Source: Candidatus Nanohaloarchaea archaeon (GTDB taxonomy: Archaea > Nanohalarchaeota > Nanosalinia > Nanosalinales > Nanosalinaceae). Taken from it: a stretch of 32,114 nucleotides of DNA. Positions 1 through 32,114 of the stretch are shown here, piece by piece. The notes under the pieces were generated by a model. That model worked only from the letters and a program-made list of their open reading frames with translations. It ran no database searches and was not told the DNA's origin. Position 1 is the stretch's first letter. Every line of letters begins with the position of its first letter. The stretch covers positions 1-32,114 of the forward strand of contig JBDGSJ010000029.1 of the NCBI GenBank assembly GCA_042217585.1, given 5' to 3'. A program made the position numbers and the translations under genes.

Positions 1-23
1 ATCATCCGCCCTGTCTTTTCCTT

Positions 24-1667
24 TTACCTGTACTCCATAAGTTTCTCGACATCGAGCTCCATCGCCACGACGCCGTAGTCCAGCTTCCAGTTCTCGCGGA
101 CCTCGTCGGCTATCTCGCCCATGAAACCGACTTTTTCCCCGTCGACATGTATCTCGGCGTACCTTTTCTCTCTGAAGGAGCTGTTCTCGGCCTGACGGAC
201 CTCGAATTCGACACCGAGATCTCTTTCAAGGACCTGGAGGAGTCCCCTTACATCGGTGTAATCGACTTCGTGACCGGACTTCACGTAGGCGGCCTTCCTC
301 CTGTTGGAGGCTCCGGTCGGGGAGTCGTCCCTGAGGACCACGTCGGCGACCTCGAAGAAGCTCTGCGGGTAGCTGTGCTGCCTGTTCCTCTTCAGTATCT
401 CCAGCATGCTGGGAAGCATCCAGTTCCGGACCACAGAGTAGTCCTCGGTAAGGGCGTTCGCCATCTCGGCTATCTCCTCGCCGTCCCTCTCCATCAGGTC
501 GAAGAGCTTCTCCCTGCTGGAAAGGACGTAGGTGTGGGCCTCCAGCGCCCCGGAGCCGGCGAATATATCTCTGAGAATGGATTCGAAGTCCTCCACGGGC
601 TTTTCCTCGGCGATCTGGTCTATCTCCGGGAGCTCCGGTTCTATGTTGTCGTAGCCGTGGGCGATCACCACGTCCTCTATCAGGTCGTACTGGTGCATCA
701 CGTCGGTCCTGTATGCCGGGACCTCGACGCGGACGACGTCGCCGTCCTTCTCCGCCCCGTGCTTCATCTTCTCCAGCCTTTCGACTATCTCTTCCTCGGA
801 GAGTTCCAGACCTGATATGCTCCTGAGGTAGTCGGGGTCCAGTTCCTCGACCTCCGGCTCGAGGTCCGGCAGTTCCTCGCCGTCGACCTCGACCGATTCT
901 ATCTCCGCGCCACGCTCCGCGAACGCCGTCACGAGGATGTTCAGCGCCTTCAGGACCGTTTCGCGGTCCTTCCCGGTGACGTCTATGAAGATGTCGTCGG
1001 TGTCCTCGTGGACCTCGGTGAGCTGGTTGTTGATTATCGGCGGGAAGCTGAGGACCTGGTCCTCCGAGTCGATTATGACCGGGTATCTCTCGTGGTCCTC
1101 AAGGATCCAGGAGTACTCCTGTCCCTTCTCGTGGCTTTCAAGTATCTCTTCGAGGTGCATCTCCTCTGTTTTCTCGAGGGGTGTGAAGCTTACCTTCTCC
1201 GGCTCGACCGCGTCATAGGTGAACGGTGGCTCCAGTTCGGAGAGGTCGTGGAGCCCTATCGCCAGCTTGTCCCTCTTCCTTCCCATGGTCTCGTGGAGCT
1301 TCTCCTGCATCTGTATCAGGCCGTTGATGACTCTCTCGTCAAGTTCGATACCTCTGATCACGGCGCCGCCGATATGCGGGCGGACCTCTTCCACGGAGTC
1401 GTCGACCTCGAGCTCTATCTCCCCCTCCCGGACGCTGTAGTTCTCCGGACCGGTCTCGATTCCGAAGAAGCCGCGGTACGCCCTCGCAAGGCCCTCCACG
1501 CTGAGGAGGTCCGGCCTGTTGGGGTAGGCCTCGACGTCCCACTTGTCGTCCTCGACATGGGTCCAGTGTGCGCCGAGGAATGAGGCCTGGTCCCTGAGCT
1601 GTTCGTCACTGATTTCTCCTCCTGCAAGTTCCCTGAACTCGTCCACGTTTATCTTGATGTGTGCCAT
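24..1667 (-). CDS. pheT: Phenylalanyl-tRNA synthetase beta subunit
   Basis: 547 aa; NRPDLLSVEGLARA, B3/4 region (QEKLHETMGRKR..AIGLHD, LSFPPIIN), B5 motif YRTDVMHQYDLIEDV; follows pheS. Confidence 0.97.
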   Translation of the reverse strand: MAHIKINVDEFRELAGGEISDEQLRDQASFLGAHWTHVEDDKWDVEAYPNRPDLLSVEGLARAYRGFFGIETGPENYSVREGEIELEVDDSVEEVRPHIGGAVIRGIELDERVINGLIQMQEKLHETMGRKRDKLAIGLHDLSELEPPFTYDAVEPEKVSFTPLEKTEEMHLEEILESHEKGQEYSWILEDHERYPVIIDSEDQVLSFPPIINNQLTEVHEDTDDIFIDVTGKDRETVLKALNILVTAFAERGAEIESVEVDGEELPDLEPEVEELDPDYLRSISGLELSEEEIVERLEKMKHGAEKDGDVVRVEVPAYRTDVMHQYDLIEDVVIAHGYDNIEPELPEIDQIAEEKPVEDFESILRDIFAGSGALEAHTYVLSSREKLFDLMERDGEEIAEMANALTEDYSVVRNWMLPSMLEILKRNRQHSYPQSFFEVADVVLRDDSPTGASNRRKAAYVKSGHEVDYTDVRGLLQVLERDLGVEFEVRQAENSSFREKRYAEIHVDGEKVGFMGEIADEVRENWKLDYGVVAMELDVEKLMEYR

Positions 1668-1676
1668 CTTACCACC

Positions 1677-3062
1677 TCAAGGCCTCCAGACCGGGGTCTG
1701 CTCAAGGTTTTCGATATCGTTCCTGTAGAGCTCACGTATATCCTTCAGCTCCGCCGCCTTCATCGCTATGCGGGGTATCCCGAGACCCCATGCGAGGACC
1801 GATGCCTCGAAGCCGAGAAGCGGCTTGACCACTTCGGGGCGGAACATGCCTGCGCCCCCGAGCTCCATCCACTCTCCGTCGTGGTCGTCCCATACCTCCA
1901 CCTGGACCGACATCTCGGTGTACGGATAGTAGGACGGTATGAGCCTGAACTCGTCGTACCCCATCTTCTCGAAGAACCTGCTGATGTAGCCCTTCAGGTG
2001 GGCGAAGTTCAGGTCCTCGCCCACGACTATACCGTCGGTCTGGAGGAACTCCGCCATATGGGTCCTGTCGACGGTCTCGTTCCTGAAGTTCCTTGCGACC
2101 GTGAAGAACTTCTTCGGCAGTTCCTCCTCTTCGATGTCTATCTCGTGCAGTTTCCGTGCGGATACCGCTGTAGTATGCGTTCTGAGTACGTTTTTCGCGG
2201 CTTCCTCCCGGGACCAGTCGTAGCCCCAGCCCGAGCTACCTGTGGTCCAGCCGTCCTCGTGCGTCTCCCTGACGTTGTCCACTTTCTCACCGAAGACGTC
2301 CAGGTCCGCGGACTCCGGCTCCTCCATGAAGAACGTGTCGTGGAGCTCACGGGCGGGATGGTCCTGCGGCGTGTACAGCCCGTCGAAGTTAAGCAGGCTG
2401 GAGACCACGAAGTCTCCCGACATCTCCTCGAACCCCATCTCGATCCATTTCTCTCTCGCGAACGATATTATCTCCTTGTAGAAATGCTTCTTGCCGGTCC
2501 TCGGGGTCTCCGCACGCGCCTCGACGTTGAACTCCATCTCCACGTCTTCGAGGTCCAGGTCCTTTCCGCGGTCCGTCAGTATGATCTCGCGGGTTTTTTC
2601 ACGGCCTGTCTCCACCAGGCCTCTCTCCTCGTCCTCCTCGCGGAGATCTCCGGACTCAAGTCTGTCCTGCAGAACGTCCTCCTCGAGCGCTTCCTCGCCT
2701 TCCCCGGTCAGCCGGACCTCTCCGCCGTCTACATCGACCCATCCCTTCTCGCGGGCCTTTCCCAGGGCTACGTCCAGGTCCATGTCGCTGAGGTCGGACA
2801 GGCGGTCGTCTCCCTCATCCACTCTCTGGATGAACCTGTGCTCCGGCGAACCTTCTTCCACTACTTCCTCTCCGGTATCCGAGAGCTCACGGACGATCCT
2901 GTCCTCCTCCTCGACCCTGGCGAGGTCCTTCTCCTCGAGCTCCAGGGCGGCGCCGTGGACCATACTCTGGTCGAAGCCCTCTGAGACCAGTTCTTCTTCA
3001 GTACTTCTTTCTTTTTCTCTGAGCTGTTTCAGTATCCGGAAGGCCTGCTCTGACAGTTCCAC
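1677..3062 (-). CDS. pheS: Phenylalanyl-tRNA synthetase alpha subunit
   Basis: 461 aa; PQDHPARELHDTFF, LRTHTTAVSAR, motif 2 FRNETVDRTHMAEFLQ, YYPYTE, GAGMFRPEV, motif 3 AWGLGIPRIAM. Confidence 0.97.
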   Translation of the reverse strand: MELSEQAFRILKQLREKERSTEEELVSEGFDQSMVHGAALELEEKDLARVEEEDRIVRELSDTGEEVVEEGSPEHRFIQRVDEGDDRLSDLSDMDLDVALGKAREKGWVDVDGGEVRLTGEGEEALEEDVLQDRLESGDLREEDEERGLVETGREKTREIILTDRGKDLDLEDVEMEFNVEARAETPRTGKKHFYKEIISFAREKWIEMGFEEMSGDFVVSSLLNFDGLYTPQDHPARELHDTFFMEEPESADLDVFGEKVDNVRETHEDGWTTGSSGWGYDWSREEAAKNVLRTHTTAVSARKLHEIDIEEEELPKKFFTVARNFRNETVDRTHMAEFLQTDGIVVGEDLNFAHLKGYISRFFEKMGYDEFRLIPSYYPYTEMSVQVEVWDDHDGEWMELGGAGMFRPEVVKPLLGFEASVLAWGLGIPRIAMKAAELKDIRELYRNDIENLEQTPVWRP

Positions 3063-3140
3063 GGCACCACATTTATGTAAGAATCTTAAATACTTACCGC
3101 GGCACTCCTCGGTGTTGAGAAACCCCTGAGGACCGTATCA

Positions 3141-3163
3141 GAGGGGAAAAAGGGATATCTCCC
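3141..3163 (-). terminator. Possible terminator after the Roadblock gene
   Basis: Minus strand GGGA-GATA-TCCC mini-hairpin followed by TTTTT just after the stop codon. Confidence 0.35.
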
Positions 3164-3169
3164 GTACTT

Positions 3170-3535
3170 CTAGAGGACTCTCTTGATCTTCTTGGTCGCT
3201 TTCTCCATCTCTACCTTGACAAGCCCCATGTTCACGTCTGAGTCCGTAAGTATGGTCAGTATACCTTCCTCGCCAGCACCTGTCGACACGAGTTTCCCGT
3301 TTTCGCTTTCGATTGTGACTTGGTTGACTTCGCCCATTTTGAGGGCTTCGCTGGCGGTTTCTCCTGAGCCTACTGTGGATGCGGTCATTGCGCCGACCTG
3401 GTCGTCATCGATGTCCTGTCCGAGGTTGGACGCGATCAAAAGTCCGTCCCTCCGGACCACAGCCGCACCCTTGATACCCTGAACATCATTCAAATCATCC
3501 AAAGGCTCATTCAGTTTTTCTTCCTTGCTTGCCAT
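3170..3535 (-). CDS. Roadblock/LC7 domain protein (MglB-like)
   Basis: 121 aa; GIKGAAVVRRDGLLIAS...VGAMTA...VTIESENGKLV...ILTILT..NMGLV; directly downstream of a small GTPase gene. Confidence 0.92.
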   Translation of the reverse strand: MASKEEKLNEPLDDLNDVQGIKGAAVVRRDGLLIASNLGQDIDDDQVGAMTASTVGSGETASEALKMGEVNQVTIESENGKLVSTGAGEEGILTILTDSDVNMGLVKVEMEKATKKIKRVL

Positions 3536-3589
3536 TATCTACACCTTGTTAACCCATATTTTTAAAGTGTTATTTCGGTTTTCCCGGCC

Positions 3590-4756
3590 TCAAGTGTAGT
3601 ACCAGGAGTGCGTGTTAAGGATTTTCTCCATAAGCCTCTCCAGAGCCTCATCGAGGTTATCACCGTGCTTCGCATCGATACCGAGCGTCTCTATACCTGT
3701 TTCGTCCTCGATTTCCTCAGGACTCATCGCGTCCTCCTTGTTCTGGAAGTTGGCCAGTATGATGAACGGAAGTTCCTCCTTCTCCAGGTCCTTCTTCATC
3801 TCCTCGACCCTCTCGAAGTCAGGGTCCCTGGAGTCGACCACTATGAAGCATCCGAAGATGGATCTTCCCAGGAAGTCAAGAGCCCAGTCGAACCTCTTCT
3901 GACCGGGCGTGCCGAAAAGTTCCGCCTTGACACCCTTCCTCTCGACCGCTCCGTGGTCCAGCGCCACGGTGGTTCCCAGCCTGTCGACCGAGACAGCGTC
4001 CTCGGACATCGACTGGACAGTCGTGGACTTGCCGGCGTCGTACGGACCGGTGACGAGCAGCTTCGGGACGTACATCACGAGGCCGCTCGGCGTTATGTCG
4101 AACGGAACCTTAGCGTCGACGTCCGGCTTCCTGACATCGATGAACTTCAGAACTATTCCGGACCTCTCGAGGCCCTTCAGGTGTATGACGTAATCGAACA
4201 TGTCCTTGAGCCTGTCGAAGTCCCCGTCCTCCTCCTCGAACCCGAGGTTGGGCAGGAAGTAGTATGATACGGTCGCCGCGTCCTCTGCGGTCGACTTTAT
4301 GGAGCCTATCAGGTCCTCGACCTGATCCCACTCTCCGACGAAGTTGTCAAGGGAGTCCAGCACGAAGGTGGTTCCCCATGCCTCCATGTCCTCTATGGCC
4401 TCTACAGCCTTCTCCTTTGACTCCTGCAGGTAGTCCTCCCTGTCGTCCTTGAGCGAGCTCTCCAGCCTGTACTTGTAGTCCGTCTCCTTTCCAAGGGTCG
4501 ATGAGAAACCGTCTATTATCGCGATATCGTCCTCCCGCCCCGAGAAATCTATCTTGTCCTCAACGTACTTCGGCATCTTGTTATTTATGAAGTAGACCAG
4601 GTTGTCCTCCTCGTCAAGCCGAAAGTTGACAAGCGCGGACGCGAACTTTGACTTGTCCACAGCCAGGTCCGCGAGTATCAGAACATTGGAACCGTCCTCT
4701 ACTCCACCGTCCAGGGCCTCATTCAGTCTCTCAAGCGGGAGTTCAATCTTACCCAT
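3590..4756 (-). CDS. Fusion of a degenerate RecA/KaiC-like domain and a C-terminal MglA-like small GTPase
   Basis: N-terminus LNEALDGGVEDGSNVLI with broken Walker A, FVLDSL, FDYVIHL; C-terminus G1 GPYDAGKST, TTVALDHG, G3 LFGTPGQKRF, G4-like ANFQN, G5-like IDAK. Confidence 0.85.
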   Translation of the reverse strand: MGKIELPLERLNEALDGGVEDGSNVLILADLAVDKSKFASALVNFRLDEEDNLVYFINNKMPKYVEDKIDFSGREDDIAIIDGFSSTLGKETDYKYRLESSLKDDREDYLQESKEKAVEAIEDMEAWGTTFVLDSLDNFVGEWDQVEDLIGSIKSTAEDAATVSYYFLPNLGFEEEDGDFDRLKDMFDYVIHLKGLERSGIVLKFIDVRKPDVDAKVPFDITPSGLVMYVPKLLVTGPYDAGKSTTVQSMSEDAVSVDRLGTTVALDHGAVERKGVKAELFGTPGQKRFDWALDFLGRSIFGCFIVVDSRDPDFERVEEMKKDLEKEELPFIILANFQNKEDAMSPEEIEDETGIETLGIDAKHGDNLDEALERLMEKILNTHSWYYT

Positions 4757-4882
4757 ATTACCCTATATCTTTCCCTGCTTTATAAATCTACTTTTGAAGC
4801 CAGCAGGGTCTTAAACAGGTATCTCAGAGCTTCGGGTGTACGGGCCTCTGGCCGGTAAGGGATACCTTTACTGGAGAAGAAC

Positions 4883-5581
4883 CTACTTCTCGATATCTAT
4901 GTTGCCTTCATCCGAGTCCACGTTCAGATCCATCCATTCTCTGGTGTGTTCGGTCTGGTTCATCCTTTCGATTGATATCTGGTTCTGATCGCCGTCCACC
5001 CGCGTCTTCAGGACACCGTCGGCCACGTGGTTTATGGTCGAGATAGTCTGGTCGTCGTGCATACCCTCCTCGAGCGTTATCAGCAGACAACCTCCCGAGC
5101 TTGAAGCCTTGGCGCCCACCACCTGGAGGAACTTGACAGCAGATGTCGCGTCGGTGTAAAGAAGCATCGTGGATGCCGAGTTGATGGTGACCCTCTTCTG
5201 TCCGTCGCTGAGGCTGTTCAGGGCATCGGTGAACGTCATGTTCATCTGGTTCAGGTCTGAGAGACCTTCAAGAGCGAACTCTGCGTCGGAGCCACCTCCC
5301 TGCCATGAGTAGCCGTCGACGAACACCACATGGTCATCGTATTCGGTGAAGTCCCATCCCATGTACTCCGCGTCGCCTCTCACATCGCCCGGAGCGCCGT
5401 CGAGGGTGACATACATCGCCTCCTCTCCCTCCTCAAGACCGTGATATATGAACTTGTTCACGAGGGCGTCTTTCCCTGTCCCCTCCTCGCCCATAACTAT
5501 CACGGTGGAGTTCGGAGGAAAACCTCCCTCAAGCTCTTCATCGAATGCATCGATTCCTGTGGCGACTCTGTCGTTCCCCAT
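4883..5581 (-). CDS. RecA-superfamily (KaiC-like) ATPase, probably catalytically impaired
   Basis: TGIDAFDEELEGGFP; Walker A GEEGTGKD (Thr/Ser replaced by Asp); Walker B RVTINS (Asp replaced by Asn); VADGVL. Confidence 0.85.
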   Translation of the reverse strand: MGNDRVATGIDAFDEELEGGFPPNSTVIVMGEEGTGKDALVNKFIYHGLEEGEEAMYVTLDGAPGDVRGDAEYMGWDFTEYDDHVVFVDGYSWQGGGSDAEFALEGLSDLNQMNMTFTDALNSLSDGQKRVTINSASTMLLYTDATSAVKFLQVVGAKASSSGGCLLITLEEGMHDDQTISTINHVADGVLKTRVDGDQNQISIERMNQTEHTREWMDLNVDSDEGNIDIEK

Positions 5582-5709
5582 TCTAGAATACCTCTATTGA
5601 ATATTCACGAGTTTGAATAAAATAAGTTCCTCCTTGTTTAAAAGTCAACGCCCCCGGACCGGGGAGGTCCACACATAGTTTAATAGTGAGGTGCGACAAT
5701 CCTTTCATA

Positions 5710-6441
5710 ATGTCAGAAAACAAGGTCCCCCGAACGAAGACAGGGGTTAACGGCCTGGACGAGATACTCAACGGCGGTATTCCTCAGGGACACACTACTG
5801 TTGTATCGGGGACCTCGGGTAGCGGAAAGACGACCCTGACAACGGAGTTCCTGTACTACGGGGCAAAGGAGTACGATGAGAAGGGGATCTACTTCACGCT
5901 GGAGGAACCCGCAGAAAACATAATAGAGACCAGCAAGCACTTCGGGATGGACTTCGAGTCCGACGAGGTGAAGGACAAGGTCCGTTTCTTCGAGGAGCTC
6001 AACCTTCTGCGCTCCGGCTCCAGCGGCGAGGTCTTCGAGCCGGACAGGTTCGTAGAGGAGTTCAAGCGGCAGATAGAGGAGTTCGAGCCGGACCGCGTGG
6101 TCCTCGACTCCATCACCAAGTTCGCGATGATATTCGACTCCGCGGCCCTCAGACGTGAGAAGGTGTCGGAGCTCGCCGAGTTCCTCAGGGAGCATGGATG
6201 CACCACATGCCTTCTGTCGGAGATTCCGTACTCGTCGGGGAAGAGACAGGTCAGCCGTTACCAGATCGTCGAGTTCGTGGCGGACGGCGTAATACTTCTC
6301 GGTTACGAGAGGTCCAAGTCCTCAAGGACCAGGACCATAGAGGTCTTCAAGATGCGTAGGACGGACCACTCCTCCGACATACATCCACTGCGGATAACCG
6401 ATGACGGGATGACGACCTATCCCGGACAGACCGCTTTCTGA
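5710..6441 (+). CDS. KaiC/GvpD/RAD55-family ATPase, single domain
   Basis: TGVNGLDEILNGGIP, Walker A GTSGSGKTT, TLEE, Walker B RVVLDS, FKMR; ATG 5710 preferred to the upstream GTG 5686. Confidence 0.92.
   Translation: MSENKVPRTKTGVNGLDEILNGGIPQGHTTVVSGTSGSGKTTLTTEFLYYGAKEYDEKGIYFTLEEPAENIIETSKHFGMDFESDEVKDKVRFFEELNLLRSGSSGEVFEPDRFVEEFKRQIEEFEPDRVVLDSITKFAMIFDSAALRREKVSELAEFLREHGCTTCLLSEIPYSSGKRQVSRYQIVEFVADGVILLGYERSKSSRTRTIEVFKMRRTDHSSDIHPLRITDDGMTTYPGQTAF
5869..6137 (+). repeat. 269-bp direct repeat, copy 1 (identical to 6643-6911)
   Basis: Base-by-base comparison by eye, offset 774 nt, from GAGTACGATGAG to GATATTCGA. Confidence 0.9.
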
Positions 6442-6489
6442 ACTTTTGGGGCGGTCCGGATTTAAAGTGCTGGAAACTCATTCTCATCC

Positions 6490-7215
6490 ATGGAAAAGGT
6501 GGAACGGTGCAGGACAGGGATCAAAGGTCTGGACAGCATACTTCATGGAGGTGTTCCCCGGGGCCACACGATACTTGTATCCGGGACCTCCGGGGCGGGA
6601 AAGACGACCCTGACAACGGAGTTCCTGTACCATGGCGCCGAAGAGTACGATGAGAAGGGGATCTACTTCACGCTGGAGGAACCCGCAGAAAACATAATAG
6701 AGACCAGCAAGCACTTCGGGATGGACTTCGAGTCCGACGAGGTGAAGGACAAGGTCCGTTTCTTCGAGGAGCTCAACCTTCTGCGCTCCGGCTCCAGCGG
6801 CGAGGTCTTCGAGCCGGACAGGTTCGTAGAGGAGTTCAAGCGGCAGATAGAGGAGTTCGAGCCGGACCGCGTGGTCCTCGACTCCATCACCAAGTTCGCG
6901 ATGATATTCGAGAGTGCGACGCTGAGGCGGTCCAAGATCGGCGAGATAGCGAATTTTCTGCGGGAGGAGGACTGCACATCCTGTCTTCTGGCGGAGATTC
7001 CGTATGATTCAGAGGAGCGGACCGTGAGCAAGTACCAGGTCGCGGAGTTCGTGGCGGACGGCGTCATACTTCTCGGCAACGAGAGGGAGACCTCGTCAAG
7101 GACAAGGACTGTCGAGATATTCAAGATGCGTAGGACGGACCACTCCGCCGATATACACCCTCTGAGGATAACAGACTCAGGTATAGCCACATACCCGGAT
7201 CAGAAGGCTTTCTAG
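6490..7215 (+). CDS. KaiC/GvpD/RAD55-family ATPase, tandem paralog
   Basis: Walker A GTSGAGKTT, TLEE, RVVLDS, FKMR; TTTAAA at 6461-6466 upstream. Confidence 0.92.
   Translation: MEKVERCRTGIKGLDSILHGGVPRGHTILVSGTSGAGKTTLTTEFLYHGAEEYDEKGIYFTLEEPAENIIETSKHFGMDFESDEVKDKVRFFEELNLLRSGSSGEVFEPDRFVEEFKRQIEEFEPDRVVLDSITKFAMIFESATLRRSKIGEIANFLREEDCTSCLLAEIPYDSEERTVSKYQVAEFVADGVILLGNERETSSRTRTVEIFKMRRTDHSADIHPLRITDSGIATYPDQKAF
6643..6911 (+). repeat. 269-bp direct repeat, copy 2
   Basis: Identical to 5869-6137. Confidence 0.9.
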
Positions 7216-7967
7216 GCGGTCTCTATCATTACGCCGATGAAGACGCAGGCGGCTCCTGCCAGCAGAAGTTTCATGAAGTCGAGCCAGGTCTTCGTGTCGA
7301 AATGGCGCCTGTAAAGGGCCGCGGACATCAGGCTCCCGGTTATACCGGCTATTATGAATCCTCCCATCTCGAAGGTGGCGTGCGGGAGATATGCAAGCGG
7401 TGAAGGGACTTTCTGGGTCCCGAGTATGTAGGCGACCGGGTGGTTGGGAAGGGCCTTCAGGAGCGAGCCGATGAAGACCCCCAAGACCGATGCGTTCCAG
7501 GTCAGGATGAAGGCTCCCGAGGACCCTATCAGCGTCGATACGACGAGTATGCCGAGGAAAACCACCATGTTGTTTACGAGGATCGACATGAATCCTGCTC
7601 CAGAGGTCGCTCCTCCGGTTATCCCCATCTCAGCCAGTTCAGATCCTATGATCGATCCCTGAACCCCGAAGGCAGAGGGAAAGTAGAACCCGAGGACCAT
7701 GAAGGCCAGTAGCTGGCCCACAAAGAGAGAGCCGTAGACCTTTATCTCCGGGAGATGAGGCCTCTGCTTCGCCTCGTCTTCAAGGAAGAACTTGGTAAGG
7801 GAGTAGGTCAGGGGCATCGAACCGAAGAAGACCGTCAGCAGGGCGGTCTCGGAGGGAAAAAGGTATCTTGCAAGCCCGAAACCGATGAACGCTGAGACCA
7901 TCCCCAGAACGAACAGGACATCGAGGTCACCCTCACGCTCCTGGGTGAGGATCATCTCGAAAAGCAT
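7212..7967 (-). CDS. SpoIIM-like (DUF95) integral membrane protein
   Basis: Multiple hydrophobic segments; ILVNN, ILTWNASVLG, LPHATFE motifs. Confidence 0.75.
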   Translation of the reverse strand: MLFEMILTQEREGDLDVLFVLGMVSAFIGFGLARYLFPSETALLTVFFGSMPLTYSLTKFFLEDEAKQRPHLPEIKVYGSLFVGQLLAFMVLGFYFPSAFGVQGSIIGSELAEMGITGGATSGAGFMSILVNNMVVFLGILVVSTLIGSSGAFILTWNASVLGVFIGSLLKALPNHPVAYILGTQKVPSPLAYLPHATFEMGGFIIAGITGSLMSAALYRRHFDTKTWLDFMKLLLAGAACVFIGVMIETA

Positions 7968-8019
7968 GGTAAATAATGGTGGAGAGAATATTATAATCGT
8001 TGACCTTCAGTCGGCCCGT

Positions 8020-9120
8020 TCAGAGAGACTGATCGTGTTCCTCCAGGAACTGCTCCACCTCTGGACCTGCCTGCTCCCTCCTCTCCCTGTGCTCCACGAG
8101 GAACTCCTCGAGCCTTTCCTTCGCTATCTGCTTCAGCTCCCCTGAAAGCATTTCACCTGAGCTGTACTCCTCCCTGATCCTCTCAAGCTCGTCGTCGTTC
8201 TCTATCAAGTGGAATGCCAGGAGCTCGAACACCATGTCCTCGGAGATATCGGCACCTTTCTCCCTGTGTTCCTCGAGAGAGTCCTGGCCCCCGGTCTTGG
8301 CCTGATCTATCTTTTCCTTGGCGTCCTCGATGTCGTCCGTCAGAGCTATGTAGCTCTTGGGATCCGAGGAACTCATCTTCCCTCCCTGCAGCCCTCTCAT
8401 GAACTTGTTGTACGTGGAGGCCGGCTTCACGAAGTCTATCTCCTGGTACTTGGAGGCGACCTCCCTTGTCAGCCTGATGTGGGGATCCTGGTCCACCCCT
8501 ACCGGTACCACGGTCGGCTTCGGACCTCCCCTCTCCGGGAACTGCGGGCGGAGTATATCGGCGTACTGGGTTAGCGAGGAGGCTATCTTGCCGGGGTCCG
8601 CGCTCCCGTACGTCGCCTCGACCTCGTTCTGCGTGAGGTGACGGGCGAACTGCTTGGACCTGAGGTGGTAGTCGTTCCCCCCATTGGACTGGAAGTAAAA
8701 GTCGGTTTTTTCAAGGTCCATGCCGAGAGCCACGTAGTTCTTGAGGTACTGCTCCACGACCAGCTCACGGGATTCCTCCAGAGAGATGTCACGAGTGGCG
8801 TATGCCTCTATATCGGCCGCGGCTACGGTCACCTCGGCTCCCATCTCCTGGTACATCAGTATCTGGTCCACGACGCTCTTGTGGCCGAAGTGGAAGATAC
8901 CTGAGGGCATTATACCGGTCATCATAGCGATGTCCTCGCCCTCATCCCTCGCGTCAAGGAAGTCCTCCATGCCTCTGTGGCCGAATATTATACCCCTGCG
9001 GACCAGGAGGCTGTCCGGCATCCGGTCCTCGATCTCACCTATCGGATCTATACCGAACTTCTGCATCTTTTTCCTGTAGTTCCCGACCTCGACGTCTCCC
9101 CAAGGATCTATCTCTGGCAT
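8020..9120 (-). CDS. trpS: Tryptophanyl-tRNA synthetase
   Basis: IDPWG, TGIMPSGIFHFGH (HIGH), PVGVDQDPHIRLTR, KMSSS, AKTGG. Confidence 0.97.
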   Translation of the reverse strand: MPEIDPWGDVEVGNYRKKMQKFGIDPIGEIEDRMPDSLLVRRGIIFGHRGMEDFLDARDEGEDIAMMTGIMPSGIFHFGHKSVVDQILMYQEMGAEVTVAAADIEAYATRDISLEESRELVVEQYLKNYVALGMDLEKTDFYFQSNGGNDYHLRSKQFARHLTQNEVEATYGSADPGKIASSLTQYADILRPQFPERGGPKPTVVPVGVDQDPHIRLTREVASKYQEIDFVKPASTYNKFMRGLQGGKMSSSDPKSYIALTDDIEDAKEKIDQAKTGGQDSLEEHREKGADISEDMVFELLAFHLIENDDELERIREEYSSGEMLSGELKQIAKERLEEFLVEHRERREQAGPEVEQFLEEHDQSL

Positions 9121-9221
9121 GTTACCTACACCCTGATTCAGTTAGAACTACTTTAAGGCTTTCCCGGCTCCTGAAACCTGGACAGAAATCTAGAGGAAAC
9201 AGAGCACCGGTTCCCAGATAT

Positions 9222-9278
9222 TCAGGCTTTTGAAAGGATCCAAAAACGTCCACCCTTCGTTGAAACCGCGGAAACCAT
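9222..9278 (-). CDS. trpS leader uORF MVSAVSTKGGRFWILSKA (18 aa)
   Basis: ATG 9278, TGA 9224-9222; Trp codon 9242-9240; +1 frame open to TAA 9124-9122, 1 nt before the trpS ATG. Confidence 0.8.
   Translation of the reverse strand: MVSAVSTKGGRFWILSKA
9240..9257 (-). promoter_or_regulatory. Putative +1 frameshift cassette, Trp sensor (AAG GGT GGA CGT TTT TGG)
   Basis: Conserved 18-mer in frame with the leader ATG; SD-like GGGTGG, spacer codon, TTT-T slip site, TGG. Confidence 0.8.
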
Positions 9279-9310
9279 CTTATCAGCTGTTTAATTATTA
9301 GGGAGAAAAT

Positions 9311-9327
9311 TTTAAATAGCTTAAAGC
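9311..9327 (-). promoter_or_regulatory. TATA/operator element shared with the trpB leader
   Basis: TTTAAATAGCTTAAAGC identical at 17409-17425; 33 nt upstream of the leader ATG. Confidence 0.65.
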
Positions 9328-9398
9328 GGTTCCGGAAGCAGGAAAACAGTCCAGATAACTGAAGCCTCAAGATAATAACTCTGGACGGGCTGGAAGCT

Positions 9399-10160
9399 TC
9401 AGGAATGCTTTTTCTTCTTTGACATGTAACCCATCCTCTCCTCGTATTCCTCTGTCGACATCAGCACAGGGTAGAAACTTTCCGGAGCCCTGAGTTCCTC
9501 TCCATCCTTCCTGGCGAAGACCTCGCCCTCGGCCACCTCGGCGAAGTTCTCGGCGACGAACTCGTATCCCTCTCCCTCAACCTCGTCATAGACCACGAAA
9601 AGATCGTGTCCTGATTCCTCGACATCTCCCTCTATCAGGTCCTCCGCCGCGAGGAACCTTCTCAGTATCTCGACGGCGTTCTCCTTCGCATCTTCAGAAC
9701 CCTTGAGACCGCATTCGACCGAGATGCCCTGGACGTGATCTATCATCCCTCCGGACTCGTAACTCATGTCGACAACTTTCTCCACTCCTGTCGCCTCCAC
9801 CAGCGGTATGGTCGAATCGTCGTACCGGGTGACTATAGCGAAGGGTTCCGGGTGCGAGAGGGTGGAGTGTAGGTCCAGGACCTTCATGCCCTCTATCTCG
9901 TCCATCATCCTGGCGGCAAGTTCCTGCTCGTGGAAAACACTTTCATCCGTCCCGGGAAAGGCGCGGTTCAGGTCTTCGTCCACGAACCTCTCACCTTTCT
10001 CGAGAGCCTCCTCGTTCGCGATTATGAACTTGACGGGTCCCAGGAACTCCTCGTTCTCCATGACCTCTTCCACGGCGTGCTTGCCGCAGAGCTCGTTCCC
10101 GTGGAGGCACGCAACCACGGCGTGGTCGGGCTCTCCCTCGCCAGCGATTTCTACTTTCAC
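9399..10160 (-). CDS. Succinylglutamate desuccinylase/aspartoacylase family (M14-like) hydrolase
   Basis: HGNE, DLNRAFPG, LDLHST, SVECG motifs. Confidence 0.88.
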   Translation of the reverse strand: MKVEIAGEGEPDHAVVACLHGNELCGKHAVEEVMENEEFLGPVKFIIANEEALEKGERFVDEDLNRAFPGTDESVFHEQELAARMMDEIEGMKVLDLHSTLSHPEPFAIVTRYDDSTIPLVEATGVEKVVDMSYESGGMIDHVQGISVECGLKGSEDAKENAVEILRRFLAAEDLIEGDVEESGHDLFVVYDEVEGEGYEFVAENFAEVAEGEVFARKDGEELRAPESFYPVLMSTEEYEERMGYMSKKKKHS

Positions 10161-10205
10161 TGTGTTATACTCTTCCTCGGAGTCCTTTAAGGTTTACCGA
10201 GACCG

Positions 10206-10964
10206 TCAAGATCCATCTGGAGAGCCACCCGCCAGTTCACTGGTTTTCTCCGTGATGTCACCTGACATTATCGCAGAGCCTATCAGACAGGCGTCCGCGC
10301 CCGACCCCATCATCCTCTCGACGTCCTCCCGGGTCTTCAGACCGCTCTCGGCGACCAGTGTCAGGTCCCCGGATGCTTTCGGCGCCAGTCTCTCCACGGT
10401 ACCGAGATCCACTTCAAGCTCTGAGAGGTCCCGGTTGTTGATGCCCAGTACCTCCGCATCGGTCTCCAGGGCTAACTCCAGCTCCTGCTCCGTGTGGACC
10501 TCGACCAGCGGCTGGAAACCCCTGTCCCTGGCCTCGCGGACCATCTCGCCGAGGTCGTCCACGAATCGGGCTATCAGCAAAACCATGTCTGCCTCCACCC
10601 TGTCCAGCTGGGAGGGCTCGAGAATGAAGTCCTTCCTCAGTACGGGGACGTCCACTGCATCCCTGACCCTCCGGAGCAGCCGGGCGGAACCTTTGAAGTG
10701 ATCCGGCTCAGTGAGGACGGAGATGGCGGCGGCCCCTCCCTCCACCATCTTCTCCGCGGCATGTACCAGGTCCTGCTCCTTCTCGTAGTCGGAGGTCGGA
10801 CTTGTCGGCTTGACCTCTGCGATGACAGGGTCCCTGCCGTCCATTCTGGCCTCCTCAAGTGCACCGCTGAGGTCGCGGGGATCGACGGAGACCCTTCCCT
10901 CCGGGGTGGACCGCTGGCGGGCGCTCCGGAGTATCTCCCGCACCCGCGGGTCGACATCGTCCAT
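10206..10964 (-). CDS. trpC: Indole-3-glycerol phosphate synthase
   Basis: [47 protein letters not shown]. Confidence 0.97.
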
Positions 10965-11566
10965 CAGTCCTCACCTCCCGGTTCTCTGCGGTTCCTGTGC
11001 TCCCGGGCTCTCTCGACGAAGTTCTCTATCATTTCGTGGCCGTGAGAGGTCAGGATGCTCTCCGGGTGGAACTCGACGCCTTCCATCGGTCTCTCGGTGT
11101 GGCGGATACCCATCACAAGTCCGTCCGCCTCCGAGACGACCTCGAACTCCTCAGGCGTCTCCGAGACTATCAGCGAGTGGTACCTTCCGACGGGGAAACC
11201 CTGCGGGAGACCGTCGTATATCTCCTCGCCGTCGTGTTCCAGCGACGAGGTCTTACCGTGGACCGGTTCCGGCGCTCTATCGACCTCTCCGCCGAAAGCC
11301 TCTGCCATCGCCTGGTGTCCGAGGCAGACCCCGAGCATCGGGGTGTCGGAGAACTCCCTGATTATCTCAAGCATGTTGCCGGTGTCGGATTTCTTCGCGG
11401 GATGGCCCGGCCCGGGCGAAAGGACTATCGCGTCCGGATCTATCTCCCGCACCTCCTCCACGGTTACAGTGTTCTTCTCCACGACGAGGTCCTCCTCTTC
11501 CAGGCTGATGTACTCGACGAGGTTCCAGGTGAAGGAGTCGAAGTTGTCGACCATCAGGATCTTCAT
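10964..11566 (-). CDS. trpG: Anthranilate synthase component II
   Basis: [34 protein letters not shown]. Confidence 0.97.
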
Positions 11567-13125
11567 TCTTCCACCTCCAGCTCTTCAAGGGTGTCCAGAA
11601 GCGCACCCATCTTCTTCTCGGTCTCCTCGAACTCCTTCTCCGGCTCCGAGTCCGCCACTATGCCCCCGCCGGCCTGGACCGTCATCAGTTTCCTGTCCCC
11701 GATATGCCTGAAGCTTGCGGTCCTTATCGTGATCGCGAGGTCGCAGTCGACGAGCTTACCTGACCCTGAACTGCTGGAGTTCCAGGAGTAGTATCCGACG
11801 CCCCCTCCGTAGACACCACGGGGGCTCTGCTCAAGCCGGTCTATTATCTTCATGGCGCGGATCTTGGGAGCCCCGGAGAGAGTGCCCGCGGGGAAGATAG
11901 AACGCGTGGCGTCGAAGGCGTCCTTTCCCTCCCTCAGCTGGCCCGTGACCGTGGACTCCATGTGCTGGACGTGGGAGTACTGGACCACGGACATCAGCTC
12001 CTCCAGCTCGATGGTCCCGGGCTTCGAGACCCGTCTCACGTCGTTCCTCCCCAGGTCCACCAGCATGGAGTGCTCCGCCAGCTCCTTCTCATCGGAGAGC
12101 ATCTGTCCGGCCAGTCTGCGGTCCTCCACTGCGTTTTCACCACGGCCCACCGTTCCGGCTATAGGGTTCGTGCTGAGTTTCCCGTCGTCCACACTCAGCA
12201 GCGTCTCCGGGCTGGAACCGGCGACGGAGAAACCGTCGAACTCCAGCAGGTACATGTATGGAGAGGGGTTCAGCTCCCTGAGCTTCTCGTAGTACTCCCT
12301 GACGTCTCCGCGGACCTCGATCTCATGCTTCCTGGAGAGAACTGCCTGGAATATGTCCCCCTCCAGGATGTGCTCCCCGGCTTCCTCGACCATCTCGGCG
12401 TGCGGCTCCCTGTCGCCCGAGCTGTGGTCCAGGATCCTGAACCCTTCCCTGAAATCCGGTTCATGGTCCTCGACCTTCCGCTCCACTTCATCAAGAAGTT
12501 CCTCTGCCTCCCGGTACGCCTCTCCCGGGTCCTCGTCTACCATAGGCAGCACCACGAGCCGGACCTCGTCCTCCCTGTGGTCGAACACTATGTTCCTCGT
12601 GGAGAGGACGAACCGGGCGTCAGGAGTCTCTGACTCGCTCTCCCGGTCTATCCAGAGGTCGTTGACGACGTCATAGGCCAGGAATCCGACAAGACCTCCG
12701 GAGAAGACCTGCCGCCCGGATTCCTCGAACCCGTCAGGCGTCCTGTCCGGGAACGCCTCCCTTATCACGTCCAGCGTATCCCTGTCGTCCTTTATGCGGC
12801 CGTCTGGACCTACGCCCGGGAGCTCGATGTCCTCACCTCCGAGCCGCCTGAACTCGACCTCCCGGTCGTTAACGGTCAGGACCGCTTCCGGGTCGAAACC
12901 TATGAACGAGTACCTGTTCCTGTCACCGGTGTCGCCGGCATCCGCCTGCTTGATCTCGGATATCTCCTTCTCTGCGCTCTCCAGCAGGAAGGAGTAGTCC
13001 GTGCTGAGCGCGGAGTAGACCTGGAGAGGGTCCTCATCGATATCCAGAGGTGCCTCGAGCCGCACGACTTTACCTGGACCGGCTCTATCCCTGAACTCCT
13101 CCTCGGAGAGGTCGAACTCAGTCAC
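11563..13125 (-). CDS. trpE: Anthranilate synthase component I
   Basis: FLLESAE, NPSPYMY, SSPETL, PIAGT, EHSMLVDLGRND, FPAGTLSGAPK. Confidence 0.97.
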   Translation of the reverse strand: MTEFDLSEEEFRDRAGPGKVVRLEAPLDIDEDPLQVYSALSTDYSFLLESAEKEISEIKQADAGDTGDRNRYSFIGFDPEAVLTVNDREVEFRRLGGEDIELPGVGPDGRIKDDRDTLDVIREAFPDRTPDGFEESGRQVFSGGLVGFLAYDVVNDLWIDRESESETPDARFVLSTRNIVFDHREDEVRLVVLPMVDEDPGEAYREAEELLDEVERKVEDHEPDFREGFRILDHSSGDREPHAEMVEEAGEHILEGDIFQAVLSRKHEIEVRGDVREYYEKLRELNPSPYMYLLEFDGFSVAGSSPETLLSVDDGKLSTNPIAGTVGRGENAVEDRRLAGQMLSDEKELAEHSMLVDLGRNDVRRVSKPGTIELEELMSVVQYSHVQHMESTVTGQLREGKDAFDATRSIFPAGTLSGAPKIRAMKIIDRLEQSPRGVYGGGVGYYSWNSSSSGSGKLVDCDLAITIRTASFRHIGDRKLMTVQAGGGIVADSEPEKEFEETEKKMGALLDTLEELEVEE

Positions 13126-13748
13126 GGCGAAACACCCCTCGCGGAGCTCACGAAATCCTCTATCTTCTGGCTCTGCTTCTTTCCGTCCTCCTCGACTCCT
13201 GAGGAGACATCGACGGCGTCCGGGGAGACATCCTCTATCGCCTCCCCGACGTTCTCCGGGGTCAGTCCCCCGGCAAGTATGATCGGGACCTCTGCCTTCC
13301 GTGCGATCTCCGCGGCCTCACCGCGGTCGAACTCCTCGCCCGTGCCGCCGCGGCCTTTCTCCCCCGAGGAATCCAGCAGAAGAGCGTCCACAACCTCCTC
13401 GAACCTCTCTGCCTCCCGGGTCGACCCCACCTTCCGGACCAGGTCCGCAGGGATCTGCTGGCGGAGCTCTCTCACCTGGCCGGGGTCAAGGCCGGAGTGA
13501 ATCTGCAGGACATCCACTCCTGTCTCGCGGTATATCTTTTCCGCCTCCGGAACATCCTCCGGCATCGTGACCGCCACCGTAGAGATGAAAGGTGGTGTGT
13601 AACCGGCGAGTTCACGTGTCTCACCGGCATCGAGGTCTCTGTGGGTGTCAACCGGGACCTCTGTCACGAATCCGACGGCGTCTGCATTGGCTTTCACGGC
13701 CATGGATACCTCTTCCCGGGTCTTCAGGCCGCAGATCTTCACCCTCAC
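13122..13748 (-). CDS. trpF: Phosphoribosylanthranilate isomerase
   Basis: VKICGL, LQIH, GGTG, ILAGGLTPENV, VDVSSGVE. Confidence 0.96.
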   Translation of the reverse strand: MRVKICGLKTREEVSMAVKANADAVGFVTEVPVDTHRDLDAGETRELAGYTPPFISTVAVTMPEDVPEAEKIYRETGVDVLQIHSGLDPGQVRELRQQIPADLVRKVGSTREAERFEEVVDALLLDSSGEKGRGGTGEEFDRGEAAEIARKAEVPIILAGGLTPENVGEAIEDVSPDAVDVSSGVEEDGKKQSQKIEDFVSSARGVSP

Positions 13749-14746
13749 TGGTACTCCCTCATCTGGTCCAGCTTCTCGACGGTTTTCCCCTCTCTTATGG
13801 ACCGGCGGGCTATCTCGATCCCCTCCTGTATCGAGTCGGCCCTGCCGGAGACGTAGAGAGCGGCCCCGGTGTTCGCGAGTACGATATCCCTCTTCGCGCC
13901 GGTTTCCTCGCCGGAAAGTATCCTGCGGAGGTGCTCTGCGTTCTCCTCCGGCGGACCTCCCTCTATCTCGCTGACAGGGCTGGTATCGAGCCCCAGGTCG
14001 CCAGGCGCGATGCTGTACCTCTCCACGTCTTCCCCTGTCACCTCTGCGACCTCTGTCTCTCCGTGAACGGCTATCTCGTCCAGCCCTGAGCCGTGGACCA
14101 CGAGCGCCTTCTCGACGTCCATCATCGAGATAGCGCCCGCGATCCTGTCGACCAGTTCGGGGCTGTAGACCCCCACTACCTGTCCATCGACGTCGGCGGG
14201 GTTTGTGAGCGGTCCGAGGATGTTGAATACCGTCTCGATTCCGAGGTCCTTTCTCGGTCCTATCACCCTCTCCATCGCCGGGTGGAACACGGGTGCAAGC
14301 TGGAAACCTATGCCTACCTCCTCTATCACCGTCTCCACTCTCCCGGGCTCCGCACCTATCTCTATCCCGAGCTTTTCCAGGACATCGGCGCTCCCGCTCT
14401 TCGATGAGACCGAGTAGTTGCCATGCTTGGCGACCGAGGCTCCTGAGGCAGCGGCCACGATGGCGCTCGTGGTGGAGACGTTTATGGTGTCGTATTCGTC
14501 CCCTCCCGTCCCGCAGGTGTCTATCAGGCGGTCCCTGTCCGGATCTATCTTCTCGGCCTCCTCCCTCATCTTCCGGGCGAATCCTGCGATCTCCGCGTCG
14601 GTCTCCCCCTTCTGGCTCAGGCCTGCGAGCAGCGCCCCTATCTCAGCGTCAGATGCCCCCTCGAATACGTATTCGAGGGTCTCACTCGCCTCTTTTCTCG
14701 TAAGGTTTTTCCCGTTTACAGCTTTCTCGATTGTAGTGCTTGTCAT
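13745..14746 (-). CDS. trpD: Anthranilate phosphoribosyltransferase
   Basis: DTCGTGGD, NVSTT, KHGN, SGSADVLE, FNILGPLTNPA, GLDE. Confidence 0.97.
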   Translation of the reverse strand: MTSTTIEKAVNGKNLTRKEASETLEYVFEGASDAEIGALLAGLSQKGETDAEIAGFARKMREEAEKIDPDRDRLIDTCGTGGDEYDTINVSTTSAIVAAASGASVAKHGNYSVSSKSGSADVLEKLGIEIGAEPGRVETVIEEVGIGFQLAPVFHPAMERVIGPRKDLGIETVFNILGPLTNPADVDGQVVGVYSPELVDRIAGAISMMDVEKALVVHGSGLDEIAVHGETEVAEVTGEDVERYSIAPGDLGLDTSPVSEIEGGPPEENAEHLRRILSGEETGAKRDIVLANTGAALYVSGRADSIQEGIEIARRSIREGKTVEKLDQMREYQ

Positions 14747-15330
14747 TCTGATTCACCTCTGATCCTGGTCTCATTCTCCTCAACGACCACGCTGAAGCCT
14801 GTCTTGGGTTCCAGACCCGTCTCTTCCTTCACTTTCTCGATCCCTCCGAACTGGGGTTTCTGGCAGATAGTGACGATATCGACGATCTCCGCGCCGATAT
14901 CTCTGAGTATCTCCACCAGGTTCACCAGGGTTGATCCTGTGGAGACCAGGTCCTCAACTATGATCACCCTGTCACCCGGTTCTATACCGTTGACGTAGAT
15001 CGATCCCTCGGTGTAGCCGTTACTCATCCCTGTGTCGTGCTCCCCCTCGAGCTCGGAAGGGTAGAACTTGGCAAGGGAGAACGGAACACCGGTGCGGACC
15101 GATATGTGGGAGACAAGGATACCTCCACGGTCCTCCTCCCCGAGTATGACATCGGCCTCCTCGAACCCTCCCTCCTGTATCAGGAAATCACAGGCCGACT
15201 CGAAGAGTTCAGGTGAACACGCCGGTATCTGGTCCGTCAGCGGGTTCACCACGTACTCGTACTCTCCGGTCTCCTGGACCGGCTGGTCCTTCCAGCTCTC
15301 CTTCACTTTCTCGAGAGGGTCAGAAGTCAT
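14743..15330 (-). CDS. Type I purine phosphoribosyltransferase (adenine/hypoxanthine PRT-like)
   Basis: YEYVVNPLTD, PRPP-binding VIIVEDLVSTGST; start set at ATG 15330 behind a GGTGA SD, overlapping the trpA end. Confidence 0.8.
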   Translation of the reverse strand: MTSDPLEKVKESWKDQPVQETGEYEYVVNPLTDQIPACSPELFESACDFLIQEGGFEEADVILGEEDRGGILVSHISVRTGVPFSLAKFYPSELEGEHDTGMSNGYTEGSIYVNGIEPGDRVIIVEDLVSTGSTLVNLVEILRDIGAEIVDIVTICQKPQFGGIEKVKEETGLEPKTGFSVVVEENETRIRGESE

Positions 15331-16087
15331 CTCCATCACCTTCCACGGCGGATGAGACCTTTTCAGCGAGTTCACGCATCCCCTCAGGGCCGTCCTCCCT
15401 GTACCGGTCGATGAGGGCGCTACCCATTATGACGCCGTCAGCCCCCGAATCGATCGCCGTTCTCGCCTGTTCAGGTCCTGATATCCCGAAACCTATGCAC
15501 CGGGGGACATCCATACCTTCTGTCTTCTCCACGAGTCCTCTTGACTTGGATGAGAACTCGTCTCTCGCCCCTGTAGTCCCTTTCACGGAGACAAGGTAGG
15601 CAAACCCTTCGGTCATCTCCCCTATCGTCTCTATCCTTTCCTCCGGCGTGTTCTGGGACACCAGGAAGATGTGGTCCAGCGGGCTGTCCACGTCGGAGAA
15701 CTCCTCCCTGAACTCGCCGGGAGGCATGTCGGGTATTATCAGTCCTTCCACCCCTGCGCTATCGGCGTCGTCAACGAACTCCTGGTACCCGTAGCTGTAG
15801 ACCGTGTTGGCATACGCCAGCAATACTATCGGCGTGTCCCCGAACTCGGAGCTTATCTCGAAAACTTCATCTACAGTAGTTCCGGCCTGGAGGGCGGCGT
15901 GGTCAGCCTCCTTTATCGTCGGTCCGTCAGCCATCGGATCGCTGAACGGAACGCCGAGTTCGACCACGTCCGCACCTGAATCGATGAGCGCTCTCACCAT
16001 CTCCTTTGACCTTTCGACATCGGGGTAACCGGCGACGGTGAACGGGACGAATGACGGGTCCTCGAGCGCTTCCTCAATCGAACTCAA
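15320..16087 (-). CDS. trpA: Tryptophan synthase alpha chain
   Basis: [47 protein letters not shown] start at 16087 behind GGAGGTG. Confidence 0.95.
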
Positions 16088-17237
16088 GGCCTTCCACCTC
16101 CGCAACCGTGTCCATGTCCTTGTCTCCCCTTCCGGAGAGATTGACGACTATGGTCTCGTGTTCATCCGCGATCTGTTTCGTGAGCGCGACAGCGTGGGAG
16201 GACTCCAGTGCCGGAATGATGCCCTCCTCCTCGCAGAGGTCCCGGAAAGCGTCCATCGCCTCCTGGTCCGTGACAGGGCTGTACTCGGCCCTTCCCAGGA
16301 CCTTCATCTCGGAGTGCTCGGGACCGACACCGGGATAGTCCAGTCCCGCGGACACCGACTCGGTCTCCTCAATGTTCCCCTCGTCGTCCTGGAGCAGGTA
16401 GGACCTGAATCCCTGGAAGATGCCTGGCTCTCCTTCGGAGAGCGTCGCGGCGTTTCCACCTTCCTCCGGTCCGCCGGCCTCTGCTCCGTAGAAATCAACC
16501 TCCGTATCCCTGAACTCGTGGAAGAGGCCGAGCGCGTTGCTTCCTCCTCCGACGCAGGCGACCAGGGCGTCAGGTAGCTCTCCCTCCTTCTCCATCACCT
16601 GTCTCCGGGTCTCCTCCCCTATCACGCTCTGGAAGTACCGGACCATCTCCGGGAACGGTTCGGGACCGACAACGGAGCCTATCAGGTAGTGGGTGTCGTC
16701 CGAGTTCGCCACGTAGTCCTGGATGGCTGCGGTGACGGCGTCCTTCAGCGTCTCGGACCCTTCCTCGACCGGGTTCACCTCGGCCCCGCATTTCTCGATC
16801 CTTAGCGCGTTCATCTTCTGCCTCTCGACGTCCTTGCGACCCATGTATATCTCGACGTCCATGTCGAGGTAGGCTCCGGCCATCGCCGTCGCTATACCGT
16901 GCTGACCGGCCCCTGTCTCTGCGATCAGGCGGTCCTTGCCCATCCTTTTCGCGAGCAGGGCCTGGCCCAGCGTGTTGTTTATCTTGTGGGCTCCGCCGTG
17001 TAGGAGGTCCTCACGTTTCAGGTATATCTCCGCACCGTATTTCTCGGAGAGGTTCTCCGCGTGGTAGAGGTTCGTCGGTCTTCCCGCGTACTCCTCCAGG
17101 TGGCGCCGGAAATCCTCTCTGAACTCCTCGCTGTCCTTCGCCTCCTCGAACTCCTCCTGGAGTTCCTGGAGGACCGGGACGAGAAGCTCCGGCACGAACC
17201 TCCCACCGAACCGGGATTCCGCCTTCCCGGAGGTCAT
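16074..17237 (-). CDS. trpB: Tryptophan synthase beta chain
   Basis: [15 protein letters not shown] (PLP lysine), [37 protein letters not shown]. Confidence 0.98.
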
Positions 17238-17288
17238 CTACCTGCACCTCCGGACCTATCAGAAAAAGCATTGAGGTTATTCCTGGAT

Positions 17289-17372
17289 TTAGAGAACAGT
17301 TCCAGTGCTGGAGGACCAAAAACGTCCACCTTTCCGATCCTCCGCAGCGTATGCGAAGCCTGAACTTTTCAT
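17289..17372 (-). CDS. trpB proximal leader uORF MKSSGFAYAAEDRKGGRFWSSSTGTVL (27 aa)
   Basis: ATG 17372 preceded by AGGTGG; TAA 17291-17289; Trp codon 17318-17316; +1 frame ends in TGA 17236-17234 overlapping the trpB ATG. Confidence 0.8.
   Translation of the reverse strand: MKSSGFAYAAEDRKGGRFWSSSTGTVL
17316..17333 (-). promoter_or_regulatory. Putative +1 frameshift cassette, Trp sensor (AAA GGT GGA CGT TTT TGG)
   Basis: Conserved cassette, in frame with the leader ATG. Confidence 0.8.
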
Positions 17373-17406
17373 GAGTCTTTCCACCTACTACCAGAGTACT
17401 CGGAAA

Positions 17407-17425
17407 GCTTTAAATAGCTTAAAGC
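17407..17425. promoter_or_regulatory. Palindromic TATA/operator GCTTTAA-N5-TTAAAGC
   Basis: Perfect 7-bp inverted repeat; 17 nt identical to 9311-9327. Confidence 0.65.
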
Positions 17426-17583
17426 CTCCGAAAACCCTTCAAATCGCCACAAATAAGCCTGGAGAGGATAAAAACGGTTGAAAATGGCTGAAATATCGGT
17501 GTCGGAGCCATGAGGATCTGGAGACGGAGCTTATTCCCATGTAGTTCAGAAGAGAACGGTCAGTTGACCGGGCCGGAGGAAGC

Positions 17584-17601
17584 CCAAAAACGTCCACCCT
17601 T
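17584..17601 (-). promoter_or_regulatory. Putative +1 frameshift cassette, Trp sensor, second of the tandem pair
   Basis: AAG GGT GGA CGT TTT TGG lying 58 nt (19 codons + 1) downstream of the first copy, so in its +1 frame. Confidence 0.78.
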
Positions 17602-17617
17602 CAGATAGAAGCGGCTC

Positions 17618-17668
17618 TCACAGAGAACTGAGTTCCCGGGTCCAAAAACGTCCACCCTTCTGAGCCAT
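17618..17668 (-). CDS. trp operon distal leader uORF MAQKGGRFWTRELSSL (16 aa)
   Basis: ATG 17668, about 24 nt downstream of TTTAAAA (17698-17692), leaderless spacing; TGA 17620-17618. Confidence 0.78.
   Translation of the reverse strand: MAQKGGRFWTRELSSL
17642..17659 (-). promoter_or_regulatory. Putative +1 frameshift cassette, Trp sensor, first of the tandem pair
   Basis: AAG GGT GGA CGT TTT TGG in frame with ATG 17668. Confidence 0.8.
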
Positions 17669-17703
17669 ACCGGTACTTACCGCCTCCACTGTTTTAAACC
17701 TTT

Positions 17704-18852
17704 TCAGGAATCCCACTCGAGCTGTATGTCCGGCTCACCGGAAGGTAAATCCTCCCTCTCTCCGGGACCGTAGACCTTCCTGAACCCCACCATCTCTTTC
17801 GTTTTATCCCTCACCTGACTTCTCTGACTGGAGGCCGCGAGGACTGCCGATCCCATTGCCGCCGTATCGAGGTTCTCGGGCTCCCGGACCTTCCTCCCGA
17901 ATACCCCGGCCCTGATTCTGTTCCAGTTCTCCACGCTTTCTCCGCCGCCCGCTGTTATCTTCTCTCCCGCCCCTACCTCATCGAGCTTCGTCTTCATAGA
18001 TACTGCCTCCTCTCTCACCTTTTCCCTGCCAGGCATGGAGTCCTGGAACGGCGATGGAGCGTAAAAGGACCTGAGCCCCAGTCCATCGTAGTAGAAATCC
18101 TTGTTGGCGTCCTCCCCAGGCTTCAGGACGCTTATCTTCCTTGTGGTGCCGAAATCGACGGCCGTATCCCCTTCCCCGGTGAGCCCACAGCCGATGGCAG
18201 CGCATATCTCGTCCCACGGGCAGCTCACCACCCGGGCGTCCTGAAGCCCGAACTCCGAGCCTATCTCTCCCTCTGCCATCGTTCTTTCAGTGAAGTCGAT
18301 GGACCGGGGGAACAGCGACGACCGCATCCCGTGCTCCTCGCACAGCCTCTCGAGGTCCCCGTCGGGGAAGTCAAAGGAATTCCTCCTGAACTCACCAGTG
18401 AAAAGGTAGAAGACGTAATCCCTGGCATCAATCATGTATTCGGCCTCCTCGAGAGCCCCGGAGAAATTCTGTCTGAGCCAGCTGTAGTTCTGGCACAGCA
18501 TCCTTCTCCCGCCCTTGAGCCCGCTGAAATCCTGCTCCAGTTCCCCGCTCCGGCGGTCCATATAGGCCAACACGGGCGGGCTGATGGATTCTCCAGAGGA
18601 GTCAACGGGGAAAAAGGCTCCTCCGAGGCCTGTCACCGCTATCCGGTCTATCCCGCTCAATCCCGGATCCTCCTCGATCTTCTTCAGGTTCCTTTTCAGG
18701 GTCCTCCGCCAGTCACTGACCCGGTGCTCGGCGTATCCGTCACGTGGAGCGTGTACAGGAAGTTTCTCTCTTACACCGAAGACCTGTTCTCCATCCTGGC
18801 GGAAGACAAGGACCTTGCAGCTGCTTGATCCCAGGTCTACGGAGAGTATCAT
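17704..18852 (-). CDS. FGGY-family carbohydrate kinase, C-terminal domain shortened
   Basis: SVDLGSSSCK, IAVTG, YMDRRS, DYVFYLFTG, AGGG...WNRIRAGVFG...AAMGSAVLA; only 382 aa. Confidence 0.8.
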   Translation of the reverse strand: MILSVDLGSSSCKVLVFRQDGEQVFGVREKLPVHAPRDGYAEHRVSDWRRTLKRNLKKIEEDPGLSGIDRIAVTGLGGAFFPVDSSGESISPPVLAYMDRRSGELEQDFSGLKGGRRMLCQNYSWLRQNFSGALEEAEYMIDARDYVFYLFTGEFRRNSFDFPDGDLERLCEEHGMRSSLFPRSIDFTERTMAEGEIGSEFGLQDARVVSCPWDEICAAIGCGLTGEGDTAVDFGTTRKISVLKPGEDANKDFYYDGLGLRSFYAPSPFQDSMPGREKVREEAVSMKTKLDEVGAGEKITAGGGESVENWNRIRAGVFGRKVREPENLDTAAMGSAVLAASSQRSQVRDKTKEMVGFRKVYGPGEREDLPSGEPDIQLEWDS

Positions 18853-18879
18853 CTCTCTGGGCAGGTCTTCTCCCGCAGA

Positions 18880-19530
18880 TTATTCAATTTCATCCCAGTA
18901 ATGGCCCGGTCTCTCAGTCGTGGTCACTTCCTGACCCCTCATGTCCTCGTAGATGATCTCCCTGTTCTGGTCCAGGTCCATGCTCCTGAGTTCGTCCATG
19001 GTGCTCAGGGCCGTGTCTGTCTCCGCCCTCTTGCCCACATCTATATTGTTACTCGCTGGTATCAGGTACTCCCAGTCATCGGTCAGCAGGTAACCTGTCT
19101 CCATCGCTCCCTCATACTTTTTCTCGTAACTCTCCGGCTCTTCATCCCTGAGAGGGCCCCTGAGAGCTACAGCCACCGGGTCGCCCTCAATCTCGCCGAG
19201 TATCCTCGCGGCTTCTTCCACACCTGCCTCGGTGAAGTGGATGTTCCGGGTCTCGCCCCGGCCGGTCTCCGACCTCTCGGCCGTCCTCACACTCATAACA
19301 GGTTCGCCGGGCTCATATACATCGAACTCTGCGGCGGAGATCTCCGGGACCGCCTCGTAACCCTGCCTCTCGCGGTCCGGTTCCAGACGCGTATCAAGGT
19401 CGAACCCGAGGTAGGCAAGGTCCTCGTCTCCTTCACGGAATACCGCATAGGAGCCGTCGTGACGGTCGAACTGTTCGGTTTGAAGCAGCGATCCAGAAAA
19501 GTCCCATCCTTCTCCAGCCTCGGAACTCAC
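18880..19530 (-). CDS. Hypothetical acidic protein
   Basis: 216-aa ORF with D/E-rich composition like neighbouring genes; GTG start; no motif recognised. Confidence 0.6.
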   Translation of the reverse strand: MSSEAGEGWDFSGSLLQTEQFDRHDGSYAVFREGDEDLAYLGFDLDTRLEPDRERQGYEAVPEISAAEFDVYEPGEPVMSVRTAERSETGRGETRNIHFTEAGVEEAARILGEIEGDPVAVALRGPLRDEEPESYEKKYEGAMETGYLLTDDWEYLIPASNNIDVGKRAETDTALSTMDELRSMDLDQNREIIYEDMRGQEVTTTERPGHYWDEIE

Positions 19531-19632
19531 GGCTCAAAACTGTGATCCAGAACTTAAGTAGATTGTGTTCACAGAGGAGTGAAAAAAGATTTTCTGGGAA
19601 TGATTTAAGCCTCTGACGGATAGTTGTAAACC

Positions 19633-20907
19633 ATGAAAGTATCAATCAGTTCTTCGTCAGTCTCCGGCCGGACCAAGATACCTCCAAGCAAGAGCTACAC
19701 CCATAGAGGCATACTTGTGGGAGCTCTCTCGGACGGGATGGAGGTGCTGGACCCCCTGAAAAGCGCCGATACAAGAGCCAGCATGGAATGTGCCGAATCC
19801 CTGGGAGCCGAGGTAGACGACTTCGGAGAAAGACTCGAGATAGAGGGAACCCGGGGAGAACCCGAGGTCCCGGAGGACGTCATGGGATGCGGTAACTCGG
19901 GGACGACGCTGAGGCTTTTCACGGGAGCCTCCGCGCTCTGTGAAGGGACCGCGGTCCTCACCGGGGACGAGAGCCTGCGCCAGCGCCCGAACGGACCGCT
20001 CCTCTCTTCACTGGAGGAGCTGGGCGCGAGAGCCAGATCCACGAACGGGGACGGGACCGCTCCGCTGGTCGTGGAGGGTCCAATCGATGGCGGAGAGACC
20101 ACTATCGATGGCACGGTTTCCTCCCAGTTCATCTCCTCCCTGCTTTTCACTCTTCCCCTGACGGAAGAAGGCGGGGAGATCACCGTGGAGGACGAACTGA
20201 AGAGCAGGCCCTACGTCGACATAACACTGGACGTCATGGAGAAGGCCGGGGTCAGCTACGAGGAGACCGAGAACGGCTTCTCCGTGGAGGGAGATCAGAG
20301 CTACGACGCGGACCGGTTCCAGGTACCCGGAGACTTCTCCAGCGCATCCTACCCGCTGGCGCTGGGCGCCCTTCACGACGGTATAGTCGCTGAGAACCTG
20401 TTCCCCAGCGCGCAGGGAGACTCCGTCATACTTGATCTCCTGGAGAGGATGGGCACTGATGTCGAGTGGGACCGTGACTCCGGTGTCGCCGAGATAGAGA
20501 GCGGGGAACTTACAGGCATCCGTTTCGACGCCGCCGACAACCCCGACCTGGCGCCGACCGTGGCGGTCCTGGGTGCCGCAGGCTCGGGCGAAACCGAGAT
20601 AGTGAACGCCGAGCACCTGCGTTACAAAGAGACGGATCGGCTGGAGGCTGTGGCCACCGAGCTCTCGAAGATGGGGGCCGATGTCGAAGAGGGTCAGGAC
20701 TACCTGAAGGTCGATGGCGACAGCTCCAGTCTTGAAGGCGCCGAGGTCGACGGCCGGGATGACCACAGGATCGTGATGGCGCTCGCGGTCGCCGCATCAG
20801 TGGCGGACGGAGAAACCGTTATAGAGACCGCAGAGAGCGTGAACATCTCCTACCCGGGCTTCTTCCGGAAGATGTCGTCCCTCGGTCTCGACGTGAAGGA
20901 GATCTGA
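19633..20907 (+). CDS. aroA: 3-phosphoshikimate 1-carboxyvinyltransferase (EPSP synthase)
   Basis: PPSKSYTHR, GNSGTTLR, SSQFISS, LRYKETDR, DHRIVM. Confidence 0.97.
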   Translation: MKVSISSSSVSGRTKIPPSKSYTHRGILVGALSDGMEVLDPLKSADTRASMECAESLGAEVDDFGERLEIEGTRGEPEVPEDVMGCGNSGTTLRLFTGASALCEGTAVLTGDESLRQRPNGPLLSSLEELGARARSTNGDGTAPLVVEGPIDGGETTIDGTVSSQFISSLLFTLPLTEEGGEITVEDELKSRPYVDITLDVMEKAGVSYEETENGFSVEGDQSYDADRFQVPGDFSSASYPLALGALHDGIVAENLFPSAQGDSVILDLLERMGTDVEWDRDSGVAEIESGELTGIRFDAADNPDLAPTVAVLGAAGSGETEIVNAEHLRYKETDRLEAVATELSKMGADVEEGQDYLKVDGDSSSLEGAEVDGRDDHRIVMALAVAASVADGETVIETAESVNISYPGFFRKMSSLGLDVKEI

Positions 20908-20963
20908 GCGTGATCTCGAGGGCTCTCCCAAAATAGTTAACGGTAGGTGGCCCAACTGGGAGT

Positions 20964-22106
20964 ATGAACGGAAACAGTCTAGGACGTCTATTTCAGCTCA
21001 CGACTTTTGGAGAAAGCCACGGCGAGGCGATGGGATGTATCGTCAGCGGCTGTCCCGCAGGCCTGGAACTTTCGGAGGAGGACATACAGGAGGAACTCGA
21101 CCGGCGGAAGCCGGGACAGTCCGAGGTCACCACGTCAAGGGATGAGCCCGACGCCGTCAAGATAATGAGCGGACTCCAGGACGGCTATACCACGGGAACC
21201 CCGATAGGGATGATAATCCAGAACAAGGACTCCGACTCCACCAAATACCACCAGCTGATAACCGCTCCAAGGCCGAGCCACGGAGACTTCACGTACAGCT
21301 CCAAGTTCGGCACGAGGAACTGGGGAGGTGGCGGAAGGTCCAGCCAGCGGGAGACCGTCAACTGGGTCGCCGCCGGCGCCATCGCGAAAAAGATACTGAA
21401 CAAGCACGGGATAGAGGTCAAGGCCCACACCAACCAGCTCGACGACATAAAGGCTGGCGAGGTAGACTTCGAGACCATGCGGGAGGATGCCGAGGAGAAC
21501 ATGGTCCGGTGCGCGGACCAGGAAGCTGCCGAGAAGATGGAGGAACGCATCAAGGAGTACAAGGAGGAGGGCGACTCCATCGGCGGAGGGGTTTACTTCG
21601 AGGCCCGCGGCGTACCGAGAGGGCTGGGCGCTCCCCGGTTCGACGGCGTCCCCGCCAGACTGGGAAAAGCACTGATGGCGGTCCCCGCGGTCAACTCATT
21701 CGAGTTCGGTCTCGGGAAGGAAGTCAGGACCACCAACGGACACTCCAGGAACGATCCATGGGAGTTCGACGAGAACAGCGATCCGAAACCGGCAGAGAAC
21801 GACCACGGAGGCCTCCAGGGAGGCATCACCACCGGAGAACCCATCTACGGAGAGGTCAGCGTCCACGCACCGACATCGATAACCAAGGACCAGAAGACCG
21901 TGGACTGGGAGACCGGAGAGGAGAAAGAGATACAGGTCACCGGAAGACACGACCCCTCCCTACCGCCGCGGCACGTCCCGATCATCGAGGCGGTCCTCAG
22001 GCTGACGCTTCTCGACTTCATGCTTCTCTCAGGCAGGATAAACCCGGACAGGCTGGACGACCAGCCCGGCGAGTACGACACCGACTACCACCCCTCCGAG
22101 CCGTGA
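20964..22106 (+). CDS. aroC: Chorismate synthase
   Basis: TTFGESHG, RRKPGQS, PRPSHGD, GGGRSSQRET, GGITTG, GRHDP. Confidence 0.96.
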   Translation: MNGNSLGRLFQLTTFGESHGEAMGCIVSGCPAGLELSEEDIQEELDRRKPGQSEVTTSRDEPDAVKIMSGLQDGYTTGTPIGMIIQNKDSDSTKYHQLITAPRPSHGDFTYSSKFGTRNWGGGGRSSQRETVNWVAAGAIAKKILNKHGIEVKAHTNQLDDIKAGEVDFETMREDAEENMVRCADQEAAEKMEERIKEYKEEGDSIGGGVYFEARGVPRGLGAPRFDGVPARLGKALMAVPAVNSFEFGLGKEVRTTNGHSRNDPWEFDENSDPKPAENDHGGLQGGITTGEPIYGEVSVHAPTSITKDQKTVDWETGEEKEIQVTGRHDPSLPPRHVPIIEAVLRLTLLDFMLLSGRINPDRLDDQPGEYDTDYHPSEP

Positions 22107-22112
22107 GCAAGC

Positions 22113-22961
22113 ATGAAGGGAAAAGCCAGCGCACCCGGAGCACTTACCGTCATCAACGCCATATCAACTCTGAAGGGCTCCGCGTTCGCGATAGACCTCA
22201 GGACCACTGCAGAGGTCGAACTCGACCCCGGAAGGGATGAAGTCAGGGGCGAGATAGAGGGGAAGCCGGATGAGGACACCGAGATGATAGAGAGATGCGT
22301 CGAACTGGTCCTGGACCGTTTCGACGTGGACGCAGGTGGAGAAGTCAGGACCTCGGGCGAGATACCGATGGCGAGCGGCCTGAAATCCAGTAGCGCCGCC
22401 GCGAACGCCGCGGTCCTCGCCACACTGGAGGCTATAGATGAGGAGATGGACCGCAGGGAGGCGACCCTGATAGGAGTGCAGGCATCCAGGGACGCCGGCG
22501 TAACCGTGACAGGGGCGCTGGACGACGCCTCCTCCTCGATGCTCGGCGGCGTGGTCGTCACCGACAACTCGGAGGACGAGGTCCTCCACCACGAGGAGTT
22601 CGAGAGGTACTGCGCGGTCTACATACCGGACGAATCAGTCAGGAGCGTGGACACCGACGTGGACCGGTCGAAGACCATCTCCCCGGTAATAGAGGAGGTC
22701 TTCGAGATCGCGATGGACGGAAGGTACGCCCGGGCGATGACCATCAACGGACTGGCCTACTGCGCAGCACTGGATTTCGACACCGGTCCGGTCATCGAGG
22801 CCCTGGAACACTGCGAGGGGGCAAGCCTGAGCGGGACCGGTCCCTCGTACGGCGCGATAGGTACCGAGGAAGAAGTTGAGAGTGTCCTCGACGAATGGGA
22901 GGACCTACCCGGTGAGACGATGAAACTTAGGACCGACAACACCGGAGGAAGGAAGGAGTGA
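22113..22961 (+). CDS. aroK: Archaeal shikimate kinase (GHMP family)
   Basis: IPMASGLKSSSAAANA, VTVTGALDDA, SLSGTGPS; between aroC and aroE. Confidence 0.94.
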   Translation: MKGKASAPGALTVINAISTLKGSAFAIDLRTTAEVELDPGRDEVRGEIEGKPDEDTEMIERCVELVLDRFDVDAGGEVRTSGEIPMASGLKSSSAAANAAVLATLEAIDEEMDRREATLIGVQASRDAGVTVTGALDDASSSMLGGVVVTDNSEDEVLHHEEFERYCAVYIPDESVRSVDTDVDRSKTISPVIEEVFEIAMDGRYARAMTINGLAYCAALDFDTGPVIEALEHCEGASLSGTGPSYGAIGTEEEVESVLDEWEDLPGETMKLRTDNTGGRKE

Positions 22962-23776
22962 AGACCTTCGGACTGATCGGATACCCCGTCGAGCACTCGC
23001 TCTCCCCCGAGATGCAGGAGACAGGGCTGGAGGAGCTCGGGATAAACGGACGGTACTGCCTCTACCCTGTCGAGGACGGGGACGTGGAGCAGGCGCTGAA
23101 GGGAGCCTTCGCCCTTGGCATAGACGGCCTGAACGTCACGATACCACACAAGCAGGCGGTCGCCGAGTCAGAGATGGTTGAGACCTCCGAACTTGCGGAG
23201 AGGATAGGAGCCGTGAACACAGTGGAATTCACGGATAACGGTATCAGGGGATACAACACCGATGCCCGCGGCGCGAGAAGGGCCCTGGAGAGACACGAAG
23301 TCGATATAGAGGGCTCGGAGGCCGTCGTGGTCGGGGCGGGAGGTGCCTCGCGCGCCATCTCCTTCATGCTGGCTGACAGCGGGGCGGAAGTATCGATCGC
23401 GAACAGGACCTATGGGAAGGCCGAGGAACTCGCGGAAAACGTCTCCAGGATGGGAGACGCGTCAGGACACCCTCTCGAAGATCTCGAGGAGCTCGTGGGA
23501 AAGGCCGACATCCTGGTGAACGCGACAAGCGTCGGGATGGAGGAGGACAGGTCAGTGGTCCCCGCGGAGCACCTCCACTCTGACCTCACGGTCCTCGACG
23601 CGGTCTACAGACCTCTCGAAACGAAACTGCTGCGTGACGCAGAGAGGAAGGGAGCGAAGACCGTCGACGGCGCATGGATGCTGCTTTACCAGGGAACGGA
23701 AGCTTTCGAGATATGGACCGGGAGGGAGGCGCCGGTCGACGCGATGAACCAGGCCCTGAGGGACGAACTCGAGTAA
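22958..23776 (+). CDS. aroE: Shikimate dehydrogenase
   Basis: HSLSP, NVTIPHK, GAVNT, NTD, GAGGASRA, NRT, MLLYQG. Confidence 0.96.
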   Translation: MKTFGLIGYPVEHSLSPEMQETGLEELGINGRYCLYPVEDGDVEQALKGAFALGIDGLNVTIPHKQAVAESEMVETSELAERIGAVNTVEFTDNGIRGYNTDARGARRALERHEVDIEGSEAVVVGAGGASRAISFMLADSGAEVSIANRTYGKAEELAENVSRMGDASGHPLEDLEELVGKADILVNATSVGMEEDRSVVPAEHLHSDLTVLDAVYRPLETKLLRDAERKGAKTVDGAWMLLYQGTEAFEIWTGREAPVDAMNQALRDELE

Positions 23777-23777
23777 C

Positions 23778-24953
23778 TCAGGAGTACTTCCGCAGTGCTT
23801 CGACCGCCGCGAGGTCCTCGCCGCTCATGAACCTGACGAAGGCTCCTCCCGCGATGGAGACGTGGCTGAAGTCCTCCAGCTCGTAGCCGTACCTCTGGAC
23901 CAGCGAGGAGGTGTGTCCCCCGCCGAGGACCGCGTAAGAGTCGGACTCCGCGATCGCCGAGACCACGGCACGGGTCCCGTCCTCATGGCCCTCGTCGAAG
24001 GCTCCCACCGGCCCCTTCATGACCACCGAGTCGGCCTCCTCTATCTCCCTGACGAACTTCTCCTGCGTCGTCTCGCCTATGTCCCAGACGGTCTCGTCCT
24101 CCGGGACCTCTCCCACCTCGTGGTTTCCGGAGCCGGACCTCACGTCCTCTGGAAGGGTTATCTTGTCGCCGTGTTCATCCAGGAGCTCTCTCAGCTCCTT
24201 TTCTTTCGAGTCGAAGCCGCGTTCTCTTATCCACTCTGTCTTCTCGCCGAGCTCGTTTCCCTGTATCATCAGGGCGAGTTCGCCGGGTATACCGCCCATG
24301 AGAACCTGGTCGACCGTGTCTATCATCTCCTCCAGCATACCTACGATGTCCGAGGGTTTCTCCCCGCCGACCACGAGTAGTCCGCTGTCGAACTCGTCCC
24401 GGACCTTCCTGCAGTTCTCGAGCTCGCTCTCCATTATCGGACCGGCGTAGCAGTCGAGGTCCCTGTTGAACCCGACTATCGAGCCGTGGGACCTGTGGGC
24501 CGCGGAAAAGGCGTCGTTGACGTAAAGATCGAAGTATCTCTTGAGGTTGTTCACGAAGTAGTCCTGTGCGTGTCTCTCGGGACTGATGTTCTGGAGCTCC
24601 TCGGAGAGGAACCTCATGTTCTCCAGCAGGACCACGTCGCCGTCCTCCATGGACGCTATGGACTCCCCGACCTCGGAGCCGAAGAAGCATCTCACGAATC
24701 CGACTTCACGGTCCATGTGATCCGACATCAGCCCGGAGTGCTGCTCCAGCGAGAGGAAGTCATCCCTCGCCGGCCTTCCCTGGTGCGCCAGCACCACGGT
24801 CCGTGCGCCTCTCTCGCTGAGCTCCCGGACCGTCTCCATATACCTCCTGAACCTGACGGTGGGCTGCGGTTCCCCGTCTTCTATCGGGAGATTTAGGTCT
24901 GTTCTCAGAAGCACCGTCTCGCTCTCCACGTCGACGTCCTCCATGCTGTTCAT
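23778..24953 (-). CDS. pgk: Phosphoglycerate kinase
   Basis: LRTDLNLP, HQGRP, LLENMRF, VNDAFSAAHR, LGGGHT, HVSIAGGA. Confidence 0.96.
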   Translation of the reverse strand: MNSMEDVDVESETVLLRTDLNLPIEDGEPQPTVRFRRYMETVRELSERGARTVVLAHQGRPARDDFLSLEQHSGLMSDHMDREVGFVRCFFGSEVGESIASMEDGDVVLLENMRFLSEELQNISPERHAQDYFVNNLKRYFDLYVNDAFSAAHRSHGSIVGFNRDLDCYAGPIMESELENCRKVRDEFDSGLLVVGGEKPSDIVGMLEEMIDTVDQVLMGGIPGELALMIQGNELGEKTEWIRERGFDSKEKELRELLDEHGDKITLPEDVRSGSGNHEVGEVPEDETVWDIGETTQEKFVREIEEADSVVMKGPVGAFDEGHEDGTRAVVSAIAESDSYAVLGGGHTSSLVQRYGYELEDFSHVSIAGGAFVRFMSGEDLAAVEALRKYS

Positions 24954-25021
24954 CCTTGGAACCTCGTAATACGGAGTATTACCGCGCTTAGTTTTTAATT
25001 TAACTGGCCCGAATCCGACCC

Positions 25022-25765
25022 ATGACCAGTTTAAAAACCGGCAGATATAAACCCCGTCTGGTATACTTCCTGATCTTCCTGAACCTCGTGGTCTTCGCCG
25101 CCCAGATAGCTCTCCCGCTCGAGACAGTGAAGCAGTACGCGTTCAGCATGGAGAACCTGCTCCAGAACCCTGTCTCGGTCCTGAGCTACGGCTTCATGCA
25201 CGCCGGACCTGGCCACATAGCCGGGAACATGGTGGCGCTGTTCCTCCAGGGACGGATACTTGAGAGGTCCACCGGAAAGGGGAAACTCGCGCTGACCTAC
25301 GCCGCCGGGACCATCGCAGGAGGCCTTGTCTGGCTCCCGCTGAACCCCGAGGCCTCGCTGGTCGGTGCGTCCGCCGCGACCTCCGCGATACTCGGTGCGA
25401 ACGTCCTCGCATCGCCGGACCGCTCCCTGCTCGAGGAGGTCCCTCTCCTGAGAAGGATACCTCTTCCCGGGATAAGGAACTTCTTCTCAGTCGCGGTCTG
25501 GGCCGCGCTGATGCTGATATTCAACATACAGGCCACGGTGAAGGGTGCGGGCGATGTGGCGACCATCGCGCACCTCGGAGGATTCGCCGCGGGAGCGATG
25601 CTGATATGGACCACAGGCGAAACTGACAGCAGGAAAGGCGCGGTCCTCACACCGGTCTTCGCGCTACTGATGGCAGGAATAGCGCTTTCCGCAGCGGGCT
25701 CCACCGTCTACTGGGCTCTACTTCTGCTGTTCGTTGTGCTGGCACTCAGCGTGAGGAGGCTCTGA
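25022..25765 (+). CDS. Rhomboid family intramembrane serine protease
   Basis: FMHAGPGHIAGNM, GASA catalytic Ser, AHLGG catalytic His; hydrophobic. Confidence 0.9.
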   Translation: MTSLKTGRYKPRLVYFLIFLNLVVFAAQIALPLETVKQYAFSMENLLQNPVSVLSYGFMHAGPGHIAGNMVALFLQGRILERSTGKGKLALTYAAGTIAGGLVWLPLNPEASLVGASAATSAILGANVLASPDRSLLEEVPLLRRIPLPGIRNFFSVAVWAALMLIFNIQATVKGAGDVATIAHLGGFAAGAMLIWTTGETDSRKGAVLTPVFALLMAGIALSAAGSTVYWALLLLFVVLALSVRRL

Positions 25766-25813
25766 GGGGAAGTGTATTTAAGACTGGACTGTGAACTCTC
25801 CGGTGTGGTACCC

Positions 25814-25867
25814 ATGACAACCAAGGGTGGATGTTTTGGATCTGCCGCAAGGCAGGACTCCGAATGA
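25814..25867 (+). CDS. glyS leader uORF MTTKGGCFGSAARQDSE (17 aa)
   Basis: TATTTAA 25775-25781 upstream; ATG 25814; Gly codon 25838-25840 after TTT; +1 frame ends in TGA 25920-25922 overlapping the glyS ATG. Confidence 0.75.
   Translation: MTTKGGCFGSAARQDSE
25823..25840 (+). promoter_or_regulatory. Putative +1 frameshift cassette, Gly sensor (AAG GGT GGA TGT TTT GGA)
   Basis: Same cassette as in the trp leaders, with the sensor codon changed from TGG to GGA. Confidence 0.72.
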
Positions 25868-25918
25868 CGCATTTTACGTTCTCAAAACCTTTGATACAGC
25901 CGAGGAAGTGACCTCGAT

Positions 25919-27646
25919 ATGAGCGAGTCAGAGGAACTGGACGAGATAGCAAGGAGAAGAGGTTTCTACTCCCAGACCGCGGAATCCTACGGCGGTGTCG
26001 CCGGCTTCTACACCTTCGGTCCTGAAGGCGCCGAACTGAAGAGGAACATAGAGAACTCGTGGCGCGACTGGTTCAGGATACGTGAGGGCCACAGGGAGAT
26101 AGAGGCGCCGACGATCATGCCGGAACCGATCTTCGAGTCCTCCGGCCACCTCGACGGCTTCGACGACATGATAATCGAATGCCCCGAGTGCGGTACGAGC
26201 TCGAGGGCGGACCACCTCGTCGAGGACAACACCGATATCGAGGAGGCGGAGAGCTTTTCCACGGACCAGATAGAGGCGCTCATCGAGGATCACGACCTCT
26301 GCTGCCCGACCTGCGGACACGACCTGACAGGTATCGAGGTGGACGACTTCAACCTGATGTTCAGCACGAACATCGGTCCAGGCGACTCCTCGCCCGGCTA
26401 CCTCAGGCCCGAGACCGCACAAGGCATCTTCGCCGAGTTCCCGAGGTTCAAGGAGTACGCCCGCGAACAGCTGCCCTTCGCGATCACACAGCTCGGAAAG
26501 GCGTACAGGAACGAGATAAGCCCGCGGAACGCGCTGGTCCGGGTCCGCGAGTTCACCCAGGCGGAGCTGGAGCACTTCATAGATCCTGAGAGGGATGAAC
26601 CGGAGCTCGAAAAGGTCGAGGACATCGAGCTGAAGCTCTATCCCGCCGAGAAACAGGGAGAGGGCGAATACGTCAGGGCGACGGTCCGCGAGGCGGTCGA
26701 GAACGGTATAATCGAGTCAGAGTGGATCGCCTACTACCTCGGACTGGCGAAGCAGTGGTACATGAGCATAGGCGTCGACATGGACCGATTCAGGTTCAGG
26801 CAGCACCTGGAGGGCGAGAGAGCCCATTACGCCACGGACTGCTGGGACGCCGAGAGCGAGGTCGACGGCGACTGGATAGAGATAGCCGGTTTCGCCTACA
26901 GGGGCTGCTACGACCTGAAGAAGCACCACGAGAACTCCGAGGACGACTTCAGGATATTCAGACAGTACGACGAGCCGAAGACCGTCGAGGATAAGACCGT
27001 CAACCCTGACATGGGATACCTCGGCCCCGAGTACGGAGAGAAAGCCGGCGACATAGCAGAAAGCCTTGAAAAACTCGCAGAGGACGAACCCGAGGCGTTC
27101 GACTCCGATCACGTGACCGTGACGGTCGGCGACGAGGAGTTCGAGATACCGTCCGGAAAGGCGAACTTCAGCGTCGAGGAGAAGGAGAAGAACGGCGAGA
27201 AGTTCCTTCCGCACGTCGTCGAGCCCTCCTTCGGTATCGGCAGGACTGTCTACACGGTCCTCGCCCACCGGATGGAGGAAGAGGAGATAGAAGACGGTGA
27301 GAGGACCGTGATGAGGTTCTCACCGGAGATAGCGCCGACGGAGGTCGCCGTCCTTCCCCTGATGGACAAGGAGGGCATGGGAGAGAAGGCAGAGGAACTG
27401 GTCCGGCGGCTCAGGGCCGAGAGCTTCTCCGTCAGCGCTGATACCTCGGGAAGCATCGGTAGACGTTACCGGAGGCAGGACGAGGTCGGTACACCTGTCT
27501 GCGTCACCGTCGACTACGAGACGCTTGAGGAGGGCACCGTCACTCTGAGGGACCGGGACTCCACGGAGCAGGCCCGGGTGGATGTCGAGGACCTCGAGAG
27601 AAGCATCATAAGGTTCCTCTCCGGAACGGAGCTTGAGGACCTGTGA
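25919..27646 (+). CDS. glyS: Glycyl-tRNA synthetase (archaeal/eukaryotic alpha2 type)
   Basis: LRPETAQGIF, YRNEISPR, RVREFTQAELE, AHYA, VVEPSFGIGR, SIGRRYRRQDEVG. Confidence 0.97.
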   Translation: MSESEELDEIARRRGFYSQTAESYGGVAGFYTFGPEGAELKRNIENSWRDWFRIREGHREIEAPTIMPEPIFESSGHLDGFDDMIIECPECGTSSRADHLVEDNTDIEEAESFSTDQIEALIEDHDLCCPTCGHDLTGIEVDDFNLMFSTNIGPGDSSPGYLRPETAQGIFAEFPRFKEYAREQLPFAITQLGKAYRNEISPRNALVRVREFTQAELEHFIDPERDEPELEKVEDIELKLYPAEKQGEGEYVRATVREAVENGIIESEWIAYYLGLAKQWYMSIGVDMDRFRFRQHLEGERAHYATDCWDAESEVDGDWIEIAGFAYRGCYDLKKHHENSEDDFRIFRQYDEPKTVEDKTVNPDMGYLGPEYGEKAGDIAESLEKLAEDEPEAFDSDHVTVTVGDEEFEIPSGKANFSVEEKEKNGEKFLPHVVEPSFGIGRTVYTVLAHRMEEEEIEDGERTVMRFSPEIAPTEVAVLPLMDKEGMGEKAEELVRRLRAESFSVSADTSGSIGRRYRRQDEVGTPVCVTVDYETLEEGTVTLRDRDSTEQARVDVEDLERSIIRFLSGTELEDL

Positions 27647-27816
27647 TAGAGGTCAGCGTCGAGTGCGACGAGTGCGGCGAGGAGACTGATCTCGCGGTGG
27701 GGGAGGATATCTCCCACCACATCCCCACCGTCACCTGCGACAGCTGCGGGCATGATATCGACGCCGGGGACCGCTGCCTCGTGTGTGAGTCAGGGAAGGA
27801 CTGTCCTGCGTCATGA
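27643..27816 (+). CDS. Small Cys-rich zinc-finger protein (57 aa), absent from the ORF track
   Basis: GTG overlaps the glyS TGA; MIEVSVECDECGEETDLAVGEDISHHIPTVTCDSCGHDIDAGDRCLVCESGKDCPAS; three CxxC motifs, acidic. Confidence 0.75.
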   Translation: MIEVSVECDECGEETDLAVGEDISHHIPTVTCDSCGHDIDAGDRCLVCESGKDCPAS

Positions 27817-29075
27817 ACCGTTCTTCAGTGCGAAGCCGGTGACGGTCTGGTTCATGAAGGTGCAGATGTCCTCCCCCTTACCGCCTATCTCCCCGAGACC
27901 GTAGAAACCCACGAAGTCTTCCCCTAACCGTTCCCTGATAAGCTCATTTTCTCTCTCAAGCTCCTCCGCCTCGAGGTTGGTGAACCTGGTGCCACAGTCA
28001 GTTATCACAGCCAGAGCCGCGGAAGACCGGTCGAAACCCGGGAAGGCGTTCTTCCCTGCCTCTATTATATCTTCCCTGTCGCCTCTCATCACATATACCG
28101 GCTGGCTCTCCTCCATCTCCGCTGCCATCATCAGGCCGTTTTCATCCGTTACCTGGTACGGAGAGAGTATCCTGTAGCTATCCGGACCCATGGCAGTCGC
28201 TATGGCGTTGTCCATCGAATAGCTTACGACATCATGAACCGTGACCGGGTCCTCGCCCATCAGCTTCATCCTGGAGTACCGGAGACCAGCCTTCAGCTTC
28301 TCCTTCAGGTCGAGGTCGTAGACCGCGGAAAGGTCCTCCACGGATGCACCGACGGCGTCGGCGTAGAACTCCGCCGCGGGCTCTCCGCTTATCTCCCGCA
28401 GTTCACGTCCCTCCACCTCTGTGACTATGCCTGTCGCCACCTCCTCGTGCATGCCGTGGTCCTGTCCGGTGACGACCTCGAGGTCCGTCGAGAGGTGGGC
28501 CACCACCGCCGCGTCGGAGAAGACCTCGCCGTTCACCATCTGGAAGTTCTCCTCCAGCCTGTGGTCCGCAGCCGAGCCGCCAACGACCTCGAAGCCCGAG
28601 TCCAGCATCTTCTTGACCTCTCCAAGGAACTCGAACTCCCTGCCGTACCTCGCCTGCGTGAACCCCGGAAGGACCGTGAAAACCAGGTCGTTCGCGAGCC
28701 GGTCCTGCTCCGGCATCACGGCCTCTTCAAGCGCCTCACGTGATGACCGGCAGGGTTCTCCGTGACTCCTCCCGAACTCCCGGTAGAGAACCTGATCTCT
28801 CCCGACTCCACGACCATGAGGACCGCGGAGTTACCTCTGAAACCCTTGCCGGAAAGGGTGCCGGGCGCGGTCCCGCCGATCCACTCCGCATCGAGCTCGG
28901 ATTCTATGCCGGACGCGAGATCGTCGAGGTCGAACTCTGTGGAGCAGAAGAGGAACGCAAAATCAGGTTCCTCGATATTTCCGTCCTTCCTGGCTCTTTT
29001 GACAAGTTCTCTCCCGGCCTCCTCACTTCCTTCCCCTGGTTCTTCTACTGCTGTCCCCGTGTTCACATCGCTCAT
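27811..29075 (-). pseudogene. FIST-domain (FIST_N + FIST_C) sensory protein split by a 1-nt frameshift near 28748
   Basis: N part from ATG 29075 (PDFAFLFCS, WIGGTAPG, NSAVLMVV); C part in another frame (VVGGSAAD, ISGEPAAEFY, DCGTR, GFYGLGEIG, FMNQT). Confidence 0.8.
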
Positions 29076-29160
29076 AGCTTCCTTTTCCTGTCCCTGAGAT
29101 TTAACGTTTCGCTTCCGGCACGCCACCATTAAAATAAAGATGCCAGTGAAAGACCGTTGT

Positions 29161-30066
29161 ATGGCCGAGTGTTCGGAGTGCGGAAGGAAATCGATGAGCT
29201 TTGAGTGCCGGTACTGCGGCAAGAAGTATTGCTCGGAGCACAGGCTACCGGAGAACCACGACTGTGACAGCATGGAGGAGGAACTCGAGAAGGAGAAAGA
29301 GGAGTCCGGGAACTGGTTCAGGGATAAGGAAACGAAGGAGGAGACCGAGAGAAGGACCAGAGACAGCGGAAGGAAGAGAAGGAAACCCTCACTGCTCGGT
29401 GATATCGCGGATACCTTCAGGAGCAGCGCCACTCTAACGATAATTGCATTGACCGTGGTCTCCTTCGTGGCACAGTTCACAGTCCCAGGTTACGTCGCGA
29501 ACACCATACTCAGACCCGAGATCAGCCACCTCGTGACCCATCCGTGGACCCTCGTGACCGTGATGCTGCTCCATGGCGGCCCTTTCCACCTGTTCGCGAA
29601 CATGGTGACCTTCTACTTCTTCGGCTCTCTGCTGGAGAAAGTGGTCGGGTCACGCGACCTCCTGAAGTTCTACGTGGGATCAGGTATAGCCGCGAGCATC
29701 AGCTTCGTCGCCTTCAGAAACCTGCTCGCACTGCCCTTCATGACCGGACCCCAGGCGCTTGGACCTGCCGTGGGAGCATCAGGCGCCGTGGTCGCGTGTT
29801 TCGCCGCGGTCGCGATGCTCTACCCTGACGCAGAGGTCCTGCTGTACTTCTTCATACCGATGAAGATAAAGACCGCTCTACACGCCTTCGTGGCGATAGA
29901 GGGATTCAACCTGCTCATGAAGACCATAGGGATCTACCTGCCGGTGATCGGAGGTTTCGCGAGCTCCGCGCACCTCGCAGGTATAGCGGCCGGCGTCTGG
30001 TTCGGCCGTAAACTTAGAGAACAGCACTCGAAGAGGATAGGAGTCCTCGACATGATGAACTACTAG
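29161..30066 (+). CDS. AN1-type zinc finger fused to a rhomboid protease
   Basis: CSECG...FECRYCGKKYCSEHRLPENHDC; HLFANM, GASG, AHLAG. Confidence 0.9.
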   Translation: MAECSECGRKSMSFECRYCGKKYCSEHRLPENHDCDSMEEELEKEKEESGNWFRDKETKEETERRTRDSGRKRRKPSLLGDIADTFRSSATLTIIALTVVSFVAQFTVPGYVANTILRPEISHLVTHPWTLVTVMLLHGGPFHLFANMVTFYFFGSLLEKVVGSRDLLKFYVGSGIAASISFVAFRNLLALPFMTGPQALGPAVGASGAVVACFAAVAMLYPDAEVLLYFFIPMKIKTALHAFVAIEGFNLLMKTIGIYLPVIGGFASSAHLAGIAAGVWFGRKLREQHSKRIGVLDMMNY

Positions 30067-30602
30067 GGAGTTATGCGGTCGACCTCGTAGTAGGTCACTC
30101 CTGACTCCGAGTCAAGGACCGCCCACAGCATCGTCGCCCTGATGTTCTGCGCCAGCCGGACCGCGCGCGACATCTCCTGGAAGCTCATCGTCTCGTCCTC
30201 CGGGACCGCGTGCACCACCCATTTCGTGTGCTGCCTCTGCTTCTTCGACCCCTCGACGTACGGGTTGACACCTCTCGGGTAGACGCGGAAATGGGTCCCG
30301 AACTTGAAGCCGGTCTTCACTATAAGTCCCCGCTCCCTGAGGTCCGAGTAAACCGGGTACTTGAAGTCGAACTCGTCGTCAAGCTCCGAGAACCTCTGGT
30401 ACATCTCATCCTCTTCAAGCTCCTCCCCGTCCCTCTCCACCGTTAGCTCGCCCCTCTTCACCAGGTGGTAGGCCTCCACCAGCGAGAGCTCGAGCTGTCC
30501 CTCGTCCTGTATCTTGCCGTAGTAAAGCTCGCTGTGGACCTCCTCCGCGTCATCCTTGTCCCAGATCACGACGCGGGAACCTGTGAGTTTTCCTGCAGTC
30601 AT
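30063..30602 (-). CDS. endA: tRNA-intron (splicing) endonuclease, single-unit type
   Basis: LSLVEAYHL, VYSDLRERG, KTGFKFGTHFRVY, catalytic His region HTKW; ATG 30602 about 24 nt behind TTTAAAAA. Confidence 0.92.
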   Translation of the reverse strand: MTAGKLTGSRVVIWDKDDAEEVHSELYYGKIQDEGQLELSLVEAYHLVKRGELTVERDGEELEEDEMYQRFSELDDEFDFKYPVYSDLRERGLIVKTGFKFGTHFRVYPRGVNPYVEGSKKQRQHTKWVVHAVPEDETMSFQEMSRAVRLAQNIRATMLWAVLDSESGVTYYEVDRITP

Positions 30603-30641
30603 AACTGAAAAGTAGCTCCGCACATTTTTAAATCGGTGAAT

Positions 30642-31301
30642 TCAGAACTCGCCGAGGCCGCTCTGCCCCGCCTCCCTCAGTATCCTCTCCGCGGTGGACC
30701 ACGAGAGCCGTGTCTCCGGCGGGAGCTCGCCCTTCTCCTCCACGAACTTCTCCAGGAACTCGATCGTCGGTTCATCGTGCGGGTAGCCAGACCTGAAGTC
30801 GTACCCGTACTTCTGCTTCAGCTCGTCGACGTGGGATTCACGGGCGCTCTTCGCCACTATCGACGCCGCCGAAACGATGGGGAACTCGTCGTCCGCGCCG
30901 TGCTCCGCCACGAACTCGATACCTTCGCCGCTGGCGGGCAGCAGGTCCTTCACCTTCCCTATAAACCTCTCGGAGTCCGGCTCCGGCAGGTCCATCACCA
31001 CCCTTTCCGGCTCAGCTCTCTCTATCAGGTCCGCGAACCCCTTCAGCTCTATCTCGTTCAGGCTCATCACCTCCCTCAGCTCGTCGATCTCGTCTGCGGT
31101 CACCTCCTTCAGGAAGGTCTCGCCCAGCGAATCCAGCTCCTCCCTCAGGTCCTCCCGGCGGCCGTCAGACAGCTTCTTGGAGTCCTTCACCCCGAGCTCC
31201 TCCACGGCCTCGAGATCCTGCTCTTCCACCATGAAGCCGCCGATGAACATCGAACCGATGACGGGTCCTCTTCCAGCCTCGTCTATACCCAGTACTTTCA
31301 T
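30642..31301 (-). CDS. rnhB: Ribonuclease HII
   Basis: GIDEAGRGPVIG, GVKDSKKL, VSAASIVAK, SGYPHD, RLSW. Confidence 0.97.
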   Translation of the reverse strand: MKVLGIDEAGRGPVIGSMFIGGFMVEEQDLEAVEELGVKDSKKLSDGRREDLREELDSLGETFLKEVTADEIDELREVMSLNEIELKGFADLIERAEPERVVMDLPEPDSERFIGKVKDLLPASGEGIEFVAEHGADDEFPIVSAASIVAKSARESHVDELKQKYGYDFRSGYPHDEPTIEFLEKFVEEKGELPPETRLSWSTAERILREAGQSGLGEF

Positions 31302-31975
31302 CTCCGGACCTGTTCAGGATTCTTCTCCAGCTTTTTGAAGGCTTCCGCCGCCCAGTCCGCGTACTCCGGGGACCTCATCTCCTCTCTGTCAAGCTCCCCG
31401 GCGTCCTCCCACCTCAGGTTCATGACCTCCTCGGTCATCGAAGGTTCGGGATCGGCCCTCAGGGTGAAGACCCGGCAGAGCTCGTCCTCTGACCACTCGC
31501 CGTCCTTCTCCCGGTCCATCGAATATGTGAAGCTTCCGAGGTGGCTGACATCGACCACGGACCTTATCTCATCGATTATCCCCTTGAGCGAGTTCTCCTC
31601 GATCTTTTTTTCGAGCCCGGGGACCAGTTCCACGTCAAGTTCACGCTCTATCCTCTCCACGACGGAGACGGTGTGAAGTTCGATCATACGTCTGTTGACC
31701 CCGTGGAGGTCCTCAGGGTCCACGCCGTACCTCTCCACGTCCCTCCGGTGGAGATGAGTGCTGACGCCCTCCCACTGTCCTCCTCCTATCCTCTTCCCTG
31801 ATACGTCTTCTCTCTCCCCCGAGGACCGCCTCGCGAGCAGGACCTCGAGGTCTCCGCGGACCAGGAAGCACGTGTTCGCGTCGTGCCGCACCGTCTCTCC
31901 TCTGTGGGCGTCTTTTTTCCCGGTCCAGCCGGTTATCTCGCCGTCGTCCACTTCCGGTATCAGGGTCTCTGCCAT
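31298..31975 (-). CDS. Nudix-fold protein resembling type 1 isopentenyl-diphosphate isomerase
   Basis: K..AH.....H, LLARRS, K.....W, RIERELD, FTY, E.E.C.VF, EV...RW pattern. Confidence 0.6.
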   Translation of the reverse strand: MAETLIPEVDDGEITGWTGKKDAHRGETVRHDANTCFLVRGDLEVLLARRSSGEREDVSGKRIGGGQWEGVSTHLHRRDVERYGVDPEDLHGVNRRMIELHTVSVVERIERELDVELVPGLEKKIEENSLKGIIDEIRSVVDVSHLGSFTYSMDREKDGEWSEDELCRVFTLRADPEPSMTEEVMNLRWEDAGELDREEMRSPEYADWAAEAFKKLEKNPEQVRR

Positions 31976-32060
31976 GGTTGTGTTCTGCCTCCTGCTGTTT
32001 TATGGCTTTGCCGACAACGGTGGTTTAAAAGAATCGTGCTCCACATATAGGTTAGCACTC

Positions 32061-32114
32061 AGCGGGGTGGAGCAGCCAGGAGTGCTCGTCGGGCTCATAA
32101 CCCGGAGGTCCGTG
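32061..32114 (+). tRNA. Initiator tRNA-Met (CAT), truncated by the window end
   Basis: AGCGGGGTGGAGCAGCCAGGAGTGCTCG, anticodon arm TCGGG-CTCATAA-CCCGG with three consecutive G-C pairs, A at position 1; TTTAAAA at 32024-32030. Confidence 0.93.

Follow-up and report, generated by a model that had tools for sequence, protein, structure and literature searches.

According to a 2016 review (PMC5009743), the bacterial release factor 2 gene prfB is at once sensor and effector, and a +1 shift at a starved A-site sense codon, in which a slippery P-site tRNA re-pairs, occurs in Ty1 (CUU_AGG_C) and in starved E. coli. The same source states that, for a natural use of starvation-specific frameshifting, "no examples are known", and it judges the frameshifting in pheL to be incidental (PMC5009743). 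The window analyzed here, a stretch of 32,114 nucleotides from a nanohaloarchaeon, carries cassettes of a family with the element R-GGUGGA-YRY-KUU-NNN, inside a short ATG-started mini-gene with its own promoter. From their sequences, these cassettes probably form a family of amino-acid-specific sensors, in which +1 frameshifting at "hungry" codons is coupled to the downstream start. If this is true, a shortage of the matching amino acid would make the ribosome change frame and the gene would be switched on. No report of such a system was found in our literature searches.

The closest likeness in layout is to prfB: both have an SD-like element pairing with the 16S tail, a pyrimidine-purine-pyrimidine spacer of 3 nt (UAU in prfB versus CGY, UGY, CAC and UAY here) and a NUU-type P-site codon decoded via G-U wobble, and in both the useful product needs the +1 frame. 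Nevertheless, the A site holds UGA in prfB and an interchangeable sense codon here, the cassette here lies in a separate mini-gene, and its output would mostly be downstream re-initiation and not a fusion product. Moreover, these cassettes occur in archaea, which are not known to have RF2. The yeast Ty1 and the Gallant-type "hungry codon" frameshifts share with them the starved A-site sense codon and the re-pairing P-site tRNA; however, in Ty1 a rare tRNA dictates a constant ratio and no single amino acid is sensed, and the Gallant-type starvation cases were laboratory-made. In the ermC leader, a share of the ribosomes also changes frame within the leader ORF upon induction by ketolides, but the trigger is a ribosome-bound drug and not an empty A site, and codon specificity, an SD-like cassette and an overlap of the new-frame stop with a start are not described there.

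The bacterial attenuators trpL, pheL and hisL also use a short leader ORF in which codons of the regulated amino acid report tRNA charging, with biosynthetic operons and some synthetases as targets. They differ in having runs of codons and terminator/antiterminator hairpins that act on transcription, whereas the nanohaloarchaeal leaders have a single codon and a +1 frame that is conserved, and conserved hairpins were not found in them. T-box riboswitches govern an equal regulon (synthetases and genes for amino-acid biosynthesis and uptake) and are likewise modular, with one triplet fixing the amino-acid specificity. However, T-boxes bind uncharged tRNA directly via a structured untranslated leader, whereas the triplet here would be read by the translating ribosome, and the window gave no Rfam match.

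The five motif copies claimed for the window by the first-pass annotation were all recovered with the pattern AARGGTGGAYGTTTT, four on the minus strand (9257-9243, 17333-17319, 17601-17587, and 17659-17645) and one on the plus strand (25823-25837), when 0.06 were expected and 0/100 shuffles reached five. Four copies are followed by TGG as the sensor codon and the fifth by GGA, and an in-frame ATG lies 9–39 nt upstream of the AAR codon in four of the five. The remaining copy (17601) lacks such an ATG; it follows the one at 17659 by 58 nt (3n+1) and is thus in the +1 frame of that copy. In the window leaders the zero frame stops 5–8 codons past the sensor codon, the +1 frame is open from the sensor for 39 codons (trpS) or 27 codons (trpB and glyS), and the genes downstream are trpS, trpB, and glyS. 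All of these features agreed with the earlier description; the organism is a nanohaloarchaeon and not a Haloferax-type haloarchaeon.

On the minus strand, the trpS leader is preceded by a TATA-like box (9310..9325), recognized from its letters and a putative promoter of the leader transcript. The zero-frame mini-gene (9222..9278) runs for 18 codons from the ATG at 9278 to a TGA at 9224-9222, and its cassette AAG GGT GGA CGT TTT TGG (9240..9257) comprises the SD-like element, a 3-nt spacer, the slip codon TTT, and the sensor codon TGG (9242-9240). The 39-codon +1 stretch (9122..9241) closes with a TAA (9124-9122) one base before the ATG (9120) of trpS, giving TAA-C-ATG (9124-9118). This gene (8020..9120) was identified as tryptophan--tRNA ligase (NF008925, E 1e-126).

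Also on the minus strand, the operon trpB-trpA-(purine PRTase-like)-trpD-trpF-trpE-trpG-trpC (10206..17237) is preceded by three cassettes. An upstream mini-gene (17618..17668) extends from the ATG at 17668 to a zero-frame TGA at 17620-17618 and holds a first Trp cassette (17659-17642); the second (17584..17601) has its zero-frame stop at 17562-17560 and its +1 stop at 17441-17439. The +1 frame of this pair ends 69 nt before the next mini-gene, which was counted against the +1 reading. The trpB-proximal leader has a TATA-like box (17408..17424) of presumed function, read from the sequence and approximately the same as that of the trpS leader, and a zero-frame mini-gene (17289..17372) from the ATG at 17372 to a TAA at 17291-17289, with its cassette at 17333-17316. 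The 27-codon +1 stretch (17234..17317) closes with a TGA overlapping the trpB ATG (ATGA, 17237-17234), and the SD and start of trpB lie within a 9-bp hairpin in the predicted fold.

The glyS leader lies on the plus strand, with a TATA-like box (25775..25782; likewise read from the letters, function presumed) and a zero-frame mini-gene (25814..25867) from the ATG at 25814 to a TGA at 25865-25867. Its cassette (25823-25840) has the spacer TGT, the slip codon TTT and the sensor GGA (25838-25840), and the 27-codon +1 stretch (25839..25922) closes with a TGA overlapping the glyS ATG (ATGA, 25919-25922). Inside this stretch lies a proximal promoter-like box, CAAAACC followed by a T/A-rich segment (25882..25898), in the genome-wide promoter register. 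The gene itself (25919..27646) encodes glycine--tRNA ligase (TIGR00389, E 1e-194).

The link of the motif to amino-acid genes held across the whole phylum Nanohaloarchaeota, with 257 matches in 58/70 genomes and six for the reversed control, related genomes being non-independent samples in these counts. The motif count in 151 haloarchaeal genomes was no higher than chance. Within the window's own genome, the sensors GGA/glyS, TGG/trpS and TGG/trpB are joined by ACC/thrS, GTA/valS, TCT/serS, and CCG/proC/B-proA. In relatives, the proposal that NNN follows the amino acid handled by the gene was upheld wherever one of the first three ORFs downstream encodes a synthetase: the codon was cognate at 82/82 such sites, covering nine synthetase kinds (cysS 6, glyS 11, hisS 6, pheS 1, serS 16, thrS 16, trpS 12, tyrS 9, and valS 5). 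Cognate codons were also found before proC/B-proA, ilvA, and trpB/C/D, and at least 13 amino acids are represented among the sensors. Synonymous sensors occur (ACC/ACA, TCC/TCT, TAC/TAT, CAC/CAT, ATC/ATT, TGT/TGC, and CTG/CTA), which indicates that NNN is read as a zero-frame codon. Counted against the +1 reading were several sensors before genes that have no obvious tie to the amino acid or belong to no known family: Leu sensors precede a class-I glutamine amidotransferase, an AAA sensor precedes endonuclease V, and Ile, Leu, and Phe sensors precede ORFs without a Pfam match.

Alignment of 136 sites at the mini-gene ATGs gave a promoter profile with A at -36..-33, T at -32..-27, and A at -25/-24, and an in-frame ATG with promoter spacing was present upstream of at least 136/144 sites surveyed in relatives. 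Inside the leader, directly 5' of the start, the regulated genes retain their own promoter, often with an SD-like sequence, which was counted against the +1 reading; thrS genes lacking the leader keep the same box as glyS at an equal distance from the ATG. Hence, the leader is an added control layer and not the sole expression route, and the regulated genes can probably be expressed without it.

According to the first-pass annotation GGGUGG can pair with the 16S 3' end, and this end is indeed GGAUCACCUCCA in 4/4 complete relatives examined; the window's own assembly contains no 16S gene. R-GGUGG forms six pairs with this tail, and GGUGG lies three bases before the slip codon; both R and Y variants still pair because each variable position faces U or G. 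The spacer length is always 3 nt. In the thrS leaders of an unbiased upstream survey, GGT was kept in 21/22, GGA in 20/22, and TTT in 22/22, with a spacer codon for Arg, Cys, His, or Tyr that was always YRY; in these leaders the constraint appears to act on the RNA rather than on the peptide. One thrS leader has lost the motif GTG (GGC GGA) and kept the +1 stop at ATGA; judging from this leader only, the motif GTG is apparently dispensable.

The slip codon had been given as UUU, which was correct for the window copies; sensor codons starting with C take GUU instead. Over 151 sites, GTT was followed by C in 26 and by A/G in none, and TTT by C in 2 and by A/G in 53, a dependence on the next base that would be predicted were all four positions of KUU-N jointly important. 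Perfect re-pairing after a +1 slip is available only at UUU_U (57/151 sites); UUU_A/G and GUU_C/U leave one mismatch, which was counted against the +1 reading. Two bases before GGT, 95% of sites have an A, for which rRNA pairing gives no explanation; this was likewise counted against the +1 reading, and the nascent peptide [K/Q]-G-G-x-[F/V] may contribute.

The +1 frame was followed in orthologous leaders at 62 sites that have a synthetase as the next ORF downstream. Relative to the first start codon, its stop fell between -15 and +20 nt in 56/62, versus 5/62 for the -1 frame and 0/62 for the zero frame. From the sensor to 15 nt before the start, stops made up 6/1781 codons in the +1 frame, 83/1773 in the -1 frame, and 144/1813 in the zero frame. 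Close pairs of same-amino-acid cassettes were spaced 3n+1 in 4/4 cases (W-W in the window, S-S, and H-H twice), with no ATG for the second copy (4/4), so that relatives show the serial design of the window Trp cassettes for Ser and His as well. In all five pairs for different amino acids (V+L three times, I+L twice), the two cassettes have a common zero frame and hence also a common +1 frame. Furthermore, at 15 sites the cassette is fused to a long +1 ORF, and several orthologous product sets among them are conserved as protein starting right at the cassette; apart from the motif GUG, no start codon occurs among the first 90 codons of a fused TrpD (L059), nor among those of L093. The P-site codon dependence, the phase rules of the pairs and the proteins found only in the +1 frame are consistent with a frame change. 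Every sequence-level prediction that had been named as a test came out favourably.

The cassette, the mini-genes with their promoters, the match of codon to gene, the open +1 frame and the rRNA complementarity are established at the level of sequence. We infer the shift itself, scarcity as its trigger, and coupling or transcript shielding as its output. A promoter would yield a transcript beginning at or near the ATG of the mini-gene, with the cassette a few codons in. Once KUU (UUU-Phe or GUU-Val) occupies the P site and NNN the A site, GGUGG could pair with the 16S 3' tail. When aminoacyl-tRNA is plentiful, NNN would be decoded and translation would end at an in-frame stop 3–28 codons on, no less than 24 nt upstream of the gene. 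When the cognate tRNA is scarce, the A site would stay empty and the ribosome would shift +1, read the otherwise meaningless open stretch across the proximal promoter region of the gene and terminate on or beside its start (often ATGA), where re-initiation would thus be possible; the transcript would perhaps also be kept covered. In some genes the +1 frame would run on directly into the protein.

A leader peptide that only stalls, pausing at the single sensor codon in an unchanged frame (possibly with aid from the nascent peptide [K/Q]-G-G-x-[F/V] or the SD-like site) and altering RNA folding, termination or stability, is unlikely. A mini-gene with a cognate codon typifies ribosome-mediated attenuation, GGT is preceded by a Lys/Gln codon in 140/151 sites, with A as the second base of the preceding codon in 95%, which may indicate a peptide-level effect, and the starts of trpB and glyS lie within local hairpins in the predicted fold. 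However, stalling leaves unexplained the stop-free +1 frame up to the start (6/1781 versus 83 and 144), the ATGA-type overlaps, the 3n+1 spacing of serial copies without ATG, and the proteins that run on in the +1 frame directly after the cassette. Moreover, the synonymous positions of the Gly and Phe codons are fixed though the spacer amino acid varies, conserved alternative hairpins were not found in the family, and there is one regulatory codon instead of a run.

It is also improbable that no recoding occurs and that the +1 ORF starts at the motif GUG (GG-GUG-GA), delivering ribosomes to the main start or forming the true N-terminus, with the ATG mini-gene modulating that start. This GUG lies within the conserved core and in the +1 frame, the long ORF could formally start there in the 15 fused cases, and in TrpD and L093 it is the sole start-type codon within the first 90. 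Nevertheless, it overlaps the SD-like bases rather than following them, and a ribosome paused on the sensor would cover it, 6–8 nt behind the P site, so that scarcity would lower synthetase and biosynthetic expression, the wrong sign for homeostasis. Such a start gives no reason for a cognate zero-frame codon after KUU or for the KUU/next-base dependence, the thrS leader lacking GUG, a single case, keeps its +1 stop, and serial 3n+1 copies matter only with a frame change. Least probable is an untranslated element, either an operator for a DNA-binding regulator or a T-box-like leader in which NNN pairs with the tRNA anticodon and UGGA with the tRNA 3' end. The core AGGGUGG seems to resemble the T-box consensus, and NNN acts like a specifier codon; however, no Rfam family reached threshold within the window, no conserved helices were found beside the motif, and there is no variation at the base that would lie opposite the tRNA discriminator. 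The in-frame ATG with promoter spacing also argues against it, and the open +1 frame and phase rules would be meaningless without translation.

Finally, a downstream stimulatory structure general to the family was not found over the 151 sites (mean z -0.21), which was counted against the +1 reading. In the window, a hairpin CTGCC-GCAA-GGCAG (25842..25855, plus strand) lies directly 3' of the Gly sensor codon, and a hairpin of differing sequence was seen by eye at the same place in most of the 12 glyS leaders listed.

The 15-mer AARGGTGGAYGTTTT occurred five times in the window against 0.06 matches expected, and none of 100 shuffled sequences reached five copies. All five were recovered at the positions assigned to them by the first-pass annotation (9257-9240, 17333-17316, 17601-17584 and 17659-17642 on the minus strand; 25823-25840 on the plus strand), and its description of their surroundings stood when the intergenic regions were read and translated. 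Four copies lay inside short ATG-started ORFs (mini-genes) downstream of TATA-like boxes. The last codon of the cassette, here called the sensor codon, was TGG ahead of trpS and of trpB, the first gene of an eight-gene trp operon (17237-10206, minus strand), and GGA ahead of glyS. The zero frame, that of the mini-gene, stopped 5-8 codons past the sensor, and the +1 frame, the one reached by a shift at the sensor, was open for 39 codons up to TAA-C-ATG at trpS and for 27 codons up to ATGA at both trpB and glyS. The copy at 17601, which has no ATG, lay 58 nt past the copy at 17659 and in the +1 frame of the latter, as had been proposed. Scans of the whole window returned no Rfam family at the gathering score and no tRNA. 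The palindrome AGGCCT was not enriched here, with 14 copies against 9.5 expected.

More copies were found elsewhere in the genome to which the window belongs (G000; 0.98 Mb, 38 contigs), each within a short ATG-started ORF. The sensor was ACC ahead of thrS, GTA ahead of valS, TCT ahead of serS, CCG ahead of a fused proC/proB followed by proA, and CTG ahead of a class-I glutamine amidotransferase. A single mini-gene carrying GTA and CTG sensors preceded a 152-aa ORF of no known family, two TGG copies preceded an operon of an unknown protein, a GNAT acetyltransferase and a MenC-type enzyme, and a CAC sensor stood ahead of a small AbrB/MazE-domain ORF, two further ORFs and then hisS. Relatives were surveyed with the slightly degenerate pattern ARGGTGGAYGYKTT, which was present in 33 of the 41 genomes of the order sample and in 58 of 70 genomes of the phylum, where its 257 matches compared with 6 for the reversed control. 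Counted by family, the positive genomes were 47/49 (f1), 8/8 (f4), 2/10 (f3), 0/1 (f2) and 0/1 (f5). Cassettes numbered 6, 6 and 9 in the genomes with loci L051, L053 and L055, respectively. In the class containing a Halobacteriaceae MAG (151 genomes), 19 matches against 15 for the control corresponded to chance level. The trpS leader was patchy among lineages, since the trpS upstream regions of ten relatives' loci (L048-L057) held no cassette; in these the neighbouring gene abuts.

The 124 loci taken around matches contained 144 distinct sites, and downstream ORFs were identified with NCBIfam, Pfam and BLAST against the ORFs named in that way. Two matches in G000 (C3:30270 and C13:30636) had no upstream ATG, lay inside longer ORFs and were rejected as chance matches, as were two within genes of relatives, L020 (CCT) and L121 (CGT); L121 repeats the Dph2-like context of the intragenic matches of G000. 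Such sites were kept in the count of 144 and were removed from the profiles of 151 and 136 sites used below, which were filtered for an in-frame ATG and a zero-frame ORF no longer than 40 codons.

The prediction that the sensor codon tracks the amino acid of the gene behind it was borne out at every site that could be assigned to a synthetase. Wherever one of the first three ORFs downstream was a synthetase gene, the sensor was cognate (82/82 sites, no mismatch: cysS 6, glyS 11, hisS 6, pheS 1, serS 16, thrS 16, trpS 12, tyrS 9 and valS 5); kin genomes are not independent, and the nine kinds of synthetase, each with its own codon, are. Biosynthetic genes were also preceded by their codons: ATC or ATT stood ahead of ilvA at 3 of the 11 Ile sites, and TGG ahead of trpB, trpC, trpD and the GNAT-deacylase-trpS operons. 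Other sensors had no evident tie to the gene behind them: Leu sensors stood ahead of the glutamine amidotransferase and of no-family ORFs of 580-626, about 400 and about 140 aa, an AAA sensor ahead of endonuclease V, and Phe, Ile and Trp sensors ahead of ORFs of weak or no family matches. Many sensor-linked ORFs had no family by Pfam or NCBIfam.

The course of the +1 frame was followed at the 62 sites with a synthetase as the first downstream ORF, whose earliest ATG, GTG or TTG was used as its start. The +1 stop had been expected to abut this start, and it fell within -15 to +20 nt of it at 56 of the 62 sites, 16 of them having exactly ATGA. The -1 frame had a stop in this interval at 5/62 sites and the zero frame at none, as it always ended at least 24 nt upstream. 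From the sensor to 15 nt before the start, stop codons numbered 6 in 1781 codons in the +1 frame, 83 in 1773 in the -1 frame and 144 in 1813 in the zero frame. By these counts the +1 frame is under selection. At 15 sites it had no stop and continued into a long ORF, and orthologous fused products showed protein conservation that began immediately past the cassette (126 aa ahead of trpB, 118-124 aa ahead of trpS, 228-247 aa for GNAT proteins). In a 401-aa TrpD (L059), the GUG inside the motif was the only start-type codon in the first 90 codons. In G000, the His leader (L017; C38 2890-3123, minus strand) encoded in its +1 frame a 78-codon AbrB/MazE-domain protein (PF04014, E 3e-9) ending at TGATG, the start of the next ORF, with hisS 1.9 kb beyond; this protein may be a regulator that is made only upon a change of frame.

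The cassette itself can be read as R-GGUGGA, a YRY spacer codon, a KUU codon in the P site and the sensor in the A site. The 16S rRNA gene was not found in the window's own assembly; in the four complete relatives, used instead, the 16S 3' end was GGAUCACCUCCA in 4/4. Six pairs are possible between R-GGUGG and this tail (R.U, G-C, G-C, U-A, G-C, G.U), and the degenerate R and Y each face U or G, so that either variant pairs. The A found two bases before GGT in 95% of the sites is not accounted for by this pairing. Exactly one codon (3 nt) separated the SD-like element from the P-site codon, a spacing that the main survey pattern, which fixes most of the motif, imposes. The thrS survey alone was unbiased: upstream regions from 30 genomes were inspected without the motif, giving 17 strict cassettes, 5 variants and 8 with none. 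The 3-nt spacer was present in all 22 thrS leaders with no length variant, and the conserved triplets were GGT (21 leaders), GGA (20) and TTT (all 22). Their spacer codons (CGY, TGY, CAC, TAT and TAC) stand for four amino acids and are always pyrimidine-purine-pyrimidine; hence, the constraint is mainly on the RNA and not on the peptide.

Among the 151 sites the A-site codon was always a sense codon, and the P-site codon depended on the base that follows it, as a four-base slip window predicts. TTT was followed by T in 57 sites, A in 30, G in 23 and C in 2; GTT was followed by C in 26 and T in 13, and never by A or G. Re-pairing in the +1 frame would be perfect for UUU_U (57/151) and would hold at two of three positions for UUU_A/G (53), GUU_C (26) and GUU_U (13). 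By keeping UUU_C rare, the leaders would avoid a site at which tRNA-Phe could constitutively slip with perfect pairing onto its Watson-Crick codon. In the incomplete G000 assembly 18 tRNAs were found, with tRNA-Phe(GAA) and no tRNA-Val among them.

Pairs of cassettes at most 100 nt apart were of two classes; each cassette carried one sensor codon, and second copies were whole cassettes 21-97 nt away. Where both copies served one amino acid (the W-W pair of the window, one S-S and two H-H pairs), the spacing was 3n+1 in 4/4 cases and the second copy had no ATG, so that its sensor would be read only by ribosomes shifted at the first. The pairs for different amino acids (V+L in G000 and twice in relatives, I+L twice) shared one zero frame in 5/5 cases and, therefore, a shift at either sensor would lead to a common +1 frame. 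Eleven W-W pairs of relatives' loci were 240-335 nt apart, in any phase and with an ATG each, and are separate modules. After the serial W-W pair of the window (17439-17668, minus strand), the +1 frame stopped 69 nt short of the next mini-gene's ATG, just ahead of the TATA-like box of the latter.

The best-supported reading of these leaders, as far as sequence can tell, would be that of the first-pass annotation, a +1 frameshift at a hungry sense codon; we infer both the frameshifting and its response to starvation. Pairing with the rRNA three bases behind a wobble-read NUU codon would stimulate the shift, and the shifted ribosome would terminate on or beside the start of the gene and re-initiate there or, in the fused genes, would directly yield a trans-frame protein. 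Shielding of the transcript from termination would be a second possible output. If the ribosome only stalled at the sensor, with no change of frame, neither the selection on the +1 frame nor the phases of the composite designs would be explained. Initiation of the +1 ORF at the GUG of the motif fails too: it gives no reason for the cognate zero-frame codon that follows and would produce regulation of the wrong sign, and it is contradicted by one thrS leader in which the GUG is gone and ATGA is kept. An untranslated element bound by tRNA or protein is at odds with the ATGs, the reading frames and the Rfam scan. With frameshifting as the preferred reading, we consider it fairly likely that the Nanohaloarchaeota possess a phylum-wide single-codon regulon, in which a portable 18-nt cassette, adaptable to any amino acid by the exchange of one codon, would convert a shortage of charged tRNA into a +1 frameshift that turns on the synthetase, biosynthetic operon or salvage gene for that amino acid.

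When 136 sites were aligned on the mini-gene ATG, A was found at -36 to -33, T at -32 to -27 and A at -25/-24, and the same register, weaker, was seen ahead of 516 long ORFs of G000. This is the register expected of leaderless transcripts. The ATG immediately preceded the AAR codon in 53/136 sites, giving the peptide Met-Lys-Gly-Gly-Arg-Phe-X. A second conserved box was detected between cassette and gene, consisting of CAAAACC, 3-8 nt, a T/A-rich TTAAATAA-like stretch and about 22 nt to the ATG. It stood before the ATG of thrS, serS, glyS and valS whether or not there was a leader, and several thrS genes without one kept its place. The box is probably the basal promoter of the gene itself, the BRE/TATA of this lineage for leaderless mRNAs, and the leader would therefore be an add-on upstream of an intact promoter. 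The +1 stretch stays open across it.

Furthermore, the 40 nt past the sensor were no more structured than shuffles in a simple fold test (mean z -0.21, 151 sites) and no conserved pairing was visible in leader alignments; a general 3' stimulatory structure was thus unsupported by the fold test. Three leaders were folded: the trpB start was in a 9-bp hairpin (unpaired probability 0.13-0.29), the SD-like sequence of glyS was in a 5-bp hairpin, and trpS was not clearly structured. The terminating ribosome would open the trpB and glyS hairpins. Additionally, most glyS leaders had a hairpin of varying sequence right after the GGA sensor (25842-25855 on the plus strand of the window; relatives L092, L098, L111, L114, L134, L139 and others), which was absent from the other gene families.

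The closest known design is the autoregulatory +1 frameshift site of bacterial prfB, which resembles the cassette in its geometry, including an SD-like element complementary to the 16S 3' end at a fixed 3-nt spacing, and in an open +1 frame that leads to a functional product. The A-site codon of prfB is the stop UGA, read by the factor that its gene encodes, whereas here it is a sense codon; analogously, the tRNA decoding the sensor is the substrate of the downstream synthetase. The proposed trigger recalls Ty1 and Gallant's hungry codons, the proposed output the ketolide-induced frameshifting of the ermC leader, where translation in the new frame opens a structure masking the downstream start, and the regulon T-boxes and attenuators. 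Attenuators of the trpL type likewise place codons for the regulated amino acid in a leader ORF, but theirs is a run of codons and not a single sensor per cassette, and their mutually exclusive terminator and antiterminator hairpins were not found here by the simple fold test (151 sites) or by inspection of alignments. In the window, the Rfam model of the T-box, with its stem I, specifier loop and antiterminator, had no match.

Little is known of how archaea sense single amino acids through tRNA charging. A full-text search, with most subscription journals outside its coverage, yielded no report of such a leader element and none of a T-box or leader-peptide sensor in archaea. The archaeal recoding cases listed in PMC8211752 are a single cellular -1 frameshift, a handful from viruses and, as a suggestion, Mg-chelatase. 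The standard review of recoding describes the known systems compared above, deems pheL frameshifting incidental and states that, of natural starvation-specific products of hungry codons, "no examples are known" (PMC5009743). If true, the present reading would fill that gap with the first case in nature of a sensor built on hungry-codon frameshifting. In archaea it would take the place of T-boxes and attenuators, a single codon setting its specificity, and the pairs in series (3n+1) would behave like AND gates and those in one frame like OR gates. Even if frameshifting fails, the codon-specific leader family is an undescribed regulatory element; the small modular cassette is, moreover, a possible synthetic amino-acid reporter.

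The sensor codon would also predict the amino acid served by many unannotated nanohaloarchaeal genes and, if the reading is true, would be a built-in label for dozens of no-family proteins. Conserved ORFs after Leu or combined Val+Leu sensors had no Pfam or NCBIfam match, and comprised proteins of 578-626 aa (L113, L116, L126), about 400 aa (L107, L122, L152) and 130-155 aa (L038, L043, L030, and G000 C19:45700-46170); the sensor suggests that they serve branched-chain amino acids. Operons behind Trp-sensor leaders encoded a GNAT acetyltransferase together with either a MenC-type enzyme, similar to N-acylamino-acid racemase, or a deacylase of the DapE/ArgE type, often with trpS next (G000 C8 1900-5140, L014; relatives L101, L131, L135, L141 and L105); these operons may serve to salvage N-acylated tryptophan. 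In the relative G015, a well-formed cassette with an AAA (Lys) sensor stood ahead of an endonuclease V gene with no evident lysine link, 5 nt separating the +1 stop from the gene's first start codon downstream (L146).

The lineage is usually described as relying on its host for amino acids and, therefore, the presence of a complete trp operon (trpB-A-D-F-E-G-C; 10206-17237, minus strand) and of proC/B-proA (C17 about 14000-18900) in this genome of about 1 Mb was unexpected. The proC/B leader (C17 about 18620-18760, L015) contains a run of N with the same sequence of about 55 nt on either side, an assembly gap. In the trp operon, a purine phosphoribosyltransferase-like gene sits between trpA and trpD (14743-15375).

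Follow-up and report, generated by a model that had tools for sequence, protein, structure and literature searches.

The trpS gene of a nanohaloarchaeon is preceded by a short leader open reading frame (ORF) with a single tryptophan codon, and this leader is a member of a cassette family that is modular: the codon at this place, here called the sensor, is swapped for codons of other amino acids before matching genes. From the comparison of the leaders it appears likely that the shortage of one charged tRNA causes a +1 frameshift and that this frameshift brings ribosomes to the start of the gene. With a little less assurance, we also consider it probable that the Nanohaloarchaeota possess a modular, ribosome-read counterpart of the T-box regulon, in which aminoacyl-tRNA shortage would lead to a +1 shift that turns on the cognate gene by re-initiation or by trans-frame fusion. 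The window, that is, the whole stretch of DNA analysed, comprises 32,114 nucleotides of contig JBDGSJ010000029.1 from Candidatus Nanohaloarchaea archaeon (assembly GCA_042217585.1).

A preliminary description of the window had placed a trpS leader at 9122..9278, and this assignment was found to be exact when compared with the sequence and its translations, with all elements on the minus strand. The features of the trpS cassette are as follows.

9311..9322, minus strand: TATA-like promoter AAGCTATTTAAA, 33-44 nt upstream of the leader ATG
9222..9278, minus strand: leader ORF in frame 0, MVSAVSTKGGRFWILSKA (18 codons), ATG 9278-9276, stop TGA 9224-9222
9240..9256, minus strand: conserved 17-nt motif AGGGTGGACGTTTTTGG, with SD-like GGGTGG (9255-9250), slip codon TTT (9245-9243) and sensor TGG (9242-9240)
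9122..9241, minus strand: +1 frame segment, 39 sense codons and TAA 9124-9122, geometry as in L018 (see below)
9129..9133, minus strand: SD-like GGGTG, within the last part of the +1 ORF and 8 nt from the trpS ATG (assigned by eye, putative function)
8020..9120, minus strand: trpS, tryptophan--tRNA ligase, 366 aa (TIGR00233, 239 bits against a cut-off of 177; NF008926, 376 against 320)

Leader codons 8-12 are AAG GGU GGA CGU UUU, with the only Trp codon, UGG, next at position 13 (codons 11-13 are CGT TTT TGG in the DNA). When T 9242 is skipped, the reading continues as GSFQKPEYLGTGALFPLDFCPGFRSRESLKVVLTESGCR (GSFQKPEYLG...TESGCR) up to a stop codon; the earlier count of 39 codons from TTT-T to this TAA, one base (C 9121) before the trpS ATG (9120-9118), was reproduced. 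The +1 frame at this locus is open over 82 codons in all (9370..9122), and the frame-0 stop lies about 100 nt before the trpS start. The cassette between 9322 and 9120 has all five features of the family, namely, the TATA-like box, a short ORF beginning with ATG, AARGGTGGAYGYKTT, a cognate sensor, and a +1 frame that reaches the start of the gene.

The mechanism that we propose is as follows. The TATA-like box (9322-9311) would start a transcript about 10 nt before the leader ORF (9278-9222). When Trp-tRNA is plentiful, UGG would be read and the ribosome would stop at the UGA (9224-9222), a position probably too far from trpS, at about 100 nt, for re-initiation. When Trp-tRNA is scarce, the A site would be empty, and the ribosome with tRNA-Phe on UUU would shift forward by one base, a step in which base pairing between GGGUGG and the 16S rRNA 3' end would probably assist. 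The shifted ribosome would then read the 39 codons of the +1 frame, end at the UAA (9124-9122), and re-initiate on the trpS AUG at 9120. Since shortage would lead to re-initiation at trpS, TrpRS synthesis would rise when its product is short. The slip, the role of the SD-like element, and the re-initiation are steps that we infer from sequence comparison. In addition, trpS may also be expressed on its own, as suggested by the SD-like GGGUG in front of it and by CTTAAAG (9157-9151), possibly a weak TATA element.

A chance origin was rejected on the basis of the recurrence counts against reversed patterns and of the match between codon and gene. The trpS leader is more than a chance arrangement because its 17-mer recurs: with the pattern AGGGTGGACGNNTTTGG (at most one mismatch), 63 places were found in 35 of the 70 Nanohaloarchaeota genomes searched (order and phylum being the same set here), compared with 9 places for the reversed pattern. 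The relaxed pattern RGGTGGAYGNNTTT, with a T-starting sensor, was found in 145 places in 54/70 genomes (29 for the reversed pattern), and RGGTGGAYGYKTTV, with a non-T sensor, in 198 places in 56/70 genomes (18 for the reversed pattern). When slip codons other than NTT were set behind the motif, the matches were about equal in number to those of the reversed control. The motif copies placed beside trp-related genes were on the same strand as those genes. From the 145 places, 122 were analysed; the 23 left out mostly had variable bases other than Y-K and were judged by eye to be chance matches. From the 198 places, 40 regions from 11 genomes were taken, together with the places in this genome. 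Leaders were kept only when the frame-0 ORF (ORF0) started with ATG and had at most 60 codons, which gave 162 leaders out of 343 motif places. When 185,579 species genomes were scanned with ATGAARGGTGGAYGYTTTT, there were 47 matches; for about 26 of these the record bore the title Nanohaloarchaea, a similar name, or uncultured archaeon, and about 21 were single matches in unrelated bacteria; about 35 chance matches is a rough estimate for a pattern as short as this one, and the scan gave no sign of the motif outside the phylum.

In frame with the upstream ATG, the leader motif is (A)AR GGT GGA YGY KTT, which encodes K-G-G-[R/C]-[F/V] and is followed by one variable codon, X; the minimal form of the leader is M-K-G-G-R-F-X. 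The sensor X is a codon for Trp, Tyr, Ser, Cys, Phe, Thr, Val, Gly, Pro, Ile, Leu, or His (12 classes), and ORF0 goes on for 2-25 codons past it. A downstream gene or fusion was found for 120 of the 162 leaders, and for the other 42 no ATG-started ORF reaching 150 aa lay within 400 nt. Synthetase genes were identified by blastp against nine references verified by NCBIfam (serS, tyrS, cysS, pheS, thrS, valS, glyS, proS, and trpS). A synthetase was downstream in 69 of the 120 leaders, and the sensor was cognate in every case (69/69: Ser, 24; Tyr, 14; Thr, 8; Gly, 6; Val, 5; Cys, 4; Phe, 3; Pro, 3; Trp, 2). These 69 matches are not independent, as leaders are shared by descent; even when the nine amino acids are counted once each, the agreement is still far beyond chance. 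Genes for biosynthesis follow Trp sensors as well, namely, trpB in the window and trpE at L052 (uncoupled, with a 181-nt gap), and a TrpD-like gene also occurs in fusion with a Trp sensor. Before ilvA the sensor is Ile, and the Cys-type leaders have Cys-rich tails.

The relation of each frame to the downstream gene was then tabulated. As the gene start we took, without regard to frame, the first ORF past the sensor that begins with ATG and has at least 150 aa; this start was located within 200 nt of the motif in 75 leaders. The first stop was within 12 nt of the gene ATG in 67/75 leaders for the +1 frame, in 0/75 for frame 0, and in 8/75 for the +2 frame. The commonest +1 junctions were an ATGA overlap (20 leaders) and a stop placed 5 nt into the gene (16 leaders; serS, ATGCTTGA), and 8/75 leaders were not coupled. 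In the Ser and Tyr classes, the frame-0 stops were 43-129 nt before the gene start; in Haloferax volcanii, according to the accessible text of two reports, re-initiation needs an overlap or a very short gap and is nearly abolished by a gap of about 20 nt (PMC10666635, PMC6728339). In 28 further leaders, the +1 frame was the gene's own frame, with 92-467 codons; the genes fused in this way include GNAT-like, IMPase-like, GCS2-like, TrpD-like, and GATase-like genes, an aminotransferase gene, and a gene for an unknown protein of about 120 aa.

The variable codon matches the gene only in frame 0, which makes frame 0 the sensing frame, and only the +1 frame reaches the gene, which makes it the effector frame. 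The simplest link between the two would be a +1 shift at KUU when the sensor is slowly read. Because the nascent peptide is constant and the A-site codon is variable, the arrangement points to the supply of aminoacyl-tRNA, rather than the free amino acid, as the signal. A -1 frameshift on the T5 run was considered and rejected, since the +2 frame is short (16 codons at trpS) and reaches the gene start in 8/75 leaders only. Transcriptional slippage is unlikely because no T run exceeds 6 (range, 2-6) and GTT is the slip codon in 40 of the 162 leaders.

These frame relations also bear on an explanation without frameshifting, to which we give a small but real chance: the leader would stall ribosomes, the +1 ORF or the fused gene would start at the GUG within the motif, and ORF0 would be an overlapping regulatory uORF. 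This GUG occupies motif positions 4-6 without variation and belongs to the +1 frame, and it is the sole conventional start, bar a frameshift, in the 23 of the 28 fused genes that have no ATG of their own upstream of the motif; the other five have an own-frame ATG there, which also speaks for a start without a shift. However, a ribosome stalled at the sensor, 9-11 nt past the GUG, would presumably cover it, and shortage would then lower the expression. Moreover, no SD-like word was found at the usual distance before the GUG, the transcripts of minimal leaders (ATGAARGGTGGA) would have to begin only a few nucleotides before it, and such a start gives no account of the UUU or GUU that stands directly before the sensor codon in every class.

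The position of the leaders was also examined. Of the 176 pattern matches for which 160 nt or more of upstream DNA was available, 161 had an in-frame ATG upstream, before any stop, in frame 0; the corresponding numbers for the other frames were 19 (+1) and 16 (+2). A TATA-like word beginning 28-43 nt upstream of the leader ATG was found for 137/161 leaders, compared with 5/173 control anchors. Taken together, the TATA and ATG statistics indicate that transcripts have the leader ORF as their first ORF. The gene-proximal Trp leaders have ACGTGAT (SD-like) 7-12 nt before the ATG.

Within the motif, of which positions 2-14 were fixed by the search patterns, GGT GGA has no synonymous variation, position 9 is C or T (Arg/Cys), and position 12 is T or G (Phe/Val). 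The two A's before these positions, which the patterns did not fix, were conserved in 130 and 144 of the 162 leaders. Since synonymous sites are fixed, whereas the Y and K positions let R/C and F/V alternate, the constraint is on the nucleotides and not on the peptide. No conservation was found 3' of the sensor. The SD-like RGGUGG, which is invariant, was compared by hand with the 16S rRNA 3' end of five relatives, GGAUCACCUCC (the 16S rRNA gene of this genome was not assembled), and was complementary to its UCACCU with four Watson-Crick and two wobble or A-U pairs. Judged from the 16S rRNA of these relatives, the element is located 4 nt from the slip codon, and its pairing partner in the anti-SD sequence is more internal than in prfB; with this pairing and spacing, its effect on the shift is uncertain.

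The preliminary description had further noted that tRNA-Phe re-pairs from UUU to UUU. This is true of the trpS leader (UUU_U), and, in the family, only of T-starting sensors with UUU, but it does not stand as a general need, since the slip codon is GUU in 40/162 leaders and many sensors begin with A, C, or G. Perfect P-site re-pairing is impossible with these sensors or with a GUU slip codon, which counts against the mechanism, as do the 8/75 uncoupled leaders and the fact that there are only two trpS-proximal leaders. The proposal of the same description as a whole, that is, a TGG-triggered +1 slip that couples the leader to trpS under feedback by charged tRNA-Trp, is nevertheless closely fitted by the comparative data, the slip being the putative step. 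What speaks for slip and coupling is that the sensors are cognate (69/69), that the +1 stops are at the ATG (67/75, versus 0 and 8 for the other frames), that 28 fusions exist, and that the leader is the first ORF after the TATA-like box.

In this genome, the 17-mer of the trpS leader is present five times: in the trpS leader, three times in the 466-nt spacer before trpB, and once on contig C8. The following further leaders of the family were assigned in the window.

17234..17668, minus strand: three Trp leaders (A, B, and C) of the same family before trpB (TIGR00263, 573 bits)
ATG at 17668, minus strand: leader A, MAQKGGRFWTRELSSL, motif 17658-17642
ATG at 17372, minus strand: leader C, motif 17332-17316, +1 frame stop TGA 17236-17234 overlapping the trpB ATG 17237 (ATGA)
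25814..25922, plus strand: Gly leader before glyS, MTTKGGCFGSAARQDSE (25814-25867), slip codon TTT 25835-25837, sensor GGA 25838-25840

The +1 frame of leader A enters motif B (17600-17584) in frame 0 of B, and the +1 frame of leader B contains GISSVSRSSW, passes a T5 tract, and stops at TGA 17441-17439. The GCTTTAAGCTATTTAAA of the trpS promoter also precedes the trpB-proximal leader (about 17425-17409). The +1 frame of the Gly leader stops at TGA 25920-25922, which overlaps the glyS ATG at 25919 (ATGA; glyS, TIGR00389, 648 bits). A leader with a Pro sensor is located before proC-proB in this genome, and leaders were looked for before tyrS, cysS, and pheS of this genome and were absent.

The upstream, first-copy Trp leaders differ from the gene-proximal ones: their +1 frames end at no gene, contain the conserved ..ISS[IV]K.[FL]SW with a second Trp codon, and are followed by T-rich tracts just past the +1 stop. 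These features hint at an added transcriptional layer. They also limit another part of the preliminary description, which expected the +1 segment to have no Trp codon; this is the case at the trpS leader but is not a rule of the family. A mainly transcriptional mechanism, in which further translation (with or without a frameshift) would shield the RNA from oligo-T or factor termination, in the manner of polarity or attenuation, and re-initiation would be secondary, seems improbable to us. The T-rich tracts and the second Trp codon of the first-copy leaders would be in keeping with it, as would CCGTTTTTATCC, which is located within the +1 frame of leader B and is crossed by it. Against it, the trpS leader has no T run longer than three between the sensor and the trpS ATG, and the tight clustering of the +1 stops on the ATG, with the 28 fusions, indicates a translational link. 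Stable or conserved RNA structure was also looked for: the fold of 9290..9100 was no better than shuffles (z = -0.05), and neither were the folds of the 60 nt after the sensor (mean z = -0.24, n = 162).

With Rfam, nothing in the whole window reached the gathering score, and at E values up to 10 the region 9000-9500 gave only a 12-bit chance match to an enterobacterial sRNA (E = 4.2). The T-box model RF00230 was without a match, both in the window at the gathering score and in 9000-9500 when E values up to 10 were admitted. That the motif is the DNA operator of a transcription factor, or else a structured RNA such as a riboswitch or a T-box-like element, with the small ORFs incidental, is highly improbable, for, in spite of the strong nucleotide conservation of the motif just downstream of promoters and of AGGGUGG, which we take to resemble part of the bacterial T-box sequence, all copies are on the coding strand in one codon phase with the upstream ATG (161/176), the three bases after the motif vary with the amino acid of the downstream gene, and the Rfam and folding results are as given above. 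Each of these three explanations accounts for less of the data than the frameshift reading.

As for the trpS locus itself, the trp operon is located upstream of trpS on the same strand (trpB, 17237..16074, then trpA, a PRT-like gene, trpD, trpF, trpE, trpG, and trpC) and is followed by an AstE/AspA-like gene (10160..9399), which a 278-nt spacer separates from trpS. A search for tRNA genes in the window gave none. TrpRS orthologues were present in 41/41 genomes searched. Comparison of trpS upstream regions among relatives had been suggested as a check of the leader, and the outcome in the 28 genome regions read was divided: a leader with an open +1 frame was found at L018, and no trpS-proximal leader was found elsewhere. 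In L018, which belongs to another family (TrpRS identity, 65%), AAGCTATTTAA precedes the trpS leader ATG CGA CAG GGT GGA CGC GTT TGG CTG CGG CAG TGA (MRQGGRVWLRQ), and the +1 frame is open up to TGA-T-ATG(trpS). At the other trpS loci (25 genomes and 8 metagenome loci), the spacer before trpS contained no such leader; the spacers of the relatives were mostly 10-80 nt long, and the leader was also absent from the six with the same AstE-like gene before trpS. Ten metagenome trpS loci, of at most 83% identity, provided no closer case. The conservation of the trpS-proximal +1 ORF is therefore that of two cases only, the window and L018.

To our knowledge, little has been described of how synthetase and amino-acid supply genes are adjusted to tRNA charging in archaea; we know of no T-boxes in archaea and of no classical attenuators established there. 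The cassette offers a concrete, testable mechanism with a simple code, in which one codon would set the specificity. If the reading is true, this would be the first case in nature in which hungry-codon frameshifting serves regulation, and the sensing of a sense codon would join the short list of regulatory frameshifts (RF2, antizyme). The sensor codon would then label unknown genes of these host-dependent nano-archaea with the amino acid that they serve, for example, the GNAT-like, GCS2-like, and IMPase-like genes with Trp sensors and the AstE/AspA-like genes with Phe sensors. The cassette would also explain many gene calls of Nanohaloarchaeota that are "frameshifted" or begin with GTG, and it could be used as a portable amino-acid-responsive switch for haloarchaeal genetics. 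In a literature search that had subscription journals outside its coverage and that included the accessible text of a 2016 recoding review (PMC5009743), no description of such a leader system was found.

Among known systems, the leaders resemble the autoregulatory +1 programmed frameshift of prfB (bacterial release factor 2), as far as it is described in the accessible text of the review, in the short ORF0, the shift-prone P-site codon ending in UU and followed by U, the slow A-site codon tied to the regulated product, an SD-like element a few nucleotides upstream (here only a putative stimulator), and the feedback logic (PMC5009743). The P-site CUU_U of prfB re-pairs to UUU, and UUU_U of the trpS leader would do likewise; the stimulator is about 3 nt upstream of the shift codon in prfB, and RGGUGG is at 4 nt here. 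In prfB, however, the A-site codon is the ORF0 stop UGA, which is read by a release factor, whereas in the leaders here it is a sense codon read by an aminoacyl-tRNA (UGG at trpS). Furthermore, prfB is bacterial and its +1 frame encodes the regulated protein, while the trpS leader is archaeal and its +1 ORF ends one base before the ATG; the leaders here are modular for at least 12 amino acids, and the +1 frame is fused to the gene in only 28/162. In hungry-codon +1 frameshifting, Ty1 (CUU_AGG_C), and antizyme, a slow A-site codon likewise promotes a P-site +1 shift, and in antizyme, frameshifting is both sensor and effector, according to the same accessible text (PMC5009743). The hungry codon in those cases comes from a rare tRNA or laboratory starvation, or polyamines are the signal, and they are not amino-acid-specific switches on synthetase genes.

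The leaderless short ORFs of mycobacteria that respond to cysteine are similar in that sensor codons attenuate the downstream genes of the operon; in the part of that report available to us, they are bacterial and no frameshift is proposed (bioRxiv 10.1101/834739). With trpL-type attenuation in Escherichia coli, the leaders share a promoter-proximal mini-ORF in which the speed of translation at the codons for the regulated amino acid would set downstream expression, and the trpS leader has this feature in its promoter-proximal ORF with one Trp codon and a TATA-like box 33-44 nt upstream. In contrast to trpL, there is one sensor codon instead of a run, the proposed output is a frame change with re-initiation, and terminator or antiterminator hairpins of the trpL type were found neither at the trpS leader nor in the family (Rfam and folding). 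The TAA-C-ATG at the end of the +1 ORF is the arrangement of translational coupling, with re-initiation as the putative step. The T-box regulon of Gram-positive bacteria is alike in both logic and targets, in that synthetase and amino-acid supply genes are each tuned by one codon-sized specifier; in the leaders described here, this codon would be read by the ribosome and not by pairing of a tRNA anticodon with the leader RNA.

Three leaders of the Trp type, each a short open reading frame with the motif K-G-G-[R/C]-[F/V] and one sensor codon, were found in series before trpB in the window, and one Gly-type leader before glyS, at the following positions.

17234-17668, minus strand: three serial Trp leaders (A, B and C) upstream of trpB
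25814-25922, plus strand: Gly-sensor leader (MTTKGGCFG.., sensor GGA)

The +1 frame of leader A, that is, the frame proposed to be read after a slip, runs into frame 0 of leader B, so that two slips in succession would be required; the +1 frame of leader B traverses a T5 tract, and leader C has a TATA box of its own and an ATGA junction with trpB, where its +1 frame ends. The +1 frame of the Gly leader likewise terminates in ATGA, at glyS (25919-27643).

Upstream 'first-copy' Trp leaders of the MAQKGGRFW type were observed at L004, L050, L053, L055, L056, L059 and others (L numbers denote DNA stretches of Nanohaloarchaeota genomes; L175 and L177 are from the same genome as the window), and in the own genome as follows.

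L175, 1961, plus strand: 'first-copy' Trp leader
Window, 17600-17439, minus strand: 'first-copy' Trp leader

Their +1 peptide has a conserved C-terminus, ..[IL]SS[IV]K.[FL]SW, which contains a second Trp codon, and they are followed by T-rich terminator-like tracts and then by the promoter of a second leader. This arrangement may represent a transcriptional layer.

Leaders with two motifs and two sensor codons within one open reading frame (e.g. MSKATKGGRFIGRLEKGGRVLQER*) were also observed, and the genes that follow them (150-390 aa) matched no Pfam or NCBIfam family.

L181, L182, L189: Ile and Leu sensors
L178, L177 (the end of own-genome contig C19): Val and Leu sensors

Leu-sensor leaders were located at the following loci.

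L175, 5147-5884, minus strand
L203, L206, L183, L193

Some were fused or coupled to the gene of a class-I glutamine-amidotransferase-like protein (226-246 aa), and others stand before a protein of about 576 aa without a family; leuS was absent among the Leu-sensor targets seen. Cys-type leaders with a TGC sensor (L035, L066, L071) had frame-0 tails rich in Cys (MKGGRVCRGGDDDESCGCGDGCGCC*), and their targets were downstream NUDIX genes or fused unknown ORFs of 106-119 codons.

Own-genome pheS, tyrS and cysS (window 1680-3062, minus strand; C19:37880; C6:33034) have no such leader, whereas those of relatives carry sensor leaders. The choice of leader-regulated synthetases varies from genome to genome.

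Trp sensors were also found with a GNAT-like gene, which lies next to trpS and encodes about 240 aa, with an IMPase-like gene, and with genes for a GCS2-like ligase and for an aminotransferase of class I/II; the Phe-sensor targets included AstE/AspA-like deacylases and one GCS2-like gene. Genes at L055, L004, L043, L050 and others were fused to Trp leaders, and further loci of this kind, with genes of unclear role and Trp or Phe sensors, were as follows.

L047, L059, L109
L046, L051
L065, L075

In the window, an AstE/AspA-like gene (9399-10160) lies immediately 5' of the trpS leader. Together with this gene, the genes of unclear role with Trp or Phe sensors may function in the salvage of aromatic amino acids.

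Follow-up and report, generated by a model that had tools for sequence, protein, structure and literature searches.

The leader of trpB in the 32,114-nucleotide stretch of Nanohaloarchaea DNA analysed here (contig JBDGSJ010000029.1, hereafter the window) is one locus of a phylum-wide system, in which a short conserved nucleotide module inside a small open reading frame is followed by a specifier codon. Across these leaders the +1 frame, essentially alone among the frames, leads to the start of the downstream gene or into a fused protein. On comparative sequence grounds we put a probability of roughly 0.7 on the reading that the element is a programmed +1 frameshift site of the prfB kind, at which scarcity of the cognate aminoacyl-tRNA would move ribosomes into a frame coupled to translation of the downstream gene. 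The presence of the module before many tRNA-synthetase genes in nanohaloarchaea points to an undescribed form of amino-acid supply sensing.

The gene trpB heads the run trpB-trpA-(HPT-like)-trpD-trpF-trpE-trpG-trpC, and its proximal leader comprises the following features, all on the minus strand:

17409 to 17425, minus strand: promoter-like block GCTTTAAGCTATTTAAA, about 37 nt 5′ of the proximal leader ATG, a putative promoter; the TATA-like sequence TATTTAAA, read from the sequence, lies inside it at 17416-17409
17381 to 17386, minus strand: Shine-Dalgarno (SD) sequence AGGTGG of the leader ORF, read from the sequence, 8 nt 5′ of the leader ATG
17289 to 17372, minus strand: leader ORF in frame 0, translated as MKSSGFAYAAEDRKGGRFWSSSTGTVL*, with ATG at 17372-17370 and TAA at 17291-17289
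17316 to 17333, minus strand: conserved module AAAGGTGGACGTTTTTGG, delimited by motif searches and by conservation over 117 distinct leaders, with the SD-like GGTGGA at 17330-17325, the spacer CGT and the P-site codon TTT at 17321-17319
17318 to 17316, minus strand: specifier (sensor) codon TGG
17234 to 17317, minus strand: +1-frame ORF, whose TGA (17236-17234) overlaps the trpB ATG (17237-17235)
17226 to 17254, minus strand: hairpin over the trpB start, pairing the SD GGAGGTG (17251-17245) with CCTCCGG just past the start codon
16074 to 17237, minus strand: trpB, a full-length match to TIGR00263 (E 2.9e-172)

Much of this anatomy had been proposed in a first-pass annotation of the locus and stands on re-examination: the leader has its own AGGTGG, the +1 frame from 17317 translates into 27 sense codons with no Trp before its stop forms an ATGA with the trpB start, and the –1 frame runs past that start to 17011 (103 codons). 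The comparison drawn with 4-nt stop/start overlaps inside the operon also holds, at four junctions (14746/14743, 13748/13745, 13125/13122 and 11566/11563). With register fixed, the 66-nt spacer is open in the +1 frame to the trpB start in 36% of mononucleotide shuffles and the prior for the +1 register, which multiplies this chance, is 1/3; the trpB locus alone is not significant. The further claim that a +1 shift at the leader Trp codon couples trpB to Trp supply thus draws its support from comparative data and not from the single locus, so that we state it as probable. Evidence beyond chance comes from the enrichment of the 15-mer GGTGGACGTTTTTGG and from frame statistics over many leaders. 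Sequencing runs of RNA containing this sequence were not listed in our search, which returned DNA contigs only.

The 15-mer GGTGGACGTTTTTGG has five matches in the window at three or fewer mismatches, against 0.68 expected, and none of 100 shuffles reached five. Exact copies number four in the window, and the genome gave six matches, where the reversed control gave none. The module itself, with the consensus AAR-GGTGGA-YGY-(T/G)TT-NNN (SD-like element, short spacer, shift-prone P-site codon, specifier codon), occurs 15 times in this genome. Searching with AARGGTGGAYGYKTT recovered matches in 56 of 70 Nanohaloarchaeota genomes and in 47 of the 49 within the family, compared with four matches in total for the reversed control, and the named relatives that carry the motif are Nanohaloarchaea. 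Among nine trpS loci with at least 3.9 kb of upstream flank, the motif was not found in three. In 116 of 129 matches an open frame beginning with ATG runs into the motif in frame 0, versus 13 and 10 for the other frames, and 90 of 111 leaders have a TATA-like hexamer 24-45 nt before their ATG (3% background). A cmscan of positions 16900-18000 against Rfam at E up to 10 gave no family over the leader and two chance matches only.

Conservation is directly seen to act on nucleotides. Over the 117 distinct leaders GGTGG and TT are conserved at about 100% while positions 7, 9 and 10 vary, and changes in the motif include the non-synonymous R to C, F to V and G to E. TTT (never TTC), GGT and GGA show no synonymous variation. 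An arrest peptide of the TnaC kind would be expected to be conserved in its amino acids with synonymous variation, the reverse of this pattern, and we therefore rejected a reading of KGGRFW as such a peptide. The conserved GGTGG occupies motif positions 1-5 and the P-site codon positions 10-12, a spacing of 4-5 nt, shorter than the 7-8 nt that separate GGTG from real start codons. GGTGG is complementary to the 16S 3′ end GGATCACCTCC (CCUCC) as read in two relatives, the 16S 3′ end of this genome being unassembled, and judging from sequence contexts GGUG is the SD core of downstream genes too. The P-site codon could re-pair one base forward in most leaders (UUU_U in 77 and GUU_U in 7 of 117), the other 33 being UUU_A/G or GUU_C, which re-pair in part; re-pairing is imperfect where the sensor codon begins with A, G or C. 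UUU was found before a C-starting sensor codon in none of 13 cases, GUU standing there instead although UUU would re-pair best, an avoidance that we can only rationalise after the fact.

The codon that follows GGR(F/V), that is, the codon after (T/G)TT, directly matches the downstream gene. Across the non-Trp leaders we counted 33 concordant cases, no discordant case and nine without a family match. The gene serS is preceded by UCC or UCU in 9 of 9 cases in one set and once in each of two further sets, tyrS by UAC or UAU (four cases in one set, two in another), pheS by UUC (three), glyS by GGA (three), thrS by ACC (three) and valS by GUA (two). Further matches are UGU with cysS, CCA with proS, AAG with lysS, AUU with ilvA and CCG with proC/proB. 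UGG leaders stand before trpS operons and trp genes, and the trpB leader ORF contains a single UGG. In all, 19 different sense codons occupy the sensor position.

A similarly direct observation is the linkage of the +1 frame to the downstream gene. A frame counted as coupled if it stopped within –12 to +16 nt of the start of an ORF at least 150 codons long. Of 100 distinct leaders, 43 have a coupled +1 frame; in 13 others that frame is fused to an ORF of at least 150 codons and in five to one of 70-149 codons. Frame 0 is coupled in one, and frame –1 is coupled in eight and long in three. The offset of the +1 stop from the start codon is –1 in sixteen cases (an ATGA or GTGA overlap) and –5 in eight. 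For 39 of the 100 leaders, distal Trp and Ile/Leu/Val leaders, the +1 frame reaches no gene, and these uncoupled leaders need another output; one proximal Trp copy, G016, is likewise neither fused nor coupled. For 11 of 20 fused proteins, the motif and the sequence upstream of it offer a single in-frame start, the GTG inside the motif; the next in-frame start of fused ORFs often lies 37-101 codons downstream. Among fused GNAT orthologues conservation begins 10 residues past the shift site.

Other leaders in the window, from translation and frame analysis, repeat the design:

17439 to 17668, minus strand: distal tandem Trp leaders, the first of which reads MAQKGGRFWTRELSSL* from an ATG at 17668, with its motif at 17656-17642
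9122 to 9278, minus strand: the trpS element, with leader MVSAVSTKGGRFWILSKA* at 9278-9222 and motif at 9254-9240
25814 to 25922, plus strand: Gly-specified leader MTTKGGCFGSAARQDSE*, with motif GGTGGATGTTTTGGA at 25826-25840 and specifier GGA

The +1 frame of the trpS leader runs for 39 codons to a TAA at 9124-9122, 1 nt 5′ of the trpS ATG at 9120, and the 17-mer GCTTTAAGCTATTTAAA recurs identically upstream of this leader (9327-9311). The Gly leader has a +1 frame of 27 codons whose TGA overlaps the ATG of glyS at 25919 as ATGA (glyS matches TIGR00389, E 1.2e-194). For the distal pair, the second motif (17598-17584) has as its 0 frame the +1 frame of the first leader, and its own +1 frame continues for 48 codons, including ...YMGISSVSRSSW..., to a TGA at 17441-17439. 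A Phe leader was searched for upstream of the pheS of the window and was absent, with just a TATA-like box 24 nt before its GTG.

In the model that we favour, a ribosome would start on the trpB leader ORF and read ...GGU GGA CGU UUU, placing UUU in the P site and UGG in the A site. With Trp-tRNA(Trp) plentiful, UGG would be decoded and termination would follow nine codons on, at 17291-17289, about 50 nt before trpB, the SD and AUG of which would remain locked in the hairpin. With Trp-tRNA(Trp) scarce, the A site would stand empty, GGUGGA, lying 3-4 nt upstream, would pair with the 16S 3′ end, more closely spaced than in initiation, and the P-site tRNA(Phe) would re-pair one base forward, from UUU to UUU. 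Translation of 27 codons in the +1 frame would then melt the trpB hairpin, and the ribosome, terminating at the UGA of AUGA, would re-initiate on trpB, so that Trp starvation would switch the operon on. We infer from the comparative pattern the ribosomal shift itself and its dependence on aminoacyl-tRNA supply; a stimulating role for the SD-like element and re-initiation at the overlapping start would likewise follow from that pattern. The comparative data fit frameshift coupling and no rival fits as well, and among the models considered only this one gives a sensible sign, with starvation turning expression on.

The trpB hairpin that enters this model has a predicted dG of –17.3 kcal/mol (z –2.26; 5 of 200 shuffles are as stable), holds the trpB ATG in its loop region, appears also in the centroid of a 191-nt fold and would, as modelled, be traversed by +1-frame ribosomes only. 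Masking of the ribosome-binding site is absent as a class-wide feature: in 60-nt windows, mean z was –0.18 for 37 coupled leaders versus –0.08 for 60 control gene starts. As masking is not general, downstream genes with good SDs, trpB included, might initiate independently of the leader. A second TATA-like box in several spacers (serS, trpS) also makes a leader-independent transcript likely.

The alternative that survives best, though we hold it to be unlikely, is translational attenuation of the erm/cat type by stalling alone: a pause at UGG would remodel the mRNA and free the trpB ribosome-binding site, the stalled ribosome covering the CCUCC right after UGG (17314-17310) that would otherwise pair with the trpB SD GGAGG. 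The sensor-codon logic suits stalling equally, and the UCCUCC after UGG can pair with an upstream GGAGGA, in a motif-enclosing hairpin (17343-17310) that the trpS leader lacks, or in principle with the trpB SD. There is also a natural parallel in mycobacteria, where short leaderless Cys-sensing ORFs with runs of Cys codons, at which ribosomes stall, are listed as attenuators (10.1101/834739). Like the leaders described here, these are short, leaderless or nearly so, placed at the head of an operon and sense one amino acid through its cognate codons; the abstract of that study mentions neither a conserved shift module nor a frame linkage (10.1101/834739). Stalling alone, however, leaves unexplained both the +1 preference (61 of 100 leaders, compared with 1 in frame 0 and 11 in frame –1) and the fused proteins without a start codon of their own. 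For the trpB SD, moreover, the predicted partner is the nearby CCUCCGG, which a ribosome stalled at UGG would miss by 60-80 nt. The leaders showed no conserved alternative structure, nor are start regions enriched for structure across the class.

A frameshift acting mainly on transcription appears improbable to us. Here the +1 ribosome would follow the polymerase and suppress premature termination in the spacer, at oligo-T tracts or by factor-dependent polarity, and re-initiation would not be the main output. A T5 tract (17270-17266) does lie within the +1 ORF of the trpB leader, downstream of the frame-0 stop, and the +1 ORFs of uncoupled leaders close on cognate codons (SW*, ILIL*, LLLVAVTVSVLV*), with T-runs often after them, which resembles a second, attenuator-like stage. 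T-runs are not found in every spacer, however, and the +1 stops cluster on the start codon (at the –1 and –5 offsets given above), as predicted by re-initiation and not by anti-termination. Folds of the trpB and trpS leaders contained neither a hairpin followed by a U-tract nor a terminator/antiterminator pair, and whole leaders folded no more stably than shuffles (z –0.70 for trpB, +0.50 for trpS).

We give slightly less credence still to the +1 ORF being an ordinary, gene-coupled uORF with its start at the GTG of GGTGGA (M-D-V-F-G...), the ATG-led leader merely modulating access to that GTG. In nearly all copies the GTG, at motif positions 2-4, is in the +1 frame, and it is often the sole start-like codon available to fused ORFs. 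A stalled ribosome, though, would cover the GTG, 9 nt upstream of the P site, so that starvation would reduce expression, the opposite of what trp, ilvA, proCB and synthetase genes would need. No SD precedes the GTG, the fixation of TTT, GGT and GGA at synonymous sites is left unaccounted for, and the ATG-led frame-0 ORF with its promoter-like box is nearly universal. Two bona fide leaders, in addition, carry GGGGGA in place of GGTGGA and consequently have no GTG start, with the architecture kept.

The idea that a regulatory protein (TrpY-, Tar- or TRAP-like) recognises the 15-mer as an operator or RNA site, with incidental reading frames, would suit the nucleotide-level conservation of the site downstream of promoter-like boxes, yet it is contradicted by the codon-gene concordance and we reject it as highly implausible: the same core stands before genes for at least 12 amino acids with one gene-matching codon as the sole difference, this core stands anywhere between about 37 and about 85 nt from the TATA-like box, and the motif lies in frame with the leader ATG as counted above. 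Transcriptional slippage on the T-run was set aside, the run being 4-5 T at most, and just 4 T when the sensor codon has another first base.

Extending the frameshift reading from the trpB locus to the phylum, we lean towards a specifier-codon switch in which a 15-nt cassette with an exchangeable codon could sense the charging of any tRNA, scarcity causing a +1 shift that would turn on the cognate synthetase gene or biosynthetic operon. Within such a scheme, tandem sites in one frame appear to act as an OR (Ile or Leu), while sites in successive frames, such as the distal UGG sites at 17656 and 17598, appear to give an AND or a squared response, and a second-stage +1 peptide that ends in cognate codons appears to be part of the logic. 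If the frameshift reading is true, this would be the first natural +1 frameshift at a hungry codon serving as a designed amino-acid supply sensor, and the first leader-based, codon-specified regulon of aminoacyl-tRNA synthetases in archaea. Tiny symbiont genomes would then regulate their translation capacity without dedicated regulators. In practice it would supply an annotation rule for the roughly 10-15 genes of each nanohaloarchaeal genome that look ‘frameshifted’ or start-less, and a compact biosensor part of about 20 nt whose amino-acid specificity should change with the swap of one codon. Even if the shift were wrong, the codon-gene match establishes a new class of translated amino-acid sensor in archaea.

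In the literature that we searched, no description of this leader element was found. Slippage promoted by an empty A site is familiar from hungry-codon and rare-tRNA +1 frameshifting, in starved E. coli and at the CUU_AGG_C site of yeast Ty1, and a 2016 recoding review states that no natural example of starvation-specific trans-frame products is known (PMC5009743). Such slippage is either an error or belongs to constitutive sites that a rare tRNA tunes, whereas the event proposed here would be a designed signal. The leaders also show what termination-reinitiation coupling entails, a stop overlapping or near the downstream start, in the form of ATGA at trpB.

Leader-peptide transcription attenuation, as in E. 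coli trpL, hisL and pheL, likewise relies on a short translated leader in which cognate codons register charged tRNA, and regulates a biosynthetic operon or a synthetase gene (pheST, thrS-type logic). The nanohaloarchaeal leaders differ in having a single sensor codon in a fixed context and a constrained +1 frame, in the terminator/antiterminator pair that was not found, and in conserving a nucleotide module that precedes the codon. T-box leaders are untranslated structured RNAs of Gram-positive bacteria that bind tRNA directly. The modular leader, the exchangeable specifier codon that matches a synthetase or biosynthesis gene, the response to tRNA charging and the regulon-wide design would be common to both, but in the present leaders it is the ribosomal A site that would read the codon, and the Rfam search gave nothing beyond chance matches; the system would be a ribosome-based archaeal counterpart of the T-box.

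A close mechanistic likeness is to prfB (RF2), a bacterial autoregulatory programmed +1 frameshift with a CUU_U shift site and an in-frame UGA as the A-site codon. Both have an SD-like element a few nucleotides upstream of an XUU_N P-site codon (CUU_U in prfB, UUU_U or GUU_N here), and in both frame 0 ends early, the +1 frame yields the product and a negative feedback loop would result. Here, by contrast, an exchangeable sense codon replaces UGA, the leader is detachable and serves many genes, the host is archaeal, and the output would mostly be termination and re-initiation at an overlap in place of a fused protein, although fusions exist in the Trp operons of relatives. With a sense codon in the A site and with trpB, synthetase and other genes downstream, the element would work like prfB while standing outside the prfB family, as its sense-codon counterpart.

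The trpB leader is a 27-codon ORF, MKSSGFAYAAEDRKGGRFWSSSTGTVL*, opened by an ATG at 17372 on the minus strand, and the AGGTGG upstream agrees with the first-pass annotation, which had given this ORF its own Shine–Dalgarno (SD) sequence. Translation likewise reproduced both alternative frames as annotated: the +1 reading from 17317, which omits the first base of the TGG, ends in a TGA (17236-17234) overlapping the trpB ATG (17237-17235), and the -1 frame runs past the start to 17011. The further claim that 4-nt overlaps recur inside the operon holds, from gene coordinates, at four internal junctions. The run starts with trpB and continues with trpA, a phosphoribosyltransferase-like gene, trpD, trpF, trpE, trpG and trpC, followed by an AstE/AspA-like gene and trpS. 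Chance at this locus alone is unremarkable, as the +1 frame stays open to the start in 36% of spacer shuffles with the register fixed; the register of the +1 stop was given a separate prior of 1/3.

The 15-mer GGTGGACGTTTTTGG, read in the leader frame as GGT GGA CGT TTT TGG, has four exact copies in the window. Allowing up to 3 mismatches, 5 matches were found against 0.68 expected, and the 0.98-Mb genome holds six occurrences (reversed control: none). Every copy lies inside a short ATG-led ORF with its stop 5-13 codons past the TGG.

Features of the window and of a second contig of its genome
17656, 17598, 17330 and 9254 (first bases), minus strand: exact copies of GGTGGACGTTTTTGG
9122-9278, minus strand: trpS leader MVSAVSTKGGRFWILSKA*, containing the copy at 9254
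25814-25922, plus strand: Gly leader MTTKGGCFGSAARQDSE*, sensor codon GGA, motif at 25826-25840
17439-17668, minus strand: two Trp modules, the +1 frame of the first being the 0 frame of the second
10206-17237, minus strand: complete trp operon, in a nanohaloarchaeal genome of ~1 Mb; the gene between trpA and trpD is hypoxanthine/adenine phosphoribosyltransferase-like, with a truncated FGGY kinase-like ORF upstream
9327-9311 (trpS leader) and 17425-17409 (trpB leader): identical promoter-like 17-mer GCTTTAAGCTATTTAAA
1955-3285 of contig C8, plus strand: Trp leader pair; from the proximal leader the +1 frame runs uninterrupted into an acidic ORF of 335 codons, for which Pfam and NCBIfam gave no family

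In the trpS leader the +1 frame spans 39 codons, with 1 nt between its TAA and the trpS ATG, while that of the Gly leader spans 27 codons and its TGA overlaps the glyS ATG at 25919 (ATGA). Reading the 48-codon ORF at 17439-17668 would need two shifts; it carries the pattern Y-x-x-ISS-x-x-x-SW, which relatives conserve in their distal leaders, and tandem Trp modules in successive frames also occur in two of these (G010 and G016).

A search for diverged copies met, upstream of pheS in one relative, a module with TTC replacing TGG (MSPSEAQGTLKGGRFFRL*), whose +1-frame TGA overlaps the pheS GTG. Pattern searches returned modules in which a wide variety of codons follows (T/G)TT, and the genes downstream of the matches were identified with NCBIfam.

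Sensor codon, downstream gene and number of leaders
UCC/UCU, serS: 9/9, plus 2
UAC/UAU, tyrS: 4 + 2
UUC, pheS: 3 (2 more Phe leaders precede ORFs without a family)
GGA, glyS: 3, including the copy in the window
ACC, thrS: 3
GUA, valS: 2
UGU, cysS: 1
CCA, proS: 1
AAG, lysS: 1
AUU, ilvA: 1
CCG, proC/proB fusion: 1

In all, codon and gene were concordant in 33 cases and discordant in none, with 9 lacking a family hit. Based on this concordance, the codon, read in the leader frame, almost certainly senses one specific amino acid. Within the phylum, 56 of 70 genomes contain the pattern AARGGTGGAYGYKTT, and within the family 47 of 49, against 4 hits in total for the reversed control. Fifteen leaders in the window's genome are specified for Thr, Val, Leu, Pro, Ser, Gly, His and Trp. 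No Phe leader was found before the window's pheS (3063-3170, minus strand), where only a TATA-like box ~24 nt before the GTG start was seen; unlike this gene, pheS in several relatives is coupled to a UUC-specified leader.

The module's anatomy was defined from 117 distinct leaders. GGTGG (positions 1-5) is about 100% conserved and position 6 is A in 96%, followed by C/T at position 7, G at 8, T/C at 9, T (83%) or G at 10 and TT at 11-12 in 100%, with AAR before the module and the variable sensor codon after it. Synonymous sites of GGT, GGA and TTT are invariant while non-synonymous changes (R to C, F to V, G to E) are present, and constraint therefore acts on the RNA. GGUG is also the SD core 7-8 nt upstream of the downstream genes' genuine start codons, and the 16S 3′ end is GGAUCACCUCC in two relatives (the rRNA of the window's genome is unassembled). 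In the module, the SD-like element stands just 4-5 nt from the P-site codon; in bacterial prfB, such an element at such short spacing stimulates +1 shifting. UUU stands before sensor codons whose first base is U (77), A (11) or G (9), but before none of the 13 that begin with C, where GUU replaces it; UUU_C, which would re-pair perfectly, may be too slippery for use. Modification of tRNA(Phe) at position 37 restrains frameshifting. The wyosine-synthesis domain PF08608 (TYW1/Taw1) was found in 0 of 5 genomes (the window's, G017, G001, G016 and G019) by a search whose control missed Haloferax too; because of this result tRNA(Phe) may lack this modification, which would weakly favor a shift.

For 100 distinct leaders, each followed by 1.3 kb of sequence or more, we surveyed the reading frames, calling a frame coupled if its stop falls -12 to +16 nt from the start codon of an ORF of at least 150 codons. 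These leaders span many genes and genera but come from related genomes, so the counts below are not independent trials.

Downstream linkage by frame in 100 leaders
+1 frame: coupled 43, fused (at least 150 codons) 13, 70-149 codons 5, no link 39
Frame 0: coupled 1, fused 0, 70-149 codons 0, no link 99
-1 frame: coupled 8, fused 0, 70-149 codons 3, no link 89

Of the coupled +1 frames, 16 have a stop–start offset of -1 (ATGA/GTGA) and 8 an offset of -5. Of 129 motif matches, 116 are entered in frame 0 by an open frame that begins with ATG (other frames, 13 and 10). For 90 of 111 leaders, a TATA-like hexamer stands 24-45 nt upstream of the ATG (background, 3%). Several spacers, though not that of trpB, hold a second TATA-like box, which makes a leader-independent basal transcript likely for essential synthetases.

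The Trp module (up to 1 mismatch) occurs in 24 of 36 same-family genomes searched, mostly as pairs 240-335 nt apart. The distal leader of relatives is very short (e.g. MAQKGGRFW...), and the +1 ORF entered from it, about 20-55 codons long, contains a conserved YLQISS(I/V)KNFSW with a stop within a few codons. For proximal leaders, the +1 frame is continuous with a long ORF (78-467 codons) in 20 of 20 of a first set, in which -1 frames reach only 1-21 codons. The first gene of these operons encodes a GNAT, ~120-aa acidic, GCS2-, IMPase- or TrpD-like protein or an aminotransferase, followed often by an M20 peptidase or AstE/AspA-like gene, then TrpRS, SpoIIM-like and PheRS alpha/beta genes. trpB itself is present in just 6 of 41 family genomes searched, two of which carry a 122-126-aa +1-fused ORF between leader and trpB; a direct 27-codon link as in the window was not seen at the other trpB loci examined.

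Our best-supported inference for the output, at a probability of roughly 70%, is a +1 frameshift, since this alone would connect the sensor codon with +1-frame linkage, would account for fused genes that have no start codon, agrees with an anatomy like that of prfB and would give induction on starvation. Among four less likely rivals, stall-only attenuation would use the same sensor codon, but would leave the +1 linkage unexplained. Initiation of an upstream ORF at the motif's GTG is consistent with 11 of the 20 fused ORFs, where this GTG is the sole start-like codon in frame at or before the motif; the next candidate start in that frame frequently lies 37-101 codons further on, yet in six aligned GNAT orthologues amino-acid conservation begins about 10 residues past the motif. 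Two leaders (L052 of G016, 596-707; L054 of G013, about 500) have GGGGGA for GGTGGA and keep the architecture without a GTG, although these may be G-homopolymer assembly errors, and the G016 Trp copy with GGGGGA is neither coupled nor fused. A third rival makes anti-termination the chief output. The 39 leaders without a +1 link are chiefly distal Trp and Ile/Leu/Val leaders. Uncoupled +1 ORFs close with cognate codons (SW*, ILIL*, LLLVAVTVSVLV*), often with T-runs after them, which suggests a second, attenuator-like stage. A protein operator, the fourth rival, is contradicted by the match between codon and gene. In branched-chain leaders (contig C19 of the window's genome, about 46750-46400, minus strand; L115, L120, L124 and L134 in relatives), two modules share one frame, Val or Ile first and Leu second, and their common +1 ORF ends in such cognate-codon runs (LLLVAVTVSVLV*, ILIL*) with T-runs next, more like a second-stage attenuator than coupling.

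At trpB, the SD GGAGGTG (17251-17245) and start codon lie inside a predicted hairpin at 17254-17226 (dG -17.3 kcal/mol, z -2.26; equally good folds in 5 of 200 shuffles), also found in the centroid of a longer predicted fold, with the leader's frame-0 stop ~50 nt upstream. Ribosomes in the +1 frame would pass through this hairpin and halt on the AUGA. The predicted structure is what a coupling model requires, and is not general across leaders: start regions of 37 coupled leaders showed no excess structure over 60 control genes. A 13-bp hairpin, GGAGGAUCGGAAA / UUUUUGGUCCUCC, encloses the module of the trpB leader only (17310-17343, minus strand), with GGUGGAC in the loop; the predicted trpS leader fold has no counterpart.

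Full-text literature searches yielded no account of the module and none of archaeal synthetases controlled through leaders, and a comprehensive recoding review (PMC5009743) states that no natural hungry-codon frameshifting is known to yield starvation-specific products. The module would act like prfB, yet stands outside that family, as it has no UGA and its gene is not RF2. Leader-peptide attenuators are alike in sensing and T-boxes in having a modular specifier codon, but their defining structures were not found, by an Rfam scan of 16900-18000 for the T-box and in folds of the trpB and trpS leaders for attenuator hairpins. Given these differences, and what the literature and that review say, we rate the specifier-codon leader system as categorically new, its mechanism beyond the sequence logic being a proposal.

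Follow-up and report, generated by a model that had tools for sequence, protein, structure and literature searches.

To our knowledge, how archaea control their synthetase and amino-acid genes by tRNA charging is largely unknown. The systems closest to the one described here are the prfB frameshift, in which the SD spacing is 3 nt, the T-box, the leader-peptide attenuators, and +1 shifting at hungry codons and in Ty1 and Ty3. In mycobacteria, leaderless polycysteine sORFs are reported to act as leader-peptide attenuators (bioRxiv 10.1101/834739). The Ty1 shift site is given as CUU_AGG_C by Atkins et al. (2016, PMC5009743), who also report no known examples of starvation-induced frameshifting that yields dedicated trans-frame products. 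For cellular archaeal genes, a 2021 review (PMC8211752) gives a single confirmed frameshift, a -1 event in fucA1.

Here we analyse a stretch of 32,114 nt (the window) from a genome of the Nanohaloarchaeota, in which short leader ORFs stand before the trp operon, trpS and glyS. We hold with good confidence that these leaders work by a modular, prfB-like +1 frameshift triggered by a “hungry” specifier codon, and that in the distal trp leader two such steps follow each other in series. The cassette is no peculiarity of trp; we find the leader to be generic and modular, and to serve many genes for aminoacyl-tRNA synthetases.

Anatomy of the distal trp leader

The initial annotation placed the distal leader at an ATG at 17668, with two motif copies 58 nt apart and a 48-codon frame running to TGA 17441-17439, and these coordinates proved exact on the minus strand.

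17692..17698 (-), distal TATA-like box TTTAAAA, with 30 nt from its first T to the A of ATG 17668-17666
17618..17668 (-), leader ORF 1 in the zero frame, MAQKGGRFWTRELSSL, from ATG 17668-17666 to stop TGA 17620-17618
17642..17656 (-), cassette 1, the exact 15-mer GGTGGACGTTTTTGG, with SD-like GGUGGA 17656-17651, E-site codon CGU, shift codon UUU 17647-17645 and specifier UGG 17644-17642
17584..17598 (-), cassette 2, a second exact GGTGGACGTTTTTGG, with UUU 17589-17587 and UGG 17586-17584
17560..17643 (-), relay frame that a first +1 shift would open, GPGNSVLCESRFYLKGGRFWASSGPVN, running to TGA 17562-17560 and in register with cassette 2, whose zero frame it is
17439..17585 (-), third frame, of 48 codons, that a second +1 shift would open, running to TGA 17441-17439
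17508..17543 (-), YMGISSVSRSSW motif inside the 48-codon frame, Trp codon 17510-17508
17470..17474 (-), T5 run 33 nt after the Trp codon of the small peptide, a candidate archaeal oligo-T terminator

The distance from the first T of the distal box to the ATG bears out the leaderless spacing claimed earlier, and points to a leaderless mRNA geometry. This 30-nt spacing was measured at the present locus and in one relative (G010), while TATA-like boxes were seen upstream of the ATG in 34 leader-type cassettes whose upstream flanks were read by eye. Leaders of the form MAQKGG(R/C)(F/V)W also occur in six other genomes (G001, G017, G019, G022, G059 and G062).

The two copies of GGTGGACGTTTTTGG are offset by 19 codons plus one nucleotide. 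After UUU 17647-17645 the +1 frame reads GPGNSVLCESRFYLKGGRFW as far as TGA 17562-17560, and the stretch between the copies holds a stop in the zero frame, a stop in the +2 frame and none in the +1 frame. Cassette 2 has no ATG of its own, nor does any in-frame ATG feed it. The earlier proposal that copy 2 is translatable only after the first shift fits this missing ATG and the register of the two copies, but it is weakened by the invariant GUG that every cassette carries in its +1 frame (G-GUG-GA), a possible internal start that could feed copy 2. The frame of 48 codons that a second shift would open is present as proposed, yet it is not merely open, since it encodes a conserved small peptide with a Trp codon of its own. 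Because of that codon, four UGG checkpoints are counted before trpB rather than the three at most that had been suggested.

At up to three mismatches, the window contains five matches to the motif, four of them exact, against 0.68 expected, and none of 100 shuffles reached five; the matches to GGTGGACGTTTTTGG are not due to chance. DNA contigs of two other runs, one from the same study and one that may be the source of this DNA, carry the same stretch with one base change, at 17430; in all, the DNA contigs of three runs confirm the sequence. Among the runs on record as RNA, a look-up of 16900-17760 found none that contains this stretch.

Further cassettes in the window

17408..17414 (-), proximal TATA-like box TTTAAAG of the trpB leader
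17289..17372 (-), proximal leader ORF MKSSGFAYAAEDRKGGRFWSSSTGTVL, cassette 3 at 17330-17316, stop TAA 17291-17289
17234..17317 (-), +1 coupling frame from cassette 3, 27 codons, its TGA 17236-17234 overlapping the trpB ATG 17237-17235 (ATGA)
10206..17237 (-), trp operon, with trpB, trpA, a phosphoribosyltransferase-like gene, trpD, trpF, trpE, trpG and trpC (Pfam)
9122..9278 (-), trpS leader MVSAVSTKGGRFWILSKA, ATG 9278, cassette 9254-9240
25814..25922 (+), glyS leader MTTKGGCFGSAARQDSE, the same core at 25826-25837, specifier GGA 25838-25840

A small correction outside the main finding concerns the ATG of the proximal leader, which lies at 17372-17370 and not at 17371. In all three of these leaders, the +1 frame runs to the edge of the gene. 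That of trpB overlaps the start codon as listed, that of trpS (39 codons) ends at TAA 9124-9122, 1 nt before the trpS ATG at 9120, and that of glyS ends at TGA 25920-25922, overlapping the glyS ATG at 25919. The identity of glyS rests on a match to TIGR00389 of 648 bits. A hairpin of -22 kcal/mol over the trpB SD and ATG is not exceptional when compared with shuffles (z = -0.9).

A family of cassettes in Nanohaloarchaeota

The core RGGTGGAYGYKTT is found repeatedly in Nanohaloarchaeota, where it lies behind a start codon at or near the inferred 5' end. The UGG pattern gave 82 sites, 78 of them cassette-like. In 74 of these 78 an open upstream ATG stands in the zero frame, the other four being second copies of tandems, and such an ATG is found in the +1 frame of 11 and the +2 frame of six. 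The zero frame stops early, 0-17 codons after the Trp codon (median 5), while the +1 frame runs for 20-502 codons (median 44); for the +2 frame the median is 7. Three outcomes are seen for the +1 frame: fusion to a gene, an end no more than about 12 nt from the ATG of a gene, or the encoding of a conserved small peptide. The fused frames lead into real proteins that lack an ATG of their own. In the aminoacyl-tRNA synthetase leaders of relatives, the +1 ORF ends between -4 and +12 nt from the synthetase ATG in 20 of 20 cases, and in the window's genome it ends between -10 and +6 nt from the gene's ATG.

Among the matches listed in a scan of genome contigs, those outside Nanohaloarchaea resembled chance; 13 of the 122 listed sites passed a loose leader filter, and these were mostly nanohaloarchaeal records. 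Genomes that lack a UGG cassette showed no diverged copy in 14 regions upstream of trpS; the upstream sequence was read for six, and in these trpS directly follows an AstE/AspA-like gene. Our full-text literature searches found no description of such leaders.

The specifier codon and the putative slip site

Each cassette has one specifier codon. In all 26 non-Trp cases that can be assigned, the codon that follows (U/G)UU in the ATG frame names the amino acid of the downstream gene; outside these 26 stand 13 cassette loci (His, single Leu, Phe, and Ile/Val plus Leu doubles) with genes not tied to an amino acid, which tells against the model. The window's genome pairs ACC with thrS, GTA with valS, CCG with proC/proB, TCT with serS and GGA with glyS. 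Six complete relatives show GGA before glyS four times, TAY before tyrS four times, GTA before valS five times, and TCT before serS and ACC before thrS twice each, along with single cases of CCA-proS, TGT-cysS, AAA-lysS and ATT-ilvA. UGG cassettes precede trpS or trp operons, and in 26 of the 31 cassette-bearing genomes of the family one lies within 6 kb upstream of trpS on the same strand.

Of 139 cassette-like sites, 113 have UUU in the presumptive P site and 26 have GUU, and the +1 codon is therefore always UUN. Full re-pairing is available only where UUU is followed by U or, at one site, by C; elsewhere, where the specifier begins with A or G or the P site holds GUU, two of three bases re-pair, which would count against a shift. 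Among specifiers with an initial C, 15 of 16 are preceded by GUU, and with an initial A or G all 47 are preceded by UUU. The P-site codon tracks the first base of the specifier, so the +1 codon that overlaps it matters. Of the Phe codons in the window's genome 5.9% are TTT, yet TTT is present in all six of that genome's Trp cassettes, and TTT-TGG does not occur once in its 517 long ORFs. The avoidance of NNT before TGG was considered as a special signal in its own right and set aside: it is real (26 observed, 123 expected), but AGG, TGC and AAG show avoidance too.

Spacing of multiple cassettes

The initial annotation had named spacing that varies freely modulo 3 in relatives as a reason to abandon its proposal. 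The Trp-Trp tandems, of which there are five in four genomes, are spaced by 58, 58, 58, 58 and 52 nt, so that all five are 1 mod 3, and only the +1 frame is open between their copies. Four of the five share the 58-nt spacing, and the tandems may therefore not be independent events. Pairs with different specifiers (Ile or Val plus Leu) follow another rule, their spacings of 21, 21, 30, 30, 33, 66 and 69 nt all being 0 mod 3, and here both copies lie in one ATG frame and share one +1 frame. Where the second copy has its own ATG, as in 28 long-spaced pairs, the spacing is random modulo 3 (6, 10 and 12). A metagenome scan for pairs 40-70 nt apart gave 74 loci with 71 pairs, all of them unrelated repeats and none cassette-like; these repeats, with mod-3 classes of 30, 21 and 20, serve as the null for spacing.

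The tandem spacing and the specifier rule together give strong comparative backing to the earlier proposal of a Trp-sensing +1 shift at UUU-UGG. The shift itself, its dependence on starvation and the function of the small peptide are what we infer from these patterns.

The small peptide of the third frame

The small peptide is conserved in 31 leaders as Y-x-x-I-S-S-V-x-x-x-S-W. In the fuller form Y-L-x-I-S-S-V-K-N-F-S-W, conservation at the amino-acid level extends up to the Trp codon, which lies 0-22 codons before the stop. Among 31 unique orthologous blocks the entropy by codon position is 1.09, 0.73 and 1.58, and the serine codons switch between TCN and AGY. This is coding-type conservation, and the +1 frame is under coding selection. 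A run of five or more T follows the peptide's Trp codon at 10-45 nt in 16 of the 31 leaders. Nascent-peptide arrest leaders of the TnaC kind carry a conserved C-terminal peptide that runs to the stall codon; the small peptide has no known sequence likeness to TnaC.

A hungry-codon frameshift as the preferred reading

We propose that a ribosome would load at an ATG at the 5' end of the mRNA, or about 10 nt from there, and translate a short ORF with (K)-G-G-(R/C)-(F/V), encoded by RGGUGGAYGYKUU, until (U/G)UU occupied the P site and the specifier the A site. With the cognate aminoacyl-tRNA plentiful, decoding would continue to the stop a few codons later and nothing downstream would be made. With that aminoacyl-tRNA scarce, the ribosome would pause, anchored by base pairs between GGUG(R)N(Y) and the 3' tail of 16S rRNA, and the P-site tRNA would slip one base forward onto UUN, or else the +1 codon would be read directly. 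In the +1 frame thus entered, the ribosome would translate the gene, a coupling ORF whose end falls on the start codon of the gene, or the conserved small peptide. In the window, UGG cassettes would in this way control trpS, trpB and the distal leader, and a GGA cassette would control glyS. Because the two UGG cassettes of the distal leader are spaced 3n+1, both shifts would be required for the small peptide ...YMGISSVSRSSW, with an output of about p squared, and the peptide would bring a third UGG just before the T5 run and the proximal promoter.

No four-base-anticodon tRNA is found among the 25 aragorn tRNAs of the window's genome, which is 90% complete. Two other routes into an alternative frame can be set aside briefly, transcriptional slippage since the T runs are only 3-5 long, and a UUG start in the +2 frame since that frame is short (median 7 codons).

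Could the +1 frame start at the in-motif GUG?

The sequence RGGUGRNY can pair with the 16S tail GGAUCACCUCC, and its variable positions, R(-1), R5 and Y7, keep the pairing. It stands 5 nt from the P codon, compared with a genomic SD-ATG mode of 7 and a range of 5-8; this is the low end of the normal initiation range, and less short than in prfB. Its GGUG never varies, either among the 78 Trp cassettes or in any other specifier family, and this constancy might also be explained without any frameshift, if the +1 ORFs started at the in-motif GUG and the ATG ORF were an overlapping uORF that occludes or modulates that initiation. The ORF listing indeed calls a 52-aa ORF, 17597-17439, from this GUG, the alternation of C/T at motif position 7 and of T/G at position 10 is synonymous in the +1 frame, and the 3n+1 tandem can be read as a GUG-fed uORF cascade as well.

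We nonetheless regard this explanation as unlikely. The GUG lies 8 nt upstream of the P-site codon of a stalled ribosome, within its footprint, so starvation would turn the gene off, the wrong direction for synthetase genes and for the trp operon, ilvA and proCB. These biosynthetic and synthetase genes would be switched on at starvation only if a hungry codon led the ribosome into the +1 frame, and polarity thus favours the shift. The GUG also has no SD of its own, since the SD-like element overlaps it, and the leader ATG stands at or near the inferred 5' end. Across the 70 genomes the in-motif GUG is never AUG, UUG or CUG (16 G[A/C/T]TG variants, compared with 12 in the control, and none of the 12 variant matches examined was cassette-like), though every leader start codon is AUG. 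The N-terminus in the +1 frame varies by family (MDVFG versus MDVLD) while the zero-frame KGG(R/C)F is kept, and the dependence of the P-site codon on the first base of the specifier would have no role.

RNA structure and attenuation

One RNA element of the leader covaries.

17612..17620 (-), 3' strand of helix P1 (GAGAGCC region), which overlaps and directly follows the zero-frame stop and pairs with the mRNA 5' end AUGGCUC 17668-17660

The strands of helix P1 pair better with their own partners (mean -7.85 kcal/mol) than across leaders (-5.49), a mean that none of 5000 permutations reached, and at the distal trp leader the value is -10.1. The frameshift model gives this helix no role. A classical leader-peptide attenuator could accommodate it: a stall at the specifier would alter RNA folding or termination, through P1, oligo-T or a factor, with the frame unchanged. 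The short leader ORF with its regulatory codon, the position of the zero-frame stop (0-3 nt ahead of the strand by which the covarying helix closes on the 5' end), and the T runs after the Trp codon of the small peptide in about half of the leaders (16/31) are all in keeping with such a mechanism.

What speaks against attenuation, and makes it quite improbable, is that no alternative pairing was found and that the frame properties go unexplained. Neither of two candidate pairings covaries: for the P1 3' strand (region 2) with the W region, own pairs average -8.98 and cross pairs -8.83 (1785 of 5000 permutations), and for a long-range AGCUAU helix -11.74 and -11.27 (885 of 5000). Rfam at gathering threshold gave no match anywhere in the window. 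Attenuation further leaves unaccounted for the start-less +1 gene fusions, the +1 ORFs that end on start codons (20/20), the mod-3 rules (12/12) and the UUU/GUU tuning.

A highly improbable alternative takes the core as an operator for a protein or a tRNA (a transcription factor, a synthetase or a T-box-like RNA) with the ORF features incidental. It can draw on conservation at the nucleotide level, wobble positions included, on the GGGUGGA of the motif, which we take to resemble T-box sequence, and on TGGAC, presumably similar to a Thermococcales Tar half-site; yet the motif lacks palindromic symmetry, falls after the inferred start of transcription and has no T-box match in Rfam, the discriminator of tRNA-Trp is A where the motif's UGGA would need U, the 8-nt gap from GGGUGGA to the specifier would by geometric reasoning be too close for both tRNA ends, and an operator would not need the ATG frame (74/78), the early zero-frame stops, the long +1 frames or the mod-3 rules.

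Discussion

Returning to the hungry-codon shift, we think it fairly likely that a single portable device of this kind, a “frameshift T-box”, controls much of the expression of aminoacyl-tRNA synthetase and amino-acid-pathway genes in Nanohaloarchaeota. Its platform would consist of the SD-like anchor and the (U/G)UU slip codon, with the next codon a freely exchangeable specifier, and a shortage of any one charged tRNA would send the ribosome into the +1 frame and turn the cognate gene on. Cassettes could then be combined as logic gates, in series at 3n+1 for an AND or squared response, as in the trp leader, and in parallel at 3n for an OR, as in the Ile/Val plus Leu leaders.

Should this prove true, cellular archaeal genes would have their first case of +1 programmed frameshifting. 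If confirmed, the cassette would be a compact, codon-programmable amino-acid sensor of about 30 nt as well as a natural experiment on the rules of +1 slippage, including the UUU/GUU tuning and the SD-like anchor. It would also explain dozens of start-less DPANN genes that automatic annotation must mis-start, and directly testable predictions follow from it. The arrangement suggests how an obligate symbiont monitors each host-derived amino acid.

Among known systems, the likeness to prfB is close. In both, on our reading, a short zero-frame ORF ends early unless the ribosome slips +1 on a site of the NUU-U type, the slip is triggered by a slow A-site codon whose decoding depends on the regulated product (slowness being presumed for the cassettes), an SD-like element lies just upstream and it is the +1 frame that encodes the product; in their feedback, the trpS and glyS leaders would follow the prfB pattern. 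The cassettes differ in that their A-site codon is a sense codon, for at least 13 amino acids, and not a stop, that they would sense aminoacyl-tRNA, and that their hosts are Archaea rather than bacteria. Instead of the gene, their +1 frame often contains just a coupling ORF or a small peptide, their SD spacing is 5 nt as against the 3 nt of prfB, and they are combined in series (3n+1) or in parallel (3n).

With the T-box (RF00230) of Gram-positive bacteria, the cassettes share one leader platform before many synthetase and amino-acid genes and, in logic only, a single modular specifier codon that sets specificity (26/26) and the sensing of tRNA charging; if the model is true, they are a ribosome-based functional analogue of it. 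What reads the cassette codon is apparently a translating ribosome, where the T-box binds tRNA directly; Stem I/antiterminator architecture is lacking, Rfam gives no match, and the output would be a frame change with translational coupling instead of antitermination. Nor does the motif's UGGA correspond to the T-box UGGN that matches the tRNA discriminator plus CCA, tRNA-Trp ending in ...A-CCA.

The leader-peptide attenuators, such as E. coli trpL (RF00513), likewise have a 5'-proximal ORF in which a regulatory codon gauges charged tRNA before biosynthetic genes, and the mycobacterial polycysteine sORFs share an mRNA that is leaderless or nearly so. The cassette differs from these in having a single regulatory codon at a fixed place after the KGGRF platform and not a codon run, in that no alternative-hairpin switch was found, and in that the downstream genes are in, or coupled to, the +1 frame. 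Finally, hungry-codon shifting and the Ty1 and Ty3 sites share with the cassettes, on our model, a slow A-site codon beside a P-site tRNA able to re-pair one base forward. The cassettes would differ in being a dedicated, regulon-wide control device and, if the model is true, the first natural regulatory use of hungry-codon frameshifting.

Organization of the distal trp leader

The distal trp leader (minus strand, 17668-17439) carries two tandem cassettes, each made up of an SD-like element, a putative (U/G)UU slip codon and a following specifier codon, here UGG. The zero frame is that of the leader ATG.

Features of the trp region
17698-17692, minus strand: TATA-like TTTAAAA, first T 30 nt 5' of ATG 17668
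17668-17618, minus strand: zero-frame leader ORF from ATG 17668, reading MAQKGGRFWTRELSSL; stop TGA 17620-17618
17656-17642 and 17598-17584, minus strand: exact 15-mer GGTGGACGTTTTTGG, copies 58 nt apart
17330-17316 (proximal trpB leader) and 9254-9240, minus strand: further exact copies of GGTGGACGTTTTTGG
17643-17560, minus strand: frame +1 from UUU 17647-17645, reading GPGNSVLCESRFYLKGGRFW; stop TGA 17562-17560; puts copy 2 in register
17441-17439, minus strand: TGA ending the 48-codon frame after a second +1 step
17612-17620 with 17660-17668: strands of P1, the helix between the mRNA 5' end and a box after the zero-frame stop
17237-10206: trp operon, trpB to trpC, followed by trpS at 9120-8020
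Just 5' of trpS: trpS leader, reading MVSAVSTKGGRFWILSKA, which holds the cassette at 9254-9240

Because the first T of the TATA-like box lies 30 nt before the ATG, the distal leader mRNA is probably leaderless. The second cassette has no ATG of its own, and the +1 frame alone is free of stops between the two copies. Rechecked on the minus strand, the ATG, both 15-mer copies, the frames and the stops all agree with the initial annotation, which had read them as two sequential +1 shifts sensing Trp. Five matches to the 15-mer with at most 3 mismatches occur in the window versus 0.68 expected (at least five in 0/100 shuffles), one of them, with 3 mismatches, being the core of a glyS leader (copy at 25814-25867).

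The window's genome (G000) is ~1 Mb in size, and the closest public relatives of its TrpB carry Nanohalobium labels. Within the trp operon, a gene with a PF00156 phosphoribosyltransferase domain (14743-15375, minus strand) lies between trpA and trpD. One contig that bears the label of a Colwellia polaris MAG (L035, JBLGBK010000007.1) has a trpB of nanohaloarchaeal type, 80% identical and preceded by the same two UGG cassettes; this contig is probably mis-binned or mislabelled.

Trp cassettes across the phylum

In a comparison set of 70 genomes, identical whether defined by order or phylum, the pattern GGTGRNYGYKTTTGG has 82 matches in 41 genomes, against 9 for the reversed-pattern control, and 78 of the 82 are cassette-like. 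An open upstream ATG is present in the zero frame of 74 of these 78 cassettes, in the +1 frame of 11 and in the +2 frame of 6; the four without an open zero-frame ATG are second copies of tandems. Past the Trp codon the zero frame terminates within 0-17 codons (median 5), while the +1 frame runs for 20-502 codons (median 44) and the +2 frame for a median of 7. Leader-type cassettes (n=34) have their ATG 3-4 codons 5' of GGT and a TATA-like box farther upstream. P1 is a covarying helix in which the 5'-terminal stretch of the mRNA, AUG included, pairs with the box after the zero-frame stop, and 0/5000 permutations reach the observed mean over 33 leader-type loci. Gene- or coupler-type cassettes (n=40) have a TATA at about -40 and, 5-12 nt 5' of the ATG, the conserved box ACGTGAT or GTGGT. 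The box lies ~30 nt past the TATA (for example at loci L022, L018, L020 and G000:C1 about 170-180) and either marks where transcription starts or is bound by a factor.

Within 6 kb downstream, on the same strand, trpS is found in 26 of the 31 cassette-bearing genomes of the family; in six genomes with no UGG-cassette match, where the upstream sequence was read, it directly follows an AstE/AspA-like gene. Two types of TrpRS occur in the family, sharing about 71-82% and about 36-42% identity with the window's enzyme, and UGG cassettes lie upstream of both.

A generic core with a specifier codon

Shortening the pattern by one T (ARGGTGRNYGYKTTGGN) yields 33 matches versus 1 in the control, in leaders of the form M(x)KGG(R/C)F-G, and further specifiers precede other genes.

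Specifier codons and downstream genes
25814-25922, plus strand: glyS leader MTTKGGCFG..., specifier GGA; +1 frame ends in a TGA overlapping the glyS ATG
G000, core-only scan: MKGGRF-T (ACC) before thrS
G000, core-only scan: MKGGRF-S (TCT) before serS
G000, core-only scan: ...KGGRF-V (GTA) before valS
G000, core-only scan: ...KGGRV-P (CCG) before a proC-proB fusion
Six complete relatives, 21 further matches, genes named by NCBIfam: GGA-glyS (4), TAY-tyrS (4), GTA-valS (5), TCT-serS (2), ACC-thrS (2); CCA-proS, TGT-cysS, AAA-lysS and ATT-ilvA (one each)

The specifier agrees with the downstream gene in 26/26 loci of G000 and these relatives that precede a synthetase or amino-acid pathway enzyme, a count to which 13 more cassette loci (the Ile/Val + Leu doubles and those with His, Phe or a single Leu) do not contribute, as the genes they precede are not assignable to an amino acid. 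In 20/20 synthetase leaders of the relatives, the +1 ORF (21-104 codons) terminates between -4 and +12 nt relative to the ATG of the synthetase gene. Judged from sequence, the core is generic, the codon following it is the specifier, and such codon-specific leaders are phylum-wide. Sites ending ...TTTTTGT, with 1 mismatch (L008, L009, L010), are cassettes with the Cys specifier TGT. His-specifier cassettes (CAC/CAT; L428, L438, L461; G000:C38:3124) are followed by an AbrB-like +1 ORF of 74-78 codons and a nucleoside-hydrolase-like gene, not hisS, and the rule may fail here, or the link may not be obvious.

Spacing and slip-site tuning

The test set by the initial annotation as decisive was whether 3n+1 inter-cassette spacing is kept in relatives, and it is: across the phylum, every Trp-Trp pair at short spacing (58, 58, 58, 58 and 52 nt) is 1 mod 3 (5/5), although the identical 58-nt spacing of four could reflect common ancestry. 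These pairs occur in G000, G010, G016 (two loci) and, in another family, G032. In all five, the stretch between the copies is open in the +1 frame and closed in the other two, and in four the second copy lacks its own ATG. The two-step frame encodes a conserved small peptide at three loci, a 28-codon ORF terminating TAATG on an aminotransferase start at another, and the aminotransferase itself at one. The 28 long-spaced pairs, in which copy 2 carries a promoter and an ATG of its own, are distributed at random modulo 3 (6, 10 and 12).

Pairs with different specifiers in one ATG frame are spaced by 21, 21, 30, 30, 33, 66 and 69 nt, 7/7 being 0 mod 3, so that either shift leads into the same +1 frame. 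These doubles read Ile or Val, then Leu (L404, L417, L430, L436, L437, L460; G000:C19:46617-46683), and the common +1 ORF of the G000 double is Leu- and Val-rich (…AVLSDLVPVLLLVAVTVSVLV). NCBIfam gives no match for the proteins downstream of doubles (150-370 aa) at an E-value of 1e-40 or lower, and for the G000 copy none at 1e-5.

The P-site codon is GUU before C-starting specifiers (15/16) and UUU before A- or G-starting ones (47/47). UUU-C is thus avoided, its +1 codon UUC being the stronger cognate of tRNA-Phe(GAA), an avoidance that would have no reason unless the overlapping +1 codon mattered. Pairing to the 16S tail GGAUCACCUCC is retained at each of the variable motif positions R(-1), R5 and Y7, and the GGUG-to-P-codon distance is 5 nt, versus a genomic SD-ATG distance of 5-8 nt (mode 7). 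Only 9% of G000 codons end in T and TTT makes up 5.9% of Phe codons, yet the cassette has GGT, CGT and TTT. Codon-pair bias in G000 is strong, with T-ending codons depleted 3- to 8-fold before AGG, TGG, TGC and AAG and enriched before CCA, TTT and TCA.

Outputs of the +1 frame

The +1 frame has three outputs. It may be fused to a real protein lacking its own ATG (GNAT acetyltransferase, class I/II aminotransferase, M20 peptidase, TrpD-like glycosyl transferase, GCS2, inositol monophosphatase or, in two genomes, a 120-aa acidic protein directly 5' of trpB), or form a short, unconserved coupling ORF that terminates on the start of the next gene.

Coupling junctions
17237-17234: ATGA overlap, trpB
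TAAcATG: the window's trpS
TGAtATG: trpS of a genome from another family
TAATG: an aminotransferase

In leader-type modules the output is a conserved small peptide with terminal ...Y-L-x-I-S-S-V-K-N-F-S-W. Its frame has entropies of 1.09, 0.73 and 1.58 by codon position, and its serine codons alternate between TCN and AGY (31 unique sequences), which together argue that this frame is translated and under protein-level selection. The 48-codon frame of the distal leader is this peptide, with YMGISSVSRSSW at 17543-17508 and a T5 run 33 nt after.

Proposed mechanism

We infer the frameshift itself, and consider it likely that the A-site specifier codon gauges charged tRNA, a hungry codon leading through a +1 shift to gene output. 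The codon after (U/G)UU would report the level of its charged tRNA; when hungry, the ribosome would advance one base into a frame that encodes the gene itself or delivers ribosomes to its start. The distal trp leader would be a serial pair, with output proportional to the squared probability of a single shift. The pair would yield the small peptide, with a further UGG shortly 5' of the T5 run and proximal promoter, and we conjecture that a ribosome stalled there may alter termination or read-through.

The main rival, which sequence alone leaves as a less likely possibility, is that the +1 frame is entered by initiation at the in-motif GUG, which is invariant. This has the wrong polarity, since the GUG would lie under a stalled ribosome; neither the specifier rule nor the UUU/GUU tuning has a part in it, and the position is never AUG. 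Preferring the +1 shift, we retain the core of the initial interpretation, a shift at the cassette with 3n+1 spacing, while finding it too narrow in that the core is generic and serves many specifiers.

Comparison with known systems

Full-text literature searches returned no description of such leaders. In the portions consulted, a 2016 recoding review gives no known starvation frameshifting yielding dedicated products (PMC5009743), and a 2021 archaeal recoding review gives one cellular case, a -1 frameshift (PMC8211752). The distal trp leader leads into a wider system of codon-specific leaders that spans the phylum. The cassette does not qualify as a T-box in the membership tests; the likeness to the T-box is one of logic, a single platform with an exchangeable specifier. 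The working principle would be that of the prfB frameshift, from which the cassette differs by its sense codon.

Follow-up and report, generated by a model that had tools for sequence, protein, structure and literature searches.

A leader cassette upstream of a nanohaloarchaeal glyS gene as a proposed +1 frameshift sensor of tRNA charging

In leader-peptide attenuators (trpL, pheL and hisL, and pheM-pheST of E. coli), a short upstream ORF contains cognate codons, and the speed of the ribosome on this ORF is the signal. In T-box riboswitches (Rfam RF00230), a single specifier codon sets the specificity of a common cis-regulatory module that precedes many aminoacyl-tRNA synthetase (aaRS) genes; the module, a large folded RNA, binds uncharged tRNA itself and works without translation. 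To our knowledge, T-boxes are absent from archaea, and little is understood of the way in which archaeal synthetase levels are adjusted to the supply of amino acids. In bacterial prfB, the gene for release factor 2, a short 0-frame ORF leads to a slippery P-site codon with a Shine-Dalgarno (SD)-like word shortly upstream and a YRY-type E-site codon (UAU). The A-site codon is a UGA stop that is read by the gene's own product, its slow decoding signals a shortage of that product, and the shift yields a functional +1-frame fusion.

A 2016 frameshifting review (PMC5009743) describes hungry codons, prfB and the ketolide-induced ermC leader, in which frameshifting in the leader ORF lets ribosomes enter the spacer, unfold the mRNA and permit initiation downstream. 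This review holds precedent for each step of the mechanism proposed below. The productive use of hungry-codon frameshifting is posed there as an open question. In hungry-codon frameshifting and at the yeast Ty1 site CUU-AGG-C, P-site tRNA slips when the A-site aminoacyl-tRNA is limiting, but these cases (PMC5009743, PMC8211752) are error-type events or set-ratio expression of a retroelement, not a conserved sensor for the cognate synthetase. Among archaeal cellular genes, a 2021 review (PMC8211752) lists a single programmed frameshift, a −1 event in fucA1. One example of a T-box riboswitch is that of Staphylococcus aureus glyS (PMC4574755). A full-text literature search of a limited collection found no description of leaders like those reported here.

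The window analyzed here, meaning the whole stretch of 32,114 nt, contains a glyS gene (25919–27646, + strand) encoding a dimeric archaeal/eukaryal-type glycyl-tRNA synthetase of 575 aa (TIGR00389 glyS_dimeric, E = 1e-194). Upstream of it lies a 0-frame leader ORF, MTTKGGCFGSAARQDSE (25814–25867, +), with its ATG at 25814–25816 and its TGA stop at 25865–25867. A TATA-like box, TATTTAAG (25775–25782, +), is found 39 nt ahead of the leader ATG and 10 nt past the stop codon of the rhomboid gene that precedes it, and is read as a putative promoter (P1) belonging to the leader itself. Bases 25823–25837 of the leader read AAG GGT GGA TGT TTT. They comprise an SD-like word, AAGGGTGGA (25823–25831, +), whose core GGTG (25826–25829) is 5 nt ahead of the Phe codon TTT (25835–25837, +), which would occupy the P site when the frame shifts. 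TTT is followed by GGA (Gly; 25838–25840, +), the proposed hungry A-site codon, which is GGA in all 23 distinct glyS leaders. The +1-frame ORF DLPQGRTPNDAFYVLKTFDTAEEVTSI (25839–25922, +) runs for 27 codons to a TGA (25920–25922) that overlaps the glyS ATG (25919–25921) in the word ATATGA. A hairpin (UCUGCC-GCAA-GGCAGG; 25841–25856, +) stands immediately 3′ of the sensor codon, and a second one (CGAGG-AAGTGA-CCUCG; 25901–25916, +), just 5′ of the glyS ATG in both the MFE and centroid folds, encloses the SD-like word GAGGAAGTGA of glyS and may mask the ribosome-binding site.

We propose, with a probability of about 60%, that the glyS leader senses charged tRNA-Gly through its own translation, by means of programmed +1 ribosomal frameshifting. 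A ribosome would begin at the leader ATG, translate K-G-G-C-F and wait for Gly-tRNA at GGA with UUU in its P site. With plentiful Gly-tRNA, it would continue in the 0 frame and stop 9 codons on, about 50 nt short of glyS. Scarce Gly-tRNA would leave the A site empty, and peptidyl-tRNA-Phe, whose GAA anticodon would already be G:U-wobble paired on the rare UUU, would then slip +1 from UUU onto UUG, perhaps aided by pairing of the SD-like GGUG, 5 nt upstream, with the 3′ end of 16S rRNA. The shifted ribosome would translate the 27 codons of the +1 frame, passing through the hairpin around the glyS ribosome-binding site, terminate at the TGA of ATATGA and re-initiate at the glyS ATG. Since the shift would be triggered by scarcity of Gly-tRNA, glyS output would rise as the product of the enzyme runs short. 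Swapping the single sensor codon would re-aim the same cassette at other genes. The sequences themselves show the anatomy of the cassette, the agreement between sensor and gene, the conserved +1 frame with its end point, and the scarcity of cognate codons in the +1 ORF; the frameshift, its response to tRNA charging, the part played by the SD-like word and the re-initiation are inferred.

The cassette recurs at tryptophan genes in the window. It has a TATA box of its own and a short ORF in which SD-like GGTG(G/A)A is followed by a YRY codon that varies, a TTT that does not, and one sensor codon. The leader ORF of trpS (8020–9120, −), MVSAVSTKGGRFWILSKA (9222–9278, −), has TGG as its sensor, and its +1 frame ends in TAA, 1 nt ahead of the trpS ATG. 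TGG is also the sensor in MKSSGFAYAAEDRKGGRFWSSSTGTVL (17289–17372, −), the leader ORF of trpB (16074–17237, −), where ATGA closes the +1 frame on trpB. The glyS and trpB leaders have identical geometry: the +1 ORF is 27 codons long, the distance from GGT to the main start is 93 nt, and the +1 stop lies 1 nt past the start. Two further Trp cassettes (MAQKGGRFW..., then KGGRFW) are arranged in tandem at 17587–17668 (−), with 58 nt between motif starts; the intervening frame is open, and the second sits in the +1 frame of the first. The trp-leader motif words with TGG are at 9257–9243, 17333–17319, 17601–17587 and 17659–17645 (all −). The sequence-only reading of this locus had pointed to GGA in MTTKGGCF-G where the trp leaders have TGG, and to a +1 frame of the same length as at trpB, with its TGA overlapping the glyS ATG; both observations were confirmed to the base.

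Genome-wide, the 15-mer AARGGTGGAYGTTTT (≤1 mismatch) had 11 matches in 980 kb, versus none for the reversed control, and the sensor codon specified the amino acid of the downstream gene in all six identified loci. A relaxed-motif, coupling-based scan of the same genome added no cassettes to those already known. When the short ORFs of the genome were searched for the peptide G-G-[RC]-F, 25 matches were obtained; those outside the 11 nucleotide-motif sites lay within long ORFs or were chance-like. At the genome's own thrS, GGTGGA serves as the real SD of the gene.

Across the phylum, the 14-mer ARGGTGGAYGTTTT was found in 53 of 70 genomes, with about 139 matches versus 5 control matches, counts that, like the other cassette counts, include related genomes and hence are not independent, so that their significance is overstated. 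Recurrence in the genome itself and in the phylum far exceeds chance. Where an aaRS gene follows the cassette in relatives, the sensor codon matches that gene in 55/55 loci (thrS 12, serS 11, glyS 12, tyrS 8, valS 4, cysS 3, trpS 3, pheS 1, lysS 1). The sensors thus cover nine synthetases (Gly, Thr, Ser, Tyr, Val, Cys, Trp, Phe and Lys), in addition to trpB and trpD. There is one sensor codon per cassette, and tandem cassettes were found only upstream of trpB. A 0-frame ATG within 25 codons upstream, without an intervening stop, is present in 58/58 cassettes, versus 2/58 in each other frame, and a TATA-like word lies 27–58 nt ahead of this ATG in 47/58 (27–46 nt in 45). When glyS orthologues were sampled regardless of the motif, 17 of the 18 nanohaloarchaeal loci with upstream flank carried TTT-GGA; glyS orthologues lacking a Gly codon at this position had been named as evidence against the sequence-only reading, which is thus not refuted. 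The cassette was found in 0/59 glyS loci of Halobacteria. The matches between sensor and gene bear out the earlier suggestion that the cassette is modular and re-programmed by one codon. We lean, slightly beyond even odds, towards one modular cassette in Nanohaloarchaeota that controls at least nine aaRS genes as well as tryptophan genes through a +1 frameshift at an exchangeable hungry sense codon. By the same slight leaning, each cassette would measure the charging of one tRNA species and couple it to translation of the cognate gene.

From TTT, the +1 frame stays open and ends no more than 16 nt from the main start in 55/58 cassettes, versus 0/58 for the 0 frame and 5/58 for the +2 frame, and the three exceptions look like start miscalls. 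In all 23 distinct glyS leaders, the +1 stop falls between −13 and +10 of the start. The shared +1 coupling geometry claimed from the sequence is supported by these counts. Cognate codons are depleted about 2.5-fold in the +1 ORFs (51 observed versus about 128 expected, the expectation being derived from the other leaders), and the depletion holds for all five classes tested. The +1 ORFs of the Tyr cassettes have 0 cognate codons out of 228. The depletion is weak for Gly (0.039 versus 0.061, with 0.036 in the +2 frame). In some Trp cassettes (C8 of this genome, L017, L061 and L067), the +1 frame enters the main ORF without a stop, so that translation would continue in this frame into the product, as in prfB.

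GGTG is invariant across the 23 glyS leaders and can pair with the 16S 3′ end, GGAUCACCUCC-A, which was taken from three relatives because the 16S gene is not assembled in this MAG. The TTT codon is invariant in alignment A1, even though TTT makes up just 8% of the Phe codons of the genome. After a +1 slip from UUU-N to UUN, two of three pairs are always kept; re-pairing is perfect for sensors that begin with U or C, whereas with Gly, Val, Thr, Lys and Ile sensors, which begin with G or A, tRNA-Phe would be left with a wobble mismatch after the slip (UUG or UUA). The sequence-only reading was accurate in its caveats about the glyS leader, namely that UUU would re-pair with UUG, that the SD-like word is itself made of two Gly codons, and that the +1 frame contains one Gly codon (GGC, 25851–25853). 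When glycine is short, ribosomes would be held up at these two Gly codons as well.

In its short 0-frame ORF, its SD-like word shortly upstream of a slippery P-site codon, its YRY-type E-site codon and a slowly decoded A-site codon that would signal a shortage of the gene's own product, the cassette resembles prfB. However, it is archaeal and without homology to prfB, its A-site codon is a sense codon (GGA) that would be linked to the product only indirectly through tRNA charging, and at glyS the +1 frame does not code for the enzyme but ends on its start codon. Natural GGTG-to-ATG spacing peaks at 5–8 nt (514 crude gene calls), and the 5 nt between GGTG and TTT in the cassette, at the short edge of this range, is not clearly strained; thus, a push of the prfB type would be weaker than in E. 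coli. The ermC leader (PMC5009743) differs in being triggered by an antibiotic on the ribosome; the trigger here would be aminoacyl-tRNA supply at one programmable codon, the slippery site is conserved, and termination would fall exactly on the start codon.

Folding predicts local hairpins 3′ of the sensor as well as at the ribosome-binding sites of glyS and trpB, but does not establish any alternative pairing. The post-sensor hairpin is present in 22/23 glyS leaders and shows covariation: in columns 28–32/39–43 of alignment A1, 69.6% of cells were paired, versus 52.6% after shuffling (0/500) and 24–44% in slid controls. It is not general to the other cassette classes, and serS and tyrS leaders are without it. 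As a general stimulator of frameshifting the hairpin was rejected: over the 58 cassettes, the mean MFE of −4.9 kcal/mol equaled that of coding controls (Wilcoxon p = 0.89). Any effect of a hairpin placed immediately 3′ of the A site should be to hinder a forward slip.

We considered the possibility that no frameshift occurs and that the leader consists of two overlapping small ORFs, the +1 ORF starting at the GTG in GGTGGA (G GTG GAY GTT TT) and being coupled to glyS. The 0-frame ORF and its sensor would then only modulate the GTG start, which a ribosome stalled at the sensor would cover. Such a GTG is found in the +1 frame of every cassette, being part of GGTG, and the long ORF of an unknown, Trp-linked gene family reads V-[DN]-[VAI]-F-G from exactly that GTG. 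However, neither an SD nor an mRNA 5′ end serves the GTG, and it is the 0-frame ATG that is present in every cassette and has a TATA box 27–46 nt ahead in 45/58. A stall that blocked the GTG would give regulation of the wrong sign, with the gene turned down under shortage of its product, and the rare TTT directly ahead of the sensor would be left unexplained. We consider this reading unlikely. It also seems quite improbable that the ribosome merely pauses at the sensor and keeps its frame, as in classical attenuation or erm-type arrest. Either the SD-like word or the K-G-G-R/C-F peptide would then prolong the pause, and the paused ribosome would refold the leader RNA or protect it against termination. 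The match between sensor and gene would hold equally, the stalled ribosome would melt the covarying hairpin directly after GGA, and hairpins are predicted at the ribosome-binding sites of glyS and trpB; but there would be no reason for the +1 frame to be open to the start codon (55/58 versus 5/58) or depleted in cognate codons, and the post-sensor hairpin is restricted in its distribution. In 38/58 cassettes, the leader peptide has just 6 residues when the sensor is reached, and its residues vary (K/E/Q/N/T/S; G/E; R/C/Y) while GGTG and TTT stay fixed at the nucleotide level, indicating that GGTG as a nucleotide word, and not the peptide, is the conserved part. Nascent-peptide arrest leaders (ermCL, TnaC, SecM), in contrast, have a conserved arrest peptide. 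Leader-peptide attenuators share the short upstream ORF and the use of ribosome speed, but contain a run of cognate codons where the archaeal cassette has a single regulatory codon and a conserved second reading frame, and no terminator/antiterminator pair was found.

Direct pairing of uncharged tRNA with the specifier codon of an untranslated leader, as in a T-box-like riboswitch, would account for the setting of the amino acid by a single codon and follows the same functional logic for aaRS genes. We regard it as very improbable: across the window no Rfam family, the T-box included, scored at its gathering threshold, the leaders showed neither a conserved large fold nor a UGGN acceptor-binding bulge, every cassette has an in-frame ATG, and the +1 frame is conserved. 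By analogy, the cassette is probably a functional counterpart of T-boxes that works like prfB and the ermC leader. If the +1 frameshift sensor is true, it would answer both how archaeal aaRS genes are controlled and whether hungry-codon frameshifting is used productively, and would provide an archaeal, translation-based equivalent of the bacterial T-box. The cassette is short (about 110 nt) with its specificity in three bases, so that codon swaps test the idea directly, and it could act as a programmable sensor of tRNA charging.

The leaders also contain a conserved TTCAAAACCTTCTAG block. A +1-frame peptide was ruled out as its basis because the frame differs among leaders; its pairing with AAGG...GUUUU, noticed by eye, is weak (3–5 bp with a 7-nt bulge) and is not predicted by folding. 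A further TATA-like element, TCAAAACCTTTGATAC (25882–25897, +), lies 37 nt upstream of the glyS ATG as a possible second promoter (P2), and its YYAAAAYC pattern resembles the TATA boxes of this genome. Neither this element nor the possible GTG start of the +1 ORF figures in the sequence-only reading. In 15/23 glyS leaders, TATAAAAA, TATAAAAG or TTTAAAAC is found 29–31 nt upstream of the ATG. Many relatives may thus have a second promoter within the glyS leader, and much of the glyS mRNA may lack the leader.

The glyS leader follows a rhomboid-family gene ending at 25765. A TATA-like TATTTAAG (25775–25782, +) is located 39 nt 5' of the leader ATG at 25814 (+), from which a short 0-frame ORF, MTTKGGCFGSAARQDSE, runs to a TGA at 25865–25867. 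This ORF contains AAG GGT GGA TGT TTT (25823–25837, +), followed directly by the sensor codon GGA (25838–25840, +). The +1 frame forms a 27-codon ORF, DLPQGRTPNDAFYVLKTFDTAEEVTSI, from 25839 (+), and ends in a TGA at 25920–25922 that overlaps the ATG of glyS at 25919 within ATATGA. The glyS gene itself is a 575-aa ORF (+) identified by TIGR00389 (glyS_dimeric, E 1e-194). The coordinates and the TGA–ATG overlap proposed in the sequence-only reading were all borne out by the sequence. The trp leaders had been said to carry TGG in place of GGA, and the same nucleotide word followed by TGG indeed occurs four times on the minus strand, once upstream of trpS (8020–9120) and three times upstream of trpB (16074–17237). 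A 27-codon +1 ORF, of equal length as claimed, is likewise present in the trpB-proximal cassette, where it ends in ATGA. The 32-kb contig, which the window covers entirely, belongs to a 0.98-Mb genome (57% GC, ≈90% complete) and also carries PGK, shikimate-pathway genes and a trpB-A-D-F-E-G-C operon; the nearest glyS relatives carry the titles Nanohaloarchaea, Ca. Nanosalina and Ca. Nanohalobium.

The 15-mer AARGGTGGAYGTTTT (≤1 mismatch) occurs in 11 copies in the same genome, compared to 0 for the reversed control, and all copies lie inside a short ORF with its own TATA-like box upstream. A genome-wide look at other aaRS genes had been suggested, and the cassette was present at thrS, valS, serS and trpS. 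The sensor matches the amino acid of the next gene, as identified with NCBIfam and Pfam: ACC at thrS, GTA at valS, TCT at serS, TGG at trpS and trpB, and GGA at glyS. The 12-mer GGTGGAYGTTTT was found in 31 of 41 genomes of the family and order, with ≈100 matches vs. ≈14 for the control. All 92 matches outside the own genome were retrieved, and the downstream ORFs were then identified. The sensor was cognate in 55/55 relatives' loci that adjoin a synthetase gene: thrS (12 loci, ACC/ACA), serS (11, TCC/TCT), glyS (12, GGA), tyrS (8, TAC/TAT), valS (4, GTA), cysS (3, TGT), trpS (3, TGG), pheS (1, TTC) and lysS (1, AAG). TGG cassettes in relatives are also located upstream of trpB (2 loci), trpD, a hisC-like aminotransferase (2 loci) and several unnamed ORFs. 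About twenty more matches, with Ile, Val, Phe, His and Cys sensors, precede ORFs without an assigned family. The sole clear non-match between sensor and next gene is locus L096 (G015:C1), where MQGGCF-K, with the Lys sensor AAA, lies upstream of an endonuclease V gene rather than lysS; this is either a mismatch or a different target. Three matches inside ORFs (L028, L055, L107) appear to be due to chance. At the level of the phylum, a 14-mer was found in 53/70 genomes (≈139 matches vs. 5 for the control). Most of these belong to families f1 (43/49) and f4 (7/8), and within f3 a single genus has it.

Leaders of a branched-chain type were seen at the end of own-genome contig C19 (L014, ≈46566–46686, −) and at L034, L081, L089 and L094. 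In these, a single 0-frame ORF encodes KGGRF-V (or -I) followed by another motif, G-G-R/C-V-L (GGTGGA YGY GTT CTG, with Val in place of Phe); the downstream ORFs have no NCBIfam family.

Reading frames were compared in 58 cassettes beside an identified aaRS gene or trpB, using a fixed first-ATG rule for the main start; the own genome contributed 6 of them and relatives 52. L072, L068 and the relatives' trpS loci were left out, as their main start was ambiguous owing to tandem cassettes or a distant start. The first stop fell ≤16 nt from the main start in 55/58 cassettes in the +1 frame, compared to 0/58 in the 0 frame and 5/58 in the +2 frame. ATGA, which places the stop 1 nt past the start, was the most frequent arrangement, followed by ATGCTTGA in serS; other +1 stops were 4–12 nt 5' of the ATG. 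The three exceptions seem to be due to miscalled starts: for cysS in L023, the profile starts only at residue 57 of the called ORF, suggesting that the true start is beside the +1 stop, and the called main starts of L041 and L058 are a TTG and a GTG. In the glyS leaders, the +1 stop was found at −13 to +10 in 23/23 distinct sequences. The 0-frame ORF is real as well: an in-frame ATG without intervening stop was present ≤25 codons upstream in 58/58 cassettes, compared to 2/58 in each other frame. In 38/58, this ATG directly precedes AAR-GGT, yielding MKGG.

A GlyRS protein search yielded 80 glyS loci, selected irrespective of their leaders, of which 21 were nanohaloarchaeal; three had no upstream flank, leaving 18 to be scored. 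Strict GG[RC]F-GGA was found in 12/18 and variant cassettes in five more (K-G-G-Y-F-G three times, K-G-E-C-F-G and N-G-E-C-F-G), so that the Gly sensor predicted for glyS orthologs was retained in 17/18; L131 has a TATA box and glyS only. The motif was absent from 59/59 Halobacteria glyS loci. GGA is the sensor in all 23 distinct leaders. Phe is preceded by R, C or Y (YRY codons) and Glu may replace the second Gly, with the GGTG and TTT nucleotides unchanged throughout; the GGTGAA variant is nearer to a canonical SD. GGTG and its flanks could form about six pairs with the 16S rRNA 3' end, which is GGAUCACCUCC-A in three relatives, and GGTGGA is also the actual SD of the own thrS. The variable residues, the fixed nucleotides and the possible pairing with the 16S tail argue that the conserved object is an RNA word, and not an arrest peptide.

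The best-supported reading, to which we assign a probability of roughly 0.6, combines a +1 frameshift on UUU at a hungry codon with termination–reinitiation at the main start. When the sensor codon is hungry, the ribosome would shift +1 on UUU, terminate beside the main start and reinitiate there. The invariant TTT represents only 8% of Phe codons genome-wide. Only a single tRNA-Phe, with anticodon GAA, was found, indicating that UUU is held by a wobble pair, and since the slipped codon is UUN, two pairs would always survive the slip. GGTG is located 5 nt 5' of TTT, at the short edge of the natural GGTG-to-ATG range (514 crude gene calls, peak at 5–8 nt with counts of 10, 13, 14 and 11), and a +1 move would increase the spacing to 6 nt. 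The likeness to the SD-to-slip-site spacing of prfB is only loose. If ribosomes read the +1 ORF exactly when the amino acid is short, the ORF would be expected to avoid cognate codons. These were rarer in cognate than in other leaders in all five classes with enough data: Thr (0.028 vs. 0.065), Ser (0.050 vs. 0.165), Gly (0.039 vs. 0.061, a weak depletion with an equally low +2 frame control of 0.036), Tyr (0 of 228 vs. 0.026) and Val (0.020 vs. 0.055). The pooled classes had 51 cognate codons, compared to ≈128 expected.

Ribosome stalling alone, without a change of frame, would account for neither this depletion nor the conserved +1 frame. The most serious rival is an independent start of the +1 ORF at the GTG inside GGTG, which sequence comparison does not tell apart from the SD-like word; the long ORF of one Trp-linked family does read from this GTG. 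However, no SD or 5' end serves it, the regulation would have the wrong sign, and the adjacency of TTT and sensor would be left unexplained. To the extent that Rfam and the constant presence of the leader ATG can show it, a T-box-like RNA is ruled out. For frameshifting with reinitiation, passages of one paper provide precedents for each step (prfB, antizyme, Ty1, hungry codons) and describe how ketolides induce frameshifting in the ermC leader, by which the mRNA is unfolded and initiation allowed (PMC5009743). For archaeal cellular genes, a review on archaeal recoding mentions a single −1 frameshift and no regulatory one (PMC8211752). A full-text search of a limited literature collection returned no account of such leaders.

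A hairpin is predicted to start 0–7 nt 3' of GGA in 22/23 glyS leaders, with differing stem sequences. In the ungapped alignment of these leaders, a single 5-bp register had 69.6% of cells paired, compared to 52.6% when shuffled (0 of 500) and 24–44% in slid controls, and all five pairs vary on both sides. The 32 nt after the sensor in the 58 cassettes fold no better than coding controls; the hairpin is thus not general, and was kept out of the core mechanism. In glyS, the SD-like GAGGAAGTGA lies inside a predicted hairpin (25901–25916), and in trpB the SD is predicted to pair with codons 2–4 of the gene.

Many leaders contain a second conserved block, TTCAAAACCTTCTAG and relatives, 48–54 nt 5' of the main ATG. 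Its frame relative to the +1 ORF differs between leaders, which rules out a peptide. In the own genome, YYAAAAYC resembles the usual TATA boxes ≈30 nt 5' of ATGs. A distance of 29–31 nt before the ATG is the spacing expected of a promoter yielding leaderless mRNA, and at this distance from the glyS ATG 15/23 leaders have an additional TATAAAAA, TATAAAAG or TTTAAAAC; the own leader has only TCAAAACC, at −37. The conserved block is at 25882–25897 in the window and was also noted in L032, L066, L083, L090, L106 and others; in low-GC relatives, TTCAAAACCTTCTAG is followed by CTATAAAAATTTCC 29–31 nt 5' of the main ATG. The arrangement is common to glyS, serS, tyrS, thrS and lysS leaders. It probably represents a second promoter, preceded by a palindromic (TCTAGA-like) putative regulator site. 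With TATA-like blocks at promoter distance, the main genes probably have a second promoter within the leader, in which case the cassette would not control all expression but would add inducibility to transcripts that start at the upstream promoter.

Among the Trp cassettes, L017 (G035:C4), L061 and L067 have a +1 frame that stays open for 290–460 codons into the main ORF (trpD in L017), matching the fusion architecture of prfB, as opposed to coupling. The trpB-proximal cassette is preceded by two more in tandem (17587–17668, −). As the second of these lies in the +1 frame of the first, passing both would need two successive slips, making the tandem a possible squared-response amplifier. After both shifts, the frame is open to ≈17440 and holds a 33-codon ATG ORF. 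On own-genome contig C8 (L015, 1961–5137), an operon is headed by two TGG cassettes (EGGRF-W and KGERF-W), and the +1 frame of the second enters a 339-aa Trp-free ORF without a stop. This ORF, which matched no Pfam family (best, cyclodipeptide synthase, E 0.28), is followed by a GNAT acetyltransferase and an enolase-superfamily (MR_MLE) enzyme; the same V-[DN]-[VAI]-F-G ORF is found in relatives (L056, L059, L084). The three proteins of the operon contain 0, 0 and 1 Trp. In the window, Trp occurs once among the 366 residues of TrpRS and not at all among the 387 of TrpB, so that these two proteins, proposed to be induced by Trp shortage, are themselves nearly Trp-free.
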